Below, in pieces: positions 1 through 64,000 of a DNA stretch of 64,000 bases. The stretch covers positions 66,657 through 130,656 of the forward strand of contig JACRJP010000003.1 in NCBI GenBank assembly GCA_016215455.1, in the 5' to 3' direction. This stretch comes from Candidatus Tayloriibacteriota bacterium. Its GTDB lineage: Bacteria > Patescibacteriota > Minisyncoccia > Phycocordibacterales > PALSA-1337. Positions within the stretch are counted from its first letter, which is position 1; each line of letters opens with the position of its first letter. A program made the translations under genes and the position numbers. Below the pieces are notes generated by a model, which worked only from the letters and a program-made list of their open reading frames with translations, did not search any database and was not told the origin of the DNA.

Positions 1-353
1 CGCTCAGGAAAAGCTGTATACGGTATTGGAGTAAACTTATCTTGATTACGAACAAGAAGATCCTGAGGAATAAGAACGGCATCGGGACCTTTACCACGAG
101 CAAGAGCTTCTACAAATTGTGAAGTAAAATTCGCCTCTGAAAGCTCAACATAAGTTACTGATAGAGGATTCTGGCGACTAATATTTATATCTCTCACCAA
201 TTGATTAAAGGTAGTTTCAGATACCGTACCCCATATCGTAATTGCAGGAATTTGATTCTTTACACTATCACCTTTAAATGTTGCAAAAGCTGCAACTCCA
301 GCAATTATGAAGACAATAAAGATTGAAGTGAGAATAAGTTGAAAGCGTGTCAT
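1..353 (-). CDS. Hypothetical membrane-anchored protein, N-terminal part (gene runs off the window edge)
   Basis: Minus-strand ATG at 351-353 (its first base overlaps the TGA stop of the upstream methyltransferase). The frame stays open to position 1. Hand translation [26 protein letters not shown]... shows an N-terminal TM helix. It is absent from the ORF track because it has no stop in the window. Confidence 0.35.
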   Translation of the reverse strand, partial: MTRFQLILTSIFIVFIIAGVAAFATFKGDSVKNQIPAITIWGTVSETTFNQLVRDINISRQNPLSVTYVELSEANFTSQFVEALARGKGPDAVLIPQDLLVRNQDKFTPIPYTAFPE

Positions 354-895
354 TGTTTTTTAAATATAAGCCCGTAGTGATGATCCCCTGCTGCAAAACC
401 ACTCTCACGAACAAATCCATGTTTTTCAAAAAGCGCTTCAGCGGCCATTTCAGGAAAGAGAGCCTTTGGACCAATACTACTATGACTTCCCCAGTCAATA
501 ATAAGGACCCTACCATTTGGCTTGAGTATTCTTTTTATCTCAAGACAAAGATTATCTTTATGTTCCACTTGGAAAAGCACATTTGAAACGATCACCCGAT
601 CAACGATAGCGTCATGGAGTTGTGTGCCTCCTATTTTTTCAATATCTCCCCAAACAATCTGCACATTACTCAAATGTGCAGCAGAAGCTCCTCGAGAAAG
701 TTTTTCGAGGAGCTCACGCTGTACTTCAATTGCATACACACGACCACGAGCACCAACTTTGCGAGCCGCTGCAAATGTATAGAAACCTGAACCGGCGCCA
801 AAATCAGCGACGTGCATTCCATCTTCGAGTGAAAGGTGTGCAATGTTTTGCTCAGGGTCAGAGAACATGCAACTATTATACCCCACTATAGACAA
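350..895 (-). CDS. Class I SAM-dependent methyltransferase (UbiE/COQ5-like fold)
   Basis: 181-aa ORF with glycine-rich SAM motif VADFGAGSG, followed by acidic-loop and LKPNGRVLI motifs typical of Rossmann-fold methyltransferases. Confidence 0.7.
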
Positions 896-3405
896 ATCAG
901 AGAAGCGATGGAATCCCCATCTCGGAGTTTCATGATACGAACACCTTGTGTCTGACGACCAAGTTCTGGAATTTCTTTACTATCAACACGGATAACCTGA
1001 CTCTTCTTTGACATAGCAACAATCTCTTCTTGAGTATCAGTGATTACCTTTGCTGCAATGAGATTACCTGTTTTATCAGTAACTTTTGCAGTAAGGATAC
1101 CTGTACCACCTCGATTTTGAGTTTTATATTCTTCGAGAAGTGTCTTCTTTCCATATCCATTAGCACTCATGACGAAGAGCGCTGGGTTTTTGAATTCTTT
1201 ATTCACTACATCGGCACTAATAACAGAATCCCCCTTACTGAGTTTAATAACACGGACTCCGGCAGCACCACGACCCATTTCACGAACATCAGACTCTTTA
1301 AATCGAATCGATTGACCTTCTGTTGTTGCAATGAGAACTTCGTCTCCCTTAGCAACAAATGATGTCGACATGAGTTCATCACCATCATCGAGAGTGATCG
1401 CAATAAGACCTGAACGTCGTACATCATGGAAACTCTTTGCAGCAACCTTCTTTCCAGTACCACCCTTTGTAACCATCATGATAGAGACGTCTTTTTGCTT
1501 AGTAGCCTTTGGCATCGGAAGGATTGATGTTACTTTTTCTCCCTCAGCAAGAGAAATGAAGTTTACGATCGCCTTTCCACGTGTTGCACGCTTACCTTCT
1601 GGGATATCGTACATCTTGATCTGGTATGCCTTACCTTTATCACTAAAGAATAAGAGATCACTGTGTGTTGTGGTTGTAATTAGGTGAGTGATGAAGTCTT
1701 CTTCCTTTGTATCGAGATCGACAACTCCTACACCACCACGCTTCTGCTTCTTATATTCATCAGGGTTGGTACGCTTGATATAGCCTCCTTTTGTGAGAAC
1801 AAGTACTGTTTCTTCATCCGCGATGAGATCTTCTTCTGAGAAGTCCTTGAGACCGTGTTTAATGAGCTTCGTACGTCGTTCATCACCGTAACGAGCCTTA
1901 ATATCAACGAGTTCTGTTTTAATAATTGAAACAACACGCTTATGACTCGCCAAAATATCTTTGAGATCAGCAATGAGATCTTGAGTTTCCTTGAGTTCAG
2001 TTTCAATTCTCTTTCGTTCCAAACCAGCAAGCTTCTGCAAACGCATTTCAAGAATAGCTGTCGCCTGGAGTTCAGAGAATTTAAACTGCTTCATCAAGTT
2101 ACGATGAGCTTCTGGTGCATCCTTCGAACCTCGAATCAATGTAATAATCTTATCGATATAATCGAGAGCTTTCTTCAAACCAAGAAGGATATGTTCACGA
2201 GCAAGAGCCTTGTCGAGATCAAATTTTGTACGACGACGAATAACATCAATACGGTGAGCAATGAATTCTTCAAGAATCGATTTAAGACCAAGTGTTAAAG
2301 GTACACCGTTAACAAGAGCAACGATGTTCACATGGAATGTGTCCTCGAGTTGTGTGTGCTTATAGATATAGTTAAGAACCTTCTCTGCATGAGCACCCTG
2401 CTTAAGGTCAATCACTACACGAATCTCTTTGTCAGACTCGTCACGCATCGCTTTGATACCTTCAATTTGTTTATCACGTACGAGATCAGCAATACGAATC
2501 ATGAGTTCGGCCTTGTTGACGCGGTATGGAATAGAAGTAATGACAATCTGGTAAGTACCCTTTTTGTCTTCAACAATTTCAGCTTCTCCACGTACCACAA
2601 TACCTCCACGACCCGTCGCATATATATGATGGATATCCTTCTCTCCATACATAACTGCTCCTGTTGGAAAGTCTGGACCCTTGATGTACTGAAGAAGATC
2701 ATCTGTCGTCGCATCTTTGTCTTCGAGAAGATGCACCGTCGCATCAACAACTTCCCCGAGATTGTGTGGAGGAATGTTTGTTGCCATACCCACAGCAATA
2801 CCCAATGTACCGTTCAAAAGGAGGTTAGGAACAGCTGTTGGAAGTACTGTTGGCTCTTTACGAGTACCTTCATAGTTTGGTCGAAAATCAACAGTTTCCT
2901 TTTCAATATCACGGAGCATTTCTTGAGCAATTCGTGACATCTTTGCTTCGGTATATCGATCGGCAGCAGCGTTGTCTCCGTCAATTGAACCAAAGTTTCC
3001 TTGGCCAATCACAAGTGGATATCTCATACGGAAATCTTGCGCCATGTTCACCATGGATTCATACACAGCAACAGTGCCGTGAGGGTGATAGTTACCGGTC
3101 ACGTCTCCAACAATCTTTGCAGACTTACGCGTCTTAGCTCCAGCAGTGAGACCGAGCTCTTGCATTGTATAGAGAATACGGCGATGTACTGGCTTCAATC
3201 CATCTCGTACATCAGGAAGTGCACGTGCAGTAATAACCGACATGGCATAGTCGAGATATGACTCACGCATTTCAGTTGTAATACTTCGAGAAATAATTCC
3301 TCGTTCAGGAACAATCTCAGCAGGCACATTTGATCGTTGTGCTTTGTTGTTTTCGTTATTCTCTGGAGTCTTGCCCGATTTCTTGTCTGAATTTTCTTTT
3401 GCCAT
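886..3405 (-). CDS. gyrA: DNA gyrase subunit A
   Basis: 839-aa ORF with the GyrA N-terminal signature ([20 protein letters not shown], active-site Tyr region) and a C-terminal beta-pinwheel repeat region. Confidence 0.95.
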
Positions 3406-3439
3406 GTTGAGATTCTAAATACTGTGATTGATGTTGATA

Positions 3440-3763
3440 TTATTGTTTCGTCGCTCCTCCTTCCGACACCACTTCGACAACATCAGGTGGTGCAGTATAC
3501 GTATGATTATTACTGAAAACCCTAAATATATTTTTAGGAAGTGAAGCTATAGAATCCCAAGCCCCGACAACTGACGCAGTAAGGGGTCCTGTACTCGTTG
3601 CTGAAGCATTTTGTACCACAACAGGCTTTTCACTTGAAAAAACAGTCCCTGACGACAACCAGAACATAAATACAAAGAATGTAATAATAGCAGAAGCTCC
3701 AAAAGCTACTTGCTTTCGAACATGTTGAGGTTGGGCACGGAGTGTATCAAGATGGCGTCGCAT
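3440..3763 (-). CDS. Hypothetical small membrane protein
   Basis: 107-aa ORF with one predicted TM helix (ITFFVFMFWLSSG). No recognisable domain. Confidence 0.35.
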   Translation of the reverse strand: MRRHLDTLRAQPQHVRKQVAFGASAIITFFVFMFWLSSGTVFSSEKPVVVQNASATSTGPLTASVVGAWDSIASLPKNIFRVFSNNHTYTAPPDVVEVVSEGGATKQ

Positions 3764-3775
3764 AGATATATAGTA

Positions 3776-4420
3776 CTACTCTTTCGCAGACTCGAGAACT
3801 ACCACATCAGCTTCTTTACCTTCCAAATCCTTCTTCTTAAGAGTGAGCTTTGCCTGAGGTTCAGGATTCTCACCCGCTTCCTTAAGAAAGACTTTGAGAG
3901 CATCTTTTATTCCAATATCTCCATAGTGCATTGGGATAATAATCTTTGGTTCAAGGGAAACTGCAAGCTTGTATGCCTTTGCTGGCTCAAGAACACCTTC
4001 ACCACCAATTGGTACAAATAGAATATCAATATCATCAAGAGCTTCGATGGTCTCCGCTTTGAGCTCATTAGCATTATGAGCACCCAAGAAACAAAGATTC
4101 ATATTTTCGAGCGATACAGTATATATAGCGTTCACTAATTCTTTACCACCAAAACCATACGCTGTTGTTGAAGGAAGACCTTTGATAAAAACTCCCCCCA
4201 CTTCGTACTCACCAGGACCAGCAACAACAAAAGGCTGCTTATCACCGTGTGCAACTTGGTCTGAACCATTAAAATCAGGATGATTCGCTGAAATGAGAGC
4301 AATATCAGCGCCAAACCGAGAAGGTTTTAAATCTGAATCCTTAGAAATAGGATTAAACGCAAGCGTCACATCACCGAATTGCACCTTGAAAAATTCCCCT
4401 CCGAGATATGTGATAATCAT
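3776..4420 (-). CDS. Metallo-beta-lactamase-fold metal-dependent hydrolase
   Basis: Start refined to MIITYLGG (ATG at 4418-4420). Resembles UPF0173/MBL-fold hydrolases (HxDH-like region NHPDFNG..., C-terminal IIPMHYG). Confidence 0.6.
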   Translation of the reverse strand: MIITYLGGEFFKVQFGDVTLAFNPISKDSDLKPSRFGADIALISANHPDFNGSDQVAHGDKQPFVVAGPGEYEVGGVFIKGLPSTTAYGFGGKELVNAIYTVSLENMNLCFLGAHNANELKAETIEALDDIDILFVPIGGEGVLEPAKAYKLAVSLEPKIIIPMHYGDIGIKDALKVFLKEAGENPEPQAKLTLKKKDLEGKEADVVVLESAKE

Positions 4421-4466
4421 GGCCGTATTATACCAAAAAGGCACTTGATATGCTACTGTACAAGAC

Positions 4467-5180
4467 ATGAATAATCATGCTGCGTGGGAACGAGAATATC
4501 GAAATCCTAAGCTCGTTACCCTCCACAACGAGCCTCAATCTTCTGTTAAAGAATTCTTTCGTTGGCTTCGTAAAAAGGAGAATGTTGAGCTCACCGGACT
4601 CCACACTCTCGACTTGGGATGTGGTACGGGACGAAATACTCTTCACCTCGCATCCGAAGGTGTTGCTCAGGCAGTTGGCATCGATATATCGAAGACTGCA
4701 ATAGAGTATGCACAGAAAGCGGCCGCAACAGAGAATCTAACATCAGTAACAAAATTTATTGTCGGATCAATTGGCGAACAACTTCCCTTTACCGATCAGT
4801 CATTTGATCTCATTCTTGATGTTACAGCATCAAATGCACTATCTGAAAAAGAACGTTTAACCTACGTATCAGAAATGCATCGTCTCCTCAAACCAAATGG
4901 TCACATATTTGTCCGTGCACTGTGCAAGGATGGCGACACCAATGCAAAAGAATTGATTAAGGCTTCACCTGGACCCGAAACTGATACATATATAATGCCT
5001 GATACAGGCTTTATCGAGCGCGTTTTCTCAAAAACAGACTTCGAAGCACTCTATGGTCAATATTTTACCGTTGCATATATTGATAAAGAGACTCACTATA
5101 CTCTTTTTAATGGTCGCCGTTACAAGAGAAACTTCTGGATTGCTTACCTTAAGCCCCTGCAAAATAACTCGACAAAATAA
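4467..5180 (+). CDS. Class I SAM-dependent methyltransferase
   Basis: 237 aa. SAM-binding motif LDLGCGTGRNT, motif II DLILD, and LKPNGHIFV. Confidence 0.7.
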   Translation: MNNHAAWEREYRNPKLVTLHNEPQSSVKEFFRWLRKKENVELTGLHTLDLGCGTGRNTLHLASEGVAQAVGIDISKTAIEYAQKAAATENLTSVTKFIVGSIGEQLPFTDQSFDLILDVTASNALSEKERLTYVSEMHRLLKPNGHIFVRALCKDGDTNAKELIKASPGPETDTYIMPDTGFIERVFSKTDFEALYGQYFTVAYIDKETHYTLFNGRRYKRNFWIAYLKPLQNNSTK

Positions 5181-5288
5181 GGGTTTTTCTGTATAGTGTT
5201 GTACGTGCTCATTACAACTGTATACGTAACCCCGCACCTTATTGTGCCCCATTATTATCATAAACGCGGACCGTATACCGAATAACAA

Positions 5289-6509
5289 ATGTTAAAGAAA
5301 TTAAAAGAAAAGCTCCTCGGTGTTGAGGAGACTGCAGAGACAAAGACAGAAGAAAAGAAGGTTTCGACAAAGGCAGCAAAAGCACCAAAACCAGCTCCAG
5401 AACTCTCTCCAGAAGAGGCTGAAAAAGCTATTGCAAAGAAGAATTCGTTCATGGCTAAGATCCTTGAACAGACAGGTAATCCACCAGCAATAAGTGATAT
5501 TGTTGAAGGTCCTGTTATCAATATCGAAAAGGCTGCGGTCTACATCGACCTCGCACCGTACGGTACTGGTATCATCTTCGGTCGTGAATACATCACTGCT
5601 CGAGATATCATCAAGAAACTCAATATTGGCGACAGTATTGCTGCTAAGGTTGTTGATACAGAGAACAAAGAAGGTTACATCGAACTCTCTCTCAAGGAAG
5701 CTCGACAAGCTCTCATTTGGAGTGAAGCAGAAGAAGCTATCAATAAGAAGACTATTCTTGAACTCCCTATTCTCGAAGCAAACAAGGGTGGTCTCATCAT
5801 TGCATGGCAAGGTATCTCAGGATTCCTTCCTGCTTCACAGTTGAAGACTGAACACTATCCACGTGTTTCAGACGGTGATAAAGACAAGATTCTCGAAGAA
5901 CTCAAGAAACTTGTTGGTACACGAATTGCAGTTTCAATCATTGCAGCAAACCCTAAGGAAGGTAAGCTCATCTTCTCTGAAAAGAGTCCTGAAACTAAGG
6001 ATAAAGAAAAGATCATCGGAAAGTACAAGGTTGGTGACGAAGTATCTGGTGCAGTTACTGGTATCGTTGACTTCGGAGTATTCGTTAAGATCGAAGACGG
6101 TCTCGAAGGTCTCGTCCACATCTCAGAAATTGATTGGTCACTCGTTGAGGACCCTCGACTTCTCTTCAAGGTTGGCGATAAGGTAAAGGTTAAGATTATC
6201 GAAATCAAGGAAGGTAAGGTTTCTCTTTCTATCAAGGCTCTCAAGGAAAATCCTTGGAATGAAGCTGCGAAGAAATACAAGAAGGATAAGGTTGTTGAGG
6301 GTGTTATCATCAAATTCAACAAGCATGGTGCTCTTGCATCAGTTGAAGAAGGTATTGCAGGACTTGTTCACATTTCTGAATTCGGTTCAGATGAGAAGCT
6401 CCGTGCAAAGCTCGAACTTGGTAAGAGTTACCAGTTCAAGATCACTCTCTTTGATCCAAAGGAACAGAAAATGGCTCTCTCTTTCGTAGATAAGGAGAAG
6501 AAGGCGTAA
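5289..6509 (+). CDS. rpsA: 30S ribosomal protein S1 (short form with four S1 domains)
   Basis: 406 aa with repeated S1 RNA-binding domain pattern (G.V.G.V..I..FG.FV.I. repeated). Lys/Glu-rich N-terminus. Confidence 0.8.
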   Translation: MLKKLKEKLLGVEETAETKTEEKKVSTKAAKAPKPAPELSPEEAEKAIAKKNSFMAKILEQTGNPPAISDIVEGPVINIEKAAVYIDLAPYGTGIIFGREYITARDIIKKLNIGDSIAAKVVDTENKEGYIELSLKEARQALIWSEAEEAINKKTILELPILEANKGGLIIAWQGISGFLPASQLKTEHYPRVSDGDKDKILEELKKLVGTRIAVSIIAANPKEGKLIFSEKSPETKDKEKIIGKYKVGDEVSGAVTGIVDFGVFVKIEDGLEGLVHISEIDWSLVEDPRLLFKVGDKVKVKIIEIKEGKVSLSIKALKENPWNEAAKKYKKDKVVEGVIIKFNKHGALASVEEGIAGLVHISEFGSDEKLRAKLELGKSYQFKITLFDPKEQKMALSFVDKEKKA

Positions 6510-6540
6510 TCTGACAGAAAGAACTAGAAATAGTTTAAAC

Positions 6541-6567
6541 AAAAAGCGACACATGTGTCGCTTTTTG
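6541..6567. terminator. Bidirectional rho-independent terminator hairpin
   Basis: aaaaaGCGACACAtgTGTGTCGCttttt: 8-bp GC stem flanked by A-run and T-run, between convergent rpsA (+) and the coiled-coil gene (-). Confidence 0.6.
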
Positions 6568-6590
6568 TTATGAGCCTTGTATGAGGTTTA

Positions 6591-6917
6591 TTAAGCAATT
6601 TTTTCTTCAAGTTTATCTACTCGTTTTGAAAGAGTTTTGTGATCAACGTACGACACCTTTGTTTCCATCAAATACTCAAGTTTTTTGTCGACGGTATTAA
6701 AACGTCGGTCCATTCGGACTTCCAATTCATCAAATCTTTTATCAATTTGATTGAACTTCTCGTCTATTTCATCAAACTTTTTGTGGACGATCTTAAATTC
6801 ATCACGTACTTCTTTGAAGCCTGCACCAACTATCAATGCAAAGTCATCTATTTCCTCTTTAACAACTCCTTTGATCAACTGAATATCTGCACTATTTAAT
6901 GTTGGTTGTGGATTCAT
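6591..6917 (-). CDS. Hypothetical coiled-coil protein, paralog A (second copy at 25070-25411)
   Basis: Start refined to MNPQPTLNSADIQLIKG (ATG at 6915-6917). Heptad-rich, charged, ~108 aa. N- and C-terminal motifs are shared with the ORF at 25070-25411. Confidence 0.5.
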   Translation of the reverse strand: MNPQPTLNSADIQLIKGVVKEEIDDFALIVGAGFKEVRDEFKIVHKKFDEIDEKFNQIDKRFDELEVRMDRRFNTVDKKLEYLMETKVSYVDHKTLSKRVDKLEEKIA

Positions 6918-7044
6918 ACTTTTTCTTTGCTTACCATTCTCATAATTCTTCAATGTCCCAAGTGTAACTAAACTTAAAAAATATTGCAGCAAAATTATGA
7001 AGTTTTGATAAAGTTTTTATGGAAAAATCACCTCTGCAACATAC

Positions 7045-7794
7045 CTAGAGAGGTTTGCCAAGAAATACTTTTTCGAGAATACCGTCAGCTATGATCTTTT
7101 TGGGATCGCCTTGAGCCACCACCTTCCCTTTATCAAGAACATACGCACGATGAGTGATCTCGAGAAGTGATGTGAGATTATGTTCCACCACTACAATAGC
7201 GGTTTTTCGACGTTCGTTAATCTCTTTAATTTTTGCAAACACTTCCTTTACAATCTTAGGGGCGAGACCAAGAGATGGTTCATCAAGAAGTAGGATTTTT
7301 GGATCGGTCATGAGACCTCGAGCAATAGCAAGCATTTGTTGCTGACCTCCTGAGAGAGTACCTGATTTTGCTTTGAGTTTACCGCGAAGCGCTGGGAAAA
7401 GTTCAAGAACATTTTCAATACGCTCTTTGCGTTCTCCTGCTGAGATTGCCCAACCACCGATCTCAAGATTTTCTGCAACGGTAAGATGTCGAAATACACG
7501 ACGACCTTGAGGAACAAAAGAGATACCTCGATGCACCACTTCGTGAGAAACGGGAGTAAATGACTGTCCTTCCCATACCACCTTTCCTAATTCGATGGGA
7601 GCGAGACCGAATATTGCCTTGAGAATCGTTGATTTACCCGCTCCGTTTGGACCCATGAGTGCAACCACCTCCCCCTCATCAACAGCGACTGTAGCGCCAT
7701 TAAGCGCCTTTACACCACCATAGTGAACATGGATGTCATTAAGTTGAAGGAGAAGTTCTTTGGGTATAGTTGTCATGACGAGACCATTATACAC
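7045..7794 (-). CDS. livF: Branched-chain amino acid ABC transporter ATP-binding protein LivF-like
   Basis: Walker A GPNGAGKST, ABC signature LSGGQQQMLAIARGLM, Walker B LLLDEPSLGLAP. 249 aa, LivF-sized. Confidence 0.85.
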   Translation of the reverse strand: MYNGLVMTTIPKELLLQLNDIHVHYGGVKALNGATVAVDEGEVVALMGPNGAGKSTILKAIFGLAPIELGKVVWEGQSFTPVSHEVVHRGISFVPQGRRVFRHLTVAENLEIGGWAISAGERKERIENVLELFPALRGKLKAKSGTLSGGQQQMLAIARGLMTDPKILLLDEPSLGLAPKIVKEVFAKIKEINERRKTAIVVVEHNLTSLLEITHRAYVLDKGKVVAQGDPKKIIADGILEKVFLGKPL

Positions 7795-7838
7795 CTTTCT
7801 TACCTTAGATTAAATAAAAATCCTACTTACGTGACGAG

Positions 7839-8132
7839 CTATGCACGGCGCAAAGCAAGGAACACGAGCAGAACAAATCCCGCAAGAGTAGATCCCAAAC
7901 AAACCAAAGCCTTTTGCAGACCCCAATCTTGCCAAACGTAATACCCCAAGGTCGTCCAGAATCCAATGAGTCCGGCCAGGATGTGGCCAAGAAGAAGGAT
8001 CCACGGACCGACCATGAACACCCCAGCGAGGGTGGTGGTCACGAGAATACCGAGAGCCAACTGGGCCGTCGATTTCTGTGTGGGTTGTGAAGCGACAAAT
8101 GCCACTGAAGATGAAGATAGAGTAGCATGCAC
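7839..8132 (-). CDS. Small hydrophobic membrane protein (GC-elevated ORF inside the liv operon)
   Basis: 97-aa ORF with ~3 TM helices. Local GC (~53%) is well above the neighbours. The alternative 116-aa overlapping frame looks like junk. Confidence 0.4.
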   Translation of the reverse strand: MHATLSSSSVAFVASQPTQKSTAQLALGILVTTTLAGVFMVGPWILLLGHILAGLIGFWTTLGYYVWQDWGLQKALVCLGSTLAGFVLLVFLALRRA

Positions 8133-8224
8133 GGGATGTGTGGTTGGAAATGAATACCATTAAACTGCTTCTGTTGCAATTTATACCACCATACTAATAA
8201 TCCGTCAAATACACATTATGTGTA

Positions 8225-9229
8225 TTACTTCACTACAACAGGACTACCTCTTTCTATCTTCTTGAGTACTAATTCGCGCACTTTTGCACCCGTAGTATCA
8301 AAACCATCTTTGTTAATGTATTCTTTTACACAAACATACGTATCTCCACAACTTTTGAATGCCTTCGATAGGAGCTCTGCAGACTGAAGTGAGAGTCCTG
8401 CAACAGCACCTTGACCATCAGCAATATTTCCAGGGAAAGAATAGTACACACCTTCGACAAGTTCACGTACAGCTGGTAACTCAACCGCATACTGAGAAAA
8501 GATCGGGGCTTTAATACCAAGTTGTGTAAGTCGAGCTACACCCTGACCAAAGAAGAATGCAATGTCAGTTGAAAATATAGCATCGTAGTCCCCTTTTCGA
8601 ATCTTAACCAATTCTGAGGAAACATCAGTTGTATTATCTGGATAGCTAATTTCATGAACAATTGTACCCTTATAGTTTGCTTTAAAACTATCATAATGAG
8701 TCTTTGAAAAAGCATTTTGATAACTAATGAGTACTACTTTTTTATATCCTCGTGCATACATTTGCTCAGCAATAAACTTTGATTCATCTTCAAGGGCGTA
8801 CTGCATGTTATAGAAGTTTCCTCCACTCGTCTCATAGAGTGTTCGTGATGCAGCAGAAGGTACCACTACAATATTCTTTGAATTCTTGAGAAGTGGAACG
8901 ATTGCTTCCTGAGGTGAGCCACAAGCTGGACCAATCACATAGTGCACCTTATCAACTTCGGTAAGTTTTTTAAATGCTGACACGGCCTCTTTTGGTTCAC
9001 ACTTATCATCTTCAAAAATAAATTCGATATTCGGATCTTGTACTGCAAGTACACCCTTCTTCACTTCCTCACCATAGTCAGCAAGAAAACCCGAGAGAGG
9101 TGCAATGACTCCTATTTTTATTTTACCTTGTGTTGTTTGATTCGTGTTATACACCGAAAAACCCAAAACAATCAAAATAATAACAGTAAGAACAATCCGC
9201 TTTTTTGATTTGTTTTTTTGCAGTTCCAT
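8225..9229 (-). CDS. Leu/Ile/Val-binding protein family substrate-binding protein, membrane-anchored (SBP1)
   Basis: N-terminal TM anchor then the type-I periplasmic binding fold. LivK-like motif IKIGVIAPLSGFLADYGEEVKKG. Confidence 0.8.
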   Translation of the reverse strand: MELQKNKSKKRIVLTVIILIVLGFSVYNTNQTTQGKIKIGVIAPLSGFLADYGEEVKKGVLAVQDPNIEFIFEDDKCEPKEAVSAFKKLTEVDKVHYVIGPACGSPQEAIVPLLKNSKNIVVVPSAASRTLYETSGGNFYNMQYALEDESKFIAEQMYARGYKKVVLISYQNAFSKTHYDSFKANYKGTIVHEISYPDNTTDVSSELVKIRKGDYDAIFSTDIAFFFGQGVARLTQLGIKAPIFSQYAVELPAVRELVEGVYYSFPGNIADGQGAVAGLSLQSAELLSKAFKSCGDTYVCVKEYINKDGFDTTGAKVRELVLKKIERGSPVVVK

Positions 9230-9234
9230 ACCTT

Positions 9235-10371
9235 TTATTCAACATCAACAACCTTGCCACCAGAAACCTTTTTCATGACAAACTCTCGTTCAGTATCTCC
9301 ATTTTTATCGATACTAATGACTCCACTAATACCCTGATAATCTTTAACCTTATACAACTCAGACTTGATACACTCAACATCATCACCTCCACATTTTTCC
9401 ATAGCATCAAACAAAACATTGTATCCGTCATACGCAAGAGCAACATAGAGATCTTGAGATGGTGCTGCCGAGTATGTTTTTACATACTCATCAATAAGTG
9501 TTTTTAGAGCCGGTGCCTCAGTATCATACTTGTATGTCGAAGTAAGAACTCCTTCAGCATCAGGATTTGCCAAAATTTCTCGTTGAATGAAATACTCATT
9601 ACCCATGATTGGAGTTTTTACCTGAAGAGCAACTTTTTGCTTTAGGGCTGCTTGAGATGTTGCGACAGAGTTTGTAATAAACAATATTACATCAGGCTTA
9701 GCTTGAGTAAGTTTTAAAATCTGGCTTCGGAGATCTGTTTCATTAGGTGCAAAACCTTCGGTCGCCACTACTGTATATCCAGGTGTACTTGGAAATTTTT
9801 GAACAAAAGCATCCTTAATACCTGTTGGATACTCTGCTGATTCATAGAGAATAGCAGCCTTTTTATAGCCTAGTTTAACAGCTGTCTTTATCATCGCATC
9901 AGCAGTTACCACACCGGATGCTGAGGTACGAAATACATAGTCACCCGCTGTAGTAAGTTTTGGAGTAGTTGAAACAGGGGTAAATAGAATTGCCTTAGCT
10001 TTTTCAGCAAGTGGAGCAGCTGAAAGTGTTGATCCACTACACACACCAGAGATAAGTACTTTTACTTTATCAACATTTAAAAGCTTTGTTGCTGCAGCAA
10101 CTGCTTTTTTAGGATCACAACTATCATCTTCATAAATTACTTCAACTTTTTTACCATTAATTGTGTGATTCTTTGCGTATGCAAGTTTAAATCCATTACC
10201 AATATCAGCACCAGTTGATGCGGCGACAGGACCACTGAAAGGACCAAAATATCCTATTTTAATCGTGTCAGATGAAGACTTATTTGAAAAATAAGTTACA
10301 AAAATCACAACGAGAATCACCACAATAACCCCCCAGAAAACACCCTTCTTGTTTGTTTGTTGCTCAGGCAT
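9235..10371 (-). CDS. LivK/LivJ-family substrate-binding protein, membrane-anchored (SBP2)
   Basis: TM anchor, IKIGYFGPFSGPVAASTG..., conserved D...C...K and DKVKVLIG motifs of the branched-chain amino acid binding family. Confidence 0.8.
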   Translation of the reverse strand: MPEQQTNKKGVFWGVIVVILVVIFVTYFSNKSSSDTIKIGYFGPFSGPVAASTGADIGNGFKLAYAKNHTINGKKVEVIYEDDSCDPKKAVAAATKLLNVDKVKVLISGVCSGSTLSAAPLAEKAKAILFTPVSTTPKLTTAGDYVFRTSASGVVTADAMIKTAVKLGYKKAAILYESAEYPTGIKDAFVQKFPSTPGYTVVATEGFAPNETDLRSQILKLTQAKPDVILFITNSVATSQAALKQKVALQVKTPIMGNEYFIQREILANPDAEGVLTSTYKYDTEAPALKTLIDEYVKTYSAAPSQDLYVALAYDGYNVLFDAMEKCGGDDVECIKSELYKVKDYQGISGVISIDKNGDTEREFVMKKVSGGKVVDVE

Positions 10372-10445
10372 GGTATTTTAATAGTAAATAACCGCTTAAT
10401 TATACACCTGCTACAGAAAGTGCAATAGAATGTCGAGAGCTGTAA

Positions 10446-11474
10446 TTAAAACTCCACTTGTACGAGATATTTTGAACCGATAACTTCCCCATTTGGTTCA
10501 AAGGTATACTTAGTAATTTTTCCTTCAACTCCAGCAAGAATAGTCTTCTTTAATTCTTCAATAGACTTAGTTTTTGGTAGAAGTTGCGTCAAAAGCGTAC
10601 CAACATCATATGTTACTGCATCATAGAATGGGTATGCAGGGTCAGCGTTATACGTCGCCTTAAATGTTGTTTTAAAATCTTCAAAACCTGCTGTGGTAAG
10701 TTCTGCTCTCCAACAAACTCCGTGTAAACCAAAATCTTTAGGTGAGAATGAATAATCACAGAGGTTCACGTCTCCGATAATCGGAAGATTGAGTTTAAGA
10801 GTTTGCATTTCCTTGAGAACTTCCTTGGCAGCAATATCACTCACAGGAACATAAATAACCTTTGTTGCTCCAGAACCCTTTATCTTTGTAATAAGTGTCA
10901 GATATGTCTTATCTTCAGGTAGATACGCTTCTTTGAATACAACCTTTGCCTTATCAGACAATGCATCAACAACAGACTTTGCATAATCTTGATTTTGATA
11001 CAGTACAGCGTATGTATCTTCAGGGTGAGCAGCTATGTATTCATTAATCGCATCAACAATAGTTAGAGCATCAGGGATGAAACGAATGACTTCAGTGCCA
11101 GTTTTTCGAATATCAGATGATCCAGCATATGCAGTGAGAATAACATTACCATCTTGAGCAGCAAGAGGAGCAAGTGCTGAGACACTACCACTACATGCAG
11201 CATAGAATACTTTTACATCTTTAAGTTTGAGATTCTGATATGCCGAAAGAGCTTTCTTTATATCACATTGATCATCTTCATAAACAAAATTAACACCTGA
11301 ACTTGTTGCAACCAAACCAAGAGAACGTTGAATACTTTCACCAGCAGATGCGGCTGGTCCTGAGAAAGGTCCGATTACGCCAATAGTAAGATTTGTGGAC
11401 GACTTATTAGAAGTTACTCCAACAACAATAACGAGTAGTACTATGACGATAACGGCAAGTATAACTTTTTTCAT
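10446..11474 (-). CDS. LivK/LivJ-family substrate-binding protein, membrane-anchored (SBP3)
   Basis: TM anchor. LTIGVIGPFSGPAASAGES, YEDDQCD..KA motif. Confidence 0.8.
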   Translation of the reverse strand: MKKVILAVIVIVLLVIVVGVTSNKSSTNLTIGVIGPFSGPAASAGESIQRSLGLVATSSGVNFVYEDDQCDIKKALSAYQNLKLKDVKVFYAACSGSVSALAPLAAQDGNVILTAYAGSSDIRKTGTEVIRFIPDALTIVDAINEYIAAHPEDTYAVLYQNQDYAKSVVDALSDKAKVVFKEAYLPEDKTYLTLITKIKGSGATKVIYVPVSDIAAKEVLKEMQTLKLNLPIIGDVNLCDYSFSPKDFGLHGVCWRAELTTAGFEDFKTTFKATYNADPAYPFYDAVTYDVGTLLTQLLPKTKSIEELKKTILAGVEGKITKYTFEPNGEVIGSKYLVQVEF

Positions 11475-11495
11475 AGATAAATGAATTACTTTAGA

Positions 11496-12647
11496 TTATT
11501 GTAAATCAACATACTTTCCATCTTTCACTGTTCGGAATACCGCAGGACGTTCTACTTCACAGTCATTGTTAAATGAGAGAGTTCCAGTTATACCCTTATA
11601 TCCCTTGAGATTACTAATGTAGTCAGCAACCTTCTGTGGATCATCTCCCACCTTACCAATAGCTTCTGCGAGAAGAGTGACCATTTCATAGTGTGATGCT
11701 GCTAGATACACCGGTTTTGCAGTATATTTTGCAACATATTTTTCTTTGAAGCTTTTTGCTCTCGAAGAATCATTTGATGCTACATCAGATGTATATTCGT
11801 AATCGATGTAATCAATACCTTCTGCAAGTGAGATATTTTTGAGAGCAGGATTTTGAATTGTATAGTAATCGCTCACAAGTGGTTTTTTCCAACCGAGTTC
11901 AGAAATTTGCTTAAGCATTGGCTCCACAGTATTAGCTACCTGGACAACAACCATTGCCTGAGCTTCATTTTGCACAGTCTTAAGTTTTGTTATATTAGTG
12001 CGATAATCTCCATTACCTGCTGCATTGTAAAATTCAGAAACAAGAATCTTACCTCCTTGAGCCTCAAAAGCCTTAGAGAATTCAGTATATATACCTCTTC
12101 CATATTCATTATCAGGTAAAAATGTCACTACCTTAGTGTAATTTTTCTTTGCAAGAAGTTGTGCATAGCCAGGACCAAAGCTTTTTGCAGTCAAAGCGAT
12201 ACGACATGATAGATTTGACCCATCAAAATATGCTGGGGTTGTTGCTCCTGGGACCAACATGACCTTACCGTCCTTAACTGCCACAGGACGAATCGCAGCA
12301 ACTACAGGACTACCATCAGCGACAATATAATTGATACCGGCAAGTTTGAGCGCATTATACGCATCTAAAGACTTTTTAGAATCATAGGCAGAATCTTCCA
12401 TGACCAGCTCAAGTTTTCGGCCATTAATACCGCCAGCTGCGTTAATTTCCTCAATAGCAATAAGACTTGCTTGTTTCTGAAGATCACCAACGAGAGCTTG
12501 TGAACCTGAAAGAATATAAGCACCTCCAATTTTAATTGTTTCGTTTGAAGCTTTATTTCGAGAGAGACCTGTCACTACAACAGCTACTATTACAATCAAG
12601 ACAATGGCCCATAACCATACCGAACTCTTCTTTTGACCTGTTTCCAT
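11496..12647 (-). CDS. LivK/LivJ-family substrate-binding protein, membrane-anchored (SBP4)
   Basis: TM anchor. IKIGGAYILSGSQALVGD..., classic EEINAAGGINGRKLELVMEDSAYD LivK motif. Confidence 0.85.
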   Translation of the reverse strand: METGQKKSSVWLWAIVLIVIVAVVVTGLSRNKASNETIKIGGAYILSGSQALVGDLQKQASLIAIEEINAAGGINGRKLELVMEDSAYDSKKSLDAYNALKLAGINYIVADGSPVVAAIRPVAVKDGKVMLVPGATTPAYFDGSNLSCRIALTAKSFGPGYAQLLAKKNYTKVVTFLPDNEYGRGIYTEFSKAFEAQGGKILVSEFYNAAGNGDYRTNITKLKTVQNEAQAMVVVQVANTVEPMLKQISELGWKKPLVSDYYTIQNPALKNISLAEGIDYIDYEYTSDVASNDSSRAKSFKEKYVAKYTAKPVYLAASHYEMVTLLAEAIGKVGDDPQKVADYISNLKGYKGITGTLSFNNDCEVERPAVFRTVKDGKYVDLQ

Positions 12648-12695
12648 GGAATTATGCTTATATATAATGATTTATACATTAAGCATAACATATCC

Positions 12696-13766
12696 CTAAA
12701 TTTGCACACCCTTACCATCCTTGATAGTCCAGATTGATGCCTTTGTGTGGAAGTTGCTACTTTCAGGAGTCTTTGTTACCTTACCCGCCTTACCATCATA
12801 TGCAGTAATTGCCTTAAAGTTTGTAACAGCATCTCCTTCTTTTTCAAAACTCTGCACGAGCATATTGAAGATGTCATATCCGTACGGCGCAGCTCGAACA
12901 TTAAAGCGAAGTGTTGGATTCTTTTGTGCAAAAACATCAGCAAATGTAGGGTCAGCGAGCATTGAATCACTGTACCAAAGACCTTCATAGAGTTTTGGTT
13001 CTGGACTTGCAGCAAAGAGAGCTGTAGTACTGAGATTCTTTACCCCTTCATCAATAAATTGCTTTGAAATAATATCGAGAGACGGTGGAAATGCACCGAT
13101 ATAGTAGAGATCAGGCTTACTTGCCTTTGCTTTTGAAACAATAGTTTTAAAATCACGAACATTTCCATCAAATGCATCTCGATACACAATCTTGATACCA
13201 TATTGAGGGATAATTCGTACCATTTCATCAGTAATAACCTTAATACCAGGATGTACCTGCTCAAGAACTGCAATAGTTTTTACCCCGCGACGCTGTGCCT
13301 CTCCTAACCAAACAGGAACTTCATCAACAGGTGTCATACCGTTAGTGAAGTTATACGGAACATTACCAATCGTAACATCAGTGCAGTCACAAACATGGAT
13401 TACACCAGCTTTTTCAGCAATATTTTTTACTGCATTACCTGTACTTGAAGTCGTTGTAATGATCGCCTTCACTTTATCAATAGCAATAAGTTTGTTTGCG
13501 GCACTTGCTGCAGTTGCTTGGTTTGTTGTGTCGTCTTCAACAATCACTTCGTATGTATATTTTGTTGATTTGCCCACAAGATCAGCTACTGCGAGTTCAA
13601 CTCCTTTAGCAAGAGTCGCACCATATGCAGCACCTCCTCCTGTTAGAGGGGCTACGACACCAATTTTAATAACTTGTGTTTCACTTGATGGAGAAACAAT
13701 GCCAACATATGCAAGTACTGCGATAATAATGATAGCTACCACTGACACTATGATTCTTTTATTCAT
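12696..13766 (-). CDS. LivK/LivJ-family substrate-binding protein, membrane-anchored (SBP5)
   Basis: Start refined to MNKRIIVSVVAIIII. IKIGVVAPLTGGGAAYG motif. Confidence 0.8.
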   Translation of the reverse strand: MNKRIIVSVVAIIIIAVLAYVGIVSPSSETQVIKIGVVAPLTGGGAAYGATLAKGVELAVADLVGKSTKYTYEVIVEDDTTNQATAASAANKLIAIDKVKAIITTTSSTGNAVKNIAEKAGVIHVCDCTDVTIGNVPYNFTNGMTPVDEVPVWLGEAQRRGVKTIAVLEQVHPGIKVITDEMVRIIPQYGIKIVYRDAFDGNVRDFKTIVSKAKASKPDLYYIGAFPPSLDIISKQFIDEGVKNLSTTALFAASPEPKLYEGLWYSDSMLADPTFADVFAQKNPTLRFNVRAAPYGYDIFNMLVQSFEKEGDAVTNFKAITAYDGKAGKVTKTPESSNFHTKASIWTIKDGKGVQI

Positions 13767-13905
13767 GTCTACTAGTATACCTCTAAAGATTATATTGACC
13801 AATAAATAAGACACTAATTTATCAAAATATACAAATAACCTTGATTTATATAGATTCTATGTTATATTATAGTTGTCATAAATCTTGACAGTAATCACAT
13901 ATATC

Positions 13906-14664
13906 ATGAATATCCCTCAATCACTCATTTTCCTTGGTCTCGATGAACACCAAGCACGACTATATACTCATCTCCTAAAACAGCCTAAAAATGCTGAGCT
14001 AACTGTCTTTTCTATTGCCAAAAATATTGACATGCCCCGCTCAACGGTCTACCTTACCCTTCAAGAACTTGAGACAAAGAAACTTGTGTCGTCGTATAAG
14101 AAGAATAATGTACTTCGATATATCGTTGGTGATCCTTCACGACTTGTCCGTGACCTTGAAGAGAAGCAAGAGATCCTGACTGCACTCCTCCCTACTCTAC
14201 AATCACTATCAAAAGATTCTCCTTTCTCACCTTCTGTTCAAACATTCTCAGGAGCAAAAGGAGTTATTACAGTATTCGATGATCTCTATAATAATCCAAA
14301 AGAGAATGGTGTTCGAGAATATCACACATTTTCTCATCCTAAACTTATTGAATATATGCCGAAAAAGTTTCCCAAATATATGGAAGCAAAAAAGAAACTC
14401 AATATTCCAAGCAAACTTCTTGTTCCTGGATTTCTCGCAAAAAACACCCCTAAAGAATATATGTCAGATAGCCATCGTGAGACTCGCTTCTTACCTAACT
14501 CAGTCAATTTTGAAGGAACCCTTGTTATCTATGGTCGCAAAACAGCAATATTCTCTCATCGAGACAATGAAGTCTATTCTATGATCATTGACTCGCCTGC
14601 TATTACCGAAATGCTTGATGCTATATTTCTTACGCTGTGGAATTTGGTACCGAAGAGTAAGTAA
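13906..14664 (+). CDS. TrmB-family winged-helix transcriptional regulator (copy 1 of 5)
   Basis: The ORF track begins at a TTG. Start moved to the ATG at 13906 (MNIPQSLIFLGL). N-terminal TrmB-type HTH (GLDEHQARLYTHLL...ELTVFSIAKNIDMPRSTVYLTLQELETKKLV), ~250 aa. Divergent from the SBP5-to-SBP1 operon. Confidence 0.7.
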   Translation: MNIPQSLIFLGLDEHQARLYTHLLKQPKNAELTVFSIAKNIDMPRSTVYLTLQELETKKLVSSYKKNNVLRYIVGDPSRLVRDLEEKQEILTALLPTLQSLSKDSPFSPSVQTFSGAKGVITVFDDLYNNPKENGVREYHTFSHPKLIEYMPKKFPKYMEAKKKLNIPSKLLVPGFLAKNTPKEYMSDSHRETRFLPNSVNFEGTLVIYGRKTAIFSHRDNEVYSMIIDSPAITEMLDAIFLTLWNLVPKSK

Positions 14665-14666
14665 CT

Positions 14667-15419
14667 CTATTCCCCCAAATAAGCTTCTATCACATCTTTA
14701 CGAGCAAGCACTTCAAGAGGTTTTCCGTCAGCAAGAAGTTTACCAGCATCGAGAACATAGAGATGATCGGAGAGTTCACGGATAATATCCATATTGTGTT
14801 CAACAAGCACTACTGCCTTTCCCTTATCGCGTAATTCTTTCATAACAGAGATAACTGTCTTTACCATCTCTGGAAAAAGTCCTGCAAAAGGTTCATCAAA
14901 GAAAATGAGCTCAATTTCTCCTGGAGCACCGTGGAGCATTCCAAGTACACGAGCAATTTCAAGAAGCTTACGCTGACCATATGAAAGATTCTTTGCTAAT
15001 TCATTTCTTTTCTCCCAAAGACCAACTCGCTTGAGAACTTCTTCGGCACGTTCAAGATGGTACGTTCCGTGTTTTTCAAAAAGAGCAGAGACAATATTGC
15101 GCTCCGTAAGCACCACGAGAACATTGTCGAGTACTGGCATTTGTTCAAAGAGTTTTACATCTTGAAATGTTCGCGTCATGCCATAGAGTGGAACTTGATG
15201 TGGTACAACTTTTGTAAGATGTGTTGTGTCAGCAATGATAACGGCACCACCATCAACAGGAATCATACCTGTGAGAGTATTGATAAGAGTCGACTTGCCT
15301 GAGCCATTAGGACCGACAATACTCGTGATTTTACCGGCTTCAAATGTCACCGATAGATGATCGACAGCATGAACACCATCAAATTTCTTCTCTAGATTGT
15401 GAGTACGGAGGTAAGGCAT
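14667..15419 (-). CDS. livG: Branched-chain amino acid ABC transporter ATP-binding protein LivG-like
   Basis: Walker A GPNGSGKST, signature LSYGQRKLLEIARVL, Walker B IFFDEPFAGL. 250 aa. Confidence 0.85.
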   Translation of the reverse strand: MPYLRTHNLEKKFDGVHAVDHLSVTFEAGKITSIVGPNGSGKSTLINTLTGMIPVDGGAVIIADTTHLTKVVPHQVPLYGMTRTFQDVKLFEQMPVLDNVLVVLTERNIVSALFEKHGTYHLERAEEVLKRVGLWEKRNELAKNLSYGQRKLLEIARVLGMLHGAPGEIELIFFDEPFAGLFPEMVKTVISVMKELRDKGKAVVLVEHNMDIIRELSDHLYVLDAGKLLADGKPLEVLARKDVIEAYLGE

Positions 15420-15443
15420 AGATGTTTCCTTGTCCCCTATATT

Positions 15444-16523
15444 CTACTTCATTTCAGATATTTTTCCACCTGAGATGACCATGATCTTTGTCTTAGGTTT
15501 TCGATTACCTAATGCATCAAATTCTGTTTTGCCTGTAGCACCATCAAGAGATATATTCTTAATATTTTCTATCCATTTCTTTTGATCAGTCGCATATGCT
15601 GTTACAAGAATATTGAATGCATCATATCCAATATCTGCCAAAAATGGAGCATCTACCCCGTAACGTTCTTTATATGCTTTTTTAAAATCTTCTGTCGTAT
15701 CAAACTGAGACGTACCAACGAGTGTTCCATCAAGTACCGTGAGATCTCCCATGATTCTTTGATAATCAGAATAACCTGACTGGAAACTCGCATCAAAGAA
15801 AAACTGTGGCTTATTTTTAGCTACTTTCAAAAATTCCTTCATAAACTGTGCGCCTTGCTGAGGAAAGATAAATAGCCCAACGTTACTTGGTGATCCTTGA
15901 GAAACCTTAAGAGCATGAGTTCGAAAATCTTTTTCTGAAGAGTCGATAATAAAATCATGCGTTATACCAGCAAATCCTTTTTTAAAACTCTCCACAAAAC
16001 GAATCATCGCATCGTTATTTGTGTACACAATCGACATTTCTTTTACTCCCTTGTTCTTCATATATACTCCGTAATCATATTCAGATGCAATACTGTTCGG
16101 CCAAATACCAAACACATTATCAACAGCGGGTTCACGTCCTTGTTCGCCCAACTGTATTACGGGAAGATTGGTTTTTGTAACAAGATCGTATATAGAGTCA
16201 ATGGTAGGTGTTGAAGCATTAATGAGAGCATCCACCTTATCAACTGAAACAATCTTTCGATATGCACTTACTCCTTTACCTCCATTAAAACCATCATCTT
16301 CAATAACAATACTCACTTGAGAATTGGGATTATTCTTATTGTAGGTTTCTTGAGCAAGAACAACACCATTCTTGAAACTTTCACCAACAACCGCATAGTC
16401 ACCACTTAAGATACTTATGAGACCAACCTTAAAACTTTTTGGTTGTAAATTTTGTTGGAAGCCCCATACCACAAAGATGATCACAATGACTGCAGCAATA
16501 CCCCACCCGATTTTTTTATTCAT
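15444..16523 (-). CDS. LivK/LivJ-family substrate-binding protein, membrane-anchored (SBP6)
   Basis: Start refined to MNKKIGWGIAAVIVIIFVV (ATG at 16521-16523). Periplasmic binding fold. Co-directional with livG immediately downstream. Confidence 0.75.
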   Translation of the reverse strand: MNKKIGWGIAAVIVIIFVVWGFQQNLQPKSFKVGLISILSGDYAVVGESFKNGVVLAQETYNKNNPNSQVSIVIEDDGFNGGKGVSAYRKIVSVDKVDALINASTPTIDSIYDLVTKTNLPVIQLGEQGREPAVDNVFGIWPNSIASEYDYGVYMKNKGVKEMSIVYTNNDAMIRFVESFKKGFAGITHDFIIDSSEKDFRTHALKVSQGSPSNVGLFIFPQQGAQFMKEFLKVAKNKPQFFFDASFQSGYSDYQRIMGDLTVLDGTLVGTSQFDTTEDFKKAYKERYGVDAPFLADIGYDAFNILVTAYATDQKKWIENIKNISLDGATGKTEFDALGNRKPKTKIMVISGGKISEMK

Positions 16524-16631
16524 AGCGCTGATAATTAAATAATGTACAAAGTGTAACACGACCCTCTTTTTGGCAATAGGCATAAAATCATCAGAATTGC
16601 TGATATTTTTGGTTTGTGGTATACCTGTGAC

Positions 16632-17378
16632 ATGTCTCACTTAGAAACACTTCTGAATGATATCGGCCTTACCCCAAAGGAAAGTTCGGTCTATATAGCC
16701 TTGTTAAAGCTTGGTTCTGCCTCTGCATATGCTATTTCAGAGATGGCGGGAATTAAGCCGCCAACTACCTATCTTACTCTTCAAAATCTTATCAGAAAAA
16801 ATATCGTTATCACCCTTCCACGAGCAAAGAAGCAGTTATTCGCAGTAAAGCCCCCCGAAGAACTCATTAAGATGTATGAAGATAAAGTAAGTCGCATCAA
16901 GAAATCTTTACCCCAATTTGAAGCTCTTGTGCCCGATGTGAAGCCTCAAATTAAAGTGAGCTACTATCAAGGATATAAAGGTGTCGAAGAAGCCTTACAC
17001 TATAGCGACAAACGGCATCCAACATCAAAAGAAATGATCGCGTTTTATGCGAGCGGAGAAAAGATAGACGAGAAATACATTGAGCTTTCAAAGAGATACA
17101 TGACTACTCGTCATAAGTTAGGAACAATCATTCGAGGTATTACACCCAAAGATCCAACTTACGATAGAGAGTTACAGAAATTTAATGAAAGTCTCGGATA
17201 CAATATCTTGTCTGTTCCCCATAACGAATATTCTGCCCAGGCTTCAATCGAAGCTGATGATTATATTGTTCGCATTATCATGCTAAAAGAGGAAAAAGCT
17301 CTCATCATCGAAAACGCCGAACTCGCAAAAATGGTTCGACAGATATTCGAGATGGTGTGGAAGGTAAAAAAACCTTAG
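16632..17378 (+). CDS. TrmB-family winged-helix transcriptional regulator (copy 2)
   Basis: The ORF track begins at a GTG at 16614. Start moved to the ATG at 16632 (MSHLETLL). HTH GLTPKESSVYIALLKLGSASAYAISEMAGIKPPTTYLTLQNLIRKNIV. Confidence 0.7.
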   Translation: MSHLETLLNDIGLTPKESSVYIALLKLGSASAYAISEMAGIKPPTTYLTLQNLIRKNIVITLPRAKKQLFAVKPPEELIKMYEDKVSRIKKSLPQFEALVPDVKPQIKVSYYQGYKGVEEALHYSDKRHPTSKEMIAFYASGEKIDEKYIELSKRYMTTRHKLGTIIRGITPKDPTYDRELQKFNESLGYNILSVPHNEYSAQASIEADDYIVRIIMLKEEKALIIENAELAKMVRQIFEMVWKVKKP

Positions 17379-17393
17379 GTATAAAAAACGAAA

Positions 17394-17412
17394 CCCCGCC
17401 AGTGTGGCGGGG
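17394..17412. terminator. Hairpin terminator (serves the minus-strand SBP7 gene; T-run on the minus strand)
   Basis: CCCCGCCAgtgTGGCGGGG, 8-bp GC stem. Reverse-complement side is followed by tttcgtttttt. Confidence 0.5.
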
Positions 17413-17480
17413 AATCTCTGAGGCCGAAGCCGATAGTGAGTACGTAGTACATCCATTTCTTTCAAAACACAACTTTCAAT

Positions 17481-18575
17481 TTAATACTTCACCTGTACCC
17501 CATTTCTAATAACCTGAATCTCAACGAGATTACTTTGAGTTGTATGATCAGGATTAAATTTAATAACACCATTTGGAGTCTCAAAAGAATTCTGTGCTAT
17601 ATACGAAGCCACCTGACTCGCATCAGTCGTTTTAGCAATTGCATCTGCTAACACATGCACAGCTTCAAAACTCTTATCAGCAGACTTTGCCGGCTCAGCA
17701 TTGTATTCCGCTTTATACAACTTCGTAAATTCAGGTGATGAGACTTCCCAATTAATGATTGCAACCCCTTCAAGAATACTCTTGTCTTTCTCATCTACGA
17801 ATGAATCAGTCAAACCATTGTAACTAATGATTTTTGGGGTGAAGCCAAGTTGCTTTGACTGTACCAAGAAATTCACCGGATCATTACCCACCATATCCAA
17901 GAACACAGCATCAACCTTTTGAGATTTTAATTTAGCAATAGTCGTCTTGAAATCGTTATTTCCAATCTGAGTGTATTCTTCATTTACAATTCCAGCATAT
18001 CCAAGTGATTTCATTACACTATCGAGAGTCTTTGCGATTTCTTTTCCAAAACTAGATTGTAAATGTACCACAGCAAGATTGTTTATTTTTTCTTTTTCAA
18101 GATATCTTCGAAGTTCACCGAGGGGCTGATTGAAATTTGTTCTCATAACAAAGCTCTGAGCATTGAGATCAAATCCTTCTTCAATTCGAAAGTTGGCCGG
18201 AGAAATGAATGCTCGTTTATTATTCAAAGCCAAAGGAATAAGTGGCTGTGCAGTGAAATCAAATGTTCCACCAATGACACCATCAACATTATCCAGACTT
18301 ACAAGCTTATTGTATGCAGTAACAGCATCTTTACCTTCAGTATGATCATCTTCAATAACAAGCTCAATCTGTCGGCCATTGATTCCGCCATTTGCATTAA
18401 TATTCTTGACCGCTAATTCCATACCGTTTTTCGAATATTCACCCCATGGTGCAGCAAATCCTGTTAGAGATATAACAGCTCCGATCTTAATCGTATCGTT
18501 ATTCTTTGGTTGTACATTGATGATAATAGCCACTATCGCCGCACATATAAGTACTATAATGATTACTTTTTTCAT
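17481..18575 (-). CDS. LivK/LivJ-family substrate-binding protein, membrane-anchored (SBP7)
   Basis: TM anchor. IKIGAVISLTGFAAPWGE, NANGGINGRQIELVIEDD motif. Confidence 0.85.
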   Translation of the reverse strand: MKKVIIIVLICAAIVAIIINVQPKNNDTIKIGAVISLTGFAAPWGEYSKNGMELAVKNINANGGINGRQIELVIEDDHTEGKDAVTAYNKLVSLDNVDGVIGGTFDFTAQPLIPLALNNKRAFISPANFRIEEGFDLNAQSFVMRTNFNQPLGELRRYLEKEKINNLAVVHLQSSFGKEIAKTLDSVMKSLGYAGIVNEEYTQIGNNDFKTTIAKLKSQKVDAVFLDMVGNDPVNFLVQSKQLGFTPKIISYNGLTDSFVDEKDKSILEGVAIINWEVSSPEFTKLYKAEYNAEPAKSADKSFEAVHVLADAIAKTTDASQVASYIAQNSFETPNGVIKFNPDHTTQSNLVEIQVIRNGVQVKY

Positions 18576-18636
18576 ATTGTCATAAGTATATACTCATGGT
18601 ACTATATGTCCATAATACGGCGAAAAGCGAATACTT

Positions 18637-19407
18637 ATGAAAAATAATGATTTTTTAGATGTTTTAGGTCTTAAAGCAGTTCCCAAGAAAGTTTTGGTGG
18701 ATCTAGTTCAGCATGGCACTTCCAAGGTAACTGAGATCTCTTCCCGTCTCCACCTCCCTAAATCATCGGTATATGATGCCCTTTCAATACTTGTCGAAAA
18801 AAGTCTTGTAAATGAATACAGTGACGATCGCGGGAAGATGTTTGGACTGTCTGATAATGAACAACTAGCACGAGTTCATGCTGAAAAAATAGAAGAATTC
18901 AAAAAGGCACAGGCTTCCCTCCTCTCTTTCATTACAACCCATGCTCGTGAAGACAATGTAGTACAACCAAAAATTAAATTCTATTCAGGTATCATTGGTA
19001 TCAAACAAGCCTTCCGTGACATGATGTGGAATAGCAAGTACAAGGAGGCATATCTCATGTGGCCAATGCAAAATATGCTCGATAGTATCGATGAAGATTT
19101 TCTTAAGTGGCATGGCAAACAACGCTACAAATACAATGTAGTTATTTACTCTATTGAAAAACACAGCGACAGAAAATTAAAGATACGAGATCGTGAGTGG
19201 CTTGAAAGTGATCTAAAAACAAAACTCACAGAAGTCCGTTATCTTCCCAAAGGAATCGATTGGAAAATGAGTTACTGGATCTATGGTGACAAATGTCTCT
19301 TTGCCAGTGGTGATAGAGAACAAATTGCTTTCACCATTCACAGCAAAGAATTCTGCGACATCATGAAACTCATGTGGAAACAAATGTGGGTAGTGGCGAA
19401 GAAGTAA
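18637..19407 (+). CDS. TrmB-family winged-helix transcriptional regulator (copy 3)
   Basis: HTH GLKAVPKKVLVDLVQHGTSKVTEISSRLHLPKSSVYDALSILVEKSLV. 256 aa. Divergent from SBP7. Confidence 0.7.
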   Translation: MKNNDFLDVLGLKAVPKKVLVDLVQHGTSKVTEISSRLHLPKSSVYDALSILVEKSLVNEYSDDRGKMFGLSDNEQLARVHAEKIEEFKKAQASLLSFITTHAREDNVVQPKIKFYSGIIGIKQAFRDMMWNSKYKEAYLMWPMQNMLDSIDEDFLKWHGKQRYKYNVVIYSIEKHSDRKLKIRDREWLESDLKTKLTEVRYLPKGIDWKMSYWIYGDKCLFASGDREQIAFTIHSKEFCDIMKLMWKQMWVVAKK

Positions 19408-19410
19408 TAA

Positions 19411-20547
19411 TTACTTAATCTTCATCGGCGTACTGGTCGCACCATCAAAGCCCATGAGAATAACCTGAGCATCTGATCGATCACGAAATTCGTTGAAGGT
19501 GATTGTTCCAGAAGCACCATCAAATGGCGTGAATGCTGTCTTTACCTTTTCCACATCAGTAGTACCAGCTTTTTCAACTGCTCGAGCAATCATATATACA
19601 GCATCATACGCTGTATCTGCCCCAGGACCTGGTTCAGTACCATACTTTGCTTTGAAAGCATCAACGAAAACTTGTCTCGAAGGTGTGTAGATAGCGTATA
19701 TTAGGTTCTTAAGATACGGAACTGAAACCTTGGCTGTTGCACCAAGAGCCGCAACATCAACTGGGTAAAGAATGGGTGTGCCAATTTTAAGCTCACCAGA
19801 CTGCTGGAGAAAACGTTCGATAGGGCCAGAAGTAATCGCAGCAAATACTGCATCAGGCTTTGATTGCTTAATCTTACTAACATGTGTTTTGAAATCCTGA
19901 GTATCGATTGGGAAAGAAACTGGACTCACGACCTTAATTCCCTGTTCTTTTGCAAGTGAGGTAAATACTTCAATGAGAGAATTTTCCCAAGGACCGATAC
20001 TTTGAACGAGTGCTACCTTTTTGAAATTTTTACTCTTTGCATATGCGACCAATTCCTTTACAGCAATTGCATCAGACGGCCATGTTCGATAGAGATACTC
20101 ACTTTTCTTTGTAAAATCAGCAGCTCCAGCAGAGACAGTAACTGTTAAAATCTTATTCTGAGTAATGATAGGAATTACCGGTTCTGTCTGATCAGTCCAG
20201 CCAGTGAGAAGGAAATTGACCTTGTCGATTGAAATAAGTTTATTGACAGCAGAGACTGAGCCCTTTGCCTCACTATAATTGTCTTCTGTCACCACTACCA
20301 CCTGTCGGCCGAGAACACCACCATTTTGATTGATCTGGAAAGCCGCCAATTCCGCTCCTTGTTTTGAAGGTTCGCCCCATGAGGCACCGAAGCTTGAGAG
20401 CGCGAAATTAGCGCCAATTTTGATGAGTTCTTGAGTACCACCTACATCCTGTCGTGAAGTCGAACCCTTTGTTACAAAGCTGACCCCTACAACAATAATC
20501 ACCACAAGTACCACCAATCCGACGATGATTTTACCTAATTTAGTCAT
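19411..20547 (-). CDS. LivK/LivJ-family substrate-binding protein, membrane-anchored (SBP8)
   Basis: Start refined to MTKLGKIIVGLVVLVVII (ATG at 20545-20547). IKIGANFALSS..., QINQNGGVLGRQVVVVTEDN. Confidence 0.8.
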   Translation of the reverse strand: MTKLGKIIVGLVVLVVIIVVGVSFVTKGSTSRQDVGGTQELIKIGANFALSSFGASWGEPSKQGAELAAFQINQNGGVLGRQVVVVTEDNYSEAKGSVSAVNKLISIDKVNFLLTGWTDQTEPVIPIITQNKILTVTVSAGAADFTKKSEYLYRTWPSDAIAVKELVAYAKSKNFKKVALVQSIGPWENSLIEVFTSLAKEQGIKVVSPVSFPIDTQDFKTHVSKIKQSKPDAVFAAITSGPIERFLQQSGELKIGTPILYPVDVAALGATAKVSVPYLKNLIYAIYTPSRQVFVDAFKAKYGTEPGPGADTAYDAVYMIARAVEKAGTTDVEKVKTAFTPFDGASGTITFNEFRDRSDAQVILMGFDGATSTPMKIK

Positions 20548-20601
20548 ATATTTAATGTATGACCATATTCTGGGCTTAAACAAAGCACTTGTAAAGAGTT
20601 T

Positions 20602-21750
20602 CTACTCAGCCTTTACGAACTTGCCACCCCTCACAGTTTGCATCTCAAATGCATCATCAGGTGTTATCAAATAACCCTTTTGATCAAAAGAAATTCTTGA
20701 CAAAGCGGCACCCTTCATATCTTTTGTCTCAGCGATAGCGTCTCGCAAAGTCTGGCCTCCCTTCCCCTTAGTTTTTTCAAGTCCACGAGCAATAACAAAT
20801 ACAGCATCATACGCAGTTACTGCTGATGGATACTGTGGAACATGTCCATATCGTGCAGCGTATACATTTTCAAATTTCTGATACTCAGTCGAATGTTTTG
20901 GTGTTGAGAAATACGATGTCTCAAGATCACGGGCACATGTGGATAATGAGTTATAGTTACCCGCAGCTTCAGTTGCAAGAATTGGTACAGTGAGACCAAG
21001 TTCTCGTGCTTGTTTAGCAAAGACACACTGAGCAGGATCAGTTTCAACAATGAATACAGCGTCCGGATTACTTTGTCGAACCTTAGCGATAGGAGTACGA
21101 AAATCTGTAATCAATGGATTACCGAGGTCCATATCACCAATAATAGTCACACCATATTGTGGAGCATATTCTGTAATAAGATCGGCTGTGAACTTCCAAA
21201 AACCGCCATTAACCGGTCGTATGATGTATATTTTCTTTAAATTATGCTGATTGGCATATGCGAGAATAGTTCGAATTCCAACTCGATTGTCGTACCATGT
21301 TGAAAAGAAGTATGGAGCATCTCTGTCTATCTCAACATGATTAGTAGCGTCAGGCGATATTGTAGGAATTTTTGCTGCCTCTATGAGCGGAATGATCGCT
21401 TCGGTAGGCTCGTCCCACTGTGCACCAACAATTGCAACAACCTTATCGACATCTATCAATTTACTCACTACGAGTGATGCATTTTTCATCTTATCCAATG
21501 AAAGATCTCCTTCGACTAATGCAAGTTGACGACCATCAATGCCGCCTTGTGCGTTAATCTCTTCAACAGCAAGTCGTGCGCCGTTTCTTTCCTCTTCACC
21601 AGGAGCAACTCCAATACCTGTCAAAGCAGATATGCTACCTATATTAATAACAGCACCTTCAGATAGCGCAGGCTGTCGCATATATATAGCAGAAACAGCC
21701 ACTCCCAGAACAACGAGAACAAAAAGGCTTTTAATTACACGTTTCGACAT
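20602..21750 (-). CDS. LivK/LivJ-family substrate-binding protein, membrane-anchored (SBP9)
   Basis: TM anchor. INIGSISALTGIGVAPGEE, EEINAQGGIDGRQLALVEGD. Confidence 0.85.
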   Translation of the reverse strand: MSKRVIKSLFVLVVLGVAVSAIYMRQPALSEGAVINIGSISALTGIGVAPGEEERNGARLAVEEINAQGGIDGRQLALVEGDLSLDKMKNASLVVSKLIDVDKVVAIVGAQWDEPTEAIIPLIEAAKIPTISPDATNHVEIDRDAPYFFSTWYDNRVGIRTILAYANQHNLKKIYIIRPVNGGFWKFTADLITEYAPQYGVTIIGDMDLGNPLITDFRTPIAKVRQSNPDAVFIVETDPAQCVFAKQARELGLTVPILATEAAGNYNSLSTCARDLETSYFSTPKHSTEYQKFENVYAARYGHVPQYPSAVTAYDAVFVIARGLEKTKGKGGQTLRDAIAETKDMKGAALSRISFDQKGYLITPDDAFEMQTVRGGKFVKAE

Positions 21751-21838
21751 AGTGATTATATTTAATATGGTAATCCTATAATAATATGCTAATATATAAA
21801 TTAAGCAAACACTCCCTAGTAGGAGAGTAATTAATTAT

Positions 21839-22591
21839 ATGCAAACACCTTACCCGCGCATTCTCAAACAATTTGGACTCAATCCAAACGACATTAAGAT
21901 ATATAGGACTCTCTATAACCTCGGTAGATCAAAAACAGGTATTATCATACGCGAGACAGCGATCGCCAGTTCACGTGTCTACGCTTCCCTACAGAACCTT
22001 GTGCGCAAAGGCCTCGTTTCATATCAGGTTAAAAACAACATTAAATATTATCAAGCCGAACTACCTGATCAACTTATTGAGGAGGCTGAGGATAATGTCG
22101 AGGAGTTGAAGGGTTTCGCCGACAATCTTAAACTATTCCCTATTTCAAAAAATAAGCGTAACGAAACTAATACATATGAAGGAGTACACGGACTCAAGAT
22201 GGCATACGAGCAACACACCGAAAATCTTGAAAAAGGAGAGACTGTTTCGATCATCGCTTTTGTGGGAGAGGAGTATGCGTCATCACAACCTATCCGGCTT
22301 TTCTTTTCAAAAACAATAGATCGTATAATGATCGAAAAAAAATGCCACGGCAAAATGATCACTCACAAAGAAATTAAAAAGATTATCAAACGTGACCGGC
22401 CTGACAGCTCTATCTATACGATTCGACACTTATCTGAGAACTACACTCTTCCCTACACGGTTAATATTTCAAAAAAAGAAGTTGTCATGGGTGTTTGGGG
22501 CGACGAACCAACAGTATTTACTATCAGCAATCCAGTAGTGGTAAGCGCCTTCCAAAAAAACTTCGATTATCTGTGGAAAATCGCCAAATAA
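21839..22591 (+). CDS. TrmB-family winged-helix transcriptional regulator (copy 4)
   Basis: HTH GLNPNDIKIYRTLYNLGRSKTGIIIRETAIASSRVYASLQNLVRKGLV. 250 aa. Divergent from the SBP9-SBP8 pair. Confidence 0.7.
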   Translation: MQTPYPRILKQFGLNPNDIKIYRTLYNLGRSKTGIIIRETAIASSRVYASLQNLVRKGLVSYQVKNNIKYYQAELPDQLIEEAEDNVEELKGFADNLKLFPISKNKRNETNTYEGVHGLKMAYEQHTENLEKGETVSIIAFVGEEYASSQPIRLFFSKTIDRIMIEKKCHGKMITHKEIKKIIKRDRPDSSIYTIRHLSENYTLPYTVNISKKEVVMGVWGDEPTVFTISNPVVVSAFQKNFDYLWKIAK

Positions 22592-22605
22592 CAACAATAT
22601 CGAGG

Positions 22606-23271
22606 TTATACACCTACCTTGTAATATCTCCACTTGTAACCGATTGCATCAATTTCTTCAAAAGAGAGAACTCTATATCCATATCTTCCAATCATCATTT
22701 CAAAATCAGAAAAATCATCCTCACCTTTAAAATTAATATGAGTTATTGCGATATTCCCTTCTGGTGATACATAAGATTTTGCTTCTTCAAGAAATCTTTT
22801 GTGGATTTGATATTCAGGATCATAGAGTGATGATTCAATAATACCTTCAATAGGAAAGTCTGTTATGGGTAGATTTGCGATGATGAGATCGAATTTGTCC
22901 TTGGGAACATTTTCGAATACATCACTTTCGATTACTTCTACTATTTCTCCTACACCATTCCTTTGTGCATTATCTTGCGCGCATTTTACAGCATCCTTGT
23001 TGATATCAACTGCAACTACTTTTTGTGCACCCATTTTTGCTGCCCTAATAGCATGGATACCTGTACCAGTTCCTATATCAAGAACTTTTTTATTCTTCAA
23101 ATCCCCAAAGACATGATGTAACTCTATGGATGAGTGAGAAAATTTACTCTGGGGAGGAAAAACATTTTTACATGTTTGAATCTGTATACCATCAATATCA
23201 AGAATCTTGGATTCCTGATTTTTAATATCGATAAGAAAATCCTGAGTAAGTTGTGGATTAATCTTTTTCAT
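22606..23271 (-). CDS. Class I SAM-dependent methyltransferase (MTS/HemK-like small-domain type)
   Basis: VLDIGTGTGIHAIRAA SAM motif, VAVDIN motif II, DLIIANLP in place of the NPPY-type motif IV. Last gene of the coiled-coil/livH/livM operon. Confidence 0.6.
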   Translation of the reverse strand: MKKINPQLTQDFLIDIKNQESKILDIDGIQIQTCKNVFPPQSKFSHSSIELHHVFGDLKNKKVLDIGTGTGIHAIRAAKMGAQKVVAVDINKDAVKCAQDNAQRNGVGEIVEVIESDVFENVPKDKFDLIIANLPITDFPIEGIIESSLYDPEYQIHKRFLEEAKSYVSPEGNIAITHINFKGEDDFSDFEMMIGRYGYRVLSFEEIDAIGYKWRYYKVGV

Positions 23272-23306
23272 TTATTACTTAGCATAGTGCAATTTAATAA
23301 ACTTCT

Positions 23307-24173
23307 TTAAAGCTTATATTCCCCCACCAAACCTTGCGGCCGATACAACATGAGAAGAATCAAAATGACACCGTATGACACCTGGCGCATTTGAGCAGCG
23401 ATATCTGATGGGAAACCAACGAAACGGAGAATTTCTGGAAGAAGAATGAGAATGACGGCACCCAACACTGCCCCTTTATTATTCGCCAAACCTCCCATGA
23501 TGATGATAGCGAGAAGAAAGATTGATTCGTTCAGAGTAAATGTTGAAGGATCAATGAAGGTGATGTAACTTGCAAAGAGTGACCCTGCAATTGAAGCGAG
23601 CATTGCACCGATAACAAAGATTGCGAGTTTATAGAACAGAGTATTGTAACCAAATACTCGAATCGCATCTTCATCTTCACGAATAGCTTTAAGAACGCGA
23701 CCGAATGAAGATTTCACAATATACTGTGATACTCCATATACAAGAAGAAGTGCAAGTGCCGACAAAAGAAGGAACCAAATATTTTCTGAGAACGTAAAAC
23801 CAAAAAGTGAGGGTCGTGGAATGCCAGGAATACCAAGAGGGCCTCGTGTCAGTGACTGCCAATTCAAAAAGATACTGTATACGATAATGTTGAAACCGAA
23901 TGATCCGAGTGCGTAATAGTCATCTTTGAATTTCGACAAAACAAAACCAATGAGCAAACTTACCACACCTGAAATAATCATTCCAAGAATAACTGATACA
24001 AAGAAATTCATTCCTGTTGTCGTGAGAAGAATTGCTGTTGCATATGCTCCCATTCCATAGAACGCAGCCTGAGTCACTGACAACAACCCTGTCACACCCA
24101 CAATAAGATTGAGCGATAGGCCCAAGATGCCGTAGATACAGATCAGTATGGCGATGTGGATGAGATATTCCAT
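23307..24173 (-). CDS. livM: Branched-chain amino acid ABC transporter permease LivM-like
   Basis: 288-aa polytopic membrane protein of the branched-chain amino acid permease fold. Adjacent to livH. Confidence 0.8.
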   Translation of the reverse strand: MEYLIHIAILICIYGILGLSLNLIVGVTGLLSVTQAAFYGMGAYATAILLTTTGMNFFVSVILGMIISGVVSLLIGFVLSKFKDDYYALGSFGFNIIVYSIFLNWQSLTRGPLGIPGIPRPSLFGFTFSENIWFLLLSALALLLVYGVSQYIVKSSFGRVLKAIREDEDAIRVFGYNTLFYKLAIFVIGAMLASIAGSLFASYITFIDPSTFTLNESIFLLAIIIMGGLANNKGAVLGAVILILLPEILRFVGFPSDIAAQMRQVSYGVILILLMLYRPQGLVGEYKL

Positions 24174-24174
24174 A

Positions 24175-25041
24175 TTATTTCTTTAATATTCCCTGCGGCC
24201 GAACAAGAAGGAATATGATGAGTACACCGAATGCAATAGCATCTTTCCATTCTCCTGAAATTTTCCAAATACCGAAGTTCTCAACAAAACCAAGAAGGAA
24301 TGCACCAAGAACTCCACCATATATATTACCAATACCACCAATGATAGAGGCGATAACTCCCTTTAAAAGAAGTGAAAGCCCCATCGTTGGTTCAATTCCT
24401 GTATCAAATCCTACCAATATACCTGCAAGTCCCGCGATTGCTGAACCGATAAAGAACACCTTACCGATAATTGATCGGGTATTGATCCCTACAATCTTTG
24501 AAACTTCCTCATCATCTCCTACCGCCTTCACCGCCTTACCAAACATCGTGTACTTGAGAGTAAGTGCCATAGCGAACATAAGCACGAGACCAGTGATGAG
24601 AATAATAAGTTGGACCTGCGTAATGACTCCACCAGCTATTTCAAATACTCGTTCATCTCCTGCACTTCGAGAAAGAGTTTGAAACTGACTTGTAAAAAGG
24701 ATTGCGAGCACGGACTGTAGTGCAGTAAAAGCACCGAGAGCAGCTACGAGTAGCACCATACTTGAGGACTTTCTTTCACGAAGTGGTGCATAGATAGAAC
24801 GATAGATAAAGAAACCAATGAGTCCTGCTATAACCATACCAAGCGGAATAGCGATCCAGAGACTAAGACCAAGTGTTTTATAAAAATAGAAGACTGCATA
24901 GCCACCCACTGCTGCAAGTGCGCCGTATCCAAGATCAAAGAATTTTGCAGTACCGTAGATGAGATTAAAACCAAGTGCCACCATCGTATAAATCGCTCCT
25001 GCAATAATACTATTGACGATAAGTTGTGGGACAATGTCCAT
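24175..25041 (-). CDS. livH: Branched-chain amino acid ABC transporter permease LivH-like
   Basis: 288-aa polytopic permease. Gene abuts livM with a 1-nt gap (stop at 24175, livM start at 24173). Conserved permease loop region. Confidence 0.8.
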   Translation of the reverse strand: MDIVPQLIVNSIIAGAIYTMVALGFNLIYGTAKFFDLGYGALAAVGGYAVFYFYKTLGLSLWIAIPLGMVIAGLIGFFIYRSIYAPLRERKSSSMVLLVAALGAFTALQSVLAILFTSQFQTLSRSAGDERVFEIAGGVITQVQLIILITGLVLMFAMALTLKYTMFGKAVKAVGDDEEVSKIVGINTRSIIGKVFFIGSAIAGLAGILVGFDTGIEPTMGLSLLLKGVIASIIGGIGNIYGGVLGAFLLGFVENFGIWKISGEWKDAIAFGVLIIFLLVRPQGILKK

Positions 25042-25069
25042 GGCCTACATTATATGCCCCCGGAGGATT

Positions 25070-25411
25070 TTAGGAAAGTTTATGTTCGAGTTTACGCACC
25101 CTCTTTTCTAAAGCGCGATGATCTTCATATTTTACTCGTGTAATAGACAAATCGTCGATCCTTCGTTCAAGGCCATCAAAACGATAAATTGTATATTCTT
25201 TAAATTCAACAAATTCTTTATAGAAATTGTCGATTCTACCATTCGTATCTTCAAATCCTCGTGCAACCATCAAAGCAAACTCTTCAAAACGAGCATCGAG
25301 TTTAGTATCGATAAGAACATCAATTTTCTTTTCGAATCTAATTTCAAAATCATCGAAAAGACCCTTGATAAGGGTGATGTCTGCTGAATTGAGTGTTGGC
25401 TGAATATTCAT
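25070..25411 (-). CDS. Hypothetical coiled-coil protein, paralog B (first copy at 6591-6917)
   Basis: Start refined to MNIQPTLNSADITLIKG (ATG at 25409-25411). C-terminal V.YEDHRALEKRVRKLEHK mirrors V.YVDHKTLSKRVDKLEEK of paralog A. Lies 29 nt upstream of livH. Confidence 0.5.
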   Translation of the reverse strand: MNIQPTLNSADITLIKGLFDDFEIRFEKKIDVLIDTKLDARFEEFALMVARGFEDTNGRIDNFYKEFVEFKEYTIYRFDGLERRIDDLSITRVKYEDHRALEKRVRKLEHKLS

Positions 25412-25508
25412 ACTTTCTATTGTGCTGAGTATAAAATACTTCCCTACAAAAGACCATAAAATTCTGTTCAAAAAATCTCAAAAACTTTATCAGAATTTCA
25501 TACAACAA

Positions 25509-25541
25509 AAAAGACCCTGTTATTGAGGGTCTTTTTTGTTG
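25509..25541. terminator. Bidirectional hairpin terminator
   Basis: aaaaaAGACCCTgttattgAGGGTCTttttt, separating SBP10 from the coiled-coil/livHM operon. Confidence 0.6.
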
Positions 25542-25553
25542 TATGGATGATAA

Positions 25554-26669
25554 TTATTTTAAATCAACAAGACTACCATTAACAATTTGTCGAACTCGAT
25601 AAGCTGGATTCTTTACATCACCATATTGATCAAACTGAATATGCCCTGAAACCCCTTGAAAATCACTCGCTCGTACAGCGTCTGAGAGTTTATCAGGATC
25701 ACTCACACCAACCTGTTTAATCGCAGCAAAAACTGCCTGAGCTGCATCATATGCTTGAGGTGCACATGTTGGAACTTGATCTCCTCCAGTCTTAGCAAGT
25801 AATTTTTTAGCGAAATCAGGAGTTGGATTTGCAACAGATTCAGTAAATAGGATATCTATTGCTTTAGGAAGGTTTGCGAGGAATTTTGTGTCTCCAAATG
25901 TTTCTGAAGCAAACAATTTTGCTGTTATTCCAAGATCTTTGATCTGTTTAACAACGACAGTTGCACCTTCTGGATAAAGAGCGAAGTAAATATAGTCAGG
26001 TTTTGTATTCTTAATCTTAGTTAACTGTGTTTTATAATCTCGAACATCTGCAGTAACACCCTCTTCTGCTACCACCGTACCACCAAGTTCCTTAAATCGA
26101 TTAATGAAGACCTCCTTAAGTCCAGACCCATAATCACTTATATGGTAGATTAGAGCTACCTTACGTGCACCTAGATCATTATAAAGGTATTCAGCCGCGT
26201 ATCTTCCTTGAAGAGCATCTGACGGATACGTTCGGAAAAAGAATTTACCTGAATTACTCAATGGAGGGGCTGACGAACAGTATGAAACAACAATCTTCTT
26301 TGTCTCCATTGCTGATTTTACAAAGGCTGAGGTCTCACCTGAACACAAACCACCAATAACTCCACTCACCTTATCGATATTGAATAATTTTTGTGCTGCA
26401 TTAGTTGCTGGCAAAGGAGAACATTTTCCATCCTCATAGATAACCTCGACTTTTTGACCATTGAGACCGCCCGCAGCATTTACCTCATCGGCAGCGACCT
26501 CTACTGCTGCTCGAGAAGCAAGACCTAGAGATGACGCATCCCCAGTTAGAGGACCGACAAACCCAATCTTAATCGGACTCGTTTCTTTCTCTGTACGTGT
26601 TCCAAAAGCGAGCACGAGTATCACTACAAGAACGATACTACCTACCACCCATTTGCCGAATTTAGACAT
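25554..26669 (-). CDS. LivK/LivJ-family substrate-binding protein, membrane-anchored (SBP10)
   Basis: TM anchor. IKIGFVGPLTGDASSLG, EVNAAGGLNGQKVEVIYEDGKC. Confidence 0.85.
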   Translation of the reverse strand: MSKFGKWVVGSIVLVVILVLAFGTRTEKETSPIKIGFVGPLTGDASSLGLASRAAVEVAADEVNAAGGLNGQKVEVIYEDGKCSPLPATNAAQKLFNIDKVSGVIGGLCSGETSAFVKSAMETKKIVVSYCSSAPPLSNSGKFFFRTYPSDALQGRYAAEYLYNDLGARKVALIYHISDYGSGLKEVFINRFKELGGTVVAEEGVTADVRDYKTQLTKIKNTKPDYIYFALYPEGATVVVKQIKDLGITAKLFASETFGDTKFLANLPKAIDILFTESVANPTPDFAKKLLAKTGGDQVPTCAPQAYDAAQAVFAAIKQVGVSDPDKLSDAVRASDFQGVSGHIQFDQYGDVKNPAYRVRQIVNGSLVDLK

Positions 26670-26709
26670 AATAATATCCTTATTTGTAATAAGGATATTA
26701 TATACCTCT

Positions 26710-27810
26710 CTATTGTATTGTCACTGACTTACCATCTTGAATTATTCTCAGCACCGCCTTCGACACCACCAGTCCATCAGCATCAATCTTGAGTCCATTT
26801 CCCAAAGCTCCATTATAGTTATTAATTCTAAGGAGAGCTTGAGTAATGTCTGAAGTATTTGGTAACGACTTCTTTTCAATAGATTCTGTTGCTTCGACTA
26901 TGATGCCTAAAATATCATATCCATTTGGGGTTGCTATCGAAGGATTCTTTTGAAACTTGTCACTATACATTTTTGTAAATCCTGAAGTCGGATCAGCAGC
27001 ATTCACGTACCACAAATTCTCAAACATTCCAGGATTATCAGATAACTCAAACGATTCAATCGACGTCAAAGGAATTTTTACCCCCGCTTCACGAATCTGT
27101 TTTGTCAGTACTTCAAGTTCTGGAGAAAACATCATGAGGACAGTATAGTCCGCACCCGAATTCTTTAACTGACTTACCTGAGTTCTAAAATCTTTTGTTC
27201 CGAACGACGTGACACTCTCGTACACAATCTCAATATCAGTACCTGATATTTGTTTCTTGAGTTCCTTAATCATTTCAGTAATACCAGAAATCTGCTGACC
27301 AAAAACTGCAATCTTCTTGATTTGACGTTTTTCTGCTTCCTTCACAAAAAGACCGATCTCTTCAACTGGAGGAGTCCAATTAATGAAATTGTAATCTCCT
27401 TTTGCAATATTCGGATCAGAGGCAATACCAAAATGAATAATTTTATTTTTCTCAGCAAGTGGATTAACCGCAGATCCTGCCGCAGAAGCAAAAGTCACAA
27501 CAGCCTGTACTTTGTCATAGTCCACAAGTTTTTGAAAAGCTGAAACTGTTCGTGCAGGAACAAATCCATCATCTTCAAAAACTGCTTCATATGTATACTT
27601 TGTATTCTTCTTTTGAGCTTCCTCGACAGCAAGAAGAACTGCATTTTTTACACCTTCTCCCAAGAAAGCAACATTACCTGATAATGGGAGAATATATCCG
27701 ATTTTAATAACTGGCTTCTCTGGTGTATCTACTGATTTTTCTTTATATATCACACTACCTACAACCACGATTACGATAATACTAACAAGGGTAATAATTT
27801 TATATTTCAT
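26710..27810 (-). CDS. LivK/LivJ-family substrate-binding protein, membrane-anchored (SBP11)
   Basis: TM anchor. IKIGYILPLSGNVAFLGEG. Periplasmic binding fold. Confidence 0.8.
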   Translation of the reverse strand: MKYKIITLVSIIVIVVVGSVIYKEKSVDTPEKPVIKIGYILPLSGNVAFLGEGVKNAVLLAVEEAQKKNTKYTYEAVFEDDGFVPARTVSAFQKLVDYDKVQAVVTFASAAGSAVNPLAEKNKIIHFGIASDPNIAKGDYNFINWTPPVEEIGLFVKEAEKRQIKKIAVFGQQISGITEMIKELKKQISGTDIEIVYESVTSFGTKDFRTQVSQLKNSGADYTVLMMFSPELEVLTKQIREAGVKIPLTSIESFELSDNPGMFENLWYVNAADPTSGFTKMYSDKFQKNPSIATPNGYDILGIIVEATESIEKKSLPNTSDITQALLRINNYNGALGNGLKIDADGLVVSKAVLRIIQDGKSVTIQ

Positions 27811-27964
27811 ATATTTATACTTACCCTAAAATTATAGGACAATTATTAATTATACATGTCAAATATATCTATACACACATCATTATACGGCTCTATATAT
27901 AGATATAATACATATTCTGTATATTTTGTTCGTCATAAGTAACAAAAAATGCTACGATACGCAT

Positions 27965-28768
27965 ATGATCTCCCATGAAGATTTAGTCCACAAAATCAAT
28001 AAAACGGGACTTACCGACAAAGAATCTTTTGTCTATAGCTATCTCATTGAAACAGGAGGTGGGTACCCCTCAAAAATATCTGAAGTAACAAAATTAAACC
28101 GAAGTACGGTATATAAGATTCTTACTTCCCTTGCTGTTAAAGGATTGGTAACTGAAATCGAAAAAAGAAAGAAGCTATTCTTTCAACCAGAATCTCCCGA
28201 AAAACTTCTTCGCTTTGCAGAAATGAAGAAACAACGTGCGTCCGAAGATCTTGAGTACGCTAAAAAAGTATTTCCTGAACTCGAAGCTCTCTTTTCTCTT
28301 TCTCCAGGTAAACCTGTTGTTAGATTCTTTCAAGACAAAAGTGGAATCATGAGTATTTTTGAGGATCATATAAAAACCACTAAGGCGTATGAAATGGTGG
28401 GCTTTGCAAACATAGGAGGACTCGAAGATATATTTCCTAAAGACTTTTTTAGAAAATATGTAGCAACAAAAGAAAAATTAAAAATTACTACTCGAGGCAT
28501 CGTACAGGATACAACACAGGATCGCACCTTTAACGATCGAATGTATACAACTGTGCAAGCTGCATATAAGTTACAACTACGATATGTACCAAGTAAATAC
28601 ATTCCCCTACAAGGAGAACTTATTTGCTACGCTGAAAATAAAGTTTCAATTGTTAACAAAACTGAATCTGGCTTTGTTGGTATTATTATCGAAGACAAAC
28701 CTATTCACGAAATGGTTCGCAAAATATTTGAGCTCGCATGGATCGGAGCAGAAAAGTTTCAAAAGTAA
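27965..28768 (+). CDS. TrmB-family winged-helix transcriptional regulator (copy 5)
   Basis: Start refined to MISHEDLV. HTH GLTDKESFVYSYLIETGGGYPSKISEVTKLNRSTVYKILTSLAVKGLV. Divergent from the SBP11-SBP10 pair. Confidence 0.7.
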   Translation: MISHEDLVHKINKTGLTDKESFVYSYLIETGGGYPSKISEVTKLNRSTVYKILTSLAVKGLVTEIEKRKKLFFQPESPEKLLRFAEMKKQRASEDLEYAKKVFPELEALFSLSPGKPVVRFFQDKSGIMSIFEDHIKTTKAYEMVGFANIGGLEDIFPKDFFRKYVATKEKLKITTRGIVQDTTQDRTFNDRMYTTVQAAYKLQLRYVPSKYIPLQGELICYAENKVSIVNKTESGFVGIIIEDKPIHEMVRKIFELAWIGAEKFQK

Positions 28769-28776
28769 GCAGAGAC

Positions 28777-29400
28777 TTACCCTGCGTTGTATACACTCAT
28801 CGCCTTCTCACGACCTTCAAATACGATAGTTTCAATAGCTTCTACTGCGCGTTTAATTACTTTTTTGAGTTCTGCTTCCTCAACAGACTTAAATGGACCA
28901 AGAATAAACTTCTCTACCTCTTTATCACCATGAGGAACTTTTGTTTTTCCTGATGCTGTAGTTGGACTCACCCCAACTCGAATACGGACAAAGCCTTCAG
29001 TCTTTGCCGCTTTAATAACTGACTCTACACCATTATGACCTCCTGAACTTCGATTAAATGAAACTTTGAGTGAACCAAGAGGAATATGAAAATCATCATA
29101 GATAACAATCAACTTCTCTGCTTTCTTTGGACTTACCTTTCCCATAGTCGTTACAAGTGGTCCAATAGCCTTCCCTGAGTTGTTCATGAACGTTTCAGGC
29201 ATCATGAGAAGCAAAGATTCTTGTTGTTTTCCTTTTTTAAGATCAACTTTTGTTGTAAGAGCCTGAACTTTTTTTGTAGTAGCAAAATCTTCTGCTCCGT
29301 GAGCCTTCGCAAAAGCCTCAAGAACCATTCTTCCGACATTATGTCGTGTATTTTTATATTCTTCTCCTGGATTCCCGAGTCCTGCGATGATGTATGACAT
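28777..29400 (-). CDS. pth: Peptidyl-tRNA hydrolase
   Basis: Start refined to MSYIIAGLGNPGEEYKNTRHNVG (canonical Pth N-terminal motif). ~207 aa. Confidence 0.9.
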   Translation of the reverse strand: MSYIIAGLGNPGEEYKNTRHNVGRMVLEAFAKAHGAEDFATTKKVQALTTKVDLKKGKQQESLLLMMPETFMNNSGKAIGPLVTTMGKVSPKKAEKLIVIYDDFHIPLGSLKVSFNRSSGGHNGVESVIKAAKTEGFVRIRVGVSPTTASGKTKVPHGDKEVEKFILGPFKSVEEAELKKVIKRAVEAIETIVFEGREKAMSVYNAG

Positions 29401-29476
29401 GTACAAATAATACACAAGCAGCACGAAACGTACAACTGTCTTGTGTCAAAGGCCTTCGACGTATTACAATTGTGCC

Positions 29477-30061
29477 ATGACACCACTTGCTCCAGAAAAA
29501 AAAGAATCGTATCGAGAATTAATTATCACTATTCTCATAATCATCGCGATTCTCTTTCCAATACGTTATTACATAGTTCAACCATTCATTGTAAACGGAG
29601 CTTCAATGGATCCAACATTTACAACAGGACAATATCTTATCGTTGATGAACTCTCTTTCCGTTTTCATAAGCCTGAACGTGGTCAGGTTATTATTCTCAA
29701 GTATCCAAGAGACCCAAGTACTTACTTTATTAAAAGAATTGTTGGCTTACCGAATGACAACATTATGATCAAAGACGGTAAGGTAACAATTACGAACGCA
29801 GAATATCCCGAAGGATTTGAGCTCGAAGAAAACTACGTACAGATCAATCACATCTCTCACGAAACATACCAAATCACCCTTGGTCCCACCGAATACTTCG
29901 TCATGGGTGACAACAGATCACAGAGTTCTGATTCGAGAAGTTGGGGACCGCTTGATCGTGAATTAATTGTAGGACGACCACTACTCCGCCTATTACCACT
30001 AAGTAAGATAGACATATTTCCAGGAACTATCACGAACGACCATGAAAACAACCAAAAGTAG
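29477..30061 (+). CDS. lepB: Signal peptidase I
   Basis: TM helix then catalytic Ser motif GASMDPTF, Lys box IKRIVGLPND, and YFVMGDNRSQSSDSR box. Confidence 0.9.
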   Translation: MTPLAPEKKESYRELIITILIIIAILFPIRYYIVQPFIVNGASMDPTFTTGQYLIVDELSFRFHKPERGQVIILKYPRDPSTYFIKRIVGLPNDNIMIKDGKVTITNAEYPEGFELEENYVQINHISHETYQITLGPTEYFVMGDNRSQSSDSRSWGPLDRELIVGRPLLRLLPLSKIDIFPGTITNDHENNQK

Positions 30062-31292
30062 CCCGAAAAAAGAAAGCAAGAATAAAAAAGATCAAGGTAC
30101 TATCAATCACAATCATCTCGACAAAATTGGCGAGATAGCTTTGTACTATGGTTGTAGTCCTCACGCTCCAATCGAAATCAAAAAAACTGATATTGATACT
30201 GCAAAGGAATTCCTTGATCACGATTATATTGATGATAATGGCAAGGGTGACCGACTTCCTCTCCATGTCGAAGAAAAAGTTGCCCTATTACGTACATACA
30301 CTGAAGAAGAGATGCATACACTTCCTCAACCTGTGATGTTGTATTTCAAATCTGCTTTCAAAAATCCTTTACTCAAAAAAACAAGTGACTATCCTCGCTA
30401 CTGTGATATTGAAATCTTGGGTAATAGCAAAAGTGTAGCTGAAGCAACACTCATTCAAATCGCTCGAGCAATTCTCGCAGAAGAAGGCTATGAAAATATC
30501 TGTATTGATATCAATAGTATTGGTGATAAGGATTCAATGGCACGCTTTACTCGAGATCTCACAAACTACTACCGTAAACACATCAATGATCTCCACACAG
30601 AATGTCGTCAACTTTTGAAGAAAGATCCTTTTGAACTTCTTGCATGTAAAAATGACCGCTGCAAACAATTGAATGAAAATGCACCTCAATCAATGGGGTT
30701 TCTTTCGGAATCGAGTCGTGCACACTTCCAGGAAGTCCTCGAATATCTTGAAGCTCTCGATATCCCCTACCGTATCAATAACGGTCTCATTGGTAATCGA
30801 AAATATTGTTCAGAAACTATTTTTGAAATTATTAATCTTGACCACGAAACAAAACCGAAAGAACAACGGACCCTTGCTATCGGAGTTCGTTATGACGGAC
30901 TCTCAAAAAAGATGGAATTCAAACGAGAAATTCCAGGAGTTGGTCTTTCAATACTTATTAAAGGTAAACGCGAAGAACTTCGCAAAGAAGTAAAGAAAAC
31001 AAAAATCCCTCAAGTGTATTTTATTCAACTTGGCTTTGAAGCAAAACTCGCAAGTCTTAAGGTAATTGAAATTCTTCGTAAGGCAAAGATCCCTGTATAT
31101 CAGTCACTTCCAAAAGATAAACTTGGGGCTCAAGTATCTATGGCTGAAAAAAATCAAACCCCCTTCACTATCATCATTGGTAAAAAAGAAGCTATGGAAG
31201 GTACCGCAATTGTCCGAGATACCGCTACTCGCTCTCAGGAAACTATCAAAATTGAGGATTTGGCGGTGTACCTCAAGAAAGCTTCAGAATAA
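30042..31292 (+). CDS. Histidyl-tRNA synthetase-like protein with divergent catalytic motifs (HisS/HisZ family)
   Basis: Clear class-II HisRS architecture. Blocks align to HisRS: DINSIG, ESSRAHFQEVLEYLEALDIPYRIN, motif-3-like GVRYDGL. Class-II anticodon-binding domain present (PFTIIIGKKEAMEGTAIVRD). Motif 2 (FRHERPQKGRYRQF in E. coli) is replaced by FKNPLLKKTSDYPRYCDI. The His-binding loop RGLDYY is replaced by GNRKYC. Confidence 0.6.
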   Translation: MKTTKSSPKKESKNKKDQGTINHNHLDKIGEIALYYGCSPHAPIEIKKTDIDTAKEFLDHDYIDDNGKGDRLPLHVEEKVALLRTYTEEEMHTLPQPVMLYFKSAFKNPLLKKTSDYPRYCDIEILGNSKSVAEATLIQIARAILAEEGYENICIDINSIGDKDSMARFTRDLTNYYRKHINDLHTECRQLLKKDPFELLACKNDRCKQLNENAPQSMGFLSESSRAHFQEVLEYLEALDIPYRINNGLIGNRKYCSETIFEIINLDHETKPKEQRTLAIGVRYDGLSKKMEFKREIPGVGLSILIKGKREELRKEVKKTKIPQVYFIQLGFEAKLASLKVIEILRKAKIPVYQSLPKDKLGAQVSMAEKNQTPFTIIIGKKEAMEGTAIVRDTATRSQETIKIEDLAVYLKKASE

Positions 31293-31368
31293 GCCTCAGT
31301 TGAGTCATTTTTAAACCTTCCGTCGAAGGCCTTGCAAAAACAGTCTAATATGGTATTCTAAAAACCTC

Positions 31369-31614
31369 ATGATAAACGTAGAAATCACAAGAAATCCCAA
31401 CGAAAATGGCATCAGCGTCATCCGACGTTTTACCAAGAAAGTGCAGAGTTCAGGAGTTCTCCCACGCGTACGAAGTATTCGTTACAGTGACCGAACTCTC
31501 TCTCCTTACAAAGTAAAGATGAAGACTTTGAAGACAATCAACCGAAAGGCTGAAATCGCAGAGCTCATTAAGATGGGTAAGATGGCCGAAAAGCCTTCAC
31601 GTTACTCAAAGTAA
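31369..31614 (+). CDS. rpsU: 30S ribosomal protein S21
   Basis: 81 aa. V.V..NE....IRRF.KKV...GVL.RVRS.RY pattern typical of bS21. Confidence 0.75.
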   Translation: MINVEITRNPNENGISVIRRFTKKVQSSGVLPRVRSIRYSDRTLSPYKVKMKTLKTINRKAEIAELIKMGKMAEKPSRYSK

Positions 31615-31630
31615 CAATTACAATAACTTC

Positions 31631-32020
31631 GTGAAGACGGAACCTACGTTCACCCTCACTAATGTAACAAAAGCCAAGCTTCCCCGCTTGGCTTTTGCCG
31701 ATATGAAAGACGCCATCCTTGGTCCTGACTACACTCTCGACTTCTCTATTGTTGATACAGAAACAATTCATCACCTTAATCGCACAACTCGAGGTATTGA
31801 TGCTCCGACTGATATTTTAAGTTTTCCTTTGAGTGACACTGAAGGAGAAATATATCTTAATCCTGAATATACTGAAATTGAAGCAAAGAAATTTGACCGA
31901 GATTATGATAATTTTGTTGGTTTTTTATTTATCCACGGACTTGTTCATTTGAAAGGATTCGATCATGGTAGTACAATGGAACGTATAGAGGCCAAATTCC
32001 GCAAACAGTTTGGTATTTAG
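31631..32020 (+). CDS. ybeY: rRNA maturation endoribonuclease YbeY
   Basis: TDILSFP motif and zinc-binding HGLVHLKGFDH motif. GTG start. Confidence 0.85.
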   Translation: MKTEPTFTLTNVTKAKLPRLAFADMKDAILGPDYTLDFSIVDTETIHHLNRTTRGIDAPTDILSFPLSDTEGEIYLNPEYTEIEAKKFDRDYDNFVGFLFIHGLVHLKGFDHGSTMERIEAKFRKQFGI

Positions 32021-32046
32021 TACTGGTTCCTTTTGCACTCCACCAT

Positions 32047-33228
32047 ATGTCCCGACCAATAATTACAGGTATCGATATCGGTACCTATCATGTTAAAGTC
32101 GTCATTGCACACCCTGCAACGAAGTCTTCATCAGCACCTGTCATCATAGGAACAGGTGTTTCAGAATCTCGTGGTATTCGACATGGGTACATTACGAGTG
32201 TTCATGATATCGGCCGCAGTATCCGTGCTGCTCTTGATGAAGCAGAACGAAAAGCTAAAGTAAAAGTAAAGCGAGCCTTCATTTCTATTGGTGGTATTGG
32301 TCTCGGAAGTATTACTTCACAAGGAGCAACGATTGTTACTCGTGCTGATAATGAAATTACCCAACTCGATGTCAAAAAAGCTCACGAACAAAGTGAGCAT
32401 GACATACAAGCTTCTGCGATTCTCAATCGTAAAATCATTCACTCTGTTCCATTGGAATATAAGATTGATGGGAAAAAAGTGCTTGGAAAACCAGAAGGTA
32501 TGAAAGCTCAGCGTCTTGAAGTAAAGATGCTATTCATTACTTGTCTCGAACATCACTTGAATGATCTCATTCAAGCTGTTGAAGAAGCTGGTGTTGAAGT
32601 TGAAGATGTCATGGCATCTCCTCTCGCAGCAAGTCTTGTAACTCTCACAAAATCTCAAAAAATTGCAGGCTGTGTTCTTGCAAACATTGGAGCTGAAACT
32701 GTTTCAATTGCAGTATTTGAAAATAATATTCCAATTTCACTTGAAGTATTCCCTATCGGTTCTACCGATATTACAAACGACATTGCCCTTGGTCTCAAAG
32801 TCCCTCTTGAAGAAGCTGAACAAATTAAAATTGGTGCAATTACTGGTACGTCATATCCTCGAAAGAAACTCGAAGAAATTATCTATGCTCGTCTCTCAGA
32901 TATATTTGATCTCATCGAAGCTCACCTCAAAAAGATTGGCCGAAGTGGTCTTCTTCCAGCAGGTATTATCATCACCGGTGGTGGTGCAGGTCTAGGTAGT
33001 ATTGAAGACATGGCAAAGATTTCTCTTCGACTCCCTTCACGTATAGGAAGTGTCATGAGCTCTCAAGACTCTCGAGAAAGCTTTAAAGACGCTACATGGG
33101 CCGTAGCATATGGTTTGTGCCTCTTTGGTATCAGTGCTGATGAAGGACCCTCTCTTGATAGCGGTGCCCGTCTTGTTCGCACAACCAAAAACAATATCAT
33201 TGCTTGGTTGAAACAGTTTCTCCCGTAA
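32047..33228 (+). CDS. ftsA: Cell division protein FtsA
   Basis: Actin-like ATPase. N-terminal ITGIDIGTYHVKVVIAH and GGGAGLGSIEDMA motifs. 393 aa. Lies upstream of ftsZ. Confidence 0.9.
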   Translation: MSRPIITGIDIGTYHVKVVIAHPATKSSSAPVIIGTGVSESRGIRHGYITSVHDIGRSIRAALDEAERKAKVKVKRAFISIGGIGLGSITSQGATIVTRADNEITQLDVKKAHEQSEHDIQASAILNRKIIHSVPLEYKIDGKKVLGKPEGMKAQRLEVKMLFITCLEHHLNDLIQAVEEAGVEVEDVMASPLAASLVTLTKSQKIAGCVLANIGAETVSIAVFENNIPISLEVFPIGSTDITNDIALGLKVPLEEAEQIKIGAITGTSYPRKKLEEIIYARLSDIFDLIEAHLKKIGRSGLLPAGIIITGGGAGLGSIEDMAKISLRLPSRIGSVMSSQDSRESFKDATWAVAYGLCLFGISADEGPSLDSGARLVRTTKNNIIAWLKQFLP

Positions 33229-33246
33229 GATTATCCTCAATACTGA

Positions 33247-34194
33247 CTACTCTGTATCACACGAGAAAGATGAGATTGCTTTTGGCTGTACTCTACCACC
33301 GAGAGACACATCATCAACACACCAGTGTCCTGGTTCTGTTTTAAGCTTTACTGAAAGTGCCCAGTGATTCTCATTATTAAAACACTGATATTGTGTTGTT
33401 AGAAACTTATTAAGTGTTGCAATCATCTGGGGATCGTTACAGAAATTAATCGCTCCTCCTTCTACCCCAGGGTCACTCGCTATATAATTTGACCGCATCT
33501 GAATAAGTGCTGCTCGAACTCCTGCATCATATGCCTTAGCTCGTGCTGTATCCAATGCAACAAGAACAACACTCGAGAAGACTCCTACTATTGCTATGAT
33601 GAAAAGTAGGATAACTACAGTCCCGATGACAACAGCAATGGGGTGTGTCTTGCCTTTCTCACGTGGATTAATCTGAGCAATCTCTTCTGGTGTATATTCA
33701 GCAGGAACCACCATTGTTTTGGTTATCTGATCATGCCAACCATATGGATATTCACCAAAAAGATACGAAAACTGTTCAAATGGAATTAAACGTGCAAATG
33801 TTCTTCCAACAACTCTCCAAAACTTTGGTTTAGAACCATCAAGACAAACAACTTTGGTATCACTCGCCCACTTACCAGGAGTACGCTGCCATATAGTTTC
33901 AAAGAAGATGTAATAGGCAGGGTATGCAACGATGAGAAGAAGCCAAGCTATAAAGAATGTTGTTCTTGCAGAATATCCTTGTCCTGAAAATAGAAAAGTT
34001 ACTCCAACAAATATACCAATGAAAATCACGGCGAGAATTCCATATCCAACTCGATCGATCAAATAGTTAACTAAACGTTGCCATATTGTCGCCGAATGAC
34101 GTGCTGTCAGAGACTCTCCTGTTGTTTGCGCCCCACACTTTCCACATAATTTTGTTCCTTCTCCAACAGGTTGGCCACACTTTTGACAATTCAT
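33247..34194 (-). CDS. Zinc-ribbon + RDD-domain membrane protein with C-terminal pilin-like Cys-rich domain
   Basis: N-terminal CxxC...CxxC (CQKCGQP...CGKCG). RDD-like region (QRLVNYLIDRVGYGIL...GKWASDTKVV). TM helix, then a pilin-like amphipathic segment (LVALDTARAKAYDAGVRAALIQMR) and four Cys in the C-terminal domain. Confidence 0.5.
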   Translation of the reverse strand: MNCQKCGQPVGEGTKLCGKCGAQTTGESLTARHSATIWQRLVNYLIDRVGYGILAVIFIGIFVGVTFLFSGQGYSARTTFFIAWLLLIVAYPAYYIFFETIWQRTPGKWASDTKVVCLDGSKPKFWRVVGRTFARLIPFEQFSYLFGEYPYGWHDQITKTMVVPAEYTPEEIAQINPREKGKTHPIAVVIGTVVILLFIIAIVGVFSSVVLVALDTARAKAYDAGVRAALIQMRSNYIASDPGVEGGAINFCNDPQMIATLNKFLTTQYQCFNNENHWALSVKLKTEPGHWCVDDVSLGGRVQPKAISSFSCDTE

Positions 34195-34332
34195 AGTATA
34201 TGTTCTATTTATTAATATAATAATCTTATACTACAAACCTTTTTATTAAAAGCTTGTCAAAGCATAGACTCTTTCCTTTTTCTAAGCGTTTTTGGTATGA
34301 TAGGGGGACTTATAACGTAAGTAACGACCAAC

Positions 34333-35553
34333 ATGCCCAACATCACCCCAGAAATAGAAGCGTTCGCACGAATCAAAGTCCTCGGAGTCGGAGGTTCCGG
34401 AGGAAATGCTGTGAATCACATGGTCAATTCCAAAGTAAAAGGAGTTGATTTCATTACGATTAACACAGATGCTCAGGATCTTCACCGATCTCTCGCAAAG
34501 AAAAAGATTCATATTGGTAAAAACCTCACTCGAGGTCTTGGTACTGGTATGAATCCAGAGATGGGACGTCGTGCTGCTGAAGAAACTCGTGAAGAAATTC
34601 AGGATGCTATTAAAGGTGCGGACATGGTCTTCGTTGCATGTGGTCTTGGTGGTGGAACTGGAAGTGGAACAAGTCCTCTCATTGCTCGTACTGCAAAAGA
34701 ACTCGGTGCTCTCACTGTTGGTGTTGTTACTCGACCATTCTTCTTCGAAGGTCAACAGCGATCAAAGATTGCTGAAGCAGCTCTTGATGAACTTCGAAAA
34801 GAAGTTGATGCAATTATCGTTATTCCCAACGACAGACTTCTCTCAATCATTGATAAGAACACAACAATGAAGAATGCCTTCGCTATGTGTGACGAAATAC
34901 TTCGTCAGGCAGTTGAAGGTATTTCTGATCTCATCACTACTCCAGGTATCATCAACATCGACTTCGCCGACATTCGCGCAGTCATGGAAAGTGCAGGTTC
35001 AGCCCTCATGGGTATTGGAAGTGCTTCAGGAGAAAACCGTGCTATGGAAGCTGCAAAAATGGCTATCAATTCCCCTCTTCTCGATCTTTCAATCAACGGA
35101 GCAAAGGGTGTACTCTTCTCTATTGCTGGAGGTGAAGATCTCACTATGTTCGAAATCCAAGATGCTGCTAAGGTTATTACAGAATCAATCGATCCTCAGG
35201 CAAAGGTTATCTTCGGTACAATCCGCGACGAGAAGCTTAAGAAAAACGAAATTCGTATTACAGTCATTGCTGCAGGTTTCCCAGACAGTTCTCTTAATCA
35301 ATCAACTAACGGTGTCGCAGCGGCTCCCGCAACTCAATCTGCACCACAAGCAAAGAAACCTTTTCAGTCATCTGATGTTGCACCAGCACGAGAAGAAAAG
35401 AAGAGTATTTTCAATAGTGTAACTCCTCCAACACCAGCTCCTCAACCTATCAAAGACGTGAAGGTAGAAGAAAAAAAAGACACTTCTCGTAACGATGATG
35501 ACGATGATTGGGGTGCAGTTCCAGCGTTTCTCCGACGTTCAAAGATTAAGTAA
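34333..35553 (+). CDS. ftsZ: Cell division GTPase FtsZ
   Basis: Tubulin signature GGGTGSG, T7 loop NIDFADI. Pro/Ala-rich linker and conserved C-terminal peptide (DDDDWGAVPAFLRR). Confidence 0.95.
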   Translation: MPNITPEIEAFARIKVLGVGGSGGNAVNHMVNSKVKGVDFITINTDAQDLHRSLAKKKIHIGKNLTRGLGTGMNPEMGRRAAEETREEIQDAIKGADMVFVACGLGGGTGSGTSPLIARTAKELGALTVGVVTRPFFFEGQQRSKIAEAALDELRKEVDAIIVIPNDRLLSIIDKNTTMKNAFAMCDEILRQAVEGISDLITTPGIINIDFADIRAVMESAGSALMGIGSASGENRAMEAAKMAINSPLLDLSINGAKGVLFSIAGGEDLTMFEIQDAAKVITESIDPQAKVIFGTIRDEKLKKNEIRITVIAAGFPDSSLNQSTNGVAAAPATQSAPQAKKPFQSSDVAPAREEKKSIFNSVTPPTPAPQPIKDVKVEEKKDTSRNDDDDDWGAVPAFLRRSKIK

Positions 35554-35562
35554 TAACTTCGA

Positions 35563-36489
35563 GTGATATACGATCTTACAATCATTGGTGGTGGTCCTGC
35601 CGGCATTGCAGCTGGTGTCTACGCTTCACGAAAGCGTTTGAAGACCCTTTTCATTACCAAAGATTTTCTTGGTCAAAGCTCTGTCTCAGAAGGTATTGAG
35701 AATTGGATTGGTACCGTAAAGATTAGTGGTACACAGCTCTCTAAGGATCTTGAAAATCACCTCAAAGCATACGCTGGTGACATCGTTGATATCAAAGCTG
35801 GAGAATCATGTGAAGTGGTACATACAAATACTGATGGGACATTTGATATACAGACAAATAAAGGTTCATACTCTTCAAAAACCATACTTGTAACAACAGG
35901 TAGTGCTCGACGCAAACTTGAAATACCAGGTGCTGATCGCCTTGAACACAAAGGCCTCACGTATTGTGCTACGTGTGACGGACCTCTCTTTGCAGATCAA
36001 GATGTGATTGTTGTTGGTGGTGGAAATGCTGCATTTGAAAGTGCTGCTCAGCTTTTGGCATACTGCAAAAGTGTTACACTCATCAATCGAGGAAGTTCAT
36101 TCCGTGCTGACCCTGTCACTGTAGCAAAACTCTCTGAAAATCCTAAATTAAAGATTATTACCAACGCTATCTCTAAAGAAGTACTTGGTGAGAAGTTTGT
36201 GTCTGGTTTTGTATATACCAACAACACAACAGGTACAGATGTCACTCTTTCAGTAACTGGTATCTTCGTTGAGATTGGATCAGTGCCAACTACCTATTTC
36301 GTTAAAGATACAGTAAAGCTCGACCAATGGAACCATATCATGGTTGATCCACGAACCCAGCAAACATCACAGTCTGGAATCTGGGCTGCTGGTGATTGTA
36401 CTGATGGCCTCTATCATCAAAACAACATTGCTGCAGGAGACGCTGTAAAGGCACTCGAAGATATTTACGTACACCTTACGACTAAATAG
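35563..36489 (+). CDS. trxB: Thioredoxin-disulfide reductase
   Basis: FAD motif IIGGGPAG, redox-active CATCDG, NADPH motif VVGGGNAA. GTG start. Confidence 0.85.
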   Translation: MIYDLTIIGGGPAGIAAGVYASRKRLKTLFITKDFLGQSSVSEGIENWIGTVKISGTQLSKDLENHLKAYAGDIVDIKAGESCEVVHTNTDGTFDIQTNKGSYSSKTILVTTGSARRKLEIPGADRLEHKGLTYCATCDGPLFADQDVIVVGGGNAAFESAAQLLAYCKSVTLINRGSSFRADPVTVAKLSENPKLKIITNAISKEVLGEKFVSGFVYTNNTTGTDVTLSVTGIFVEIGSVPTTYFVKDTVKLDQWNHIMVDPRTQQTSQSGIWAAGDCTDGLYHQNNIAAGDAVKALEDIYVHLTTK

Positions 36490-36498
36490 TATATAAAG

Positions 36499-36527
36499 AA
36501 ATCCCCACTGAATGTGGGGATTTTTTT
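36499..36527. terminator. Bidirectional hairpin terminator
   Basis: aaATCCCCACtgaatGTGGGGATttttttt between convergent trxB and the nucleotidyltransferase gene. Confidence 0.6.
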
Positions 36528-37263
36528 ATTCAAGAAACTTCTCGACGACCATCAATTGTTCAGGGGTATTCGCACCCAAAGCTTCATGAGCAGGAATAGT
36601 TACATGAGCAATGGTTTTACCTTCCTTAATCGCAAAAGCAACAAGATCAGTGAGATAGTATTCTTTTTGAGAATTAGTATTTGAAAGTTTCGGAAGAGAC
36701 TCCGTGAGCCATTGCTTATCGAAACAGAAATAACAAGGATTGAGTTCTGTTATCGCCAATTGTTCAGGTGTTGCATCTTTTTTCTCAACACTTTTTTCAA
36801 TTGAACCTTGTGCATTGCGCACAATTCGTCCGAAGTCATAGAATGGAGCACGCCATTCATTGAAGTCATCTACCTTTACTGTAGCCATAGTAATGGCAGG
36901 CTTTGTATCCTTGTGTGTAGCAGCTAATGCACGAAGTGTTTCCGAACTAATGAGAGGTTGATCACAGTACACAACTATAACCGCCTGAGCATCCTCATTG
37001 ACCGCAGACAGACCAGTTCGAACTGCGTGTCCTGTACCCAATTGTTCTGTTTGTTCTGCATAGCGAAATGAGTCTCCGAGAGCTTTTCGTACACTATCAG
37101 CACTATATCCCACCACCACAACAGGCTCATTTAATTGAGCTTCTTCGAGTGCCTTGAGGACGTACGAGACCATAGGGCGACCCTTCACTGGAACAAGTGC
37201 CTTAGGTATAGGACCACCCATTCTTTTACCTTGTCCTGCTGCCAATACAACAATATCGATCAT
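36526..37263 (-). CDS. Sugar-phosphate nucleotidyltransferase (GlmU N-terminal-domain-like, no acetyltransferase LbH domain)
   Basis: VVLAAGQGKRMGGPIPKALVPVKGRPMV matches the GlmU/MobA-like pyrophosphorylase motif. 245 aa only. Confidence 0.6.
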   Translation of the reverse strand: MIDIVVLAAGQGKRMGGPIPKALVPVKGRPMVSYVLKALEEAQLNEPVVVVGYSADSVRKALGDSFRYAEQTEQLGTGHAVRTGLSAVNEDAQAVIVVYCDQPLISSETLRALAATHKDTKPAITMATVKVDDFNEWRAPFYDFGRIVRNAQGSIEKSVEKKDATPEQLAITELNPCYFCFDKQWLTESLPKLSNTNSQKEYYLTDLVAFAIKEGKTIAHVTIPAHEALGANTPEQLMVVEKFLE

Positions 37264-37302
37264 AAATGTAAAAATGAGTATATCACAATCTCCACCTCGT
37301 CT

Positions 37303-37815
37303 CTACTTCTTTTTACTTGCTTTTTTTGTTGTAACTTCTTTCACAAGAGGAGCACTTTCTACAACAGGTTCTGTTGTGAGAGTTTGAGAGAGGTTATAGA
37401 CAGAAGAAATGAGTTTCTCGAGTTTTGTATTGATTCCTTCAAGTTGTTTCTTAAGTTCATCAATATTTCCACCATTACTTTGTGAAGTACTTGGCGTTGA
37501 ATATGCTCCAGGTGATTTGAAGTCACGTCGTTCTCGTCGATCTGGTCGATCTGATCGGTCTCCACCCATAGCAGCACGTCCAGCAAAACAATCGCGGCAG
37601 TATACAGGCTTTTCACCTGTTGGTCGGAATGGCACCTCACACGCCTTATGACAACTACTACATGTTGCAGCATGCATTGTTGCTGGGCCACGATCAGCTC
37701 CTCCCTTATTAAATCCTCTACCTCCAAACTTCTTACCTCCTCCTCGAAATCCCCCTTTAAAACCGCCATTTCGCCCACCTCGAGTAAATTTATCCATATA
37801 TGTTATTGAGGTCAT
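37303..37815 (-). CDS. RGG/GGF-rich protein with C4 zinc ribbon, putative nucleic-acid-binding
   Basis: N-terminal Gly/Arg/Phe repeats (GGRNGGFKGGFRGGGKKFGGRGFNKGG), CSSCHKAC...17 aa...CRDC zinc ribbon, Arg/Asp-rich segment, then a coiled-coil and Lys-rich tail. Confidence 0.4.
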   Translation of the reverse strand: MTSITYMDKFTRGGRNGGFKGGFRGGGKKFGGRGFNKGGADRGPATMHAATCSSCHKACEVPFRPTGEKPVYCRDCFAGRAAMGGDRSDRPDRRERRDFKSPGAYSTPSTSQSNGGNIDELKKQLEGINTKLEKLISSVYNLSQTLTTEPVVESAPLVKEVTTKKASKKK

Positions 37816-37841
37816 ACACTACCACACTTATGGCAAAATGA

Positions 37842-38207
37842 CTACTTTATACCCCGAGAACTCTCAAGAATCTTACGTACAATTTCTAACTTGGGATTAG
37901 GTTTCAATCCTCTTTCTTCTCTCATAGCAATCTGTGAATGTACTTCAGCAAGTTTTTTCTGTATCCATTTCTCAAATTCTTCAGGAGTCTGACTCTGAAG
38001 CTTTTTTAATTCTATATACTGTTCATCCATTATGACCCCTGGATTATTACGAATCATTGCAATAGCGATACCTGCAATGATGATAGCAGCCGCAAAGTTA
38101 TACGGAGATTGTATATTGGTATACACAATGTAACAGAGGGCAGCACCAATAGCTGCGTATATAAATTGTCTGAGAGTTAACGGACCGAAGATTTTTTCTT
38201 CATCCAT
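37842..38207 (-). CDS. Small membrane protein co-operonic with the SPFH protein
   Basis: 121 aa with a TM helix (FIYAAIGAALCYIVY...IIAGIAIAMI). Immediately downstream of the stomatin-like gene with a 4-nt gap. Confidence 0.4.
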   Translation of the reverse strand: MDEEKIFGPLTLRQFIYAAIGAALCYIVYTNIQSPYNFAAAIIIAGIAIAMIRNNPGVIMDEQYIELKKLQSQTPEEFEKWIQKKLAEVHSQIAMREERGLKPNPKLEIVRKILESSRGIK

Positions 38208-38210
38208 ATA

Positions 38211-38948
38211 TTATTTCTTGATAAATCCTTCAAGTGCCTTGAGAGCTTCAACTGGAACCATATACACCACAGTATTACTCTGATCAGATGCCATATCATT
38301 GATTGACTGTAGTGTTCTCAAATGAAGTGCTCCTGGAGTCTTAGCGAGCATTTCTGCAGCTTGAGCGATGTTTTGAGAAGCAGCCAATTCCCCTTCTGAG
38401 TTGATGATAACAGCTCGCTTTTCTCGTTCAGCTTCTGCTTGTTTACCAATTGTGCGTTCCATGTCAGCAGGCAAACTTACATCCTTCAATTCTACATTCT
38501 GGACTTTCAATCCCCACGCACCTGTTTCCATATCGACAATTTCTCGAATTCGATCAGCAATCTTATCGCGACTTGAGAGAAGTTCATCAAGTGTTACCTC
38601 ACCAACAATATTTCGCATTGTTGTCTGAGCATACTGAGAAATTGCATAGCGAAAATCTTCCACTTCAACAATAGCTTTGTTTGCATCACTTACTTTATAG
38701 TAAATAACAGCATTAACTCGAACTGATACGTTATCTTTTGTAATCGCATTCTGATCAGGAACATCAACAGCCTTTGTTCGGATATCAACTTTCTGATAGC
38801 TCTGAATAACTGGCCATACGATTCTCCAACCCGGTTCCATGATAGAGGTAAACTTTCCAAAGGTGAATTTAACCCCTCTTTGATACTGGTTAATCTGACG
38901 GATGCTTGTAATGACCAAAAACACAACAATCGCAATGATGATATACAT
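38211..38948 (-). CDS. SPFH/Band-7 (stomatin/prohibitin-like) family protein
   Basis: N-terminal TM then SPFH domain (QYQRGVKFTFGKF...VDIRTKAVDVPDQNAITKDNVSVRVNAVIYYKV...) and a C-terminal coiled-coil. Confidence 0.85.
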   Translation of the reverse strand: MYIIIAIVVFLVITSIRQINQYQRGVKFTFGKFTSIMEPGWRIVWPVIQSYQKVDIRTKAVDVPDQNAITKDNVSVRVNAVIYYKVSDANKAIVEVEDFRYAISQYAQTTMRNIVGEVTLDELLSSRDKIADRIREIVDMETGAWGLKVQNVELKDVSLPADMERTIGKQAEAEREKRAVIINSEGELAASQNIAQAAEMLAKTPGALHLRTLQSINDMASDQSNTVVYMVPVEALKALEGFIKK

Positions 38949-39031
38949 AATATGTGTTTATAACGATAATCTATATACGTAATATAGCATAAATTTTGCA
39001 TTACAAGTCCAACTGTCTTACTATACCTAAT

Positions 39032-39493
39032 ATGATATACAATATCCCTGGTGTTGGTGAACTCAAGCTCACAACACTCATTCTTGATCTTAATGGCACC
39101 CTCACGGTAAAAGGAATCATTCCTCCGGGAGTCAAAGAACGACTTGCTCAGCTCAAGACACTTGGCTATCGTGTCTTGTTTTTCACTGGCAACACTCGCA
39201 ACAACGCAGACACAATAGCATCTGAACTTGGCATTGAATGGATCCTAGCAGAAACAGGAGAAGCAAAACGTGACGAAGCTCTTAAGCTTACTCCATCTAC
39301 ATGCGTTACTATTGGTAACGGTCTCATTGATCTCGAATTAATGAAAACTGTCAGACTTAGAATCGTTACACTTCAAGCTGAGGGTGTACACACTCAAACA
39401 CTACTGAACTCTGATATTGTCGTTCCTACAATTCTTGACGCCTTCGATGTACTTATTGATCCAGCAATTCTCGTTGCAACGTTACGGAAGTAA
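39032..39493 (+). CDS. HAD-superfamily hydrolase (KdsC/YrbI-like small phosphatase)
   Basis: Start refined to MIYNIPG. Motif I ILDLNGTLT and motif IV GNGLIDLELM. Confidence 0.55.
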   Translation: MIYNIPGVGELKLTTLILDLNGTLTVKGIIPPGVKERLAQLKTLGYRVLFFTGNTRNNADTIASELGIEWILAETGEAKRDEALKLTPSTCVTIGNGLIDLELMKTVRLRIVTLQAEGVHTQTLLNSDIVVPTILDAFDVLIDPAILVATLRK

Positions 39494-39495
39494 AG

Positions 39496-39816
39496 CTAAA
39501 GTACTTTTACCAATTTACCACTCTTCCTTTCGTATTGAGAACCAACCACTGAATCTAATAACGGAATAATATCTCTGTCGTAATTAGCTATTGTATTAAC
39601 ATCATAGATAGCTAAATTATTAGGATTATCCAAATACTCTTGGGATTCTGAACCACTTAAAAAGAACCAGCCACTATCTCCTTTGTCTCGTGGATTTTGT
39701 CGATACATATATCCAACCTTTTTACCTTGAACAGTTATCTCGTCGGTTGCCATACAATACTCACCCGAAGGAATAATCTGTTGTATCTGCTCTGCTTTTA
39801 GAAAAAATTCTTTCAT
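39496..39816 (-). CDS. Hypothetical protein, resembles DUF2185-type (possible immunity-protein-like) domain
   Basis: 106 aa. GYMYRQNPRDKGDSGWFFLSGSESQEYLDNPNNLAIYDVNTIANYDRDIIP. Family assignment from memory only. Confidence 0.3.
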   Translation of the reverse strand: MKEFFLKAEQIQQIIPSGEYCMATDEITVQGKKVGYMYRQNPRDKGDSGWFFLSGSESQEYLDNPNNLAIYDVNTIANYDRDIIPLLDSVVGSQYERKSGKLVKVL

Positions 39817-40226
39817 TTAAAAAATATATCATTATTTCACGATCTATTGACCAATACCTTGACGGTATACGAAATAATCCGTAATGTATTAAAAGATACA
39901 CTAGACATATGAATGACGATGAGTATATCCAAGCTCTCGAAAGATACTCCCAAGATAGGGAGTGTTTGATTCCACAAGAGTTCTACAGGAAAGCACTGAT
40001 GCGAATTAAAGACGGTAAGGAACCTGTCGTTACCGACGCACACAGAAACAGACCTTTGCTGTCAGATACCTACGATGTCGCTCTTCGCCTCTATAAAGAG
40101 TCAGGAAATTAACCATCACTCAACCCTACTAGCACTTTATGTAATAACAGAATTTTTTAATACCTATTACTTAGTTCGGAATCCTCCTGCTCCGACACTG
40201 TCAGATTCTATGTTTAATAATCTCTG

Positions 40227-40298
40227 TGACCCTACAGGGAATCGAACCCTGGTTTAGAGCTTGAAAAGCTCTCGTCCTAGCCGTTAGACGATAGGGCC
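40227..40298 (-). tRNA. tRNA-Glu (anticodon TTC)
   Basis: Hand-folded cloverleaf from the reverse complement GGCCCTATCGTCTAACGGCTAGGACGAGAGCTTTTCAAGCTCT...GGTTCGATTCCCTGTAGGGTCA. Anticodon loop TTTTCAA. No encoded CCA. Confidence 0.8.
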
Positions 40299-40391
40299 GT
40301 ACGATGTTCACACAGCTTCTGTGACGGAAAATATCATAGCACATCTTGATGAAATTGACAAAAAGAGGTACAGTTTCCTTTATACAAATAT

Positions 40392-40802
40392 ATGACTACC
40401 CGGCACGTTTCTTCCCTTATCTTAATTGATAAGGATGGTAAGATTCTCTTTCAGCGCCGTACTGCTGACGCCAAACGCTTTGCAGGACTTTTAAGCTTCT
40501 TTGGAGGTGGACTCGAAAATAATGAGACTCCCGAACAAGCTTTAGTCCGAGAACTTAAAGAAGAACTCGATTATTCCGTAACCAATGCAACCTACGTCGG
40601 AGAACACCCGTATACCCTTCCTGAAACACAAGAAACAGGTATTCAACATGTGTTTACCGAACTCTATGATCCAGCAAAAACATTTCATCTCAATGAAGGA
40701 GCTGGTATAGAGTGGCATCCTCTGGATACCATCTCAACAATCCCTCTCAACGCCATTGATCGAGGAGCTCTTGAGCTCTATCAACAAAAGATGCTATCGT
40801 AA
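40392..40802 (+). CDS. NUDIX hydrolase
   Basis: Nudix box GGGLENNETPEQALVRELKEELD (GX5EX7REUXEEXGU). Confidence 0.85.
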   Translation: MTTRHVSSLILIDKDGKILFQRRTADAKRFAGLLSFFGGGLENNETPEQALVRELKEELDYSVTNATYVGEHPYTLPETQETGIQHVFTELYDPAKTFHLNEGAGIEWHPLDTISTIPLNAIDRGALELYQQKMLS

Positions 40803-40808
40803 AAGTAT

Positions 40809-40898
40809 GGAGAGATGGCTGAGTGGTTGAAAGCACCGCTTTCGAAAAGCGGCAGAGGCGAAAGTTTCTCGGGAGTTCGAATCTCCCTCTCTCCGCCA
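40809..40898 (+). tRNA. tRNA-Ser (anticodon CGA), class II with long variable arm, CCA encoded
   Basis: GGAGAGATGGCTGAGTGGTTGAAAGCACCGCTTTCGAAAAGCGG...GAGTTCGAATCTCCCTCTCTCCGCCA. Near-identical in architecture to canonical tRNA-Ser. Confidence 0.85.
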
Positions 40899-40935
40899 AA
40901 ATTAAGAACATCCTGTTCCAGCACTGAATACCACA

Positions 40936-41787
40936 CTACTCCTCTCCTCGTATCTTTACTGAGAAATCAGGATCATTAGCATATTTCATTGCTCGATCAT
41001 TGATCAAGAAACGTTCTCGTGCTTTTTCAAAAGAAAGGTCAGTATCAATAAGTCCAAGACCATACGCAAGCTTATCTGAGTTAGCAGGAAGAAGTATGCG
41101 TAGATTAAAGAATGGAACTTTATGTGGAGTGATTGTATTAACATGATGCACGATATTGGTCGTACAGGTATTCGTCACTGTATTATAAAATTCAGGATGA
41201 TCCTTGAGAGTATTTGCACGACTCACCATATCTAAAAATAATGCTCGGGCTTTCTCTGAAGTAGTCTTAATCGGATACACATACACCAAATCTTTTCGAT
41301 AGTTTGATCGTAATTTAATCACATCAGATTCATCAGCAATCACATACATCAATTCATAGTTATTAAACAATCCTTTGAATGGATGGTACGCCTCCCCTTT
41401 TTCTTTACGAATTTCAACTGAAATAGAAACAAATTGATTGCGTTCAAATTCGAAACTCAAAAACGTATGAGCTGAACCAGGTATTCCAGAAAAAGGTTCA
41501 ACAACATACCACACCTTTTTCATCTCATTGAGATCAAATGTTTTATCATAGTAATGAGCGGTATAACTTGTTGTTGAAGCATATGAGAAGTTTCGTATAT
41601 TACGAATCATAACCTTATCGCCCTGCACCTCAGCGGACGGAAGGATCTTCTGATCCTCATTCCAATTACGATCGTTTGAAGGAGTGGTAACAAACGAAGT
41701 AATCACAAATACAAGAACACTACAGCTAATAATAACAAGTACGGCATACACCACAAACTTTCTTAACAAACGTAGGAAGGTGTTCAT
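40936..41787 (-). CDS. DUF4105-family (Lnb-like) membrane-anchored protein
   Basis: N-terminal TM. Conserved YNTVTNTCTTNIVHHVN motif (NCTT signature of DUF4105). Confidence 0.55.
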   Translation of the reverse strand: MNTFLRLLRKFVVYAVLVIISCSVLVFVITSFVTTPSNDRNWNEDQKILPSAEVQGDKVMIRNIRNFSYASTTSYTAHYYDKTFDLNEMKKVWYVVEPFSGIPGSAHTFLSFEFERNQFVSISVEIRKEKGEAYHPFKGLFNNYELMYVIADESDVIKLRSNYRKDLVYVYPIKTTSEKARALFLDMVSRANTLKDHPEFYNTVTNTCTTNIVHHVNTITPHKVPFFNLRILLPANSDKLAYGLGLIDTDLSFEKARERFLINDRAMKYANDPDFSVKIRGEE

Positions 41788-41840
41788 ATCATTATACTAA
41801 CAATACCTTTAACGAATTCAAAATTTGCTATACTTATCTC

Positions 41841-42524
41841 ATGACCAAATATAGAATTACACTTATTGTTATTTTTGTTCTCGTCTGGATCTGGGCAGCA
41901 ATTAACCCACTTTTTCCTCATGATTGGCTTCTTGAAAATTATCTGGTATTCATTTTCGTCCCCATCATTCTCATCCTTGGACGATACTTCAAACTTTCAG
42001 ATACATCCTACACTCTTATCACTCTCTTCATGGTAATGCATGTCATCGGATCTCACTATACATATGCTGAAGTACCCTTCGGTGACACCTTGCAACAGTG
42101 GCTTGGGTCAGATCGAAATATGTATGACCGTCTCGTACATTTTAGTTTTGGTCTCCTTCTTGCATATCCAGTACGTGAAGTTTTTATGAGAATTTCTCAA
42201 GCAAAAGGATTCTGGTCGTATTATTTACCTGTTGACCTTGTACTTGCAGGATCGGCTGTCTACGAAATCATTGAGTGGATCACGGCGCGTAATGTAGACC
42301 CTTTGGCAGGCTTAGCCTTCCTTGGTTCTCAAGGTGATATCTGGGATGCTCAAAAAGACATGCTTCTCGCAGGTTGTGGTGCTCTCATTGCAATGCTTGT
42401 TGTATTCATCATCAATTGGATGTGGAACAAGTATCATTGGACAGAGCTGCGAGACAGCTTCAAGATCCCTAAAGGTGATCGACCTCTCGGTGAAGAAAAA
42501 TTGAAGGAATTTTTCAAAAAGTAG
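41841..42524 (+). CDS. Polytopic membrane protein, YjdF/DUF2238-like
   Basis: 227 aa, ~6 TM. HVIGSHYTYAEVPFG motif recalled from the YjdF family. Assignment tentative. Confidence 0.4.
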   Translation: MTKYRITLIVIFVLVWIWAAINPLFPHDWLLENYLVFIFVPIILILGRYFKLSDTSYTLITLFMVMHVIGSHYTYAEVPFGDTLQQWLGSDRNMYDRLVHFSFGLLLAYPVREVFMRISQAKGFWSYYLPVDLVLAGSAVYEIIEWITARNVDPLAGLAFLGSQGDIWDAQKDMLLAGCGALIAMLVVFIINWMWNKYHWTELRDSFKIPKGDRPLGEEKLKEFFKK

Positions 42525-42526
42525 AA

Positions 42527-43192
42527 CTATAGTACAGGGTCGAGTCGAAGGAAGACTCCAGAGAAAGCCCAGAAGTTAAACGAATTGAGAGCAACATATA
42601 TTTCGCCTGTTGCAGTATTCAAGAATGGTGCGGCAACTTGCTGATTACCGTCCTTTCGACGTCCATCACTTGTGATGACGTACCACTTCCATGTTCCTGG
42701 TTCGATAGTATTATTTTCCACACTGATAGTATCAAGACCGTTCATGGTAAATAGAGGATGATCAACACCGTTTGAAGTCACACCAATCTCTCGAATAGAG
42801 TTATTAAACAAGTGACCACTAACATATGTCGGTATTACAGGTGAAGTAACCACAAACTCTGCTGCAGCATCATACGAAGCTGACTGACCTTTTTGAATTC
42901 CCCAAAAAGAAAGATTTTCCATAGGAATTTGAGGTGTCAAAGCGGGTTCATAATTATTACCTGTTCCTGTAAGGAAATATGTAGGACTAATATCTACTTG
43001 GTAGTAGATAGAGTGATTTGGAACTGCATCATATTGAATATCGTGGAATGGTTTCTTATCATTTGTATACTCAAACTGACCTGCTGCTATCCAATTTGCA
43101 CTCTTTGAACCTTGAATATCAACCTGCGCAAAAACCGGTGTACCGCTGAGTGTAAAAACAGCTACAATTGCTATATATAGTAAATTTTTCAT
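42527..43192 (-). CDS. Secreted hypothetical protein
   Basis: Signal peptide MKNLLYIAIVAVFTLSGTPVFAQV. No recognisable domain. Confidence 0.5.
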   Translation of the reverse strand: MKNLLYIAIVAVFTLSGTPVFAQVDIQGSKSANWIAAGQFEYTNDKKPFHDIQYDAVPNHSIYYQVDISPTYFLTGTGNNYEPALTPQIPMENLSFWGIQKGQSASYDAAAEFVVTSPVIPTYVSGHLFNNSIREIGVTSNGVDHPLFTMNGLDTISVENNTIEPGTWKWYVITSDGRRKDGNQQVAAPFLNTATGEIYVALNSFNFWAFSGVFLRLDPVL

Positions 43193-43389
43193 GATTATAT
43201 GTGATTATTCCTTCTTTCTGAGCGTATCATCCTAAAGTATACACCTACCTCACAAAGAAGGAAGAGTCGATTTAGAAAATGGTAAAATACGTGGTAAATT
43301 AATGGAGTATATTTATCGTAAACGTCCCGAACATTACCAAGCACTTGTAGATGCAGGAGTAGTTTGGGATCCACAACCACAAAAATAAT

Positions 43390-43608
43390 ATGAACAATAA
43401 TCTTCCAACACCAGGTCTATATCGACACTTCAAAGGTATGCAATGTGAAGTCATTGGTATCGGCAAACACAGTGAGACTCTCGAAGAAATGGTGGTATAT
43501 CGTGAAATTGATAATAATTCTCTGTGGGTTCGCCCCGCACACATGTTTCTCGAGACTATTGAACGTGACGGAAAAAGATTTCCCCGATTTGAACGAGTTG
43601 AAAAATAA
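43390..43608 (+). CDS. DUF1653-family small protein
   Basis: GLYRHFKG...EVIGIGKHSETLEEMVVYREI...WVRPAHMF...DGKRFPRF pattern characteristic of DUF1653. Confidence 0.6.
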   Translation: MNNNLPTPGLYRHFKGMQCEVIGIGKHSETLEEMVVYREIDNNSLWVRPAHMFLETIERDGKRFPRFERVEK

Positions 43609-43686
43609 TCTTGATAAATACGAATGCTATAATATTCGGCAGATTTTCTCTTTCTGACTGAACATCGACTACCTTAAGGAACAACT

Positions 43687-44556
43687 ATGACATCGCCGGC
43701 ACTGCGGCATACAAAAGAAAGTCCTATCGATTGGAGGGGGAGTATTCCCTTCCTGACTTTATGGGCAACTGGAATCATTGGCCCATTCTTCACAGGGCTG
43801 AGTTCAATCTCAGTTGCTGTCGCTATTCTTCTCTACTATGTGAGAATGTTTTTTGTAACGGCGTTTCTACACCGCTACTTCTCACACAAGTCGTATCGTG
43901 TGAATCGCTTTTGGCAATTCATTTTTGCCATACTCACCTGCCTTGCTGTCCAAAACGGACCCTGCTGGTGGGCGGCTCACCACCGACATCATCATCAACA
44001 CTCTGACACTGAGAAAGACTTCCATTCCAATTTTTGGTGGGGATTCCTTGAATCACATGTTCTATGGTTCCTGCGAATCAATAGCCAAAAAACTGACTGG
44101 GGTCGAATTGGTGATTTGAAACGTTATCCTGAGATTCGAGCTTTTGACAACAAGCTCATCTATATCATTCCTCCAACACTACTCGCCGTTGGTTGTTATT
44201 GGTTGGGCAGTTTTCTAGGAGATGACTATGGGACAAATGGCTGGCAGATGATGATTGTGGGGTTCTTCTTGAGCACCTTCATACTTCACAACGGCACATT
44301 CACGATTAATTCGATCTCCCACATGTGGGGCAAACAACGCTACGCCGACACAGGTGACATGAGCCTCAACAATTGGTTCTTGGCTATCTTTGTCACCCTT
44401 GGTGAAGGTTGGCATAACAACCACCACAAACACCAATATCTTGTCCGACAAGGACATACGCCATGGGAAATTGACATTACCTATTACGGTATCAAACTAC
44501 TTGAAGCCTTAGGAATTGCTCGGGGTCTACGCATGTCGAATTCTCCAACAATGTAG
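43687..44556 (+). CDS. Acyl-CoA (stearoyl-CoA-type delta-9) fatty acid desaturase
   Basis: Three His boxes: HRYFSHKSY, WAAHHRHHHQHSDTEKD, GEGWHNNHHK. 4-TM topology. Confidence 0.8.
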   Translation: MTSPALRHTKESPIDWRGSIPFLTLWATGIIGPFFTGLSSISVAVAILLYYVRMFFVTAFLHRYFSHKSYRVNRFWQFIFAILTCLAVQNGPCWWAAHHRHHHQHSDTEKDFHSNFWWGFLESHVLWFLRINSQKTDWGRIGDLKRYPEIRAFDNKLIYIIPPTLLAVGCYWLGSFLGDDYGTNGWQMMIVGFFLSTFILHNGTFTINSISHMWGKQRYADTGDMSLNNWFLAIFVTLGEGWHNNHHKHQYLVRQGHTPWEIDITYYGIKLLEALGIARGLRMSNSPTM

Positions 44557-44658
44557 TTACTGCTATCCGCAAGGAAGGCAGATTTTTATTAAAAAATTCA
44601 TAAATATTTTATTTTTTCTTTATCATTTCTTCATAAGAAATGTGCTATAAAATAATAG

Positions 44659-45348
44659 ATGCAATACAATATACCCACCAAAAACTCAGCTCTAAAATTA
44701 CGTAAAAAAGGAATGTCTCTTAAAGAAATTAAAGATACTCTTAATATTCCAAAATCTACTCTAAGTGGCTGGTTTAAAAATATAATATTAACCAAAAGAC
44801 AATCATGTAGACTACATATCAAAAAATATAACTCATTAAAATATGCTCGTTCAAAAGCCCTCATCATTAATCAACAAAAGAAACAGACAGAAAAAGATAT
44901 CTCACAAAAAGAGATTGATCATCTACTAATGAATATGAATTGCAATGAATATTCATCGCTTTTAACCAATTTATCAATGCTGTACTTGGGAGAAGGGTTT
45001 AAAAAGACAGGTGGGACCGGCATGGGAAATACAAACCCATTAATACTAAAGTTTTTTATCAAATCTATGGAGCAACTATTTTCCCTAGATAGAAAAAGAT
45101 TTCGATATCGACTTCACTTACGTGCTGATCAAAATGAGGATAAACTTCTTAAATTTTGGACCGAACAACTCTGTGTATCAAGAGAATTGTTTATGAAAAG
45201 TGCCTTCGATAAACGCACTGTCAATATACCTACATATTATGATTATAAAGGAGTATGCGTTGTTAATTGCGGAAATATTGCTATACAAAGAAAATTAATG
45301 TATCTTAGTGAGCAGTATTGCCATCGGGTGATTAGCTCAGTTGGCTAG
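44659..45348 (+). CDS. HTH-domain protein with possible LAGLIDADG-like nuclease motif, in an AT-rich island
   Basis: N-terminal resolvase/transposase-type HTH (LRKKGMSLKEIKDTLNIPKSTLSGWFKN). Mid-protein LSMLYLGEGF resembles a degenerate LAGLIDADG. ~31% GC versus ~40% background. The reported ORF's stop lies inside tRNA-Val, so the 3' end may be shorter. Confidence 0.35.
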   Translation: MQYNIPTKNSALKLRKKGMSLKEIKDTLNIPKSTLSGWFKNIILTKRQSCRLHIKKYNSLKYARSKALIINQQKKQTEKDISQKEIDHLLMNMNCNEYSSLLTNLSMLYLGEGFKKTGGTGMGNTNPLILKFFIKSMEQLFSLDRKRFRYRLHLRADQNEDKLLKFWTEQLCVSRELFMKSAFDKRTVNIPTYYDYKGVCVVNCGNIAIQRKLMYLSEQYCHRVISSVG

Positions 45349-45401
45349 AGCGCAGACTTGACGTGTCTGAGGTCACAGGTTCGAGCCCTGTATCACCCAC
45401 C
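45326..45401 (+). tRNA. tRNA-Val (anticodon GAC)
   Basis: GGGTGATTAGCTCAGTTGGCTAGAGCGCAGACTTGACGTGTCTGAGGTCACAGGTTCGAGCCCTGTATCACCCACC. Anticodon loop TTGACGT. Confidence 0.85.
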
Positions 45402-45404
45402 TAT

Positions 45405-46022
45405 ATGAAATATACACAAGAAAAAGGTTTCCTTATCCAACGTAAGATTGAAGTTGATCTTCAAAAAACAGGACTGACCTATACATCTACAGAAACAAGT
45501 TTCTTCAAAAAAGAAGACGAGGTAACTGAAGTCTTTTTCTCATACGGAGAAATTTCAAATCAAAAAACATATATACGGAGTGCAAATTCACTCAAGAAAA
45601 ATATTTACATCCGTACAGCAATCTTTCTCCTCGTAATTTACTTTGTAACATTAGGTTCTGCAGGTCTCCTGTCGCAAGGAGATTCTAACCTCACAAGATC
45701 ACTCATCTATACCCCTATTGTTCTTGCACTAGCGATCTATAGCGCTTTTATAAAGACAAAATATCTCATCCTTCACACTCATCAAGGTGGGCGTCTCGTA
45801 TTTTTTTCTGACAAAGTTGCCGAGGATATTAACAAAGATATTCTTGCTCACCGCAACACCTATCTTCGAGAAAAATATATCGATGATACTGCAACAAAAA
45901 ATATCCTGACTCAAGAAACTTTAGACTGGCTATTCTCTCTAAAGATCATCTCGGCTGAAGAACTAGCAACCATTAGCGCGCATAATAAAAAGGACATAAG
46001 TTCTGTAGGGTTTAATAAATAA
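45405..46022 (+). CDS. Hypothetical membrane protein (2 TM)
   Basis: Start moved to the ATG at 45405 (MKYTQEK), since the longer ORF overlaps the tRNA. Two hydrophobic helices in the middle. No known domain. Confidence 0.4.
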   Translation: MKYTQEKGFLIQRKIEVDLQKTGLTYTSTETSFFKKEDEVTEVFFSYGEISNQKTYIRSANSLKKNIYIRTAIFLLVIYFVTLGSAGLLSQGDSNLTRSLIYTPIVLALAIYSAFIKTKYLILHTHQGGRLVFFSDKVAEDINKDILAHRNTYLREKYIDDTATKNILTQETLDWLFSLKIISAEELATISAHNKKDISSVGFNK

Positions 46023-46035
46023 AAATAGACACGGT

Positions 46036-46632
46036 TTAGCGTTCAAGAGTTGCAAGACGCACTCGCACAATCCGAACAATCTCCTGCACCGTCTCTTCCA
46101 GTTGTCCTTCTCGATTGATCACCAAGTGGGAGAATCGCCATGCCTGAGCTCTCTCTTCGGCCCCAGACTCCAGACGACTCCTGATCTTGTCATCAGGAAG
46201 ATCTCCCCTCGCACGAAGGCGACGTTCAATGTGTTCTGGACTCTCAGCGTCCATAAAAATACTGACCACTTGGTTGGGATACTTCTTCGAAAGATTAACC
46301 ATTCCCGGCCACGTAAGCGCCAAGAAAGGATGTTTGCCCGACAACCATGGTTCTTCGATCACACGACATTCAGTGCCGTAGAAAGATCCTTCTCCTCCGG
46401 GAGGAAACTCATCGTATTCGGCAATCTTTCCCTCAGCAATCAACTCGATGAACTGAGAGCGTGTCCGAAAGTAGTAATGAACACCATCCATCTCCCCACG
46501 ACGAGGAGTTCGGCTCGTCGTGCTAATTCCACGAGTGAGCCGAGGATGGAGAGTGGTGACAACCCGTTCAACAACGGTAGTTTTTCCTGTTCCAGAAGGA
46601 GCAGAAAGAACAAATATGAGTCCTTCGTCCAT
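46036..46632 (-). CDS. gmk: Guanylate kinase
   Basis: P-loop SAPSGTGKTT and GMP-binding ISTTSRTPRRGEMDGVHYYF. ~52% GC, somewhat above neighbours. Confidence 0.85.
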   Translation of the reverse strand: MDEGLIFVLSAPSGTGKTTVVERVVTTLHPRLTRGISTTSRTPRRGEMDGVHYYFRTRSQFIELIAEGKIAEYDEFPPGGEGSFYGTECRVIEEPWLSGKHPFLALTWPGMVNLSKKYPNQVVSIFMDAESPEHIERRLRARGDLPDDKIRSRLESGAEERAQAWRFSHLVINREGQLEETVQEIVRIVRVRLATLER

Positions 46633-46711
46633 AAGAAGTGTAGGTAGAATGAGCCAAATAACACTACAGCGAAACCTACCACAAACAGCTAGTAAATGCT
46701 ACTATCTTTTC

Positions 46712-47890
46712 ATGATCATCCTAGGTATCGAGACAAGTTGCGACGAGACAGCCGTCTGTCTCCTAGAAAGCCGTGCTACTGAAACAGGAATTGAGTATCG
46801 CGTCCTCGGTTCTCTTATTCATTCTCAAATTGATATTCACAAAGAATATGGGGGTGTATTCCCTATGATGGCAAAACGCGCTCATGCAGAAAATCTTGTT
46901 CCACTTCTTGAAAAACTCATCACACAAAGTGGCATAGCAACAAAAACAGTCACAGAACAACTTGATGAAAAAATACTTGAACAAGAACTTGTACTGAAAG
47001 ACAAACTTCTTGCTTCATCTCTCATCACATCCCAACCAAAAATTGATGCTATCGCAGTTACCTATGGACCAGGTCTTGAACCAGCACTTTGGGTTGGTAT
47101 CAACTTTGCACAAGCACTTGGTAAACTCTGGAGGGTTCCTGTATATCCAGAAAATCATATGGAAGGACACATTGTCTCAACTCTCATTAATGAAAACCCA
47201 ACAACTACATGGAATACAATTCATACAATTACCTACCCTGCCTTAGCAGTACTTTTAAGTGGCGGACATACTGAATTAGTTGCAATAGAACATCTTGGTA
47301 ATTACAGAATCGTTGGTCGAACACGAGATGATGCTGTCGGTGAGGCATTTGATAAAGTGGCACGCATCCTTGGTCTTGCATATCCTGGTGGACCAGAAGT
47401 GAGCCGACGAGCAGCGATTGCCCGGACAACCAAACTACCACATACAATCGATCTACCACGCCCTATGCTTCACTCAAAAGATCTCGACTTTTCATTTTCA
47501 GGACTCAAAACAGCTGTCTTATATTTGGTAAAAGAAACATCACACAATGGAGAAAAAGAACTTTCAGAAAACTTTATCAATGAACTGTGTCGAGAATTTG
47601 AGGATGCAGCGTGTGAAGTAATCGAGAAAAAAACGCGTGGAGCACTCGATGCATCAGGAGTCCAAACACTCATTGTTGGAGGCGGTGTTATCGCTAATAC
47701 ACTCCTACGAACGATGTTTGATCGCCTTGCAAATGAATATGGAATATCTCTCTACATACCAACACAGCACCTTTCAGGAGATAATGCCCTCATGATCGCA
47801 CTTGCAGGAAGTCTTCACGTACTTCGAGGTGAACAGCCAGTTCCTTTTACTCGAGCCTTGGGTAACTTAAGATTAGACGGTGGTAAATAG
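46712..47890 (+). CDS. tsaD: tRNA N6-adenosine threonylcarbamoyltransferase TsaD (Kae1/YgjD family)
   Basis: Start moved to MIILGIETSCDETAVCLLE (ATG at 46712). Metal-binding GGVxxN motifs. ASKHA fold. Confidence 0.85.
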   Translation: MIILGIETSCDETAVCLLESRATETGIEYRVLGSLIHSQIDIHKEYGGVFPMMAKRAHAENLVPLLEKLITQSGIATKTVTEQLDEKILEQELVLKDKLLASSLITSQPKIDAIAVTYGPGLEPALWVGINFAQALGKLWRVPVYPENHMEGHIVSTLINENPTTTWNTIHTITYPALAVLLSGGHTELVAIEHLGNYRIVGRTRDDAVGEAFDKVARILGLAYPGGPEVSRRAAIARTTKLPHTIDLPRPMLHSKDLDFSFSGLKTAVLYLVKETSHNGEKELSENFINELCREFEDAACEVIEKKTRGALDASGVQTLIVGGGVIANTLLRTMFDRLANEYGISLYIPTQHLSGDNALMIALAGSLHVLRGEQPVPFTRALGNLRLDGGK

Positions 47891-47905
47891 GATAGTACAA
47901 ATAAA

Positions 47906-47934
47906 AACACCCTCAGTGAATGAGGGTGTTTTTA
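47906..47934. terminator. Bidirectional hairpin terminator
   Basis: aaaaACACCCTCAgtgaaTGAGGGTGTtttt between convergent tsaD and the repeat-protein gene. Confidence 0.6.
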
Positions 47935-47963
47935 TTATCTAGTGTACGTACCTGAGAGATTAT

Positions 47964-49046
47964 TTATCGGCAAATAGGTGCAGTAACAGAGTTCCAGATA
48001 TTCTTGAAGAATTTACCAATCTTAGCACCAAATGATGAGCCAGCTGCGGCTGCAGTATTTGATGAAACTGGTGATGTTGTTGCGACTGCAATAACACCTC
48101 CTGTTTCTTCTGTGCCTGGAAGAGTAATTTTTACTTCAACACCACCTGATGTATCTGTTCCAACTGCAGGTCGTGCTGATGGAGTTGATATAACTTGTCC
48201 AACTGCTGGAGTAAGAGCAATCTCAGTACCGAAGAGTACGCCTGAACCAATCTTAGCAACTGGTCGAACGTAATATGTAGTACCAGGAACAATAGTGATA
48301 ACTGCTGTATGGTTAAATGTTGCAGAATCAAATTGTGTTCCATTTGAGTATCCGTACAATGTAGAACCATTAAGATTCTTCACTGATGTAGTTCCCCAAA
48401 CGAGTTGACCCTGAGCATTAGGAGTTGTGTTGAAACTTACCTTAATCTGAGTGTTACTGATCTTTGAGATCATAACATCAGTGATTTTCATAGCTGAGTA
48501 TCCTGAACCACCACCTGATCGTCCACCTGTTGATCCTGTAGAAGGATTAACTACTGGAGTAGAAGGAGTTGTTGTATCAGTACTTGCACTTGTACCACCT
48601 GAAGTTGTACTTGGTGCTGAAGCAGGATTTGTTGCACTGTTTCCACCTGCAGTTGTACTAGGTGCTAAAGCAATATTAGTTGCACTTGTACCACCTGAAG
48701 TTGTACTTGGAGCACCCGCAGTAACTGCACTATTTCCACCTGAGATAGTTGCTGGAGCTCCTGAAGTAGAAGCACTTGAACCACCTGGGATGAGAGTTAG
48801 TGATGAAACACTCACGCCACCTGAAACTGTTCCAGGAGCATATGTAACTATTGCACTTGAGCCACCTGAAATCACTGAAGGATTTCGATGTGATGAACGA
48901 ACACCACTACCTGTGCGGCCACCTGAAGCACTTGAGCCACCTGAAACTGTTCCAGGAGCTGCATCTGCTACAGTAGCAGTCAATGCAAAGGCCACCACAA
49001 AAGCATAGGCCAAAAACTTTGTAATTTTATTCATAAATGTATTCAT
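47964..49046 (-). CDS. Secreted surface protein with Ser/Gly/Thr-rich tandem repeats and an FN3-like domain
   Basis: Signal peptide. ~13-14-aa repeats (APSTTSGGTSATN / GGNSAVTAGAP ...). FN3/PAP-N-like domain (ITDVMISKISNTQIKVSF...TYYVRPVAK). Confidence 0.6.
   Translation of the reverse strand: MNTFMNKITKFLAYAFVVAFALTATVADAAPGTVSGGSSASGGRTGSGVRSSHRNPSVISGGSSAIVTYAPGTVSGGVSVSSLTLIPGGSSASTSGAPATISGGNSAVTAGAPSTTSGGTSATNIALAPSTTAGGNSATNPASAPSTTSGGTSASTDTTTPSTPVVNPSTGSTGGRSGGGSGYSAMKITDVMISKISNTQIKVSFNTTPNAQGQLVWGTTSVKNLNGSTLYGYSNGTQFDSATFNHTAVITIVPGTTYYVRPVAKIGSGVLFGTEIALTPAVGQVISTPSARPAVGTDTSGGVEVKITLPGTEETGGVIAVATTSPVSSNTAAAAGSSFGAKIGKFFKNIWNSVTAPICR
48520..48990. repeat. Tandem ~39-42-nt coding repeats within the surface-protein gene
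   Basis: Repeated units such as ccacctgaagttgtacttggtgctgaagcaggatttgttgcactgtttcc, recurring with variation. Confidence 0.55.
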
Positions 49047-49127
49047 GCGTATAAGTGTTACCGATAAACTGTAACAAGTAGTATTATATCACATCATACA
49101 TACTTGTCAATAGTATTGTAAATAAAA

Positions 49128-49151
49128 AGCGTCGGCCCGGAGGACGACGCT
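49128..49151. terminator. Hairpin terminator for the GC-rich minus-strand gene
   Basis: AGCGTCGgcccggaggaCGACGCT, 7-bp stem. Minus-strand side is followed by tttttatttac. Confidence 0.5.
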
Positions 49152-49179
49152 GAACTGAGTGGAAGGGGTCAAAAACCCA

Positions 49180-50178
49180 CTATTCCCTCAGCCGAAGAAA
49201 ACCACGCTGCCAATCGACCACGAGCTCAAGATGGGCCGCCGAGCCGATGTAGGCGAGAGGTGTCCAAACCGTGTCGTCAATGTTGCTCGCCCCCTCAACG
49301 AGGTAGGCGTGCCCCAGAACACCTCCGGGGACATTGATCTGAACATTGGCACCACTGTGCACAGCAGTCAAAGCAGGCAAAGGCGCCGCTTGACGTGTGC
49401 TCAAGCCTGCGCGTGTCGTGAGGGCAATGCCCGCATTAACACGGCAGTCGATGTTGATCGCGAAGGTGCCACCGTTCTCGACTTCGATCCAGGACTTAAT
49501 AGCCTGGAGTTCAGTCGCATTCGAGGCGGCGTAGAGCTGAGGATAGACGATCACGGCAAACTGCCGCACCGCCTGCGAACCCGAGCCCGAGTCCACCACT
49601 GAGTTGTCGCGACGAACGCCAATCGCCGTCTTCGCGTAGCCGAGTCCACCAAAGGACCGGGCTTCGTTGATTTGCCCATCCTGTGGGGACGAGCAAATCG
49701 TCGAGAGCATGTTCAAGTTGACGTCGCCGTCATCGAGAGCAGTCACCACGACGAGGACAGCAGCAGTGAGTCCGGGTTTCCCCGAAAACACACCCGAGGC
49801 GTTCGTGCCACCCCACGTGCTGTAGCCATTCACGGCCACAGCATAGTGCCACCAGGCATACGGCTCCTGACGGAGACGATACCCAGACGGAGTAGTAATC
49901 GGCGCGGTGTGCAGATGCCCAGAGCGCCAATCGCTCATAATCTGGGTTTCAGTTCCGGTGGATTCCGCAGCACTGAGCCACGGCAGTTCCAAGGGATACG
50001 CCTGGATGGCGTAATTGCTCGAGGGTTGTCCGACCGCCTGCTTGGCGATCTTCGGACCATCGTAGCTGGGGGCCGAAATTCGACCCGCCTGGATGGTCCG
50101 CGAAGCGGCCATCGAGGTGAAGGCGAAGACGAGGCTGACCAAGGCGGCCAGCACGAAACGGAACGATTTGGTGTTCAT
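49180..50178 (-). CDS. Secreted hypothetical protein encoded in a GC-rich (~60%) island, probable horizontal acquisition
   Basis: Start set at the signal-peptide Met (MNTKSFRFVLAALVSLVFAFTSMAAS). The ORF track extends it to 50334. GC-rich third codon positions, unlike every neighbouring gene. Plus-strand ORFs here are Arg-rich antisense artefacts. Confidence 0.55.
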   Translation of the reverse strand: MNTKSFRFVLAALVSLVFAFTSMAASRTIQAGRISAPSYDGPKIAKQAVGQPSSNYAIQAYPLELPWLSAAESTGTETQIMSDWRSGHLHTAPITTPSGYRLRQEPYAWWHYAVAVNGYSTWGGTNASGVFSGKPGLTAAVLVVVTALDDGDVNLNMLSTICSSPQDGQINEARSFGGLGYAKTAIGVRRDNSVVDSGSGSQAVRQFAVIVYPQLYAASNATELQAIKSWIEVENGGTFAINIDCRVNAGIALTTRAGLSTRQAAPLPALTAVHSGANVQINVPGGVLGHAYLVEGASNIDDTVWTPLAYIGSAAHLELVVDWQRGFLRLRE

Positions 50179-50383
50179 AGGAACGGTAACAGTATTGAGT
50201 CGATGAGCAAAGTGGCAACGAATGCCACATCGAGCTGCACAGTTTACTTGGTATCCGAACGAGATCGGAACCAGTCGGCAGTCTGCAAAGTATCTTATCA
50301 CATATCTATACTTTGTCAAGTGTCTCCTCGACAAGATCTTACAGATGTTTTATTACTATTTTTTCGCTCACCAGAGCCAAAAC

Positions 50384-50411
50384 TTGACAATATTCTTATA
50401 TATGCTATTAT
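50384..50411 (+). promoter_or_regulatory. Sigma-70-like promoter for the valS leader
   Basis: TTGACA (50384-50389), 16-nt spacer, TATTAT (50406-50411). Confidence 0.45.
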
Positions 50412-50527
50412 ATTAACCAGCAGAAACAGAAATTGTTCCTCTAGGCCACCGCGTGTGCGGAGGCGGTCGTTAGGCATCCTGTAAACCGTGTGTCAGGGAG
50501 CCTGTCGATTTGAACAGTCTGTTCTGC

Positions 50528-50570
50528 GAAGCCCTATGGATCACATCCTGGGGTTTCTTCTTTTTTATTT
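50528..50570 (+). promoter_or_regulatory. Intrinsic terminator/attenuator hairpin within the valS 5' leader
   Basis: GAAGCCC-15 nt-GGGTTTC followed by ttcttttttattttt, ~68 nt upstream of the valS ATG and ~140 nt downstream of the promoter. Confidence 0.45.
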
Positions 50571-50637
50571 TTCATTCTCTTTTAAGGTTCCTATCCCCCG
50601 CTATATTTTTCAATCATATTTTGCTAGTATAGTTCTC

Positions 50638-52887
50638 ATGACCGACGACATCTCGAAAAAGAAACCAGCATCTGCGACACCTATTCCCCAGAATATTCCT
50701 GACGCATTTCTCAAGCCATACGATCCAGCTTCAACCGAAGATCGTATCTATGAACTTTGGGAAAAGAGTTCACCTAAAAGTGGCTACTTTAACCCCGACA
50801 ACCTCCCTGAACGAAATCAAAAAGGAGATCCTTTTTCTATTGTTCTTCCCCCACCAAACGTAACCGGTACACTTCATATGGGTCATGCAGCGATGCTTGC
50901 CATCGAAGACATTATGATTCGCTATGCTCGTATGCAGGGCAAGAAAACTCTTTGGCTTCCTGGTACCGATCATGCAGCTATCGCGACTCAATCAAAAGTA
51001 GAAGGAATTATATACAAAGAAGAAAAGAAACGTCGTCACGATCTTGGTCGAGAAGAATTTCTCAAGCGTGTAGAAAAGTTTGCACAAGATAGTCATGACA
51101 CCATTGTTAATCAAGTTCGAAAGATGGGATCATCAATCGACTGGTCACGTGAAGCGTTTACTCTCGATGAGAAACGTAATATCGCAGTGCGTACCGCTTT
51201 CAAAAAAATGTATGACGATGGTCTAATCTATCGAGGTCACCGCATTGTTAACTGGGATCCAAAAGGTCAGACCACAATCTCTGATGATGAGATGGTGTAT
51301 CAAGACGAAACTACAAAGTTTTATTATTTCAAATACGGACCTTTTACTATTGGTACCGCTCGACCTGAAACAAAGTTCGGTGACAAATATGTTGTAATGC
51401 ATCCTGATGACACACGCTTTGCAGAATACAAGCATGGACAGAAAATTGATCTCGAGTGGATCAATGGCCCAATCACCGCAACAGTTATCAAAGACACTGC
51501 TATCGATATGACATTCGGTACTGGTGTCATGACGATTACTCCATGGCACAGTGTTGTCGACTTTGAAATAGCTGAACGTCATGGACTTGATAAGGAGCAG
51601 ATCATTGATAGTTACGGTAAACTTCTCCCTATTGCCGGCGAATTCTCTGGAATGAAAATTACTGATGCTCGAGGAAAAATCGTTGAAAAACTAAAAGCAA
51701 AAGGTTTGCTTGTAAAAGAAGAAGATTATTCTCATCGTGTTGCGACAGCAGAACGTACAGGAGCTCTCGTTGAACCTCAGATTATGAATCAATGGTTCAT
51801 TGGTGTTAATCAAGAATTCGACCATAACGGAAAAAAGACCACTCTCAAACAACTCATGCAGAATGCAGTTAAAAAAGATGGTATTAAAATCCTTCCTGAT
51901 CGTTTTGAGAAAACATATTTCAGTTGGATTGATAATCTTCGTGACTGGTGTATTAGTCGACAAATTTGGTATGGCCATCGTATTCCTGTGTGGTATCGAA
52001 CAGTAGATGGCAAAGAAGAAATTTACTGTGATATCGAAGCTCCACAAGGCTCTGACTGGAAACAAGATGAAGATACACTCGATACATGGTTCTCATCAGG
52101 TCTTTGGACATTCTCTACTCTTGGTTGGCCCGATGAAAAAGAATTCGCCAAAATGCGGATGTATCACCCTACATCAGTTCTTGAAACAGGCTACGACATT
52201 ATCTTCTTCTGGGTTGCTCGTATGATTCTCATGAGTACCTATATCTTAGGTGAGATTCCTTTCCAAACCGTCTATCTCCACGGGCTTGTTCGTGATGGCC
52301 AGGGTCGCAAAATGAGTAAATCACTTGGTAATATTATTGACCCTCTCGATATGGTTAAGAAGTACGGTGCTGACGCCACTCGCCTCTCACTCATCATTGG
52401 TACCGGACCAGGTAACGATACAAAGCTTTCAGAAGATAAGGTGAAGGGATATAAAAATTTTGCAAATAAACTTTGGAATATTACACGCTTCGTTCTTGGT
52501 AGTACCGAAGGTCATACCTACGATCCAAACTTTACTGCATGGTCAGCAACTGATACACAGTACATCACTGAATTTAAAGCTCTCCTTTCTGAAGTTACCA
52601 AGGAAATGGAGGAATATAAATTCTATCTCGTAGGAGAAAAACTCTATCACTATGCATGGCATACGTTTGCAGACAAAATTCTTGAAGAAAGTAAGGTGAT
52701 TTTTGCAAACAAAGATACATCTGCATTCGCAGATCAAAAATCTCGAGCACAATTCCTTCTTCATACTCTCTACAGTATTCTCAAAGCACTCCACCCATTC
52801 ATGCCATTCGTAACTGAAGAGATCTGGGGACTTCTTCCAGTACATAAAGACAAGCAGCACCTCATCGTGGAAAACTGGCCTGCATAA
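50638..52887 (+). CDS. valS: Valyl-tRNA synthetase (short form, lacks a C-terminal coiled-coil extension)
   Basis: Start moved to MTDDISKKK (ATG at 50638). HIGH region PPPNVTGTLHMGHA. KMSKS motif KMSKSLGN. ~749 aa ending ...LIVENWPA. Confidence 0.9.
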   Translation: MTDDISKKKPASATPIPQNIPDAFLKPYDPASTEDRIYELWEKSSPKSGYFNPDNLPERNQKGDPFSIVLPPPNVTGTLHMGHAAMLAIEDIMIRYARMQGKKTLWLPGTDHAAIATQSKVEGIIYKEEKKRRHDLGREEFLKRVEKFAQDSHDTIVNQVRKMGSSIDWSREAFTLDEKRNIAVRTAFKKMYDDGLIYRGHRIVNWDPKGQTTISDDEMVYQDETTKFYYFKYGPFTIGTARPETKFGDKYVVMHPDDTRFAEYKHGQKIDLEWINGPITATVIKDTAIDMTFGTGVMTITPWHSVVDFEIAERHGLDKEQIIDSYGKLLPIAGEFSGMKITDARGKIVEKLKAKGLLVKEEDYSHRVATAERTGALVEPQIMNQWFIGVNQEFDHNGKKTTLKQLMQNAVKKDGIKILPDRFEKTYFSWIDNLRDWCISRQIWYGHRIPVWYRTVDGKEEIYCDIEAPQGSDWKQDEDTLDTWFSSGLWTFSTLGWPDEKEFAKMRMYHPTSVLETGYDIIFFWVARMILMSTYILGEIPFQTVYLHGLVRDGQGRKMSKSLGNIIDPLDMVKKYGADATRLSLIIGTGPGNDTKLSEDKVKGYKNFANKLWNITRFVLGSTEGHTYDPNFTAWSATDTQYITEFKALLSEVTKEMEEYKFYLVGEKLYHYAWHTFADKILEESKVIFANKDTSAFADQKSRAQFLLHTLYSILKALHPFMPFVTEEIWGLLPVHKDKQHLIVENWPA

Positions 52888-52916
52888 CCTTGCATCTCTG
52901 CGGTATACTGTAGGAC

Positions 52917-53612
52917 ATGGAGCTTACGCACTTTCTATACGGACTACTTTCTGGTGTCATCCCCGCTATTCTTTGGCTTATGTTTTGGTTGCGTGAAGAT
53001 AATCTTCACCCTGAACCTCGTTCTCGTATCGCAAAATGTTTCTGTGCAGGTATGGTGGCGGTAATTGCTGTTCTTCCTTTCCAAATCCTTACATCAAAAT
53101 ATATCTCTGATACTCAGCACCAATACCTTATCTGGGCAACACTTGAAGAAATCTTTAAATACCTCGCGGCACTTATTGTTGCCCTCCGTACCAACATTCT
53201 CGAAGAACCGATTGATGCAATGATCTACATGATCACCGCTGCATTAGGTTTTGCTGCTCTTGAAAATGCTTTTTTTATCATGGGACCCCTATCAACTGGA
53301 GCAATCGCAAAGACAATTATTACAGGTAACCTACGTTTCATTGGAGCAACTCTTCTCCATGTTGTTGCCTCAGGAACAGTAGGTATGTGCATGGGGCTCG
53401 CATTCTATAAAAAAGGTTTTGGTCGTTTCCTCGCTCTTATCACAGGACTTATCATAGCAACAGCATTGCATACTACCTTTAATTTATTTATAATAAGTGC
53501 AACAGCGTTTGATACCTTGAAGATTTTCGGTGTTGTCTGGATTGGAGTTATCATCATCATACTCCTCTTCGAGAAAGTGAAAGCTGTGCAACCGACACCA
53601 ACAACTATTTAA
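52917..53612 (+). CDS. PrsW-family intramembrane metalloprotease
   Basis: Polytopic. Conserved LEEIFKYL (EExxK), GFAALENAFF (FxxxEN) and HTTFN (HxxxN) motifs. Confidence 0.65.
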   Translation: MELTHFLYGLLSGVIPAILWLMFWLREDNLHPEPRSRIAKCFCAGMVAVIAVLPFQILTSKYISDTQHQYLIWATLEEIFKYLAALIVALRTNILEEPIDAMIYMITAALGFAALENAFFIMGPLSTGAIAKTIITGNLRFIGATLLHVVASGTVGMCMGLAFYKKGFGRFLALITGLIIATALHTTFNLFIISATAFDTLKIFGVVWIGVIIIILLFEKVKAVQPTPTTI

Positions 53613-53621
53613 CAATTTTTT

Positions 53622-54101
53622 ATGCCAAAAGAGAAAAAATCATTCTTCGAACGTCTAACTGGAAGTGTCAAACTTGAGGAAAATGAGTTCGAAACTCGCC
53701 CTTCTTCAAAAAGCCCTATCCTTAGTGAGGAAGTCGAGAAAGATGCTTGGGAAAATACTGAGCAAGAAAAAGAAGGTGAACTCACTGTTGATGTCTATCA
53801 AACAGCAGAGCATATTGTTATAAAAACTATGGTTGCAGGTGTACGCCCTGAAGATCTCGATATTTCTATCACACGAGATTTGGTAACTATTCGAGGAAAG
53901 CGAGAAGAAGACCGAAGTGTGAAAACAAATGACTATTTCGTTCAAGAACTCTACTGGGGCGCCTTCTCACGTTCAATTACTCTTCCCGAAGAAGTGGATG
54001 TTGAAGAATCAGAAGCGATTGAGAAGCACGGCCTACTTATCATCAAAATGCCAAAACTTGATAAGGGACGACAGACAAAACTCAAAGTAAAAACAATATA
54101 A
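53622..54101 (+). CDS. Small heat shock protein (Hsp20/alpha-crystallin family)
   Basis: Alpha-crystallin domain (LTVDVYQTAEHIVIKTMVAGVRPEDLDISITRDLVTIRGKRE...GAFSRSITLPEEVD...). I-x-I-like C-terminus. Confidence 0.85.
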   Translation: MPKEKKSFFERLTGSVKLEENEFETRPSSKSPILSEEVEKDAWENTEQEKEGELTVDVYQTAEHIVIKTMVAGVRPEDLDISITRDLVTIRGKREEDRSVKTNDYFVQELYWGAFSRSITLPEEVDVEESEAIEKHGLLIIKMPKLDKGRQTKLKVKTI

Positions 54102-54102
54102 C

Positions 54103-54137
54103 AAAAAAAGAACATCGCAAGATGTTCTTTTTTTGTT
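54103..54137. terminator. Bidirectional hairpin terminator
   Basis: aaaaaaAGAACATCgcaaGATGTTCTttttttt between hsp20 and the minus-strand tRNA-Phe. Confidence 0.6.
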
Positions 54138-54138
54138 A

Positions 54139-54214
54139 TGGTGCCGAGAACCAGATTTGAACTGGTGACCTATCCCTCTTCAGGGGAGCGCTCTACCAAC
54201 TGAGCTATCTCGGC
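54139..54214 (-). tRNA. tRNA-Phe (anticodon GAA), CCA encoded
   Basis: Reverse complement GCCGAGATAGCTCAGTTGGTAGAGCGCTCCCCTGAAGAGGGATAGGTCACCAGTTCAAATCTGGTTCTCGGCACCA. Anticodon loop CTGAAGA. Confidence 0.8.
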
Positions 54215-54299
54215 ATATTTATTATTCTACATCATAAGTTACAGCCTCCACGTTATCTACCAAAACAGCTATCTCGGCATATTTGATCTTATCCTCTTA

Positions 54300-54566
54300 T
54301 TATTTAGTCGTGTTAGAAAAATCTGACAAGAGCTCTCTAAACTGAGCAACACTATCTGTTGCAGTTCCATATACACCACTTGCTGCTTTAAGATACGGCT
54401 GAACGAAGTAGTACGCACCAAATGATGTCACGATGATAAGAGTCCAGTAGAGTACACGAAATGCTGTGCCGAAGCGTTGTGCTCGGCGCAATGAACGTAA
54501 CATGTCATTGTTTTCTTCTGTAAGCCTATACGTGCGCTCAAGAAGTGCTTTCTCCTCAGGACTCAT
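54300..54566 (-). CDS. Hypothetical small membrane protein
   Basis: 88 aa with one TM helix (VLYWTLIIVTSFGAYYFV). Sits between two tRNA genes. Confidence 0.35.
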   Translation of the reverse strand: MSPEEKALLERTYRLTEENNDMLRSLRRAQRFGTAFRVLYWTLIIVTSFGAYYFVQPYLKAASGVYGTATDSVAQFRELLSDFSNTTK

Positions 54567-54621
54567 GGAAATGAGTATACCAAAAAACCATTAAAAATCC
54601 AGTTTTATTCACAATAATCTG

Positions 54622-54693
54622 TGCCCCCGGCCTGAATCGAACGGGCAACTATTCCTTAGGACGGAACTGTTATATCCATTTAACTACGGGGGC
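54622..54693 (-). tRNA. tRNA-Arg (anticodon CCT)
   Basis: Reverse complement GCCCCCGTAGTTAAATGGATATAACAGTTCCGTCCTAAGGAATAGTTGCCCGTTCGATTCAGGCCGGGGGCA. 7-bp acceptor stem, D-stem GTTA/TAAC, anticodon loop GTCCTAA, TTCGATT T-loop. One C-A mismatch in the T-stem. Confidence 0.65.
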
Positions 54694-54712
54694 CGGCCAA
54701 AAGAAAATTTGG

Positions 54713-54949
54713 CTATTTAGTACCAAGAAGTTCAGCAAGGCGACTTTCTTCGTAACCAACAATCACCTTTCCATCAACTTCAATAACAGGTACGCCCATC
54801 TGACCAGTCTTCTCAATCATTTCCTTTCTTTTTTCAAGATCAGTCGCAACATTGATTTCAGTATATGCAACTCCCTTACTCTTCATATAATCCTTTGCCA
54901 TATTACAATATGAACATGTTGGTGTTGAATAGATAGTGACGTTTTTCAT
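54713..54949 (-). CDS. Glutaredoxin-like protein (NrdH/Grx fold)
   Basis: Start moved to MKNVTIYSTPTCSYCNMAKDYM. C-x-x-C active site, then GVPVIEVDGKVIVGY typical of the thioredoxin fold. Confidence 0.65.
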   Translation of the reverse strand: MKNVTIYSTPTCSYCNMAKDYMKSKGVAYTEINVATDLEKRKEMIEKTGQMGVPVIEVDGKVIVGYEESRLAELLGTK

Positions 54950-55068
54950 GGTTGTTACGTTAAATTTATAAGTTTGGTAATTATACCAGATTATACTAAG
55001 TAGCAAAATCTGCATATAGACAATGCCATAAGATAGTGTAGTATCAAAAATGGACATTCTTACATACC

Positions 55069-55677
55069 ATGGACACTCCTCGGTTATTCAAAAAAATGGT
55101 GAAGCGCCTGATACCAGCACGTCGCAAATACAGGACTAATACCACCACAAACTACAGCATGTTGGGTGGGCTGGCTACACCCTTTAATCCCACACCTAGT
55201 TTCATCTATGGTTTTAAGGGTCCCAACGAATCAGTCGAAGAAATCATCAAATCAGATGAAAACCTCCTCAGAGAGCTGAAAGTTACTCACGAAGAACTTG
55301 CTGCCCTAATCGACGAGGTCTTCGCGACAGACGATGATGTATTCTGTGGCTGCCCCCTTATACGTTGGACAAACATCCACAGTCCCATCTGTCCATTTGG
55401 AGACTTCTGCACAAAATCGATCTTTGATTACCAACCACAAGTCACTGAAATTTGGTTGTGTGACCCTGATCATTGGGAAGAAATCCAAGCTTGGTATCAT
55501 TCCTTTACTACAAATGGTTACCCGATCAATGACCTCAAAAGGTTTGTAGATTTAAAATGGGTCATTGTCTTCTCTGATCTTCATCCACATCTCATTCGAG
55601 CTCATCACTTTTTTGAAGGTCACGAAACCCCTTACCGGGTCGACCCAAGACTTCTTGCCCGTATGCTGCCAAGATAG
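55069..55677 (+). CDS. Hypothetical Cys/His/Trp-rich protein
   Basis: 202 aa with scattered Cys (FCGCPLIRW...HSPICPFGDFC...WLCDPDHW). No recognised domain. Confidence 0.35.
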   Translation: MDTPRLFKKMVKRLIPARRKYRTNTTTNYSMLGGLATPFNPTPSFIYGFKGPNESVEEIIKSDENLLRELKVTHEELAALIDEVFATDDDVFCGCPLIRWTNIHSPICPFGDFCTKSIFDYQPQVTEIWLCDPDHWEEIQAWYHSFTTNGYPINDLKRFVDLKWVIVFSDLHPHLIRAHHFFEGHETPYRVDPRLLARMLPR

Positions 55678-55692
55678 CTCGGTCATTTTTAT

Positions 55693-56076
55693 TTAAAACC
55701 AATTCTTAATTTTCTGCCAAATTCCAACAGGAGCAGCGACTTGGGTACTTGTTGTAGTAGCTTCTTTAGGTGCACCGACGATCACAGCCACCTCTTCCCC
55801 TTCTTTTACCACACGAAACTTAGTACGAAGCTCAGCATCAATTCCTTGGCTTGTTTTGAGGTACTGAACAGAATTTGCGAGTGATTCTTCACGATCATGT
55901 ACTTTTTTTAGTTCATTTTGAGCTCGCTCAAGATACTCACGACTCATCGTTTCTTTTTGATATACCTTGTATACTCCACGAAGTGAGAATAAGACAACGA
56001 TGAATAATAACAAAAGAAACATGGGTGAAAATAACCATTTTTTCACGGAACGTCCACGATCTAGATTGACTGACAT
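55693..56076 (-). CDS. FtsB/DivIC-like septum formation initiator (TM + coiled-coil)
   Basis: N-terminal TM (FLLLLFIVVLFSL), then a coiled-coil (YQKETMSREYLERAQNELKKVHDREESLANSVQYL) and beta-rich tail. Family assignment by architecture only. Confidence 0.45.
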   Translation of the reverse strand: MSVNLDRGRSVKKWLFSPMFLLLLFIVVLFSLRGVYKVYQKETMSREYLERAQNELKKVHDREESLANSVQYLKTSQGIDAELRTKFRVVKEGEEVAVIVGAPKEATTTSTQVAAPVGIWQKIKNWF

Positions 56077-56228
56077 AGATATAGTATACTACATCGTACT
56101 ATGATATTTAATCCAAAAAACCAGAAATACATTAAGGCCTTCGGTATTATTGTCAGTATCCTTATTGCACTAAGTTTGGTGTTGACTCTCGTTCCATCAT
56201 TCTTCTATTAAGAAAATCAACCCTCGAC

Positions 56229-56786
56229 ATGACTCAAGAGGACCGTTCAATTATCCTTCGTGCGCGTAAACTTGCACGCGAAGCTCATAAGTCAATTATC
56301 ATATCAACCCAATCAGGTGATATGTGTCCTCATGTCGAACACTTACAGGAAGTAGCTGATCTTGTTTGGGCAGCAGGTGGAACTACTACCGAAATAGCCG
56401 CGGCCTGGCTTCATGACTCAGTTGAAGACACTTCCGTAACAATCGAACAAATTAAAAAAGAATTCGGGGACGAAATAGCAAATATCGTCGATGGCCTCAC
56501 AGATAAAGATGACCTCAAAGGCCTACCCGCTCTAAAAAGAAAAAGTCTTCAAGCAGAAAGAATAACGAGTAAAAGTCATAGCATTAAAAAAATTAAAATA
56601 GCCGATCAAACATCTAACGTTCGTATTGTTGCGACTGATCCTATTAAAGATTGGACTTTTGATAGTAAGCGCGAATACGTCATGGGAGCAAAACTCATCG
56701 TAGATCAATGTCAAAATATTGACCCCCTCCTTAACACACTATTTGATACTGAATACACGAAAGCTGCAAAATATTTTGGAATTTAA
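56229..56786 (+). CDS. HD-domain (p)ppGpp hydrolase, small alarmone hydrolase (SpoT/RelA HD-domain-only) type
   Basis: ARKLAREAHK...H..EVA..V...GG..T.EIAAAWLHDSVEDTSVTIEQIKKEFGDEIANIVDGLTDK matches the Rel/SpoT hydrolase HD motifs. No synthetase domain. Confidence 0.65.
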   Translation: MTQEDRSIILRARKLAREAHKSIIISTQSGDMCPHVEHLQEVADLVWAAGGTTTEIAAAWLHDSVEDTSVTIEQIKKEFGDEIANIVDGLTDKDDLKGLPALKRKSLQAERITSKSHSIKKIKIADQTSNVRIVATDPIKDWTFDSKREYVMGAKLIVDQCQNIDPLLNTLFDTEYTKAAKYFGI

Positions 56787-56861
56787 GTTTCTAGTTGACT
56801 ATATTCTGTTTGAAGACTAGCATGGTGACAGACACCTTGTCCTCCCTATACCACTGAGTCT

Positions 56862-57440
56862 ATGACCTCCACCGCTGTCGCTCCCTCCTCTACCACCAAG
56901 AAACTGGAAGTGGGTTCGATCGTAAAGATTGACGCCACTGAAACCCGTTTCCATGAGTGCTACGGCATAATCATGGACATGAACAGTGATCTGAGACCCG
57001 AAGACGGGACGATCGCTGTATTTTTCGACCGGGAAGTTCCCGATCACGAATTCTTCGGTGATCGACACGCTCTTGAGATGTGGGCGACCAAAAAGCCCAC
57101 TCCCCAAAACTACAAAGACTGTCCTCGGGTAATGTGTTTTAAGGAGAGTGAACTCGAAATCATTGAGTCTGAACCAATTGAAATTTTGGTCAGGAGAAAG
57201 TTTGGAAACAACTTTCACTCAATTCATTCATTCAGTTTTCCCCTCAAACCCCACACCCATGCATGCCAACTCAAGGAATGTCAAAGTGACCTTCCGGCAA
57301 CTCACATCAGTTTGATCAACGTCTGGGGCTGCATTCAGACCGTATACACCTGTGAACCATGCAATAGCAAATGTCATGGGAAGCGAACAGATGGTGTTGA
57401 ACTCAAAAATCCTCTCCCCGGCTCTCCGCTGAGGACTTAA
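56862..57440 (+). CDS. Hypothetical protein with C-terminal Cys-rich region in a GC-elevated (~50%) segment
   Basis: 192-aa ORF, more plausible than the 133-aa antisense ORF at 56817-57218. C-terminal CxxC-rich region (HACQLKEC...CIQTVYTCEPCNSKCHGK). Confidence 0.35.
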   Translation: MTSTAVAPSSTTKKLEVGSIVKIDATETRFHECYGIIMDMNSDLRPEDGTIAVFFDREVPDHEFFGDRHALEMWATKKPTPQNYKDCPRVMCFKESELEIIESEPIEILVRRKFGNNFHSIHSFSFPLKPHTHACQLKECQSDLPATHISLINVWGCIQTVYTCEPCNSKCHGKRTDGVELKNPLPGSPLRT

Positions 57441-57457
57441 GGATCTGAGATTTTTAT

Positions 57458-59254
57458 TTAATCAGCCTTCATCATCTTGATGAATACATCCTGAGGAATA
57501 TTGACCTTACCCATCTCGGCCATTTTCTTCTTTCCTTCTTTCTGCTTTTCTCGAAGTTTCATTTTACGAGTAATGTCACCTCCATACATGTGTTGTGTGA
57601 CGTTCTTACGCATACCTGACAATGTTTCTGATGCAATAATACGACCCATCGCCTTACCTTGAATCTTAACCGTGAACATCTGACGAGGAAGTGCTTTTGC
57701 GAGACGCTCAACACTGATCTTTGCTTCTTCTTCCATACGGCGTCGAGAAACAACTCGAGTAAATGGTACAACGGGTTCATCAGCAACCAAGAGATCTAAA
57801 CGAACTACATCAGCAATCTTAGTTGGAAGCATTTCATATGAGATAGACGCATAGCCTGAGGTACAACTCTTGAGTGTGTCGAAAAAGCCTCGCATGAGTT
57901 CACGTAATGGCATATCGGCCTCAATCGACGCTCGACTCTCACCAAAAATATCTGAATCCCCTATGATCGCTTCATGTTCGTAGAGTAGTGTATTTATTTT
58001 TCCAACATATTCATGTGGAGTAATGATCTTAATACGAATCCATGGCTCCTGAACTTCAGCAATGAGATTATCTTCAGGAAAAAGAGATGGTGAGTAGATT
58101 ACATCCTCTTTTCCATTCTTATATTTAATATAGTACGTAATACTTGGAGTTGTCACAACGAGATCAAGATGAAATTCTCGACGGAGTCGTTCGGTGATAA
58201 TTTCAAGGTGGAGCATTCCAAGGAATCCACAACGATATCCTCGACCAAGTGTTCCTGATGATTCTTCTTCATACGTGTACGAAGAATCAGAAAGTGAAAG
58301 TCTTCCGAGAGCTTGTTTCAAAATATTAAGATCATCCTGACTTTCAGGATAGATAGAAGCCCACACCATTGGAATCGGCTTCATGTACCCTGGCAATGCA
58401 GGTAATGTTGAACGTTCATGCCCAACAGTGTCTCCAACAGAAGCTACACCCGGCTCTTTAATACCAGTTACGATATATCCAATCTCTCCCGGACCAATAA
58501 CCTCAACGGGAGTGTCATCAGGTTTAAAGACTCCAACTTCAAGAGCAAGAAATGTCTTACCTGAAATCTTAAATTCGAGTTTTTCATGACGACGAACTTC
58601 CCCGTTCATTGCACGAACATACACAATCACCCCCTTATGGTTTGAATATTGAAAATCAAAAACAAGTGATCGAAAATCTTTCTTCCCCACATTATCATCA
58701 ACTGGTGGTGGAATCTGTTTAATGATTTCATCAAGAAGAACGAGTACACCATCTCCTGTCTTACCCGACACCCCAAGAACAGAGTCAGGATCAACACCAA
58801 GAAGAGTTGCGATTTCTAATTTTACTTCATCAATACGAGCAAGTGGAGAGTCTATTTTTGAGACCACAGGAATGATACGAAGGCCTGCATCGCGCGCCAT
58901 ACCAAGCGTGGTAAGGGTTTGAGCTTGTACCCCCTGTGTTGCATCAACAAGAAGCAAACACCCTTCTACAGCCTTCATAGCACGTGATACTTCGTATGAG
59001 AAATCAATATGACCTGGTGTGTCGATGAGATTAAGGATGTACGGGGTACCATTTGAAACATACTCCATGCGTACCGGCTGCATCTTAATTGTGATTCCCT
59101 TTTCACGCTCCAATTCCATACTATCAAGCACCTGTTCCTGCATTTTACGCTTCTCTATAGTATTGGTAAGTTCAAGCATGCGATCAGCAAGCGTAGATTT
59201 TCCGTGGTCGATATGAGCGATGATACTAAAGTTTCGTATACGTGAGATATCCAT
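57458..59254 (-). CDS. lepA: Elongation factor 4 (LepA)
   Basis: G domain NFSIIAHIDHGKSTLADR, DTPGHIDF, and the LepA-specific C-terminal domain. 598 aa. Confidence 0.95.
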   Translation of the reverse strand: MDISRIRNFSIIAHIDHGKSTLADRMLELTNTIEKRKMQEQVLDSMELEREKGITIKMQPVRMEYVSNGTPYILNLIDTPGHIDFSYEVSRAMKAVEGCLLLVDATQGVQAQTLTTLGMARDAGLRIIPVVSKIDSPLARIDEVKLEIATLLGVDPDSVLGVSGKTGDGVLVLLDEIIKQIPPPVDDNVGKKDFRSLVFDFQYSNHKGVIVYVRAMNGEVRRHEKLEFKISGKTFLALEVGVFKPDDTPVEVIGPGEIGYIVTGIKEPGVASVGDTVGHERSTLPALPGYMKPIPMVWASIYPESQDDLNILKQALGRLSLSDSSYTYEEESSGTLGRGYRCGFLGMLHLEIITERLRREFHLDLVVTTPSITYYIKYKNGKEDVIYSPSLFPEDNLIAEVQEPWIRIKIITPHEYVGKINTLLYEHEAIIGDSDIFGESRASIEADMPLRELMRGFFDTLKSCTSGYASISYEMLPTKIADVVRLDLLVADEPVVPFTRVVSRRRMEEEAKISVERLAKALPRQMFTVKIQGKAMGRIIASETLSGMRKNVTQHMYGGDITRKMKLREKQKEGKKKMAEMGKVNIPQDVFIKMMKAD

Positions 59255-59294
59255 ACAGCGTGAATACTAGCAGAAATAAGAGAAAACTCCAGTT

Positions 59295-60971
59295 TTAATG
59301 AATGTCTTGCTCAGAAACAACCATTTTTACCTTAGTCACTTTGGTATGAAGAGTTGTCCATACATCTGACAATTCTTTACTCTTCAAGAGTTTGAGGATA
59401 ATGATACCAGCGAGTATTCCAATAATTCCAGCAAACAATCCCTGTAAGAAAATACCGATAAGAGTTGTAATATCGAATATCTTATCAAACAGATTAAGAC
59501 TCTCGTACGCTACAGTACCCATAATGATTGAAGCAGCGAATGTCTTCCAGAATACATCTCCGATAATAGACGAGACACCTTTAAAATCTCGTGCAAAGAT
59601 AAACCAAAGAACCAACGCATTAATAAGCATTGCTATGGTATAGCCAAGAGAGAGCATAAGAACTGAGGTACCTTGAATTCCTTCTACTCGCAATAGTGAT
59701 TCTATAAAACTCGCGAAAAATGTTGAAGTATTAAAGAACAATAGAGAGAGGTATGACACAACAACAATGAGAACTGCCCCTATAGCATTAATGATCAGTG
59801 GTTTCTTGGTCATTCCAGCGGCGTAATACCCACGAACAAGAAGAAGGATCACGGCTTGTGCCAAAGCTGAAACAGTAAATATCGCAAGACTCGCTGCAGT
59901 AAGACGAGTATCGTTCCAATCAAAGTTACCTGATCCTAAGACGGTACGTACTACCTGAGCACGGAGAACGATAAAGAGGACGGTAATAGGAATTGTCCAG
60001 AAGATAATATGTCGAAGTGACAAAACAATACTCTCAGCAAACTTATCAAGACTCCCCTCAGTAAAATATCGAGATAATGTCGGAAAGGCTGCAAGTGAAT
60101 AACTCACCCCTACCACCGATAAGGTTACCGATTGTAAATTCCATGCAAACGAAAATACAGAGATAGATCCTTCAATCATTTTTGATGCAAACGAAGTCAG
60201 TGCAATAAGCGATATACTCGATAATGATAGAGCACAGGTACGTGGAAGAGAAAGAAGGAAAACTTTTCGAGTTGCTTGCCAATCAATTTTACGGATAACA
60301 GCAGGTAGTAATTTCCTCTCCACAATAAATGGCAACTGCAACAATAAATGAAGCGTCGAACCAATGAGTACACCGTATACAATCCCCGGTAGACCTGCAA
60401 TAGGAAGAAGAACTGCAATACCGATGACAATACCGAGATTGTACACCACAGGACTAATAGCATACGCAACAAAACGTTGATGTGCCTGAGTAATACCTCC
60501 CAAAAAGTTTGAGATACCGAGAAGGATAGGTTGAAGCAAGAGGATGCGTGTCAGTAGAACAAGCTCCCCATGAGCCGCCACCGTCAATCCAGGATAGATG
60601 TACGAGAGAATTATTGGAGCTGCAATGAAAGCAATTACACTCGCTACAACCATAGCCGACAAAAAGACCGTAAAGAGACTGTCAACAAAGCGCTTTTCAT
60701 CTTCATAACTTTTTCCTAATCGCTCTACGATGAATGGAACAAGTACTGAGATCGAAACAGCCGATGCTATGAAAGCAGTGATGAAGTCTGGGATCTTAAA
60801 AGCAGCATAGTAAATATCGAGTGACTGCCCTGCTCCAAAGATATGAGCGAGCATACGATCTCGACCAAGAGCAAGTAACTGTGACAAAAACGAGAAGAAA
60901 GCCAAGAGATACGCAGCCTCATGTAACCCCCTCACTTCTTTATTGAGTACAGTAATAATCCTCTTAACCAT
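59295..60971 (-). CDS. murJ: Lipid II flippase MurJ (MviN family)
   Basis: N-terminal LALGRDRMLAHIFGAGQSLDIYYAAFKIPDF matches the MurJ signature. ~14 TM, 558 aa. Confidence 0.75.
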   Translation of the reverse strand: MVKRIITVLNKEVRGLHEAAYLLAFFSFLSQLLALGRDRMLAHIFGAGQSLDIYYAAFKIPDFITAFIASAVSISVLVPFIVERLGKSYEDEKRFVDSLFTVFLSAMVVASVIAFIAAPIILSYIYPGLTVAAHGELVLLTRILLLQPILLGISNFLGGITQAHQRFVAYAISPVVYNLGIVIGIAVLLPIAGLPGIVYGVLIGSTLHLLLQLPFIVERKLLPAVIRKIDWQATRKVFLLSLPRTCALSLSSISLIALTSFASKMIEGSISVFSFAWNLQSVTLSVVGVSYSLAAFPTLSRYFTEGSLDKFAESIVLSLRHIIFWTIPITVLFIVLRAQVVRTVLGSGNFDWNDTRLTAASLAIFTVSALAQAVILLLVRGYYAAGMTKKPLIINAIGAVLIVVVSYLSLLFFNTSTFFASFIESLLRVEGIQGTSVLMLSLGYTIAMLINALVLWFIFARDFKGVSSIIGDVFWKTFAASIIMGTVAYESLNLFDKIFDITTLIGIFLQGLFAGIIGILAGIIILKLLKSKELSDVWTTLHTKVTKVKMVVSEQDIH

Positions 60972-60980
60972 TTTGTGTCT

Positions 60981-63356
60981 TTATTGTGTATCTACCTGTG
61001 ATGAAGTCTTCTTATCGAGAGAATCCTTAACCGGTAACTTCTTTCGAGTTTCTGGCTTACTATCAATTGGTGGTTTTGCATCAGTAAAAGGACTCTTTCC
61101 TGCGATCAAGTTCTTCAGAATGAGCTCTACTTCTTGATTGTCAGGATTGAACTTCTGGATCTCAGTAAACTGAGCAATCGCATCTGTATACTTATTAAGT
61201 CGAGCATAACTCAAACCAAGGAAGTAGCGAGCATTTGAGTACTGAGGAGCATTTGTTACAGCCTTTTCAAAAGATTCAATTGCTAGCTGATAATTCTTAT
61301 CATTGTAGTACAAGAGACCGAGCTGGAAGAGTGCTGTTGGATTATTCGGATTAAGTTGTACAAGTGCCTGACTTGAAATGATAGCGTCCTTAATAGAACC
61401 TTCTGCGACCTGAATCTGAGATAGAAGGAAGATTGCATCAGTGAAGTTATTCTTTACCTGAAGTGCAGCTCCGATGTACTTCTTTGCTTCAGGATAATTC
61501 TTTCGAGCTACTTCAAGTTGAGCCAAAGAAAGATACAACGATGGATTCAACTGATTCACATTAATAGCAGCCGCATATGAACGCTGTGCATTTTCATACG
61601 CATCCTTCATCTGAATCGGCATTACTGACTCGTAGATTCGAGCAAACTCAACATAGTTCTGATAATTTTGTGCGTCATAGTTAACAGCATTCTGACTCGC
61701 AGCAAGAGCATTTGTAATATATGACTGTAATGCAGTAACAACTTGTTCACTACTACTTGTTGCTGTTGAAATAAGTCGATTAATCTTAAGAACATTTATT
61801 TCACTCAAAGCCTGATAGTACGATTCATGAGGAGCTAGACTCGCAGCACTCTGTAGTGCCTTTTCAGCAACATCAAGATCATTATTATTTCGAGAAAGAG
61901 TTACCAATGCACTCTGGAATTTTACTGAAGCTGTGTATTTAAGTAAGTACACATACAACCAAGAAAGTGACACAAGAATCACAACTCCCATTATGACAGA
62001 AGCAATGACCATCTTAATTCCCTTTTCTTGCCATACGAATACCTTTTTGAGAGTAGGATAATCAATAAAGTATGAACCAAGGAAGATTCCTGTAAATACA
62101 GCGAGGAGGGTAAGGATAACAAGAGATGGAGTAAAGAAGATACTCATTGCCCAAAGAAACGCAGCACCGAAGAATGATGAGAGGAGAACATAACGAGAAA
62201 ATAGATCACTTGGAGCTTGTCGTATTACCGTTACTCCCTTCTTAACAAAGAAGACCATAAAGACAACAAGGAGTAGGAGACTTGCAAGACCTCCAGTAAC
62301 AGCAAATGTAGGTATATATCCAATAGCTCCTGGGAAATCAACATTCCAGAACACTGTATTGTTAATAGCCTGAGGCTTGAACTTCAAATACTGAGAAGTG
62401 AATGTATTTGGACCTGAACCCAACAAAGGATCTTCTCGAAGAGTCTGGTATGCGAGATCAAACGTAAGCTGCCATGATGGACGAACATCGATTTGATTGA
62501 TACCGAAGTTAGTTGAAACAAATTGACCGATTGATGTTGAAGCTGTAACACCGATAATAGAAACAACGAGGACGACAATTGGGAGGAGGGCCTTCATTAT
62601 TGCCTGTCGTGTTGTTGTAGAGCTTCGAGCACCATTCCAGAGAGTAACAGCAAGAGCAAGACTAACAAAACCAAGGATGTACCAAACTGTTGTGAAGTTT
62701 ACATATGCAACCAAGAGGAGTGATGCAACGAGACTCACATACAAAAACACTTTAAATTTTCGACTCAAAGAGAGGAAAGATATTGTCACCATTGAAAGAA
62801 CAGCAATCAAACCAAAGTAGATTGCTACATCATTCCAATTTCCAATGAAGTTGGCTACAGGGTTTGTGAAAACACCGAACGATAACGCTGTTGGACCGAA
62901 CACGACTCGTACAACATGGAAGAGAGCTGTAAGAACAGCTGAGATAATGAAAGCTGTGTAGAAATGAAGTATTTTACTCTTGTCTCGAGCAATATATGCG
63001 ATAACGTATCCCAAAAGTACCAAAAGTAGGACGGTACTCGCTGTACCAACTTCAATACCGAGACCAAAAAGAGATTTACTCTGTGCTGCACTCAATAGTG
63101 CTGAGATGATGAGCACAATAGGGACACACACAATTGTGTATACAGAGACTGAACGGACCATTGTTACTGATCGTCCACGCAACTGATGTACGGAAAGTGC
63201 AATAAAAGCAACGAGTGTGCCTACTGCCAAGACAAACATCTTAGTCGCATCAAACGGAATAGATATCGATGGAATTGCTAATAAGGGGAGAAGAAAAACG
63301 GTTACCAAAGAGGCGTATAAAGCAACTTTCTCAAATATAGTCTGATTTGTGTTCAC
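60981..63356 (-). CDS. Large polytopic membrane protein with C-terminal TPR repeats (O-antigen ligase/Wzy-like + TPR architecture)
   Basis: ~500-aa N-terminal region with >10 TM helices and an R.DPLLGSGPNTF loop motif. C-terminal ~250 aa of TPR-like repeats (YYQALSEINV..., NYQNYVEFARIYES..., TALFQLGLLYYNDKNYQLAIESFEKA...). Confidence 0.4.
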   Translation of the reverse strand: MNTNQTIFEKVALYASLVTVFLLPLLAIPSISIPFDATKMFVLAVGTLVAFIALSVHQLRGRSVTMVRSVSVYTIVCVPIVLIISALLSAAQSKSLFGLGIEVGTASTVLLLVLLGYVIAYIARDKSKILHFYTAFIISAVLTALFHVVRVVFGPTALSFGVFTNPVANFIGNWNDVAIYFGLIAVLSMVTISFLSLSRKFKVFLYVSLVASLLLVAYVNFTTVWYILGFVSLALAVTLWNGARSSTTTRQAIMKALLPIVVLVVSIIGVTASTSIGQFVSTNFGINQIDVRPSWQLTFDLAYQTLREDPLLGSGPNTFTSQYLKFKPQAINNTVFWNVDFPGAIGYIPTFAVTGGLASLLLLVVFMVFFVKKGVTVIRQAPSDLFSRYVLLSSFFGAAFLWAMSIFFTPSLVILTLLAVFTGIFLGSYFIDYPTLKKVFVWQEKGIKMVIASVIMGVVILVSLSWLYVYLLKYTASVKFQSALVTLSRNNNDLDVAEKALQSAASLAPHESYYQALSEINVLKINRLISTATSSSEQVVTALQSYITNALAASQNAVNYDAQNYQNYVEFARIYESVMPIQMKDAYENAQRSYAAAINVNQLNPSLYLSLAQLEVARKNYPEAKKYIGAALQVKNNFTDAIFLLSQIQVAEGSIKDAIISSQALVQLNPNNPTALFQLGLLYYNDKNYQLAIESFEKAVTNAPQYSNARYFLGLSYARLNKYTDAIAQFTEIQKFNPDNQEVELILKNLIAGKSPFTDAKPPIDSKPETRKKLPVKDSLDKKTSSQVDTQ

Positions 63357-63430
63357 GGTACAATGTCCTAAATAATAATGTCATAAGTATATCAGAATTA
63401 TTCAAGAAAGTTTACTCTACCCTGTTAGCA

Positions 63431-63458
63431 AAAAACCACGGTTATGCCGTGGTTTTTT
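63431..63458. terminator. Hairpin terminator downstream of rnpB (minus strand)
   Basis: aaaaaCCACGGttatgCCGTGGtttttt, just past the RNase P RNA 3' end. Confidence 0.55.
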
Positions 63459-63464
63459 GATGTA

Positions 63465-63850
63465 TGTACCGATAAGCCGAGTTCTGTCACTCTACAGTAA
63501 AGTAAAGCGGACAATCATTTCTCTGGGATGTGAGTTACCTCACACCTCAAGCGGCACTCCGGTGGAAATATTTCTACAACACCGGCACGGCCTTGCACAG
63601 AAGTAAGGATTTTGCCGTTGCACCTTTTATATTTCTATAAAAGCTCACCTTCTCTTACGAGATCAGGTGCTCGATTCGTTTCCAAACCAAGCGTCTCTGT
63701 TCGCACCTCTTGTATTACTACAGACGGGCGTTACCCGCTACCCTGCTGCTTCACTTGCGTAAAGCCTGTGCTCGGACTTTCCTCAGATGTACTTGCGTAC
63801 ATCCGCGATTGTCTGGTACATACATACTATTATACCACAATATTAGATAA
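63465..63850 (-). ncRNA. rnpB: RNase P RNA, bacterial type A
   Basis: Reverse complement contains the P4 5' strand GAGGAAAGTCCGAGCAC (63771-63789), GCAGGGTAGCGGGTAACGCCCGT and GTGCGAACAGAGA blocks (cf. E. coli GGCAGGGTGCCAGGTAACGCC / GTGCAACAGAGAG), and the P4 3' strand ACAGAACTCGGCTTATCGG (~63470-63490). Ends are approximate (+/-15 nt). Confidence 0.8.
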
Positions 63851-64000
63851 ATTACAAAAATAAAAAACTGCAGTATATCTGTGCAACACCCCTCAAGATT
63901 CATACAAACTTAGGAACTGTTCGTGGGGTCTCTAACGGTTTATCTCTTCTAACCCTACGTCCTCCAGACTTTTTCCTGAATTCTCGTAAAGGACCATGTT

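Follow-up and report, generated by a model that had tools for sequence, protein, structure and literature searches.

Two paralogous coiled-coil genes beside a Liv transporter block belong to a Patescibacteria-wide family of small proteins

In the DNA analysed here (a stretch of 64 kb, called the window throughout), a block of genes for a Liv-type ABC transporter is accompanied by two genes for small charged coiled-coil proteins, which we named ccA and ccB. One follows livF and the other precedes livH, which raises the question of whether their products belong to the transporter. An earlier note, made from the sequence alone, had proposed that they could be a novel adaptor or regulatory subunit of the Liv system. 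The canonical LivJ/K-LivHMGF transporter, of the HAAT family, has five kinds of component (a binding protein, two permeases and two ATPases) and, to our knowledge, no coiled-coil subunit. Were the proposal true, it would add a sixth subunit type to a textbook ABC importer, but the evidence described below points away from it.

The two genes and their place in the Liv block

The exact ccA protein is present in NCBI as hypothetical protein HZA80_01840 of Candidatus Taylorbacteria. In the program-made list of open reading frames, ccA and ccB had each been stretched to an upstream TTG, giving 133 aa apiece. Alignment of four close relatives placed the onset of protein conservation exactly at the ATG and not at the upstream TTG, so that the proteins are taken here as 108 and 113 aa (Table 1). 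BLASTP aligned them with 35% identity (E = 6e-18), and tblastn against the whole window recovered the same similarity (E = 2e-14) in two copies only. A profile of the family to which they belong (see below), run on the six-frame translation of the window, likewise found ccA and ccB and no third copy.

The two proteins agree at 15 of 17 N-terminal residues, and at 8 of these 15 the codons differ, as with Ser (AGT/TCA) and Leu (TTA/CTC). When the last 37 residues were compared position for position, 16 were identical, half of them (8 of 16) again in different codons, and blastn found no meaningful similarity between the two genes at the DNA level. Because the same residues are kept in different codons and the DNA has lost its similarity, ccA and ccB can be read as old, diverged paralogs maintained by protein-level selection. 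This bears out the earlier note, which had seen two charged coiled-coil frames with common termini and diverged DNA.

Table 1. Features of the Liv region discussed in the text, with positions counted from the first letter of the window.
Feature	Position	Strand	Remarks
ccA, 108-aa coiled-coil protein	6591..6917	-	ATG 6917, stop 6591-6593; NCBI hypothetical protein HZA80_01840
ccB, 113-aa paralog of ccA	25070..25411	-	ATG 25411, stop 25070-25072; NCBI hypothetical protein HZA80_01935
22-nt motif AAAACTTTATCAAAACTTCATA	6996..7017	-	Same orientation as ccA; lies 79-100 nt before its ATG
22-nt motif, second copy AAAACTTTATCAGAATTTCATA	25481..25502	+	Inverted relative to ccB; lies 70-91 nt before its ATG
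ccA codons K87-V88-S89	6651..6659	-	Non-helical break at hexad insertion, candidate beta-layer (model and register from sequence)
ccB codons R92-V93-K94	25130..25138	-	Equivalent break, inside the family motif RIDDL-xxx-RVK-YED-H..L..RV..LE
livF-type ABC ATPase gene	7045..7794	-	Upstream of ccA
livH and livM permease genes	24175-25041 and 23307-24173 (together 23307..25041)	-	Directly downstream of ccB
livG	14667-15419		Mid-block
Two substrate-binding-protein genes	25554-26669 and 26710-27810	-	Outside ccB
TrmB-type regulator gene	27926-28768	opposite to pth and ccB genes	Outside ccB
pth	28777-29424	-	
Strong hairpin bordered by A and T runs	6538..6569	-	Between ccA and the convergent S1 gene; -17.9 kcal/mol, z -5.3
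Strong terminator-like hairpin	25504..25540	-	Between the binding-protein gene at 25554-26669 and ccB; -19.4 kcal/mol, z -6.4

Read along the minus strand from its outer end, the region consists of pth, an opposite-strand TrmB-type regulator, two binding-protein genes, a terminator hairpin, ccB, livH, livM and a methyltransferase gene, followed by nine LivJ/K-like binding-protein genes, among which four TrmB-type regulators and livG are scattered, then a 97-aa open reading frame, livF, ccA and a second terminator. An S1-domain gene lies beyond ccA and is convergent with it. In total the region holds 11 binding-protein paralogs and 5 TrmB-type paralogs. The pair had been described as flanking the transporter block; this holds for ccA after livF and for ccB before livH-livM, but two binding-protein genes and a TrmB-type regulator lie outside ccB.

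The start of ccA is 127 nt downstream of livF, and ccB ends 31 nt upstream of livH. Both terminator hairpins were found by direct folding, having been missed by a consensus promoter/terminator scanner, and the one beyond ccA is likely a bidirectional terminator that ends a livF-ccA transcript. When the gap between livF and ccA was folded it gave no stable hairpin (z 0.6). This result, together with the short ccB-livH spacing, leads us to infer two transcripts, livF-ccA and ccB-livH-livM, so that each cc gene is probably co-transcribed with Liv core genes. A strong terminator lies only upstream of ccB, which would make ccB the first gene of its transcript. Because the GTG listed as the livF start overlaps a GGTGTATAAT box (7786-7795), the ATG at 7776 is probably the true start.

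A 22-nt motif occurs upstream of each cc gene. There are two matches in the window where 0.01 would be expected by chance, and the motif is also kept upstream of the ccA ortholog on a contig of a close relative (L001, described below). Being common to both cc genes, it could mark co-regulation of ccA and ccB. It is absent from all family loci other than L001. We considered it as the signal of a wider regulon, and a metagenome scan gave nine loci, none with cc, Liv or flank homologs, which were therefore taken as chance matches.

Other features of the region were also considered and set aside. The GC-richer gap at 7800-8225 gave no Rfam match to a structured RNA at gathering thresholds and contains the 97-aa frame, which is hydrophobic. 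The GC content of the Liv block (0.35-0.45) resembles that of its flanks (0.37-0.43) and thus gives no hint of a foreign island. For the cc genes themselves a phage or mobile origin was not supported, since nothing turned up in phage genomes searched by tblastn or in the IMG/VR viral contigs that were scanned.

A family of small Patescibacteria proteins

A word-indexed search with ccA returned two close relatives only. An exhaustive profile search of 1.84 billion representatives returned 1,085 proteins at E <= 1e-3, a number to be read with the caveat that composition accounts in part for profile matches between coiled coils. All members with an organism name come from Patescibacteria (CPR), among them a protein with a structure in the PDB (7O97). 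Member length, taken from 152 sequences, has a median of 118 aa and lies mostly between 80 and 140 aa. In hmmsearch the family profile (A2) matched ccB at E = 1.8e-29 and ccA at E = 9.1e-25, values that are partly circular as both proteins were in the seed; independent members matched at 1e-13 to 1e-36.

Three features recur in the family. The first is an N-terminal [LF]-A-x-M-V-x-x-G-F motif, found as LAxMxxxGF in 79 of the 152 sequences and with its Phe conserved in at least 90%. The second is a run of R-F-D-x-[VIL]-D-x-like heptads whose number varies between members, and the third is a C-terminal R-I-D-D-L-x-x-N-R-V-K-Y-E-D-H-x-x-L-x-x-R-V-x-K-L-E motif. The N-terminal motif reads FALIVGAGF in ccA and FALMVARGF in ccB, both of which fit the pattern [LF]-A-x-[MI]-V-x-x-G-F. 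At the C-terminus ccB (RIDDLSITRVKYEDHRALEKRVRKLE) matches the family motif in full, and ccA (KLEYLMETKVSYVDHKTLSKRVDKLE) keeps its spacing with a diverged first half. Within the cc proteins the middle diverges fast and both ends are conserved. The start M-N-x-Q-P-T-L-N-S-A-D-I defines a close subfamily made up of ccA, ccB, P0002, P0003 and P0005 only, and a looser form of it, L-T-x-x-D-L-x-x-I-x-G-I-V, is more widespread, a Berkelbacteria protein being one case.

No family in Pfam, NCBIfam, PHROG or PADLOC passed for the cc proteins, and the generic coiled-coil matches fell below the cut-off wherever one was set. Such generic Pfam families (DUF7310, DUF1664, HSBP1, XhlA and DUF16) drew weak matches from many family members, DUF7310 from 40 of 149 and DUF1664 from 33 of 149, and for ccA and ccB every match was below the curated cut-off. 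HSBP1 and DUF16/MPN010 are trimeric coiled coils. We take such generic matches to reflect periodicity and composition, not demonstrated homology. Haemolysin XhlA (PF10779) was weighed separately and rejected, with 16.6 bits for ccA where the cut-off is 34.7, no match for ccB and no phage relatives. Three longer profile matches were DUF3782 proteins with PD-(D/E)XK (PDDEXK_10) nuclease domains, and these are distant; neither ccA nor ccB matched DUF3782 itself (PF12644) even at E <= 10.

The Pfam and NCBIfam scans gave no match of ccA or ccB to ABC, permease or binding-protein models, and hence no homology to LivJ/K, LivH, LivM, LivG or LivF; nor did they detect a DNA-binding domain in either protein. 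What ccA and ccB have in common with the LivJ/K-LivHMGF system is a neighbourhood and, probably, transcripts shared with livF and livHM, not homology to its components. The statement that they are not a known Liv component therefore stood, whereas profile searching, in returning a family of about 1,000 members and no Liv homology, went against the proposal that they are a Liv subunit. No paper on PDB 7O97 or on the cc family was found in the library searched. The family already has a crystallised member but no Pfam or NCBIfam model. The findings are modest and open no long-standing question; a sizeable family of small Patescibacteria coiled-coil proteins that is absent from both databases is nevertheless useful for genome annotation.

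Neighbourhoods in other genomes and what they suggest

A 4.2-kb contig of a close relative (L001) is collinear with the outer flanks of the window at about 77% DNA identity (S1 fragment 95% identical, pth 82%, signal peptidase 76%). Its positions 1-3265 correspond to 31975-28787 of the window and its positions 3873-4242 to 6710-6315, with about 430 nt from pth to a single cc gene. Two relics of the Liv block were recognised there: the promoter and first ~20 codons of the binding-protein gene at 9235-10371, and the last 6 codons and stop of livF, the latter with the ccA upstream region. Because these gene ends are truncated, they indicate that the Liv block was deleted in the L001 lineage. Recombination between ccA and ccB was rejected as the cause, since the paralogs have no DNA similarity and the junctions lie in the binding-protein gene and livF, not in the cc genes.

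The cc protein of L001 is the ortholog of ccA, with 57% identity to it by tblastn (67% over ungapped columns) against 40% to ccB. The gene is intact, and comparison with ccA gave a dN of 0.24 and a saturated dS of about 2.6 (dN/dS ~0.1), as expected of a gene under purifying selection. Its neighbours all had a lower dN (pth 0.10, signal peptidase 0.15, S1 0.02). An intact ccA ortholog beside a livF relic argues that ccA does not need an adjacent livF, and its retention would be independent of that gene, with the reservation that the view of L001 covers 4.2 kb and Liv genes may exist elsewhere in its genome.

LivH is abundant and evolves slowly, with more than 2,300 homologs at E <= 1e-40 and at least 120 clusters at 76-88% identity, against five proteins in the close cc subfamily. 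We inspected four LivH-centred loci, a small sample. In L028 (LivH 88% identical) a gene for a 147-aa protein without a Pfam match lies between a binding-protein gene and livH; the protein matches the family profile at E = 2.9e-13, yet it is 25% identical to ccB. The order binding protein, cc, livH is the exact position of ccB, which is thus conserved in one related genome. L029, L030 and L031 (LivH 85-87% identical) had no cc match within 5 kb, and the gene directly upstream of livH was of TrmB type or for a binding protein. A cc gene is present in one of these four loci and absent from the other three; it is thus dispensable for closely related Liv systems, and it does not co-evolve with LivH. 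Divergence of the cc proteins was far faster than that of their neighbours, with 25% identity where LivH kept 88%.

Elsewhere the family is found in quite different operons. Seven loci (L004, L007, L008, L011, L014, L016 and L017) share the order rpe-cc-tktN, in which the cc gene lies between the genes for ribulose-phosphate 3-epimerase and the N-terminal transketolase subunit, in hosts ranging from Saccharibacteria (L004) to another Taylorbacteria genome (L007). Further arrangements were gap-cc-rpiB (L015), grpE-cc-dnaK (L013), a cc gene beside scpA and an aminoacyl-tRNA synthetase gene (L002), and cc genes among hypothetical or toxin-antitoxin genes (L003, L005). The rpe-cc-tktN position is strikingly conserved in many Patescibacteria genomes. 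Using the window genes as tblastn queries, we found no LivH, LivM or binding-protein homolog at the 12 distinct family loci outside the lineage or in L001. Around cc in the rpe-tktN and grpE-dnaK operons the genes are packed as closely as they are in the window; tight embedding is therefore typical of the family and of compact genomes, and is not evidence for a Liv link. Outside the window, an association of this family with Liv genes, which would have been expected of a transporter component, was accordingly confined, among the loci examined, to the cc-livH order of L028, and apart from that one exception the family is widespread and was not met beside Liv genes.

We consider it most probable, at roughly 0.6, that ccA and ccB are generic members of this family, locally duplicated and carried along in Liv transcripts, with no Liv-specific role. 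The family would comprise small soluble coiled-coil proteins distributed across Patescibacteria, of which ccA and ccB are two diverged paralogs, its genes being embedded in, and probably co-transcribed with, whichever operon hosts them. The position beside livF and livHM would then be a legacy of local duplication, a reading suggested because the region is itself built by repeated duplication (11 binding-protein and 5 TrmB-type paralogs), and the proteins may serve as a general structural or oligomeric scaffold independent of Liv. Against this stands the proposal of a Liv accessory proper to a narrow Taylorbacteria clade, in which ccA and ccB, as cytoplasmic partners of the HAAT system made from the same transcripts, would bind or bridge LivF/LivG or LivHM. 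It draws on ccA following livF without a stable hairpin, on the gap of 31 nt between ccB and livH and the terminator found solely upstream of ccB, on both paralogs adjoining Liv core genes and not binding-protein genes, on their common 22-nt motif, and on the family member (E = 2.9e-13) in the binding-protein/livH slot of L028, where LivH is 88% identical. However, the Liv neighbours in L001 are relics beside an intact ccA ortholog under purifying selection, three loci with LivH 85-87% identical (L029, L030, L031) have no cc gene within 5 kb, and Liv genes are missing around all 12 distinct family loci elsewhere. The embedding is just as tight in the rpe-tktN and grpE-dnaK operons and so carries little weight in compact genomes, and 25% identity of the L028 protein to ccB against 88% for LivH is a poor fit to a co-evolving subunit. 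We therefore regard a Liv-specific accessory as unlikely, and the adaptor or regulatory subunit of the earlier note as mostly unsupported.

A broader version would have each family member act as a modular adaptor for the multi-subunit machine whose genes adjoin its own, be it split transketolase, GrpE/DnaK or Liv, with paralogs that specialise. It would explain why positions are conserved while sequences diverge fast, and it agrees with the quickly diverging middle and conserved ends of the proteins, with the rpe/tktN position kept in at least seven distinct loci from Saccharibacteria (L004) to Taylorbacteria (L007), and with the cc-livH position kept in two genomes. Nonetheless the neighbouring systems have no property in common, the ccA ortholog persists after livF loss in L001, and synteny is expected among related compact genomes without any functional link, so that we hold this explanation to be quite improbable. 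Its particular form in which, in this Taylorbacteria clade, ccA partners the LivF ATPase and ccB the LivHM permease would have as its traces the L028 gene order, the likely co-transcription and the common 22-nt motif, and we rate it as rather improbable. The motif also invites the idea of a regulatory module, in which the cc protein and the motif control the adjacent operon, for example as a co-regulator of the TrmB-type regulators in the block or as an autoregulated leader gene; the motif occurs exactly twice in 64 kb (0.01 expected), upstream of both cc genes and of the L001 ortholog, and five TrmB-type regulators lie in the block. Yet no DNA-binding domain was detected in ccA or ccB, the motif has opposite orientations at the two genes, and it is absent from other family loci and was met only at unrelated loci in the metagenome scan, which makes such a module very improbable. 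That the two frames are spurious or decaying, being chance frames or pseudogenes in AT-rich DNA, might be suspected from their low-complexity, charged composition and want of a known domain, but is effectively refuted by the similarity of ccA to ccB (E = 6e-18) with identical residues in different codons, the dN/dS of ~0.1 against the L001 ortholog, hundreds of homologs of which one is crystallised, and confident AlphaFold2 models.

Predicted rod structure and known coiled coils

AlphaFold2 monomer models, made with the family alignment, had a pLDDT of 92.9 for ccA and 93.6 for ccB. That of ccA consists of a helix over residues 9-86, a break at 87-89 (K87-V88-S89) and a helix over 90-107, and that of ccB of a helix over 9-91, a break at 92-94 (R92-V93-K94) and a helix over 95-112. 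Each model thus has a single break of three non-helical residues, placed at a six-residue insertion, and pLDDT is above 90 in both. In the register read from the sequence, 3-4 hydrophobic spacing runs up to the Leu of R-I-D-D-L, which occupies position d. From this Leu there are nine residues, not three, to the next a-position (His), after which L, V and L stand at d, a and d. Of 59 members that fit a relaxed version of the C-terminal pattern, 46 show exactly this heptad+6 spacing, and ccA and ccB show it too.

ccA and ccB are each predicted to form a rod that begins with a conserved N-terminal segment, T-L-x-x-x-D-I-x-L-I-K-G ... F-A-L-x-V-x-x-G-F, continues through a canonical heptad stretch of some 50-80 residues, in which a is Phe or otherwise hydrophobic and d is Ile, Leu or Val, and ends with the six-residue insertion L-xxx-[R/K]-V-[K/S]-Y-x-D-H, a three-residue helix break and a final helix of 18 residues.

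In parallel trimeric coiled coils, six-residue insertions give rise to beta-layers of three residues, the register being e-f-g/c-b1-b2-b3-e-f-g (Hartmann et al., 2016; PMC4786415). The family fits this register as A-M-N / R-V-K / Y-E-D / H. The break in ccA and ccB therefore suggests, by analogy, a beta-layer in a parallel homotrimeric rod, the trimer following from the putative beta-layer; the suggestion comes from the register together with monomer models, which by their nature cannot show a layer formed between chains. The consensus [aliphatic]-A-T-K-[polar]-[D/E] of canonical beta-layers is not matched by ccA (K-V-S-Y-V-D) or ccB (R-V-K-Y-E-D), and a motif of the form [aliphatic]-A-T-K-x-[DE] was found in 5 of 152 members, elsewhere in the chain. 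These five members lend support to the beta-layer reading, as do the profile matches to a trimeric adhesin and to a crystallised homolog, both described below, and to the three DUF3782 nucleases, the family whose stalks were shown in that paper to be built in this way.

Proteins of this structural kind, stand-alone prokaryotic coiled coils with a beta-layer-type discontinuity, are already known. In alpha/beta coiled coils, units of 6 or 9 residues interrupt the heptads of parallel trimers, as in the stalks of DUF3782 nucleases such as Tcar0761 of Thermosinus (PMC4786415). Like these stalks, ccA and ccB are small prokaryotic coiled coils with heptad+6 spacing and, in the models, a three-residue break. 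They differ in having one break and not an array, in the break motif ([R/K]-V-[K/S]-Y-x-D against M-A-T-K-D-D in the stalks), and in having neither a nuclease domain nor a match to PF12644.

The best PDB sequence match of the family profile was AtaA, a trimeric autotransporter adhesin of Acinetobacter (PDB 3WPA; E = 1e-7), in which the local motif NVNELANNAVKYDD aligns with RIDDLALNRVKYEDH of the family at the transition out of the coiled coil. Trimeric autotransporter adhesins are very large, secreted and anchored in the outer membrane, whereas ccA and ccB have about 110 aa and no signal peptide, anchor or head domain was seen in their sequences; the likeness is local and may be convergent. 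When the ccB model was compared with the PDB in Foldseek nothing was returned, which is unsurprising for one long helix.

A crystallised homolog of the family is PDB 7O97, the structure of hypothetical protein UY81_C0065G0003 from a Candidatus Giovannonibacteria bacterium. It too is a small Patescibacteria protein in which a coiled coil comes after an N-terminal TLEKLVSMVAVGF motif, and its match to the family profile (E = 7e-5) spans profile positions 28-82, stopping short of the C-terminal NRVKYEDH...RVxKLE motif. The entry name calls the protein 'converted', i.e. engineered, and the entry is silent on Liv. The heptad+6 discontinuity of the family is a candidate natural beta-layer and so offers material for structural work on coiled coils.

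Conserved context of the coiled-coil family

Members of the cc family, the Patescibacteria small coiled-coil proteins that include ccA and ccB, were found between the ribulose-phosphate 3-epimerase gene (rpe) and tktN, which encodes the N-terminal half of a split transketolase, at at least seven distinct Patescibacteria loci. This rpe-cc-tktN order spans Saccharibacteria to Taylorbacteria, with gaps of just 2–25 nt, and dominates among the family's conserved contexts. Among the loci of other family members, the cc gene lies directly upstream of tktN in L004, L007, L008–L012, L014 and L016–L018.

A cc gene also occupies a conserved slot upstream of livH, both in the window and in L028, a locus from a related genome. 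The L028 gene (2719–3162) and ccB (window 25073–25411) share 25% identity, and LivH of the same two genomes is 88% identical. The low cc identity at this slot reflects either very fast divergence or replacement at the same site by another member of the cc family.

Organization and loss of the Liv array

The Liv system in the window (7045–28768) is unusual in its organization. It contains 11 LivJ/K-like binding-protein paralogs, all under NCBIfam cut-offs, interleaved with five TrmB-type regulators on the opposite strand, whilst livF, livG and livHM are dispersed singly across the array. The same organization was seen in the related genomes represented by L028–L031.

In L001, a 4.2-kb contig of a close relative carrying the ccA ortholog, one binding-protein gene is reduced to its promoter and first ~20 codons, and livF to its last 6 codons and stop. 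As only these end fragments are kept, the Liv block that separates pth from ccA, ~22 kb in length, has been deleted in the L001 lineage.

Upstream motifs and other features of the window

ccA and ccB are each preceded, 70–100 nt upstream, by a 22-nt motif, AAAACTTTATCARAAYTTCATA, present in exactly two copies in the window (0.01 expected). Its orientations relative to the gene are opposite at ccA and ccB, and it is also kept upstream of the ccA ortholog in L001. A metagenome scan for the motif matched unrelated loci only. In one such contig, L027 (~9600–9656), it lies within a near-perfect inverted repeat (TATGAAATTTTGATAAAGT ... ACTTTATCAAAATTTCATA), a setting that is probably coincidental.

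Two binding-protein genes have a GGTGTATAAT-type extended -10 box 28 nt upstream, and the box of the gene at 9235–10371 is conserved in the L001 relic. A third box (7786–7795) coincides in part with the GTG given as the start codon of livF; livF therefore probably starts at ATG 7776, with a very short leader.

Features located in the window and in L001
Feature	Position	Strand	Remark
22-nt motif	6996–7017	-	
22-nt motif	25481–25502	+	
22-nt motif	L001 3623–3644	+	
Extended -10 box	7786–7795	-	
Extended -10 box	10399–10408	-	
Extended -10 box	26697–26706	-	
Liv relic	L001 3404–3498		matches window 10315–10408
Liv relic	L001 3576–3644		matches window 6996–7066
97-aa ORF	7839–8132	-	hydrophobic
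tRNA gene	40227–40298		Rfam
tRNA gene	40809–40895		Rfam
tRNA gene	45326–45399		Rfam
tRNA gene	54142–54214		Rfam
tRNA gene	54622–54693		Rfam
RNase P RNA, bacterial class A	63457–63824	-	Rfam, 149.7 bits

Beyond the RNase P RNA and five tRNAs, Rfam gave no match at gathering score in the window, including the gap that separates livF from a binding-protein gene, where GC content is locally higher. This gap holds a 97-aa ORF without a Pfam match. Judged from its sequence, the product looks to have about three membrane-spanning segments; the ORF may encode a small membrane protein that belongs to the transporter cluster.

Follow-up and report, generated by a model that had tools for sequence, protein, structure and literature searches.

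That several substrate-binding proteins (SBPs) can share one translocator is a known principle of ABC import. TrmBL2, a chromatin-like protein, shows no response to an effector. TrmB proteins bind palindromes, regulate their own expression and act as activators or repressors depending on the position of the operator, and TrmB itself is encoded inside an SBP-dependent ABC gene cluster (PMC4158304). In the open-access full-text literature searched, we found no description of a TrmB-like regulator paired with a Liv-type SBP, nor of TrmB in combination with Patescibacteria. Within that literature, the statement of the initial annotation that the locus matches no described system therefore holds. 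Since the sharing of a translocator by SBPs is already known as a principle, the novelty is limited to the arrangement described here.

We analyzed a 64-kb stretch of DNA (the window) from Candidatus Taylorbacteria (Patescibacteria/CPR), an ultra-small bacterium. Profile searches and an ORF scan of the window place eleven LivK/Peripla_BP_6 genes, all on the minus strand, between positions 7045 and 28768. Interspersed among them are five plus-strand TrmB-family genes of ~250 aa and a dispersed core set of one livF, one livG, one LivH-type and one LivM-type gene. The minus-strand genes form five transcription units, each starting with an SBP gene that faces a divergent TrmB-like gene, and the core genes lie inside these units. 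An HMM scan of all ORFs of the window found no further Liv-type components or ABC ATPases; the window also carries a bacterial RNase P and a Pth gene. The initial annotation had described eleven minus-strand SBP genes, a single dispersed livF/G/H/M set and five divergent regulator–SBP pairings. Profile scores bear out the first, gene order in the window supports the third, and the second holds in the window and likewise in all related loci examined. The proposed SBP11-SBP10 operon is divergent from REG5 as described, but the unit is longer and continues, with gaps of 1-82 bp, through a 133-aa ORF, livH, livM and a methyltransferase gene. For six genes the likely true start is internal to the longest ORF (SBP5 13766, SBP6 16523, SBP8 20547, REG1 13906, REG2 16632 and REG5 27965). 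The genes are listed below by window coordinates (percentages are identities; L numbers denote loci in other genomes).

7045-7794, minus strand: livF-type ABC ATPase, PF00005 120 bits; ends the conserved part of the SBP5..SBP1 unit
7839-8132, minus strand: ORF of 97 aa in the SBP1-livF gap, three hydrophobic helices; gene status uncertain
8225-9229, minus strand: SBP1, 334 aa, the shortest; PF13458 93 bits, N-terminal half only
9235-10371, minus strand: SBP2, PF13458 184 bits
10446-11474, minus strand: SBP3, PF13458 60 bits; L016 ortholog 41%
11496-12647, minus strand: SBP4, PF13458 150 bits; orthologs 49-69% in L001, L002, L003
12696-13814, minus strand: SBP5, PF13458 117 bits; orthologs 42-51%; heads the unit divergent from REG1
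13885-14664, plus strand: REG1, PF01978; orthologs 60-74%
14667-15419, minus strand: livG-type ABC ATPase, PF00005 with PF12399 BCA_ABC_TP_C tail; LivG/UrtD-type; second in the SBP6 unit
15444-16640, minus strand: SBP6, PF13458 97 bits; heads its unit
16614-17378, plus strand: REG2, PF01978 52 bits; orthologs 49% in L017, L018
17394-17412, minus strand: terminator candidate, G+C-rich hairpin and T-run between convergent REG2 and SBP7
17481-18575, minus strand: SBP7, PF13458 176 bits; unit of one gene; orthologs 52-58%
18637-19407, plus strand: REG3, PF01978; orthologs 57-60%, all transcribed divergently from SBP7 orthologs
19411-20583, minus strand: SBP8, PF13458 186 bits; second gene in the SBP9 unit
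20602-21750, minus strand: SBP9, PF13458 164 bits; orthologs 42-55%; nearest PDB entry 4gnr
21839-22591, plus strand: REG4, PF01978
22606-23271, minus strand: MTS/PrmA-like methyltransferase, PF05175 and PF06325; HemK/MTQ2-like; last in the livHM unit
23307-24173, minus strand: LivM/UrtC-type permease, PF02653 163 bits; NCBIfam LivM 184 bits; orthologs 66-86%
24175-25041, minus strand: LivH/UrtB-type permease, PF02653 161 bits; NCBIfam UrtB and LivH
25070-25471, minus strand: 133-aa coiled-coil ORF between SBP10 and livH
25554-26669, minus strand: SBP10, PF13458 210 bits; most LivJ-like of the eleven
26710-27810, minus strand: SBP11, PF13458 147 bits; heads the unit divergent from REG5
27926-28768, plus strand: REG5, PF01978 48 bits; orthologs 38-53%

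All eleven SBPs match PF13458 Peripla_BP_6 above the Pfam gathering score (60-210 bits), with pairwise identities of 21-37%. The N-terminus of each carries one hydrophobic segment (mean Kyte-Doolittle 2.0-3.4; beginning after Met17 in SBP5 and after Met40 in SBP6), in line with their earlier description as membrane-anchored, and inspection of these segments found no lipobox Cys in any of them. The AF2 model of SBP1 shows a full two-lobed type I fold (pLDDT 86.5, pTM 0.81), so the fold proposed for the family is predicted for its shortest copy as well. This model superposes on LivJ 4gnr and LivK 3td9 with TM-scores of 0.78-0.82, and proteins that bind aromatic acids, urea and pyroglutamate are among its structural neighbours. 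The SBP1 ortholog in L003 (6507-7505) has 332 aa. SBP10 matches the PDB entries 3td9, 4gnr and LivJ (E 1e-29 to 1e-33), SBP7 is nearest to 4gnr and LivJ, and SBP2 scores 126 bits with the LivJ/K-type NCBIfam model vs 52 with UrtA. The amino-acid contact residues of LivJ are kept only in SBP10, which retains equivalents of S79, T102, Y150, Y202 and E226, and partly in SBP2, which retains most of the positions; this alignment is approximate, at ~25% identity and with a provisional LivJ reference sequence.

The core genes score about equally with Liv and Urt models of NCBIfam and none reaches an equivalog cut-off, including livF, which is LivF/UrtE-type with orthologs at 67-87% in related loci. 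Between genomes, identity is 55-87% for core proteins vs 37-69% for SBP orthologs. The SBP1-livF gap is GC-rich (GC content 0.51-0.58); no SBP remnant was found in it, and its 97-aa ORF has no Pfam match. The 133-aa ORF likewise has no Pfam match, is missing from related loci and has a 35% identical paralog at 6591-6992. The methyltransferase is probably an unrelated passenger. The hairpin between REG2 and SBP7 (8-bp stem with 7 GC pairs, then TTTCGTTTTT) is a likely terminator.

REG1-REG5 all pass PF01978 TrmB (39-52 bits) and can be aligned end to end with 21-29% identity. They share a wHTH, a coiled coil and a PLD-like domain that is non-catalytic. The AF2 model of REG1 (pLDDT 91.7) has TrmBL2 as its best full-length fold match (E 7e-14). 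Their designation as TrmB-like thus stands at the family level, but, unlike TrmB, none of the five matches the sugar-binding subdomain (PF11495), and in their short architecture they are closest to TrmBL2; the "sensor" role attributed to them is therefore an assumption. REG4 is 100% identical to P0002, a Candidatus Taylorbacteria MAG protein (HZA80_01915); together with the bacterial RNase P and the Pth gene, this identifies the host as a CPR bacterium rather than an archaeon. Recognition helices are conserved within each REG orthogroup and differ between orthogroups, while the Tyr equivalent to TrmB Y50 (PMC4158304) is invariant. REG2-like homologs at 33-43% identity neighbour radical-SAM, glycosyltransferase, alanine racemase and other genes. 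Because these distant CPR members adjoin unrelated genes, the Liv-locus set is a lineage-specific expansion within a regulator family that is general in CPR, and not all of that family is paired with Liv-type SBPs.

The interleaved layout with a single dispersed core recurs in at least ten related Paceibacteria MAG loci (L001, L002, L003, L005, L010-L017), and is thus real and conserved in related genomes. Each SBP and REG paralog has orthologs in other genomes at 40-69% identity, vs 21-37% between paralogs, indicating that the diversification is ancient, as first proposed. Pairs of specific regulator and SBP orthogroups persist though module order differs between genomes: the divergent REG4-SBP9 pair is kept in seven other loci, REG3-SBP7 in 3/3, REG5-SBP11 in 4/4 (in L017, L011 and L010 an SBP11 ortholog, 37-55% identical, faces a divergent REG5 ortholog), REG2-SBP6 in L017 (SBP6 ortholog 68%) and REG1-SBP5 in L003 and not in L001 or L002. 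These cognate pairs, together with the paralog-specific palindromes listed below, strengthen the earlier idea of a repeated SBP/regulator module.

13874-13890: O1, TGTCA-N7-TGACA; 5 nt past the REG1 -10-like box, 16 nt before the REG1 ATG
16590-16604: O2, ATCAG-N5-CTGAT; abuts the REG2 -10-like box
18615-18632: O3, ATTCG-N8-CGAAT (window copy ATACG...); 4 nt before the REG3 ATG
21810-21827: O4, CTCTCC-N6-GGAGAG (window copy CACTCC...); downstream of the REG4 -10 box
27926-27945: O5, quasi-palindrome TTGTT-N10-AACAA; abuts the REG5 -10-like box

These five distinct palindromes, one per REG orthogroup, are conserved amid otherwise diverged intergenic DNA, each directly downstream of the -10-like box of its own regulator. 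They have the geometry of known TrmB-family operators (PMC4158304), with 5-6 bp half-sites and a 5-10 bp spacer. O1 is kept in the window, where it occurs as one exact copy, and in L001, L002 and L003; O2 is the same 15-mer in L017 and has one mismatch in L018; O5 is conserved in the window, L017 and L011. O3 and its flanking TGTCCA are kept in the window, L003 and L005. O4 has one copy in the window. Of the 11 REG4-type loci with a readable upstream region, 10 have it (L011 does not; L010, whose contig ends before this region, is not counted), at 7 to 26 nt from the ATG and with a half-site consensus frequency of 0.96 vs 0.57 for the spacer and 0.55 for the far flank.

At REG3 and REG4 the intergenic regions span 61-88 bp and the palindrome adjoins the conserved -35 of the divergent SBP promoter. 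O3 lies 2 nt from the predicted SBP7 -35 (TGGACA; promoter match 10/12), and O4 lies 1 nt from that of SBP9 (TTGCNT), an arrangement of operator-1 nt-TTGCNT-16-17 nt-TAnnnT seen in six loci and less clear in L003 and L015. O1 and O5 are >100 bp from the start codons of SBP5 and SBP11, so their position speaks only weakly for control of those units. Distant members of the family have GTCA-N7/8-TGAC overlying the -35 box of their own promoters, which makes autoregulation look family-wide.

We consider it reasonably likely that the eleven SBPs feed a shared HAAT-family translocator, from five units that each face a regulator with its own predicted operator. The LivH-type and LivM-type permeases with the LivG-type and LivF-type ATPases would form a single importer for up to eleven SBPs, each tethered to the membrane by its N-terminal anchor helix. 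Each regulator dimer, held by the coiled-coil dimerisation helix, would most likely sit on one paralog-specific palindromic operator; this binding, whether it activates or represses, and which ligands and effectors are involved are inferred. An operator at or just after the regulator transcription start gives the geometry of autorepression, and at REG3 and REG4, where it abuts the SBP -35 box, the same bound dimer may also control the cognate SBP unit, positively or negatively. The spread of livF, livG and livHM over three units would be best explained by repeated insertion of regulator and SBP modules into an ancestral livK-HMGF operon, which fits the adjacency of livG-livF in L016 and of livM-livG in L014.

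It is unlikely that some SBPs are instead served by other Liv-type or different ABC cores elsewhere in the genome, or that some are no transport receptors but function in sensing, surface binding or contact with a host. The DNA examined is 64 kb of the genome, the core scores do not separate Liv from Urt, most SBPs are without LivJ contact residues and SBP fold neighbours bind varied ligands, all of which would suit such roles; yet exactly one livF, livG, livH and livM stands amid the SBPs in every related locus, embedded in SBP units, and CPR genomes are small. We find it quite improbable that the regulators only autoregulate, or are general TrmBL2-like nucleoid proteins whose adjacency to SBPs is a by-product of locus growth. 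The structural match to a chromatin protein, the location of the palindromes at the regulators' own promoters, the distant relatives away from Liv genes and the remoteness of O1 and O5 from SBP starts are consistent with this. However, the orthogroup pairs have outlasted the shuffling of modules, O3 and O4 abut conserved SBP -35 boxes within short intergenic regions, and the fact that palindromes and recognition helices are specific to each paralog speaks against non-specific binding.

All five palindromes fall within predicted 5' leaders of regulator mRNAs and could also be read as RNA hairpins, with, for example, CUCUCC of REG4 sequestering a GGAGAG Shine-Dalgarno. GGAGAG does resemble a ribosome-binding site and the O4 hairpin reaches -6.0 kcal/mol (z-score -2.05), but all these hairpins are only weakly stable (-2.3 to -6.0 kcal/mol), O3 does not adopt the palindromic fold at all, and changes in O4 (window, L003, L012, L015, L016) are one-sided and without compensation. 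The variable O4-ATG distance and the agreement with TrmB-family operator geometry (PMC4158304) also count against this reading, which we judge highly improbable.

For regulated SBP units around a shared translocator, five independent repressors would place livF, livG and livHM under three separate controls, which is awkward for the core of one transporter unless the units are effectively constitutive or the core has internal promoters. New here are the recurring layout, the cognate regulator–SBP pairs, the orthogroup-specific palindromes and the TrmBL2-like regulator type. We propose an amino-acid scavenging locus of Candidatus Taylorbacteria, in which the eleven SBPs would widen the set of importable amino acids, or of similar small solutes, for a cell poor in biosynthesis.

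We examined the eleven minus-strand genes SBP1-SBP11, which the initial annotation had read as a family of LivK-type binding proteins. In the ORF listing and Pfam scan, all 11 ORFs (334-398 aa) lie above the PF13458 (Peripla_BP_6) gathering score, and PDB sequence matches within the set are to LivJ, LivK, 3td9 and 4gnr. Every SBP carries one strongly hydrophobic N-terminal segment, and a lipobox cysteine is found in none of the 11. SBP1 has the weakest Pfam match of the set. Its predicted model nevertheless shows both lobes of the type I binding-protein fold in full (pLDDT 86.5, pTM 0.81), has a TM-score of about 0.8 to LivJ 4gnr and LivK 3td9, and contains the anchor segment as a helix at residues 7-29. 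The possibility that SBP1 is a truncated pseudogene is ruled out by this full predicted fold and by an ortholog of 332 aa in another genome. Since SBP1 models completely and has an ortholog, the type I binding-protein fold claimed for these proteins stands for the whole set. Pairwise identity among the 11 SBPs in the window is 21-37%, and best-hit analysis assigns the paralogs to orthogroups older than the genomes compared, in agreement with the ancient diversification that had been proposed.

The genes of the ABC translocator core had been described as one dispersed copy each of livF, livG, livH and livM:

7045-7794, LivF-type ATPase (PF00005; best NCBIfam match LivF/UrtE)
14667-15419, LivG-type ATPase (PF00005 and a PF12399 BCA_ABC_TP_C tail; best NCBIfam match LivG/UrtD)
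23307-24173, LivM-type permease (PF02653, BPD_transp_2, 163 bits; best NCBIfam match LivM/UrtC)
24175-25041, LivH-type permease (PF02653, BPD_transp_2, 161 bits; best NCBIfam match UrtB/LivH)

Only the LivG-type member of the two ATPases has the BCA_ABC_TP_C tail. When all ORFs of the 64-kb window were scanned with HMMs, 7045-28768 accounted for every Liv-type gene and ABC ATPase detected, and the single-copy description thus holds within the window. Liv and Urt NCBIfam models score about equally for the core genes, and all scores fall far below the equivalog cut-offs; identity to E. coli Liv or Urt at the equivalog level, which would fix the substrate, is not reached here. With the likely true starts, gaps inside the minus-strand units measure 1-92 bp and the divergent intergenic regions 139, 108, 61, 88 and 154 bp. 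The SBP11-SBP10 unit is present as first described, but it extends further, through a 133-aa ORF, livH, livM and an MTS/PrmA-type methyltransferase gene. The locus is flanked by housekeeping genes (GyrA, S1, Pth, signal peptidase, HisRS, FtsA and FtsZ).

Several smaller features lie in and beside these units. The 430-bp gap between SBP1 and livF (7795-8224) has a GC content of 0.51-0.58, against about 0.39 nearby. It was checked as a decayed SBP and holds no SBP remnant; it contains a 97-aa ORF (7839-8132, minus strand) with three hydrophobic helices and no Pfam match, which may encode a small accessory membrane protein. Two minus-strand genes encode coiled-coil paralogs of 133 aa that share 35% identity; they are located between SBP10 and livH (25070-25471) and just after livF (6591-6992), with no family match and no counterpart found in the related loci. 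The MTS/PrmA/HemK-like methyltransferase gene (22606-23271, minus strand) ends the livHM unit, and in the related locus L003 a homolog of 29% identity (18545-19063) is located among the SBP genes; the methyltransferase may be a conserved associate of the locus or a passenger. A G+C-rich hairpin, CCCCGCCACACTGGCGGGG (17394-17412), strong and followed by a T-run, separates the convergent genes REG2 and SBP7; it is likely the SBP7 terminator and possibly a bidirectional one. No Rfam riboswitch or leader RNA was found in the locus at the gathering threshold.

The nearest solved relatives of SBP7, SBP9, SBP10 and SBP11 are amino-acid-binding proteins of the HAAT family (3td9, 4gnr, LivJ/LivK, 3ip5 and 4nqr), and SBP10 and SBP2 score far higher against the LivJ/K-type NCBIfam model than against UrtA. 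In alignments at about 25% identity to a sequence that we take to be the E. coli LivJ reference, its landmark residues being at their published positions, the LivJ contact residues S79, T102, Y150, Y202 and E226 appear to be kept in SBP10 and mostly in SBP2, and the alpha-amino-acid contact positions appear replaced in the other nine SBPs. Among the fold neighbours of SBP1 are proteins that bind 4-hydroxybenzoate, urea or pyroglutamate. To judge from these comparisons, the most likely ligand class of some SBPs is amino acids, and a wider solute range is plausible for others.

The regulators REG1-REG5 are plus-strand ORFs of 250-280 aa that align over their whole length at 21-29% identity. They had been called TrmB-like, and all five pass PF01978 (39-52 bits, cut-off 25.6), with a profile match to TrmB 3qph at E 5e-7. 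In the AF2 model of REG1 (pLDDT 91.7), a wHTH is followed by a long helix (residues 78-101) and an alpha/beta domain, and the best full-length Foldseek matches of the model are TrmBL2 (E 7e-14) and TrmB (E 7e-10). The helix has a pLDDT of about 90, the TrmBL2 alignment continues through it, and in the model it is predicted to be an amphipathic coiled-coil dimerisation helix. A PLD-like fold is present in the regulators, but all five lack the catalytic HxK(x)4D motif. None of them matches PF11495, the C-terminal effector-binding domain with the sugar-binding subdomain, and they score at most 20 bits against the TrmBL2 equivalog NF041141 (cut-off 530). They share the truncated TrmBL2 architecture of about 260 aa that lacks the sugar-binding part. 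REG1-REG5 are thus short, TrmBL2-like members of the TrmB family without the subdomain that carries most sugar contacts. A tyrosine matching TrmB Y50, the Tyr of the TrmB motif NRVYD, is invariant in 55 aligned family sequences; Y50 is reported to be important for DNA recognition (PMC4158304). The recognition helices differ between the REG orthogroups and are conserved within each, with the motifs PRSTVYL, KPxTxYLTL, PKSxxYDA, SSRVYxSL and NRSTxYKIL.

The five regulators, used in a profile search, retrieved 79 proteins; all those with a named source belong to MAGs of Candidatus Taylorbacteria, Paceibacterota or Patescibacteria. REG4 matches the Taylorbacteria MAG protein HZA80_01915 at 100% identity, and REG1 matches a protein from a Logan assembly at 99.6%. 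The TrmB annotation had suggested an archaeal host. This is ruled out by the bacterial class A RNase P RNA, Pth and the Taylorbacteria/Patescibacteria homologs, which together make the host a CPR bacterium. The RNase P RNA (63457-63824, minus strand) scores only 149.7 bits, with a gathering score of 100, and this low score suggests a divergent, CPR-type molecule. Elsewhere in the window, the region 47900-50400 reaches a GC content of about 0.50 and has no Rfam match; it holds two long minus-strand ORFs (47964-49046 and 49180-50334) without Pfam match, overlapped by several plus-strand ORFs. A class I aminoacyl-tRNA synthetase gene follows (50488-52887, plus strand), and its Pfam catalytic-domain match falls in two separate stretches, which suggests an insertion in the catalytic domain.

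To place the locus among its relatives, we read contigs encoding regulator homologs together with loci from a scan of species-representative genomes, annotating about a dozen (L001, L002, L003, L005 and L010-L017) by HMM and best-hit assignment. In all of them, LivK-type SBP genes are interleaved with TrmB-like genes, the core genes are scattered among SBP units, and livF, livG, livH-type and livM-type genes never occur more than once each, with fewer in short or cut loci. Between genomes, core proteins are 55-87% identical and SBP orthologs 37-69%. An SBP gene separates the LivM-type from the LivH-type permease gene in L002 (14674-17561) and L017 (5809-8623), so that the core is more fragmented there than in the window. 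livG and livF are adjacent in L016, and livM and livG in L014; these gene orders look like intermediates of an ancestral livK-HMGF operon taking up inserted modules. In L003, the SBP7 ortholog is split into two overlapping ORFs (14179-15075 and 15063-15521), reflecting either a frameshift (pseudogene) or an assembly error.

Divergent regulator-SBP pairs of the window recur in these loci as follows:

REG4-type with SBP9-type: L001, L005, L011, L013, L014, L016 and L017
REG3-type with SBP7-type: L003 and L005
REG5-type with SBP11-type: L017, L011 and L010
REG2-type with SBP6-type: L017 (68% ortholog), with a trace in L018
REG1-type with SBP5-type: L003 and, more distantly, L011; not L001 or L002

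SBP5-type genes pair with a further regulator group in L002 and L013. The order of modules varies between genomes and the pairs persist, still divergent. That pairs are kept while module order changes is our main comparative argument for a functional link between each regulator and its SBP.

By aligning the regions upstream of orthologous regulator genes, we found that each REG orthogroup has its own conserved palindrome inside otherwise diverged DNA:

13874-13890, O1, upstream of REG1: TGTCA-N7-TGACA, conserved in 4 loci
16590-16604, O2, upstream of REG2: ATCAG-N5-CTGAT, identical in L017 and with one mismatch in L018
18615-18632, O3, upstream of REG3: ATTCG-N8-CGAAT, conserved in 3 loci
21810-21827, O4, upstream of REG4: CTCTCC-N6-GGAGAG, in 10 of 11 readable loci
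27926-27945, O5, upstream of REG5: TTGTT-N10-AACAA, conserved in 3 loci

The O4 half-sites match the consensus at a frequency of 0.96, against 0.57 for the spacer and 0.55 for the far flank. O1 and O4 are each present once, with no extra copies beyond chance near SBP promoters or elsewhere in the window. All five palindromes directly follow the regulator's -10-like box, at or just after the expected transcription start, a position that is the geometry of putative autorepression. Consensus scans for promoters and terminators performed at chance overall (37 found, 37 expected) and were therefore used only where a site is conserved across orthologous loci. Read from the SBP side, the REG4 module consists of the operator, 1 nt, TTGCNT, 16-17 nt and TAnnnT, an arrangement that is clear in six loci and less clear in L003 and L015. 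O3 sits 2 nt from a promoter of the form TGGACA-16-TATACT, and the -35 box of this promoter is conserved along with O3. The spacing of O3 and O4 to both promoters places a single site just downstream of one promoter and just upstream of the divergent -35 box. The predicted RNA folding of the palindromes is weak (-2.3 to -6.0 kcal/mol), and we rejected an RNA hairpin as their general explanation. Because of this weak folding and because O4 variants are one-sided, DNA operators are the better reading, and we propose O1-O5 as candidate palindromic operators at the regulators' own promoters. Proteins of the TrmB family recognise such palindromes as TACT-N3-AGTA, TATCAC-N5-GTGATA and TACT-N7-8-GAGTA, can autoregulate, and repress from a site at or after the transcription start or activate from one upstream of the core promoter (PMC4158304). 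By analogy, the locus appears to fit this operator logic in a bacterial setting.

The initial annotation had proposed that pairing of TrmB-like regulators with Liv-type SBPs is systematic. This is borne out by the cognate pairs across related loci, but not by distant homologs, which lie beside unrelated genes. A metagenome scan with REG2 gave 31 loci, in which Liv genes were looked for within 4 kb. The closest homolog (L018, 49%) is Liv-associated, and L024 and L031 lie beside livG-livM-livH; apart from these three, no Liv gene was found within 4 kb of the REG2 homologs of 33-43% identity, whose neighbours include genes for radical-SAM proteins, a GT4 glycosyltransferase, alanine racemase and a PaaX-like protein. 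The contig of one REG2-like gene (L041) may be archaeal, since a replication factor C homolog adjoins the gene. The distant members (L019-L043) have a conserved GTCA-N7/8-TGAC palindrome about 40-60 bp upstream of the REG2-like gene, of the same type as O1 and overlapping the gene's own TTGACT -35 box. Since distant members adjoin unrelated genes and carry a palindrome at their own promoter, short TrmB-like proteins form a general family of putative autoregulators in CPR genomes, with the Liv-locus regulators as a lineage-specific expansion whose predicted operators have diverged.

We compared the locus with known systems. Like E. coli LivJ/LivK-LivHMGF (HAAT, TC 3.A.1.4), it encodes a pair of BPD_transp_2 permeases, a pair of ATPases of which one has the LivG C-terminal motif, and binding proteins of type I (cluster B). 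In E. coli, more than one binding protein delivers to one translocator, as is predicted here. However, there are eleven binding proteins here rather than two, they are membrane-anchored by an N-terminal helix rather than free in the periplasm, and the core genes are spread over three transcription units. Control is predicted to lie with local TrmB-like regulators, whereas E. coli liv is under Lrp control. Several binding proteins per translocator are established for Liv, Bra and Opp, and local regulators beside importer genes are commonplace. In the multi-receptor importers of scavenging or reduced bacteria, such as those of Borrelia (OppA1-5 with one OppBCDF) and Rhizobium (BraC/BraC3 with BraDEFG), many paralogous binding proteins widen the substrate range of a single translocator, as they may here, but Opp belongs to another ABC family, and neither system is known to have interleaved paralogous regulators or core genes dispersed among receptor genes.

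TrmB of Thermococcus litoralis and Pyrococcus furiosus, the founding example of its family, is itself encoded inside an SBP-dependent ABC gene cluster, for trehalose/maltose (PMC4158304), and shares with REG1-REG5 the PF01978 wHTH encoded within an importer locus, the recognition Tyr and the coiled-coil dimerisation helix after the wHTH. The REGs differ in their bacterial host, their size (250 aa against 338 aa), the lack of a PF11495 match and of the sugar-binding beta subdomain, their place beside amino-acid-type rather than sugar-type SBPs, and their number, with five paralogs in one locus that each have a different predicted operator. TrmB binds a palindrome at the binding-protein promoter (PMC4158304), as the REGs may do here. 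TrmBL2 (PF0496/TK0471, PDB 5bqt/5bpd) has the same truncated architecture of about 260 aa (PMC4158304), but its sequence identity to the REGs is only 13-16%, and it is an abundant chromatin-like protein with little DNA sequence preference (PMC4158304), unlike the REGs with their own conserved palindromes and gene partners. TrmBL1, Tgr and VNG1451C repress or activate from a palindromic operator depending on its position, and they have been proposed to autoregulate (PMC4158304). O3 and O4 combine the two kinds of position, relative to two divergent promoters. The TrmBL1 group acts at archaeal BRE/TATA promoters on global sugar regulons, whereas here the promoters are sigma-70-like and bacterial and the predicted regulons are single-locus.

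This is a real and conserved locus whose single core holds within the 64-kb window and whose function we infer. One interpretation is a 'plug-in receptor' platform, in which the PLD-like domain of each short TrmB-like paralog would sense how much of the solute brought in by the cognate SBP is present in the cytoplasm. The paralog would act from a single operator, located at about +3 to +20 relative to the regulator's promoter and, counted from the divergent SBP promoter that overlaps it, at about -38 to -55; from this site it could switch the regulator gene off and the receptor unit on, or the reverse. As the core subunits are spread over three units, transporter assembly would be combinatorially gated. 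We consider it rather unlikely that solute sensing, the dual-position operator and gated assembly all hold jointly. If they did, the locus would provide the first bacterial TrmB regulon that responds to an effector, and the first case in which the regulatory circuit of a Patescibacteria nutrient-uptake system is worked out. In the open-access full texts searched, we found no paper combining TrmB with Patescibacteria, none on Taylorbacteria and amino-acid ABC transporters, and no relevant one on the TrmB family and branched-chain amino-acid transporters. The pairing accordingly has no match among described systems there, as had been suspected, nor did we find in these texts the combination of a CPR lineage, a single split HAAT core, up to 11 anchored receptors and short TrmB-like regulators with distinct operators and cognate receptors.

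Patescibacteria/CPR have tiny genomes, little biosynthesis and few transcription factors, and to our knowledge their nutrient acquisition and its regulation are largely uncharted. This locus devotes about 22 kb to one importer, eleven receptors and five regulators, which would be a few per cent of a typical CPR genome of roughly 1 Mb, and the same design is kept across related genomes. The predictions are testable with recombinant proteins and no culture, through five regulator-operator pairs, five regulator-receptor pairs and the SBP ectodomains. The regulators also provide a natural series of diverged recognition-helix/operator pairs for studies of DNA-binding specificity. As far as we know, the TrmB family has so far been studied essentially in archaea and sugar metabolism, and the locus would extend it to bacteria and to amino-acid-type transporters.

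Follow-up and report, generated by a model that had tools for sequence, protein, structure and literature searches.

A catalytically degenerate histidyl-tRNA synthetase-like protein at the ancestral hisS locus of Candidatus Taylorbacteria

Locus organization and gene identity

The gene described here lies in a 64-kb stretch of DNA, all of which was analysed and is referred to below as the window, and it corresponds to the NCBI entry MBI5126508.1 (locus tag HZA80_01965) of Candidatus Taylorbacteria. The open reading frame starts with ATG and encodes 416 aa (Table 1). The 3' end of lepB overlaps its start by 20 nt, and the intergenic gaps measure 16 nt upstream of lepB and 76 nt ahead of rpsU.

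Table 1. Genes and protein features at the hisS-type locus of the window
Feature	Position	Strand	Basis
pth (peptidyl-tRNA hydrolase), divergent upstream neighbour	28777..29424	-	conserved locus
lepB (signal peptidase I), directly upstream	29441..30061	+	conserved locus
HisRS-like ORF, catalytically degenerate positional ortholog of hisS	30042..31292	+	homology, fold, locus
Lys-rich N-terminal tail, aa 1-20, poorly conserved, without canonical GMxD motif	30042..30101	+	alignment; pLDDT 51-70
Degenerate histidine-binding LRPEGT segment, L72-P-L-H-V-E-E-K79	30255..30278	+	alignment
Degenerate motif 2, aa 102-126, FKSAFKNPLLKKTSDYPRYCDIEIL	30345..30419	+	alignment
H185-x2-C188 ... C202-x4-C207, insertion domain	30594..30662	+	alignment, inference
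Degenerate HisA motif, L249-I-G-N-R-K-Y-C256 in place of LVRGLDYY	30786..30809	+	alignment
HisB motif retained, A279-I-G-V-R-Y-D-G286	30876..30899	+	alignment
Motif-3 strand PGVGLS kept; ER pair is K307-G308	30930..30971	+	alignment
Complete class IIa anticodon-binding domain, aa 324-413	31011..31280	+	Pfam PF03129, E 2e-13
Anticodon readers G380, E383, R392, Q399	31179..31238	+	alignment to T. thermophilus (Tth)
rpsU	31369-31614	+	conserved downstream neighbour
ybeY	31631-32020	+	conserved downstream neighbour
ftsA	32047-33228	+	conserved downstream neighbour
ftsZ, after ftsA	34333-35553		

Profile and structure comparisons placed the encoded protein with histidyl-tRNA synthetase (HisRS). It matched NCBIfam TIGR00442 with an E value of 2.6e-49 and the S. 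aureus HisRS structure 1qe0 with an E value of 1.3e-36 over residues 65-413, and on these scores its homology to HisRS is far above chance level. The whole-protein TIGR00442 score was 168.3 bits, under the 286.75-bit equivalog cutoff. Only PF03129 was precomputed by Pfam and PF13393 was marginal, in comparison to the PF13393, PF00587 and PF03129 matches of canonical relatives; the protein stands alone without a further Pfam domain. The first-pass annotation of this DNA had aligned the protein block by block with class II HisRS, which these matches corroborate, and had proposed a comparison of its structural model with HisRS and HisZ. The AlphaFold (AF2) model has a pLDDT of 91.9 and shows the class IIa HisRS fold of catalytic core, insertion domain and C-terminal anticodon-binding domain; the top 50 Foldseek matches in the PDB were all HisRS over approximately 410 columns, the best structures being 4rdx, 1adj, 4e51 and 1qe0.

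The order pth(-)/lepB>X>rpsU>ybeY>ftsA>ftsZ, in which X is the HisRS-type gene, was found for all 84 degenerate genes examined and for all 89 canonical Paceibacteria-type hisS genes examined, so lepB precedes both kinds of gene, and none of these 84 degenerate and 89 canonical loci carried the two together. As degenerate and canonical genes share one common slot, the window gene and hisS are positional orthologs. In sister lineages this ancestral slot is occupied by a fully canonical hisS, and the window gene is therefore a hisS ortholog that has become catalytically dead, as judged from its motifs, in the ancestral position and not an additional copy there.

Catalytic and substrate-contact residues

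HMMER and MAFFT alignments agreed on the motif substitutions. The LRPEGT segment reads LHVEEK at residues 74-79, where Glu77 is retained, Gly is replaced by Glu78 and Thr by Lys79. Motif-2 arginines of HisRS contact the ATP alpha-phosphate and the G-1 phosphate. In the window protein the motif-2 pattern FR.E..Q.GR.RQF is replaced by F106-K-N-P-L-L-K-K-T-S-D-Y-P-R-Y120, in which none of the three canonical Arg positions is occupied by Arg and the counterpart of the motif-2 Arg is N108, or K107 in the register of the earlier note. None of the three canonical Arg remains, nor does the Gln (R112, R120, R122 and Q126 of T. thermophilus correspond to N108, T114, D116 and Y120, and each is retained in <16% of the degenerate representatives), and the combination of motif-2 Arg with histidine-pocket Gln/Glu that marks hisS products was not found. 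The loop remains basic, and its length and sequence differ across the degenerate family.

The HisA motif RGLDYY of hisS products is likewise replaced, by G251-N-R-K-Y-C256, in which the catalytic Arg is Gly251; Arg occurs at this position in only 2% of the degenerate representatives. The HisB motif GGRYD is present as G281-V-R-Y-D285, with Arg283 found in 146 of 150 family representatives. The Gly-rich motif-3 strand GVGLS is also present; the ER pair that follows it in canonical enzymes is K307-G308, and hence the invariant motif-3 Arg, which contacts the ATP gamma-phosphate, is lost, and basic residues close by differ among members of the clade. The first-pass annotation had reported the replacement of the motif-2 arginines and of RGLDYY by GNRKYC, and had allowed that a careful profile alignment might reveal conserved catalytic residues instead; both substitutions stand in the HMMER and MAFFT alignments. 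Its inclusion of motif 3 in the class II match is wrong as regards the Arg and holds for the Gly-rich strand alone.

The extent of loss was assessed over 153 reference columns, each with an invariance of 95% or more among 209 canonical Paceibacteria HisRS sequences, and 52 of these were lost and 46 kept in the degenerate form. The lost columns comprise ATP, histidine, G-1 and acceptor-stem contacts, including Tth positions R79, G82, T83, R112, Q117, R120, R122, Q126, R259, G260, Y264, E310 and R311, together with basic residues of the insertion domain and the N-terminal GMxD. The Gly-Gly G-1 pocket and the acceptor-stem contacts are gone, and the insertion domain and G-1 loop have lost positive charge in comparison to canonical relatives. 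Most of the columns that were kept lie in the structural core or in the anticodon-binding domain, and the motif-1 residues of the dimer interface (A33, Y36, G37 and F38) are also kept.

The catalytic residues are not conserved across the 147 degenerate cluster representatives. Pocket sequences differ between degenerate subclades and no other residue of the former pocket is conserved family-wide, whereas members of the Taylorbacteria clade all share the same remodelled pocket residues. The H185/C188/C202/C207 set of the insertion domain is invariant within this clade as well, and it is possible that it represents a remnant zinc site derived from the larger Cys cluster of canonical Paceibacteria HisRS.

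Anticodon-binding domain

The first-pass annotation had stated that, unlike HisZ, the protein retains a complete anticodon-binding domain, and the PF03129 match and the conserved anticodon readers agree with this. The domain carries a net charge of +4, the same as in canonical relatives. The T. thermophilus residues that touch G34, G36 and U35 in the TtHisRS-tRNAHis structure (PMC4357726), namely G385, E388, K397 and Q404, have G380, E383, R392 and Q399 as their counterparts in the window protein. No fewer than 98% of the degenerate representatives retain each of these four; the anticodon-reading side chains expected of a hisS product are thus present (E383, R392 and Q399).

Family extent, selection and origin

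The degenerate form accounted for 147 of the 150 top cluster representatives, and constitutes a large, fast-evolving and environmentally widespread radiation that includes Candidatus Taylorbacteria. The 120 close homologues listed shared 60-86% identity and were all approximately 410 aa long, and the reading frame is intact at this length across thousands of sequences. dN/dS values ranged from 0.02 to 0.11 in the catalytic-like part and the anticodon-binding domain alike, and the clade of the window protein shows no variation at more than 100 columns. The gene evolves faster than its neighbours, as shown by a related locus (L090) at which FtsZ was 77% identical to that of the window and the HisRS-like protein only 42%.

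In a neighbour-joining tree, which is exposed to long-branch attraction, the degenerate sequences formed one long-branched radiation. Shared derived states (G82 to E in 70%, R259 to G in 62% and three Cys to Ser in 72-80%) suggest a single origin of the degenerate form. The histidine content of encoded proteins was normal, at 1.8-2.0% in comparison to 1.7% in canonical-bearing relatives; histidine is still required in the organisms that carry the degenerate gene.

Search for another histidyl-tRNA synthetase

No second HisRS emerged when every six-frame ORF of 80 aa or longer in the 64-kb window was searched by phmmer with five queries (the window protein, two HisRS from the PDB and two canonical HisRS from CPR). 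No hisS was present in approximately 17 kb beyond the window ends (L084, L085), and approximately 81 kb of the source genome thus contained no second HisRS homologue. At a larger scale, tblastn with the S. aureus and T. thermophilus enzymes detected no second homologue in 974 kb of flanking sequence around 83 degenerate genes. None of the best 120 canonical matches in each of two lists was Taylorbacteria-named, and among the best 120 or 80 matches listed no canonical-bearing contig agreed in length with a degenerate-bearing one. A vertically inherited canonical paralog elsewhere in the genome was considered and rejected, as all 89 canonical Paceibacteria-type genes occupied the lepB slot and none lay outside it, which makes a close vertical paralog unlikely. 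The retrieved loci were also searched for tRNA-His genes, for the state of G-1 and C73, and none was found.

Proposed function and alternative interpretations

We hold, with moderate confidence, that the window gene encodes a pseudo-synthetase with a retained capacity to bind tRNA-His, and that a separate enzyme, not found in the regions searched, carries out histidylation. Paceibacteria hisS would have descended vertically and in place to the degenerate gene, and in one large subclade, including Candidatus Taylorbacteria, its product would have turned into a pseudo-enzyme that no longer forms histidyl-adenylate or docks the G-1/CCA end of tRNA-His. The folded HisRS-like protein persists under strong purifying selection and is probably still dimeric. 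As the residues for GUG anticodon recognition are kept, it would most likely bind, without catalysis and in an anticodon-specific manner, tRNA-His or an RNA whose structure imitates the tRNA-His anticodon loop. The loss of the G-1 pocket and acceptor-stem contacts implies that any tRNA binding rests on the anticodon-binding domain and the basic motif-2 loop. The protein may act as a sensor, chaperone or adaptor, and we infer from necessity that a replacement HisRS would be encoded elsewhere, most plausibly through horizontal acquisition. The first-pass annotation had offered a choice between a highly atypical charging enzyme and a HisZ-like or pseudo-synthetase paralog. Of these, the pseudo-synthetase label is upheld by the loss of the catalytic Arg and of most histidine and ATP contacts, and the term paralog does not fit a gene in the ancestral hisS slot.

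It is improbable that the clade lacks any competent HisRS and that the dead ortholog is its sole hisS-type gene, even if the searched regions without a second HisRS, the absence of canonical genes outside the slot and normal His codon usage are compatible with this. If true, His-tRNAHis would have to come from a host enzyme or host charged tRNA, or from a novel catalytic route using the anticodon-binding shell, and such a source has so far not been described in free-standing bacteria.

The protein could otherwise be the non-catalytic, anticodon-binding subunit of a two-gene HisRS with a separate catalytic subunit, which we consider unlikely. The PheRS beta subunit, in which a dead class II core is joined to tRNA-binding modules, offers an analogy, and the retention of the motif-1 residues and anticodon readers next to lost catalytic residues would suit such a division. 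It is also favoured by the E. coli enzyme, whose catalytic domain alone retains approximately 0.6% activity (PMC4357726), and therefore the catalytic and anticodon-binding functions are separable. However, no candidate partner was seen at approximately 90 degenerate-bearing loci, no search returned a short HisRS consisting only of a catalytic domain, and the dimer interface of a foreign replacement enzyme would probably be mismatched.

Conserved anticodon readers would also be expected of an RNA-binding regulator that recognizes an anticodon-like stem-loop in mRNA, for example in transcripts of the lepB-rpsU-ybeY-ftsAZ cluster to which it belongs, and adjusts expression to the level of tRNA-His. 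One report describes an aminoacyl-tRNA synthetase that binds mRNA at a putative anticodon mimic and autoregulates translation (PMC6542539), which provides a precedent, and the operon context of the window gene is very stable. We nevertheless judge this role quite unlikely, as Rfam identified no element near the gene, the intergenic spaces upstream of lepB and before rpsU are short, and the operon context, being ancestral to canonical hisS, is uninformative on a new role.

That the protein is the cell's sole HisRS with a radically remodelled active site is very unlikely. The occupied hisS slot, strong purifying selection that includes the catalytic-like domain, the lack of another HisRS in the window or searched flanks, normal His codon use and the invariance of the altered pocket residues within the Taylorbacteria clade are in line with an active enzyme. 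Yet the three Arg for ATP binding and the transition state are gone with no family-wide substitute residue in the former pocket, and the G-1 and acceptor-stem contacts have been lost too. Pocket sequence and motif-2 loop length differ by subclade, which is unexpected for one fixed reaction, and this lack of conservation across the family counts against an atypical but active enzyme. We know of no active class II synthetase without both the motif-2 and the motif-3 Arg.

A HisZ-type regulatory subunit of ATP phosphoribosyltransferase is highly improbable. HisZ is the classic catalytically dead bacterial HisRS relative, a loss of aminoacylation activity that the window protein appears to share, and there is a weak TIGR00443 match. 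Typical HisZ has no functional anticodon-binding domain and partners HisG, and amino-acid biosynthesis is generally absent from Patescibacteria. The HisZ-like label of the first-pass annotation was rejected, as TIGR00443 scored 33.5 bits against a cutoff of 271.65, the family profile matched only HisRS structures and no HisZ chain at E<=0.01, the anticodon-binding domain is intact with its readers kept, the neighbourhood gene tables contain no his-biosynthesis gene and the gene is orthologous to hisS, not hisZ. Decay of a gene without function, which its faster evolution relative to FtsZ might suggest, has next to no probability in view of the dN/dS values, which already refute it, the intact reading frame, the invariant columns and the confident fold prediction.

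Comparison with known systems and significance

Canonical Paceibacteria-type hisS products (examples are P0158, Ca. Yonathbacteria GCA_001823545.1 MHUV01000006.1 and GCA_016180525.1 JACPBB010000002.1) share with the window protein the class II core, insertion domain and HGTP anticodon-binding domain at 36-46% identity, a nearly identical anticodon-binding-domain consensus that includes the readers, and the chromosomal slot lepB>hisS>rpsU>ybeY. In comparison to these, the window protein lacks GMxD and the catalytic residues of LRPEGT, motif 2, HisA and motif 3, as well as the G-1 pocket, acceptor-stem contacts and part of the Cys cluster, and is approximately 30 aa shorter, faster-evolving and below the TIGR00442 cutoff.

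Class II cores have been reused for nucleic-acid or partner binding in the PheRS beta catalytic-like module, the DNA polymerase gamma accessory subunit and insect SLIMP, which have lost class II signature residues and differ in parent synthetase and partners; to our knowledge none of them is an in-place ortholog of a housekeeping synthetase gene. The GCN2 HisRS-like domain is also catalytic-null, with catalytic-like and anticodon-binding domains, a kept HisB GGRYD and a diverged HisA, and is thought to bind rather than charge tRNA (PMC11363354). It forms part of a multidomain eukaryotic eIF2-alpha kinase with pseudokinase and C-terminal domains, and its anticodon-binding domain has no anticodon-decoding side chains and therefore senses many uncharged tRNAs. 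The window protein is by contrast bacterial and stand-alone with no kinase embedding, retains readers specific for tRNA-His and derives, at an unchanged locus, from the hisS of the organism itself. A GCN2-type domain was rejected on these grounds, and the family profile search of structures detected no specific sequence relationship to it.

No earlier description of a HisRS-like pseudoenzyme from Patescibacteria came up in literature searches. Few housekeeping enzymes are as conserved as aminoacyl-tRNA synthetases, and hisS serves as a standard phylogenomic marker, yet a large bacterial clade appears from its sequences to hold a strongly conserved but catalytically dead version at the hisS locus. 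JGI pipelines annotate the degenerate proteins as 'histidyl-tRNA synthetase', and metabolic reconstructions will consequently credit these organisms with a HisRS that almost certainly has no activity. The protein may represent a free-standing equivalent, in bacteria, of the GCN2 HisRS-like pseudoenzyme and, given its tRNA-His-specific readers, could offer a simple system for the study of a non-charging synthetase shell. Our analysis also raises the question of how tRNA-His is charged in these reduced-genome Patescibacteria, which are likely episymbionts according to the literature. If they possess a horizontally acquired HisRS, the locus would be a clear example of an enzyme that was displaced and then repurposed; otherwise, the situation would be far more unusual.

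Sequence, fold and motif content of the HisRS-like protein

The open reading frame was found exactly where the first-pass annotation had placed it, and by sequence its product is unmistakably a HisRS homologue, matching NCBIfam model TIGR00442 (E 2.6e-49) and S. aureus HisRS 1qe0 (E 1.3e-36, residues 65–413). Its score against this hisS equivalog model was 168 bits, below the cutoff of 286.75. Pfam gave a marginal tRNA-synt_His match and a solid anticodon-binding domain (PF03129, residues 324–413), in agreement with the complete domain described earlier. An AlphaFold2 model built from 150 family sequences was confident (pLDDT 91.9, pTM 0.91), and the structural comparison that the first-pass annotation had proposed returned only HisRS among the 50 best PDB structures ranked by Foldseek, with ~410 columns aligned and the T. 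thermophilus HisRS-tRNAHis complex (4rdx) as best match. The identical NCBI entry is MBI5126508.1 ('hypothetical protein HZA80_01965', Candidatus Taylorbacteria, 190,626-bp contig). The protein is a HisRS by descent that lacks four of the sequence features defining the enzyme.

HMMER and MAFFT alignments upheld the substitutions first noted by eye: LRPEGT is replaced by L74-H-V-E-E-K79, none of the three canonical motif-2 arginine positions holds arginine and RGLDYY is replaced by G251-N-R-K-Y-C256, while HisB (GVRYD) is kept. Motif 3, previously taken as retained, aligned with K307-G308 at its E-R pair, so the third invariant arginine is absent as well.

Residue retention was scored at the 153 alignment columns whose invariance among 209 canonical Paceibacteria HisRS reaches 95% or more. 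Across 137 degenerate sequences, 52 of these columns were lost (<30% retention), 55 partly kept and 46 kept (>=80%). The losses include the N-terminal GMxD motif and, in T. thermophilus numbering, R79, G82, T83 and A84; F111, R112, P116, Q117, G119, R120, R122 and Q126 of motif 2; R259, G260 and Y264 of HisA; G308, E310 and R311 of motif 3; and the basic insertion-domain residues R172, R197, R204 and K209, the net charge of that domain falling from +3 to about 0. In the T. thermophilus complex the G-1 phosphate is held by R115 and R122, and the partner subunit supplies the 70'-DRGGR-74' loop that forms the G-1 pocket (PMC4357726); the matching loop here is variable, acidic and of low model confidence.

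Kept columns cluster in the structural core, the motif-1 dimer interface and the anticodon-binding domain, whose net charge (+4) equals the canonical value, and the motif-2 loop is still basic. The side chains reading G34, G36 and U35 in the T. thermophilus crystal structure, E388, K397 and Q404 (PMC4357726), have as their counterparts here E383, R392 and Q399. Retention of each is at least 98% across the degenerate sequences, and they are the best-conserved residues of the degenerate protein.

Canonical Paceibacteria HisRS (P0158, a canonical cluster representative; loci L086, 10001–11335, and L088, 10001–11293) have seven cysteines conserved within or close to the insertion domain (C-R-P ... 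CxxC ... C-x4-C ... CxxC), a pattern that suggests one or two putative zinc sites; we know of no description of a zinc site in HisRS. Three of the seven are serine in the degenerate family, and the Taylorbacteria clade keeps an invariant H-x2-C ... C-x4-C.

Features of the window, with positions in nucleotides
Feature	Position	Strand	Remarks
S1-domain gene	5289-6509		one border of Peripla_BP_6 block
Peripla_BP_6 block	8225-27825	minus	also 27926-28768
pth	28777-29424	minus	other border of Peripla_BP_6 block
lepB	29441-30061	plus	as listed, TTG start
HisRS-like gene	30042-31292	plus	ATG start, 416 aa
H-x2-C ... C-x4-C	30594-30662
TsaD homologue	46520-47890		456 aa
GC-rich patch	47964-50484		GC 0.50
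RNase P RNA	63457-63824	minus	bacterial class A, full-length match, 149.7 bits

Family size, selection and history

The best 120 homologues listed are all ~410 aa long with 61–86% identity to the window protein, and come from Patescibacteria where an organism is named; JGI labels them 'histidyl-tRNA synthetase' and NCBI by the C-terminal domain only. When 1.84 billion cluster representatives were scanned in full with HMMER, 487 clusters scored below E 1e-30, and 147 of the top 150 representatives (34–80% identity) lacked the catalytic motifs, with motif-2 loops varying in length and sequence. Degenerate HisRS is thus a large conserved family and not a one-off. Over 100 columns do not vary within the Taylorbacteria clade, the remodelled 'active-site' segments among them. 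Pairwise dN/dS among close relatives was 0.02–0.11 in the catalytic-like part and the anticodon-binding domain alike, with dS often saturated; the gene is functional, and a decaying gene, hard to reconcile with these values, can practically be dismissed.

Derived states common to degenerate sequences and rare or absent in canonical ones include G82 to E (70%), R259 to G (62%) and three cysteine-to-serine changes (72–80%). A neighbour-joining tree placed the degenerate sequences in one long-branched radiation, subject to long-branch effects, beside a short-branched canonical group. A single ancient loss of catalytic residues would therefore be the simplest reading of these sequences. After this loss the gene has evolved faster than its neighbours; between the window and a relative (L090), FtsZ shares 77% identity and the HisRS-like protein 42%.

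Positional orthology with hisS

The remaining three of the 150 representatives (P0158, P0190 and P0242) are fully canonical HisRS; in a trimmed alignment they share 35–46% identity with the window protein, and their anticodon-binding domain consensus is nearly identical. Searches with P0158 and P0190 retrieved thousands of canonical 'histidine--tRNA ligase' proteins from Candidatus Yonathbacteria, Azambacteria, Pacebacteria, Paceibacterota and related groups; every motif was intact in all 119 further matches listed for P0158. Canonical neighbourhoods equal that of the window, with pth on the minus strand followed by lepB, hisS, rpsU, ybeY, ftsA, ftsZ and trxB, and at several canonical loci synteny continues upstream to T4SS-pilin, SBP, methyltransferase, gyrA and S1 genes. 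The degenerate gene occupied the lepB-rpsU slot in 83/83 Taylorbacteria-clade loci, as did the very divergent homologue P0138 (42% identity).

A scan for canonical motif patterns in one genome per GTDB species, ranked against a 'repaired' window protein, matched more than 600 stretches. The best 80 species representatives all held canonical genes and had no second HisRS-like gene within 10 kb of hisS; of the 75 whose upstream sequence was long enough, 74 had lepB as the adjacent upstream gene and the other had lepB 2 kb upstream and rpsU downstream. Altogether 89 canonical and 84 degenerate genes share one slot and never occur together, and the window gene is therefore the positional orthologue of hisS, holding the slot itself rather than being the side-copy paralogue considered initially.

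Several features of these loci were also recorded. A run of small T4SS-pilin genes beside SBP_bac_1, methyltransferase and gyrA (left flank L084, 7530–9786; locus L093, 1–1246; and one further locus) is common to the window genome and canonical-bearing relatives, extending synteny well beyond the slot. In nine loci (L023, L028, L035, L051, L052, L060, L069, L078 and L079) rpsU lies 0.55–1.75 kb downstream of the HisRS-like gene, compared with ~40–350 nt elsewhere, so extra sequence or genes are inserted in an otherwise fixed cluster. Many GTDB representatives titled 'uncultured Candidatus Saccharibacteria bacterium' (TPA), including L095, L106, L111-L113, L119, L121-L124 and many more, carry Paceibacteria-type lepB-hisS-rpsU-ybeY loci, and these labels are probably generic or wrong.

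Other features of the window

Eleven paralogous Peripla_BP_6 (Liv-type amino-acid-binding) genes fill ~20 kb adjoining a TrmB-family regulator. As S1 and pth lie only ~0.1–1 kb apart in related genomes, this block has the look of solute-binding protein genes expanded or inserted in this lineage, beside a dead hisS. Only 16 nt separate the listed lepB start from that of the divergent pth gene, and the true lepB start probably lies further downstream; the lepB 3' end overlaps the HisRS-like gene by 20 nt, suggesting translational coupling. The best TsaD match begins at residue 160, and the ~160-aa N-terminal extension may reflect either a start called in the wrong place or a fusion, perhaps to a TsaB-like module. 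The GC-rich patch (~0.40 in the rest of the window) contains three ORFs that lack any Pfam match, a long pair on the minus strand (360 and 384 aa) and an overlapping one on the plus strand; it may be of foreign origin or represent a gene pair specific to the lineage. The RNase P RNA of the window is ordinary; its relevance here is that the G-1 end of tRNA-His in bacteria is defined by RNase P cleavage.

Charging of tRNA-His and probable function

Histidine use is normal in degenerate-bearing organisms (1.8–2.0% of predicted proteins, 1.7% in canonical-bearing relatives), therefore something must charge tRNA-His. No second HisRS was present in the 64-kb window and its flanks or in ~1 Mb of flanks around other degenerate genes, none of the 89 canonical Paceibacteria-type genes lay outside the lepB slot, and none of the canonical matches listed was named Taylorbacteria or lay on a contig equal in length to one bearing a degenerate gene. 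The default expectation would be a HisRS of another type, gained by horizontal transfer and encoded elsewhere in the genome; archaeal-derived TyrRS and TrpRS genes are reported in CPR bacteria (PMC5370408). A clade without any competent HisRS is improbable.

We consider the window protein to be probably a pseudo-synthetase that binds tRNA-His, with a replacement HisRS elsewhere in the genome. Such a protein would still be folded and probably dimeric, and would bind tRNA-His, or an anticodon-loop mimic, through its intact anticodon-specific C-terminal domain and basic motif-2 loop, but would be incapable of activating histidine or docking the acceptor end. It is unlikely to be the tRNA-binding subunit of a two-gene HisRS, and slightly less likely still to be an mRNA-binding regulator. 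A remodelled, still-active sole HisRS is quite unlikely, because no new residue of the former active-site pocket is conserved across the degenerate family. The HisZ-like role raised in the first-pass annotation is very improbable given profile scores, domain content and genomic context, the family profile matching HisRS structures only and none of HisZ.

In its probable working, this putative pseudo-synthetase has its closest known likeness in GCN2, whose HisRS-like pseudoenzyme domain still comprises a catalytic-like and an anticodon-binding part and retains HisB while HisA has diverged (PMC11363354), as in the window protein. In GCN2, however, the domain lies inside a kinase and its anticodon-binding part lacks the decoding side chains, whereas the window protein stands alone and has kept its decoders. 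The literature searched contained no account of a protein of this type from Patescibacteria. Synthetase-derived pseudoenzymes are a kind already known, to which the window protein would belong; what is unusual is that here the pseudoenzyme replaces in place, across a whole clade, the housekeeping gene from which it originated.
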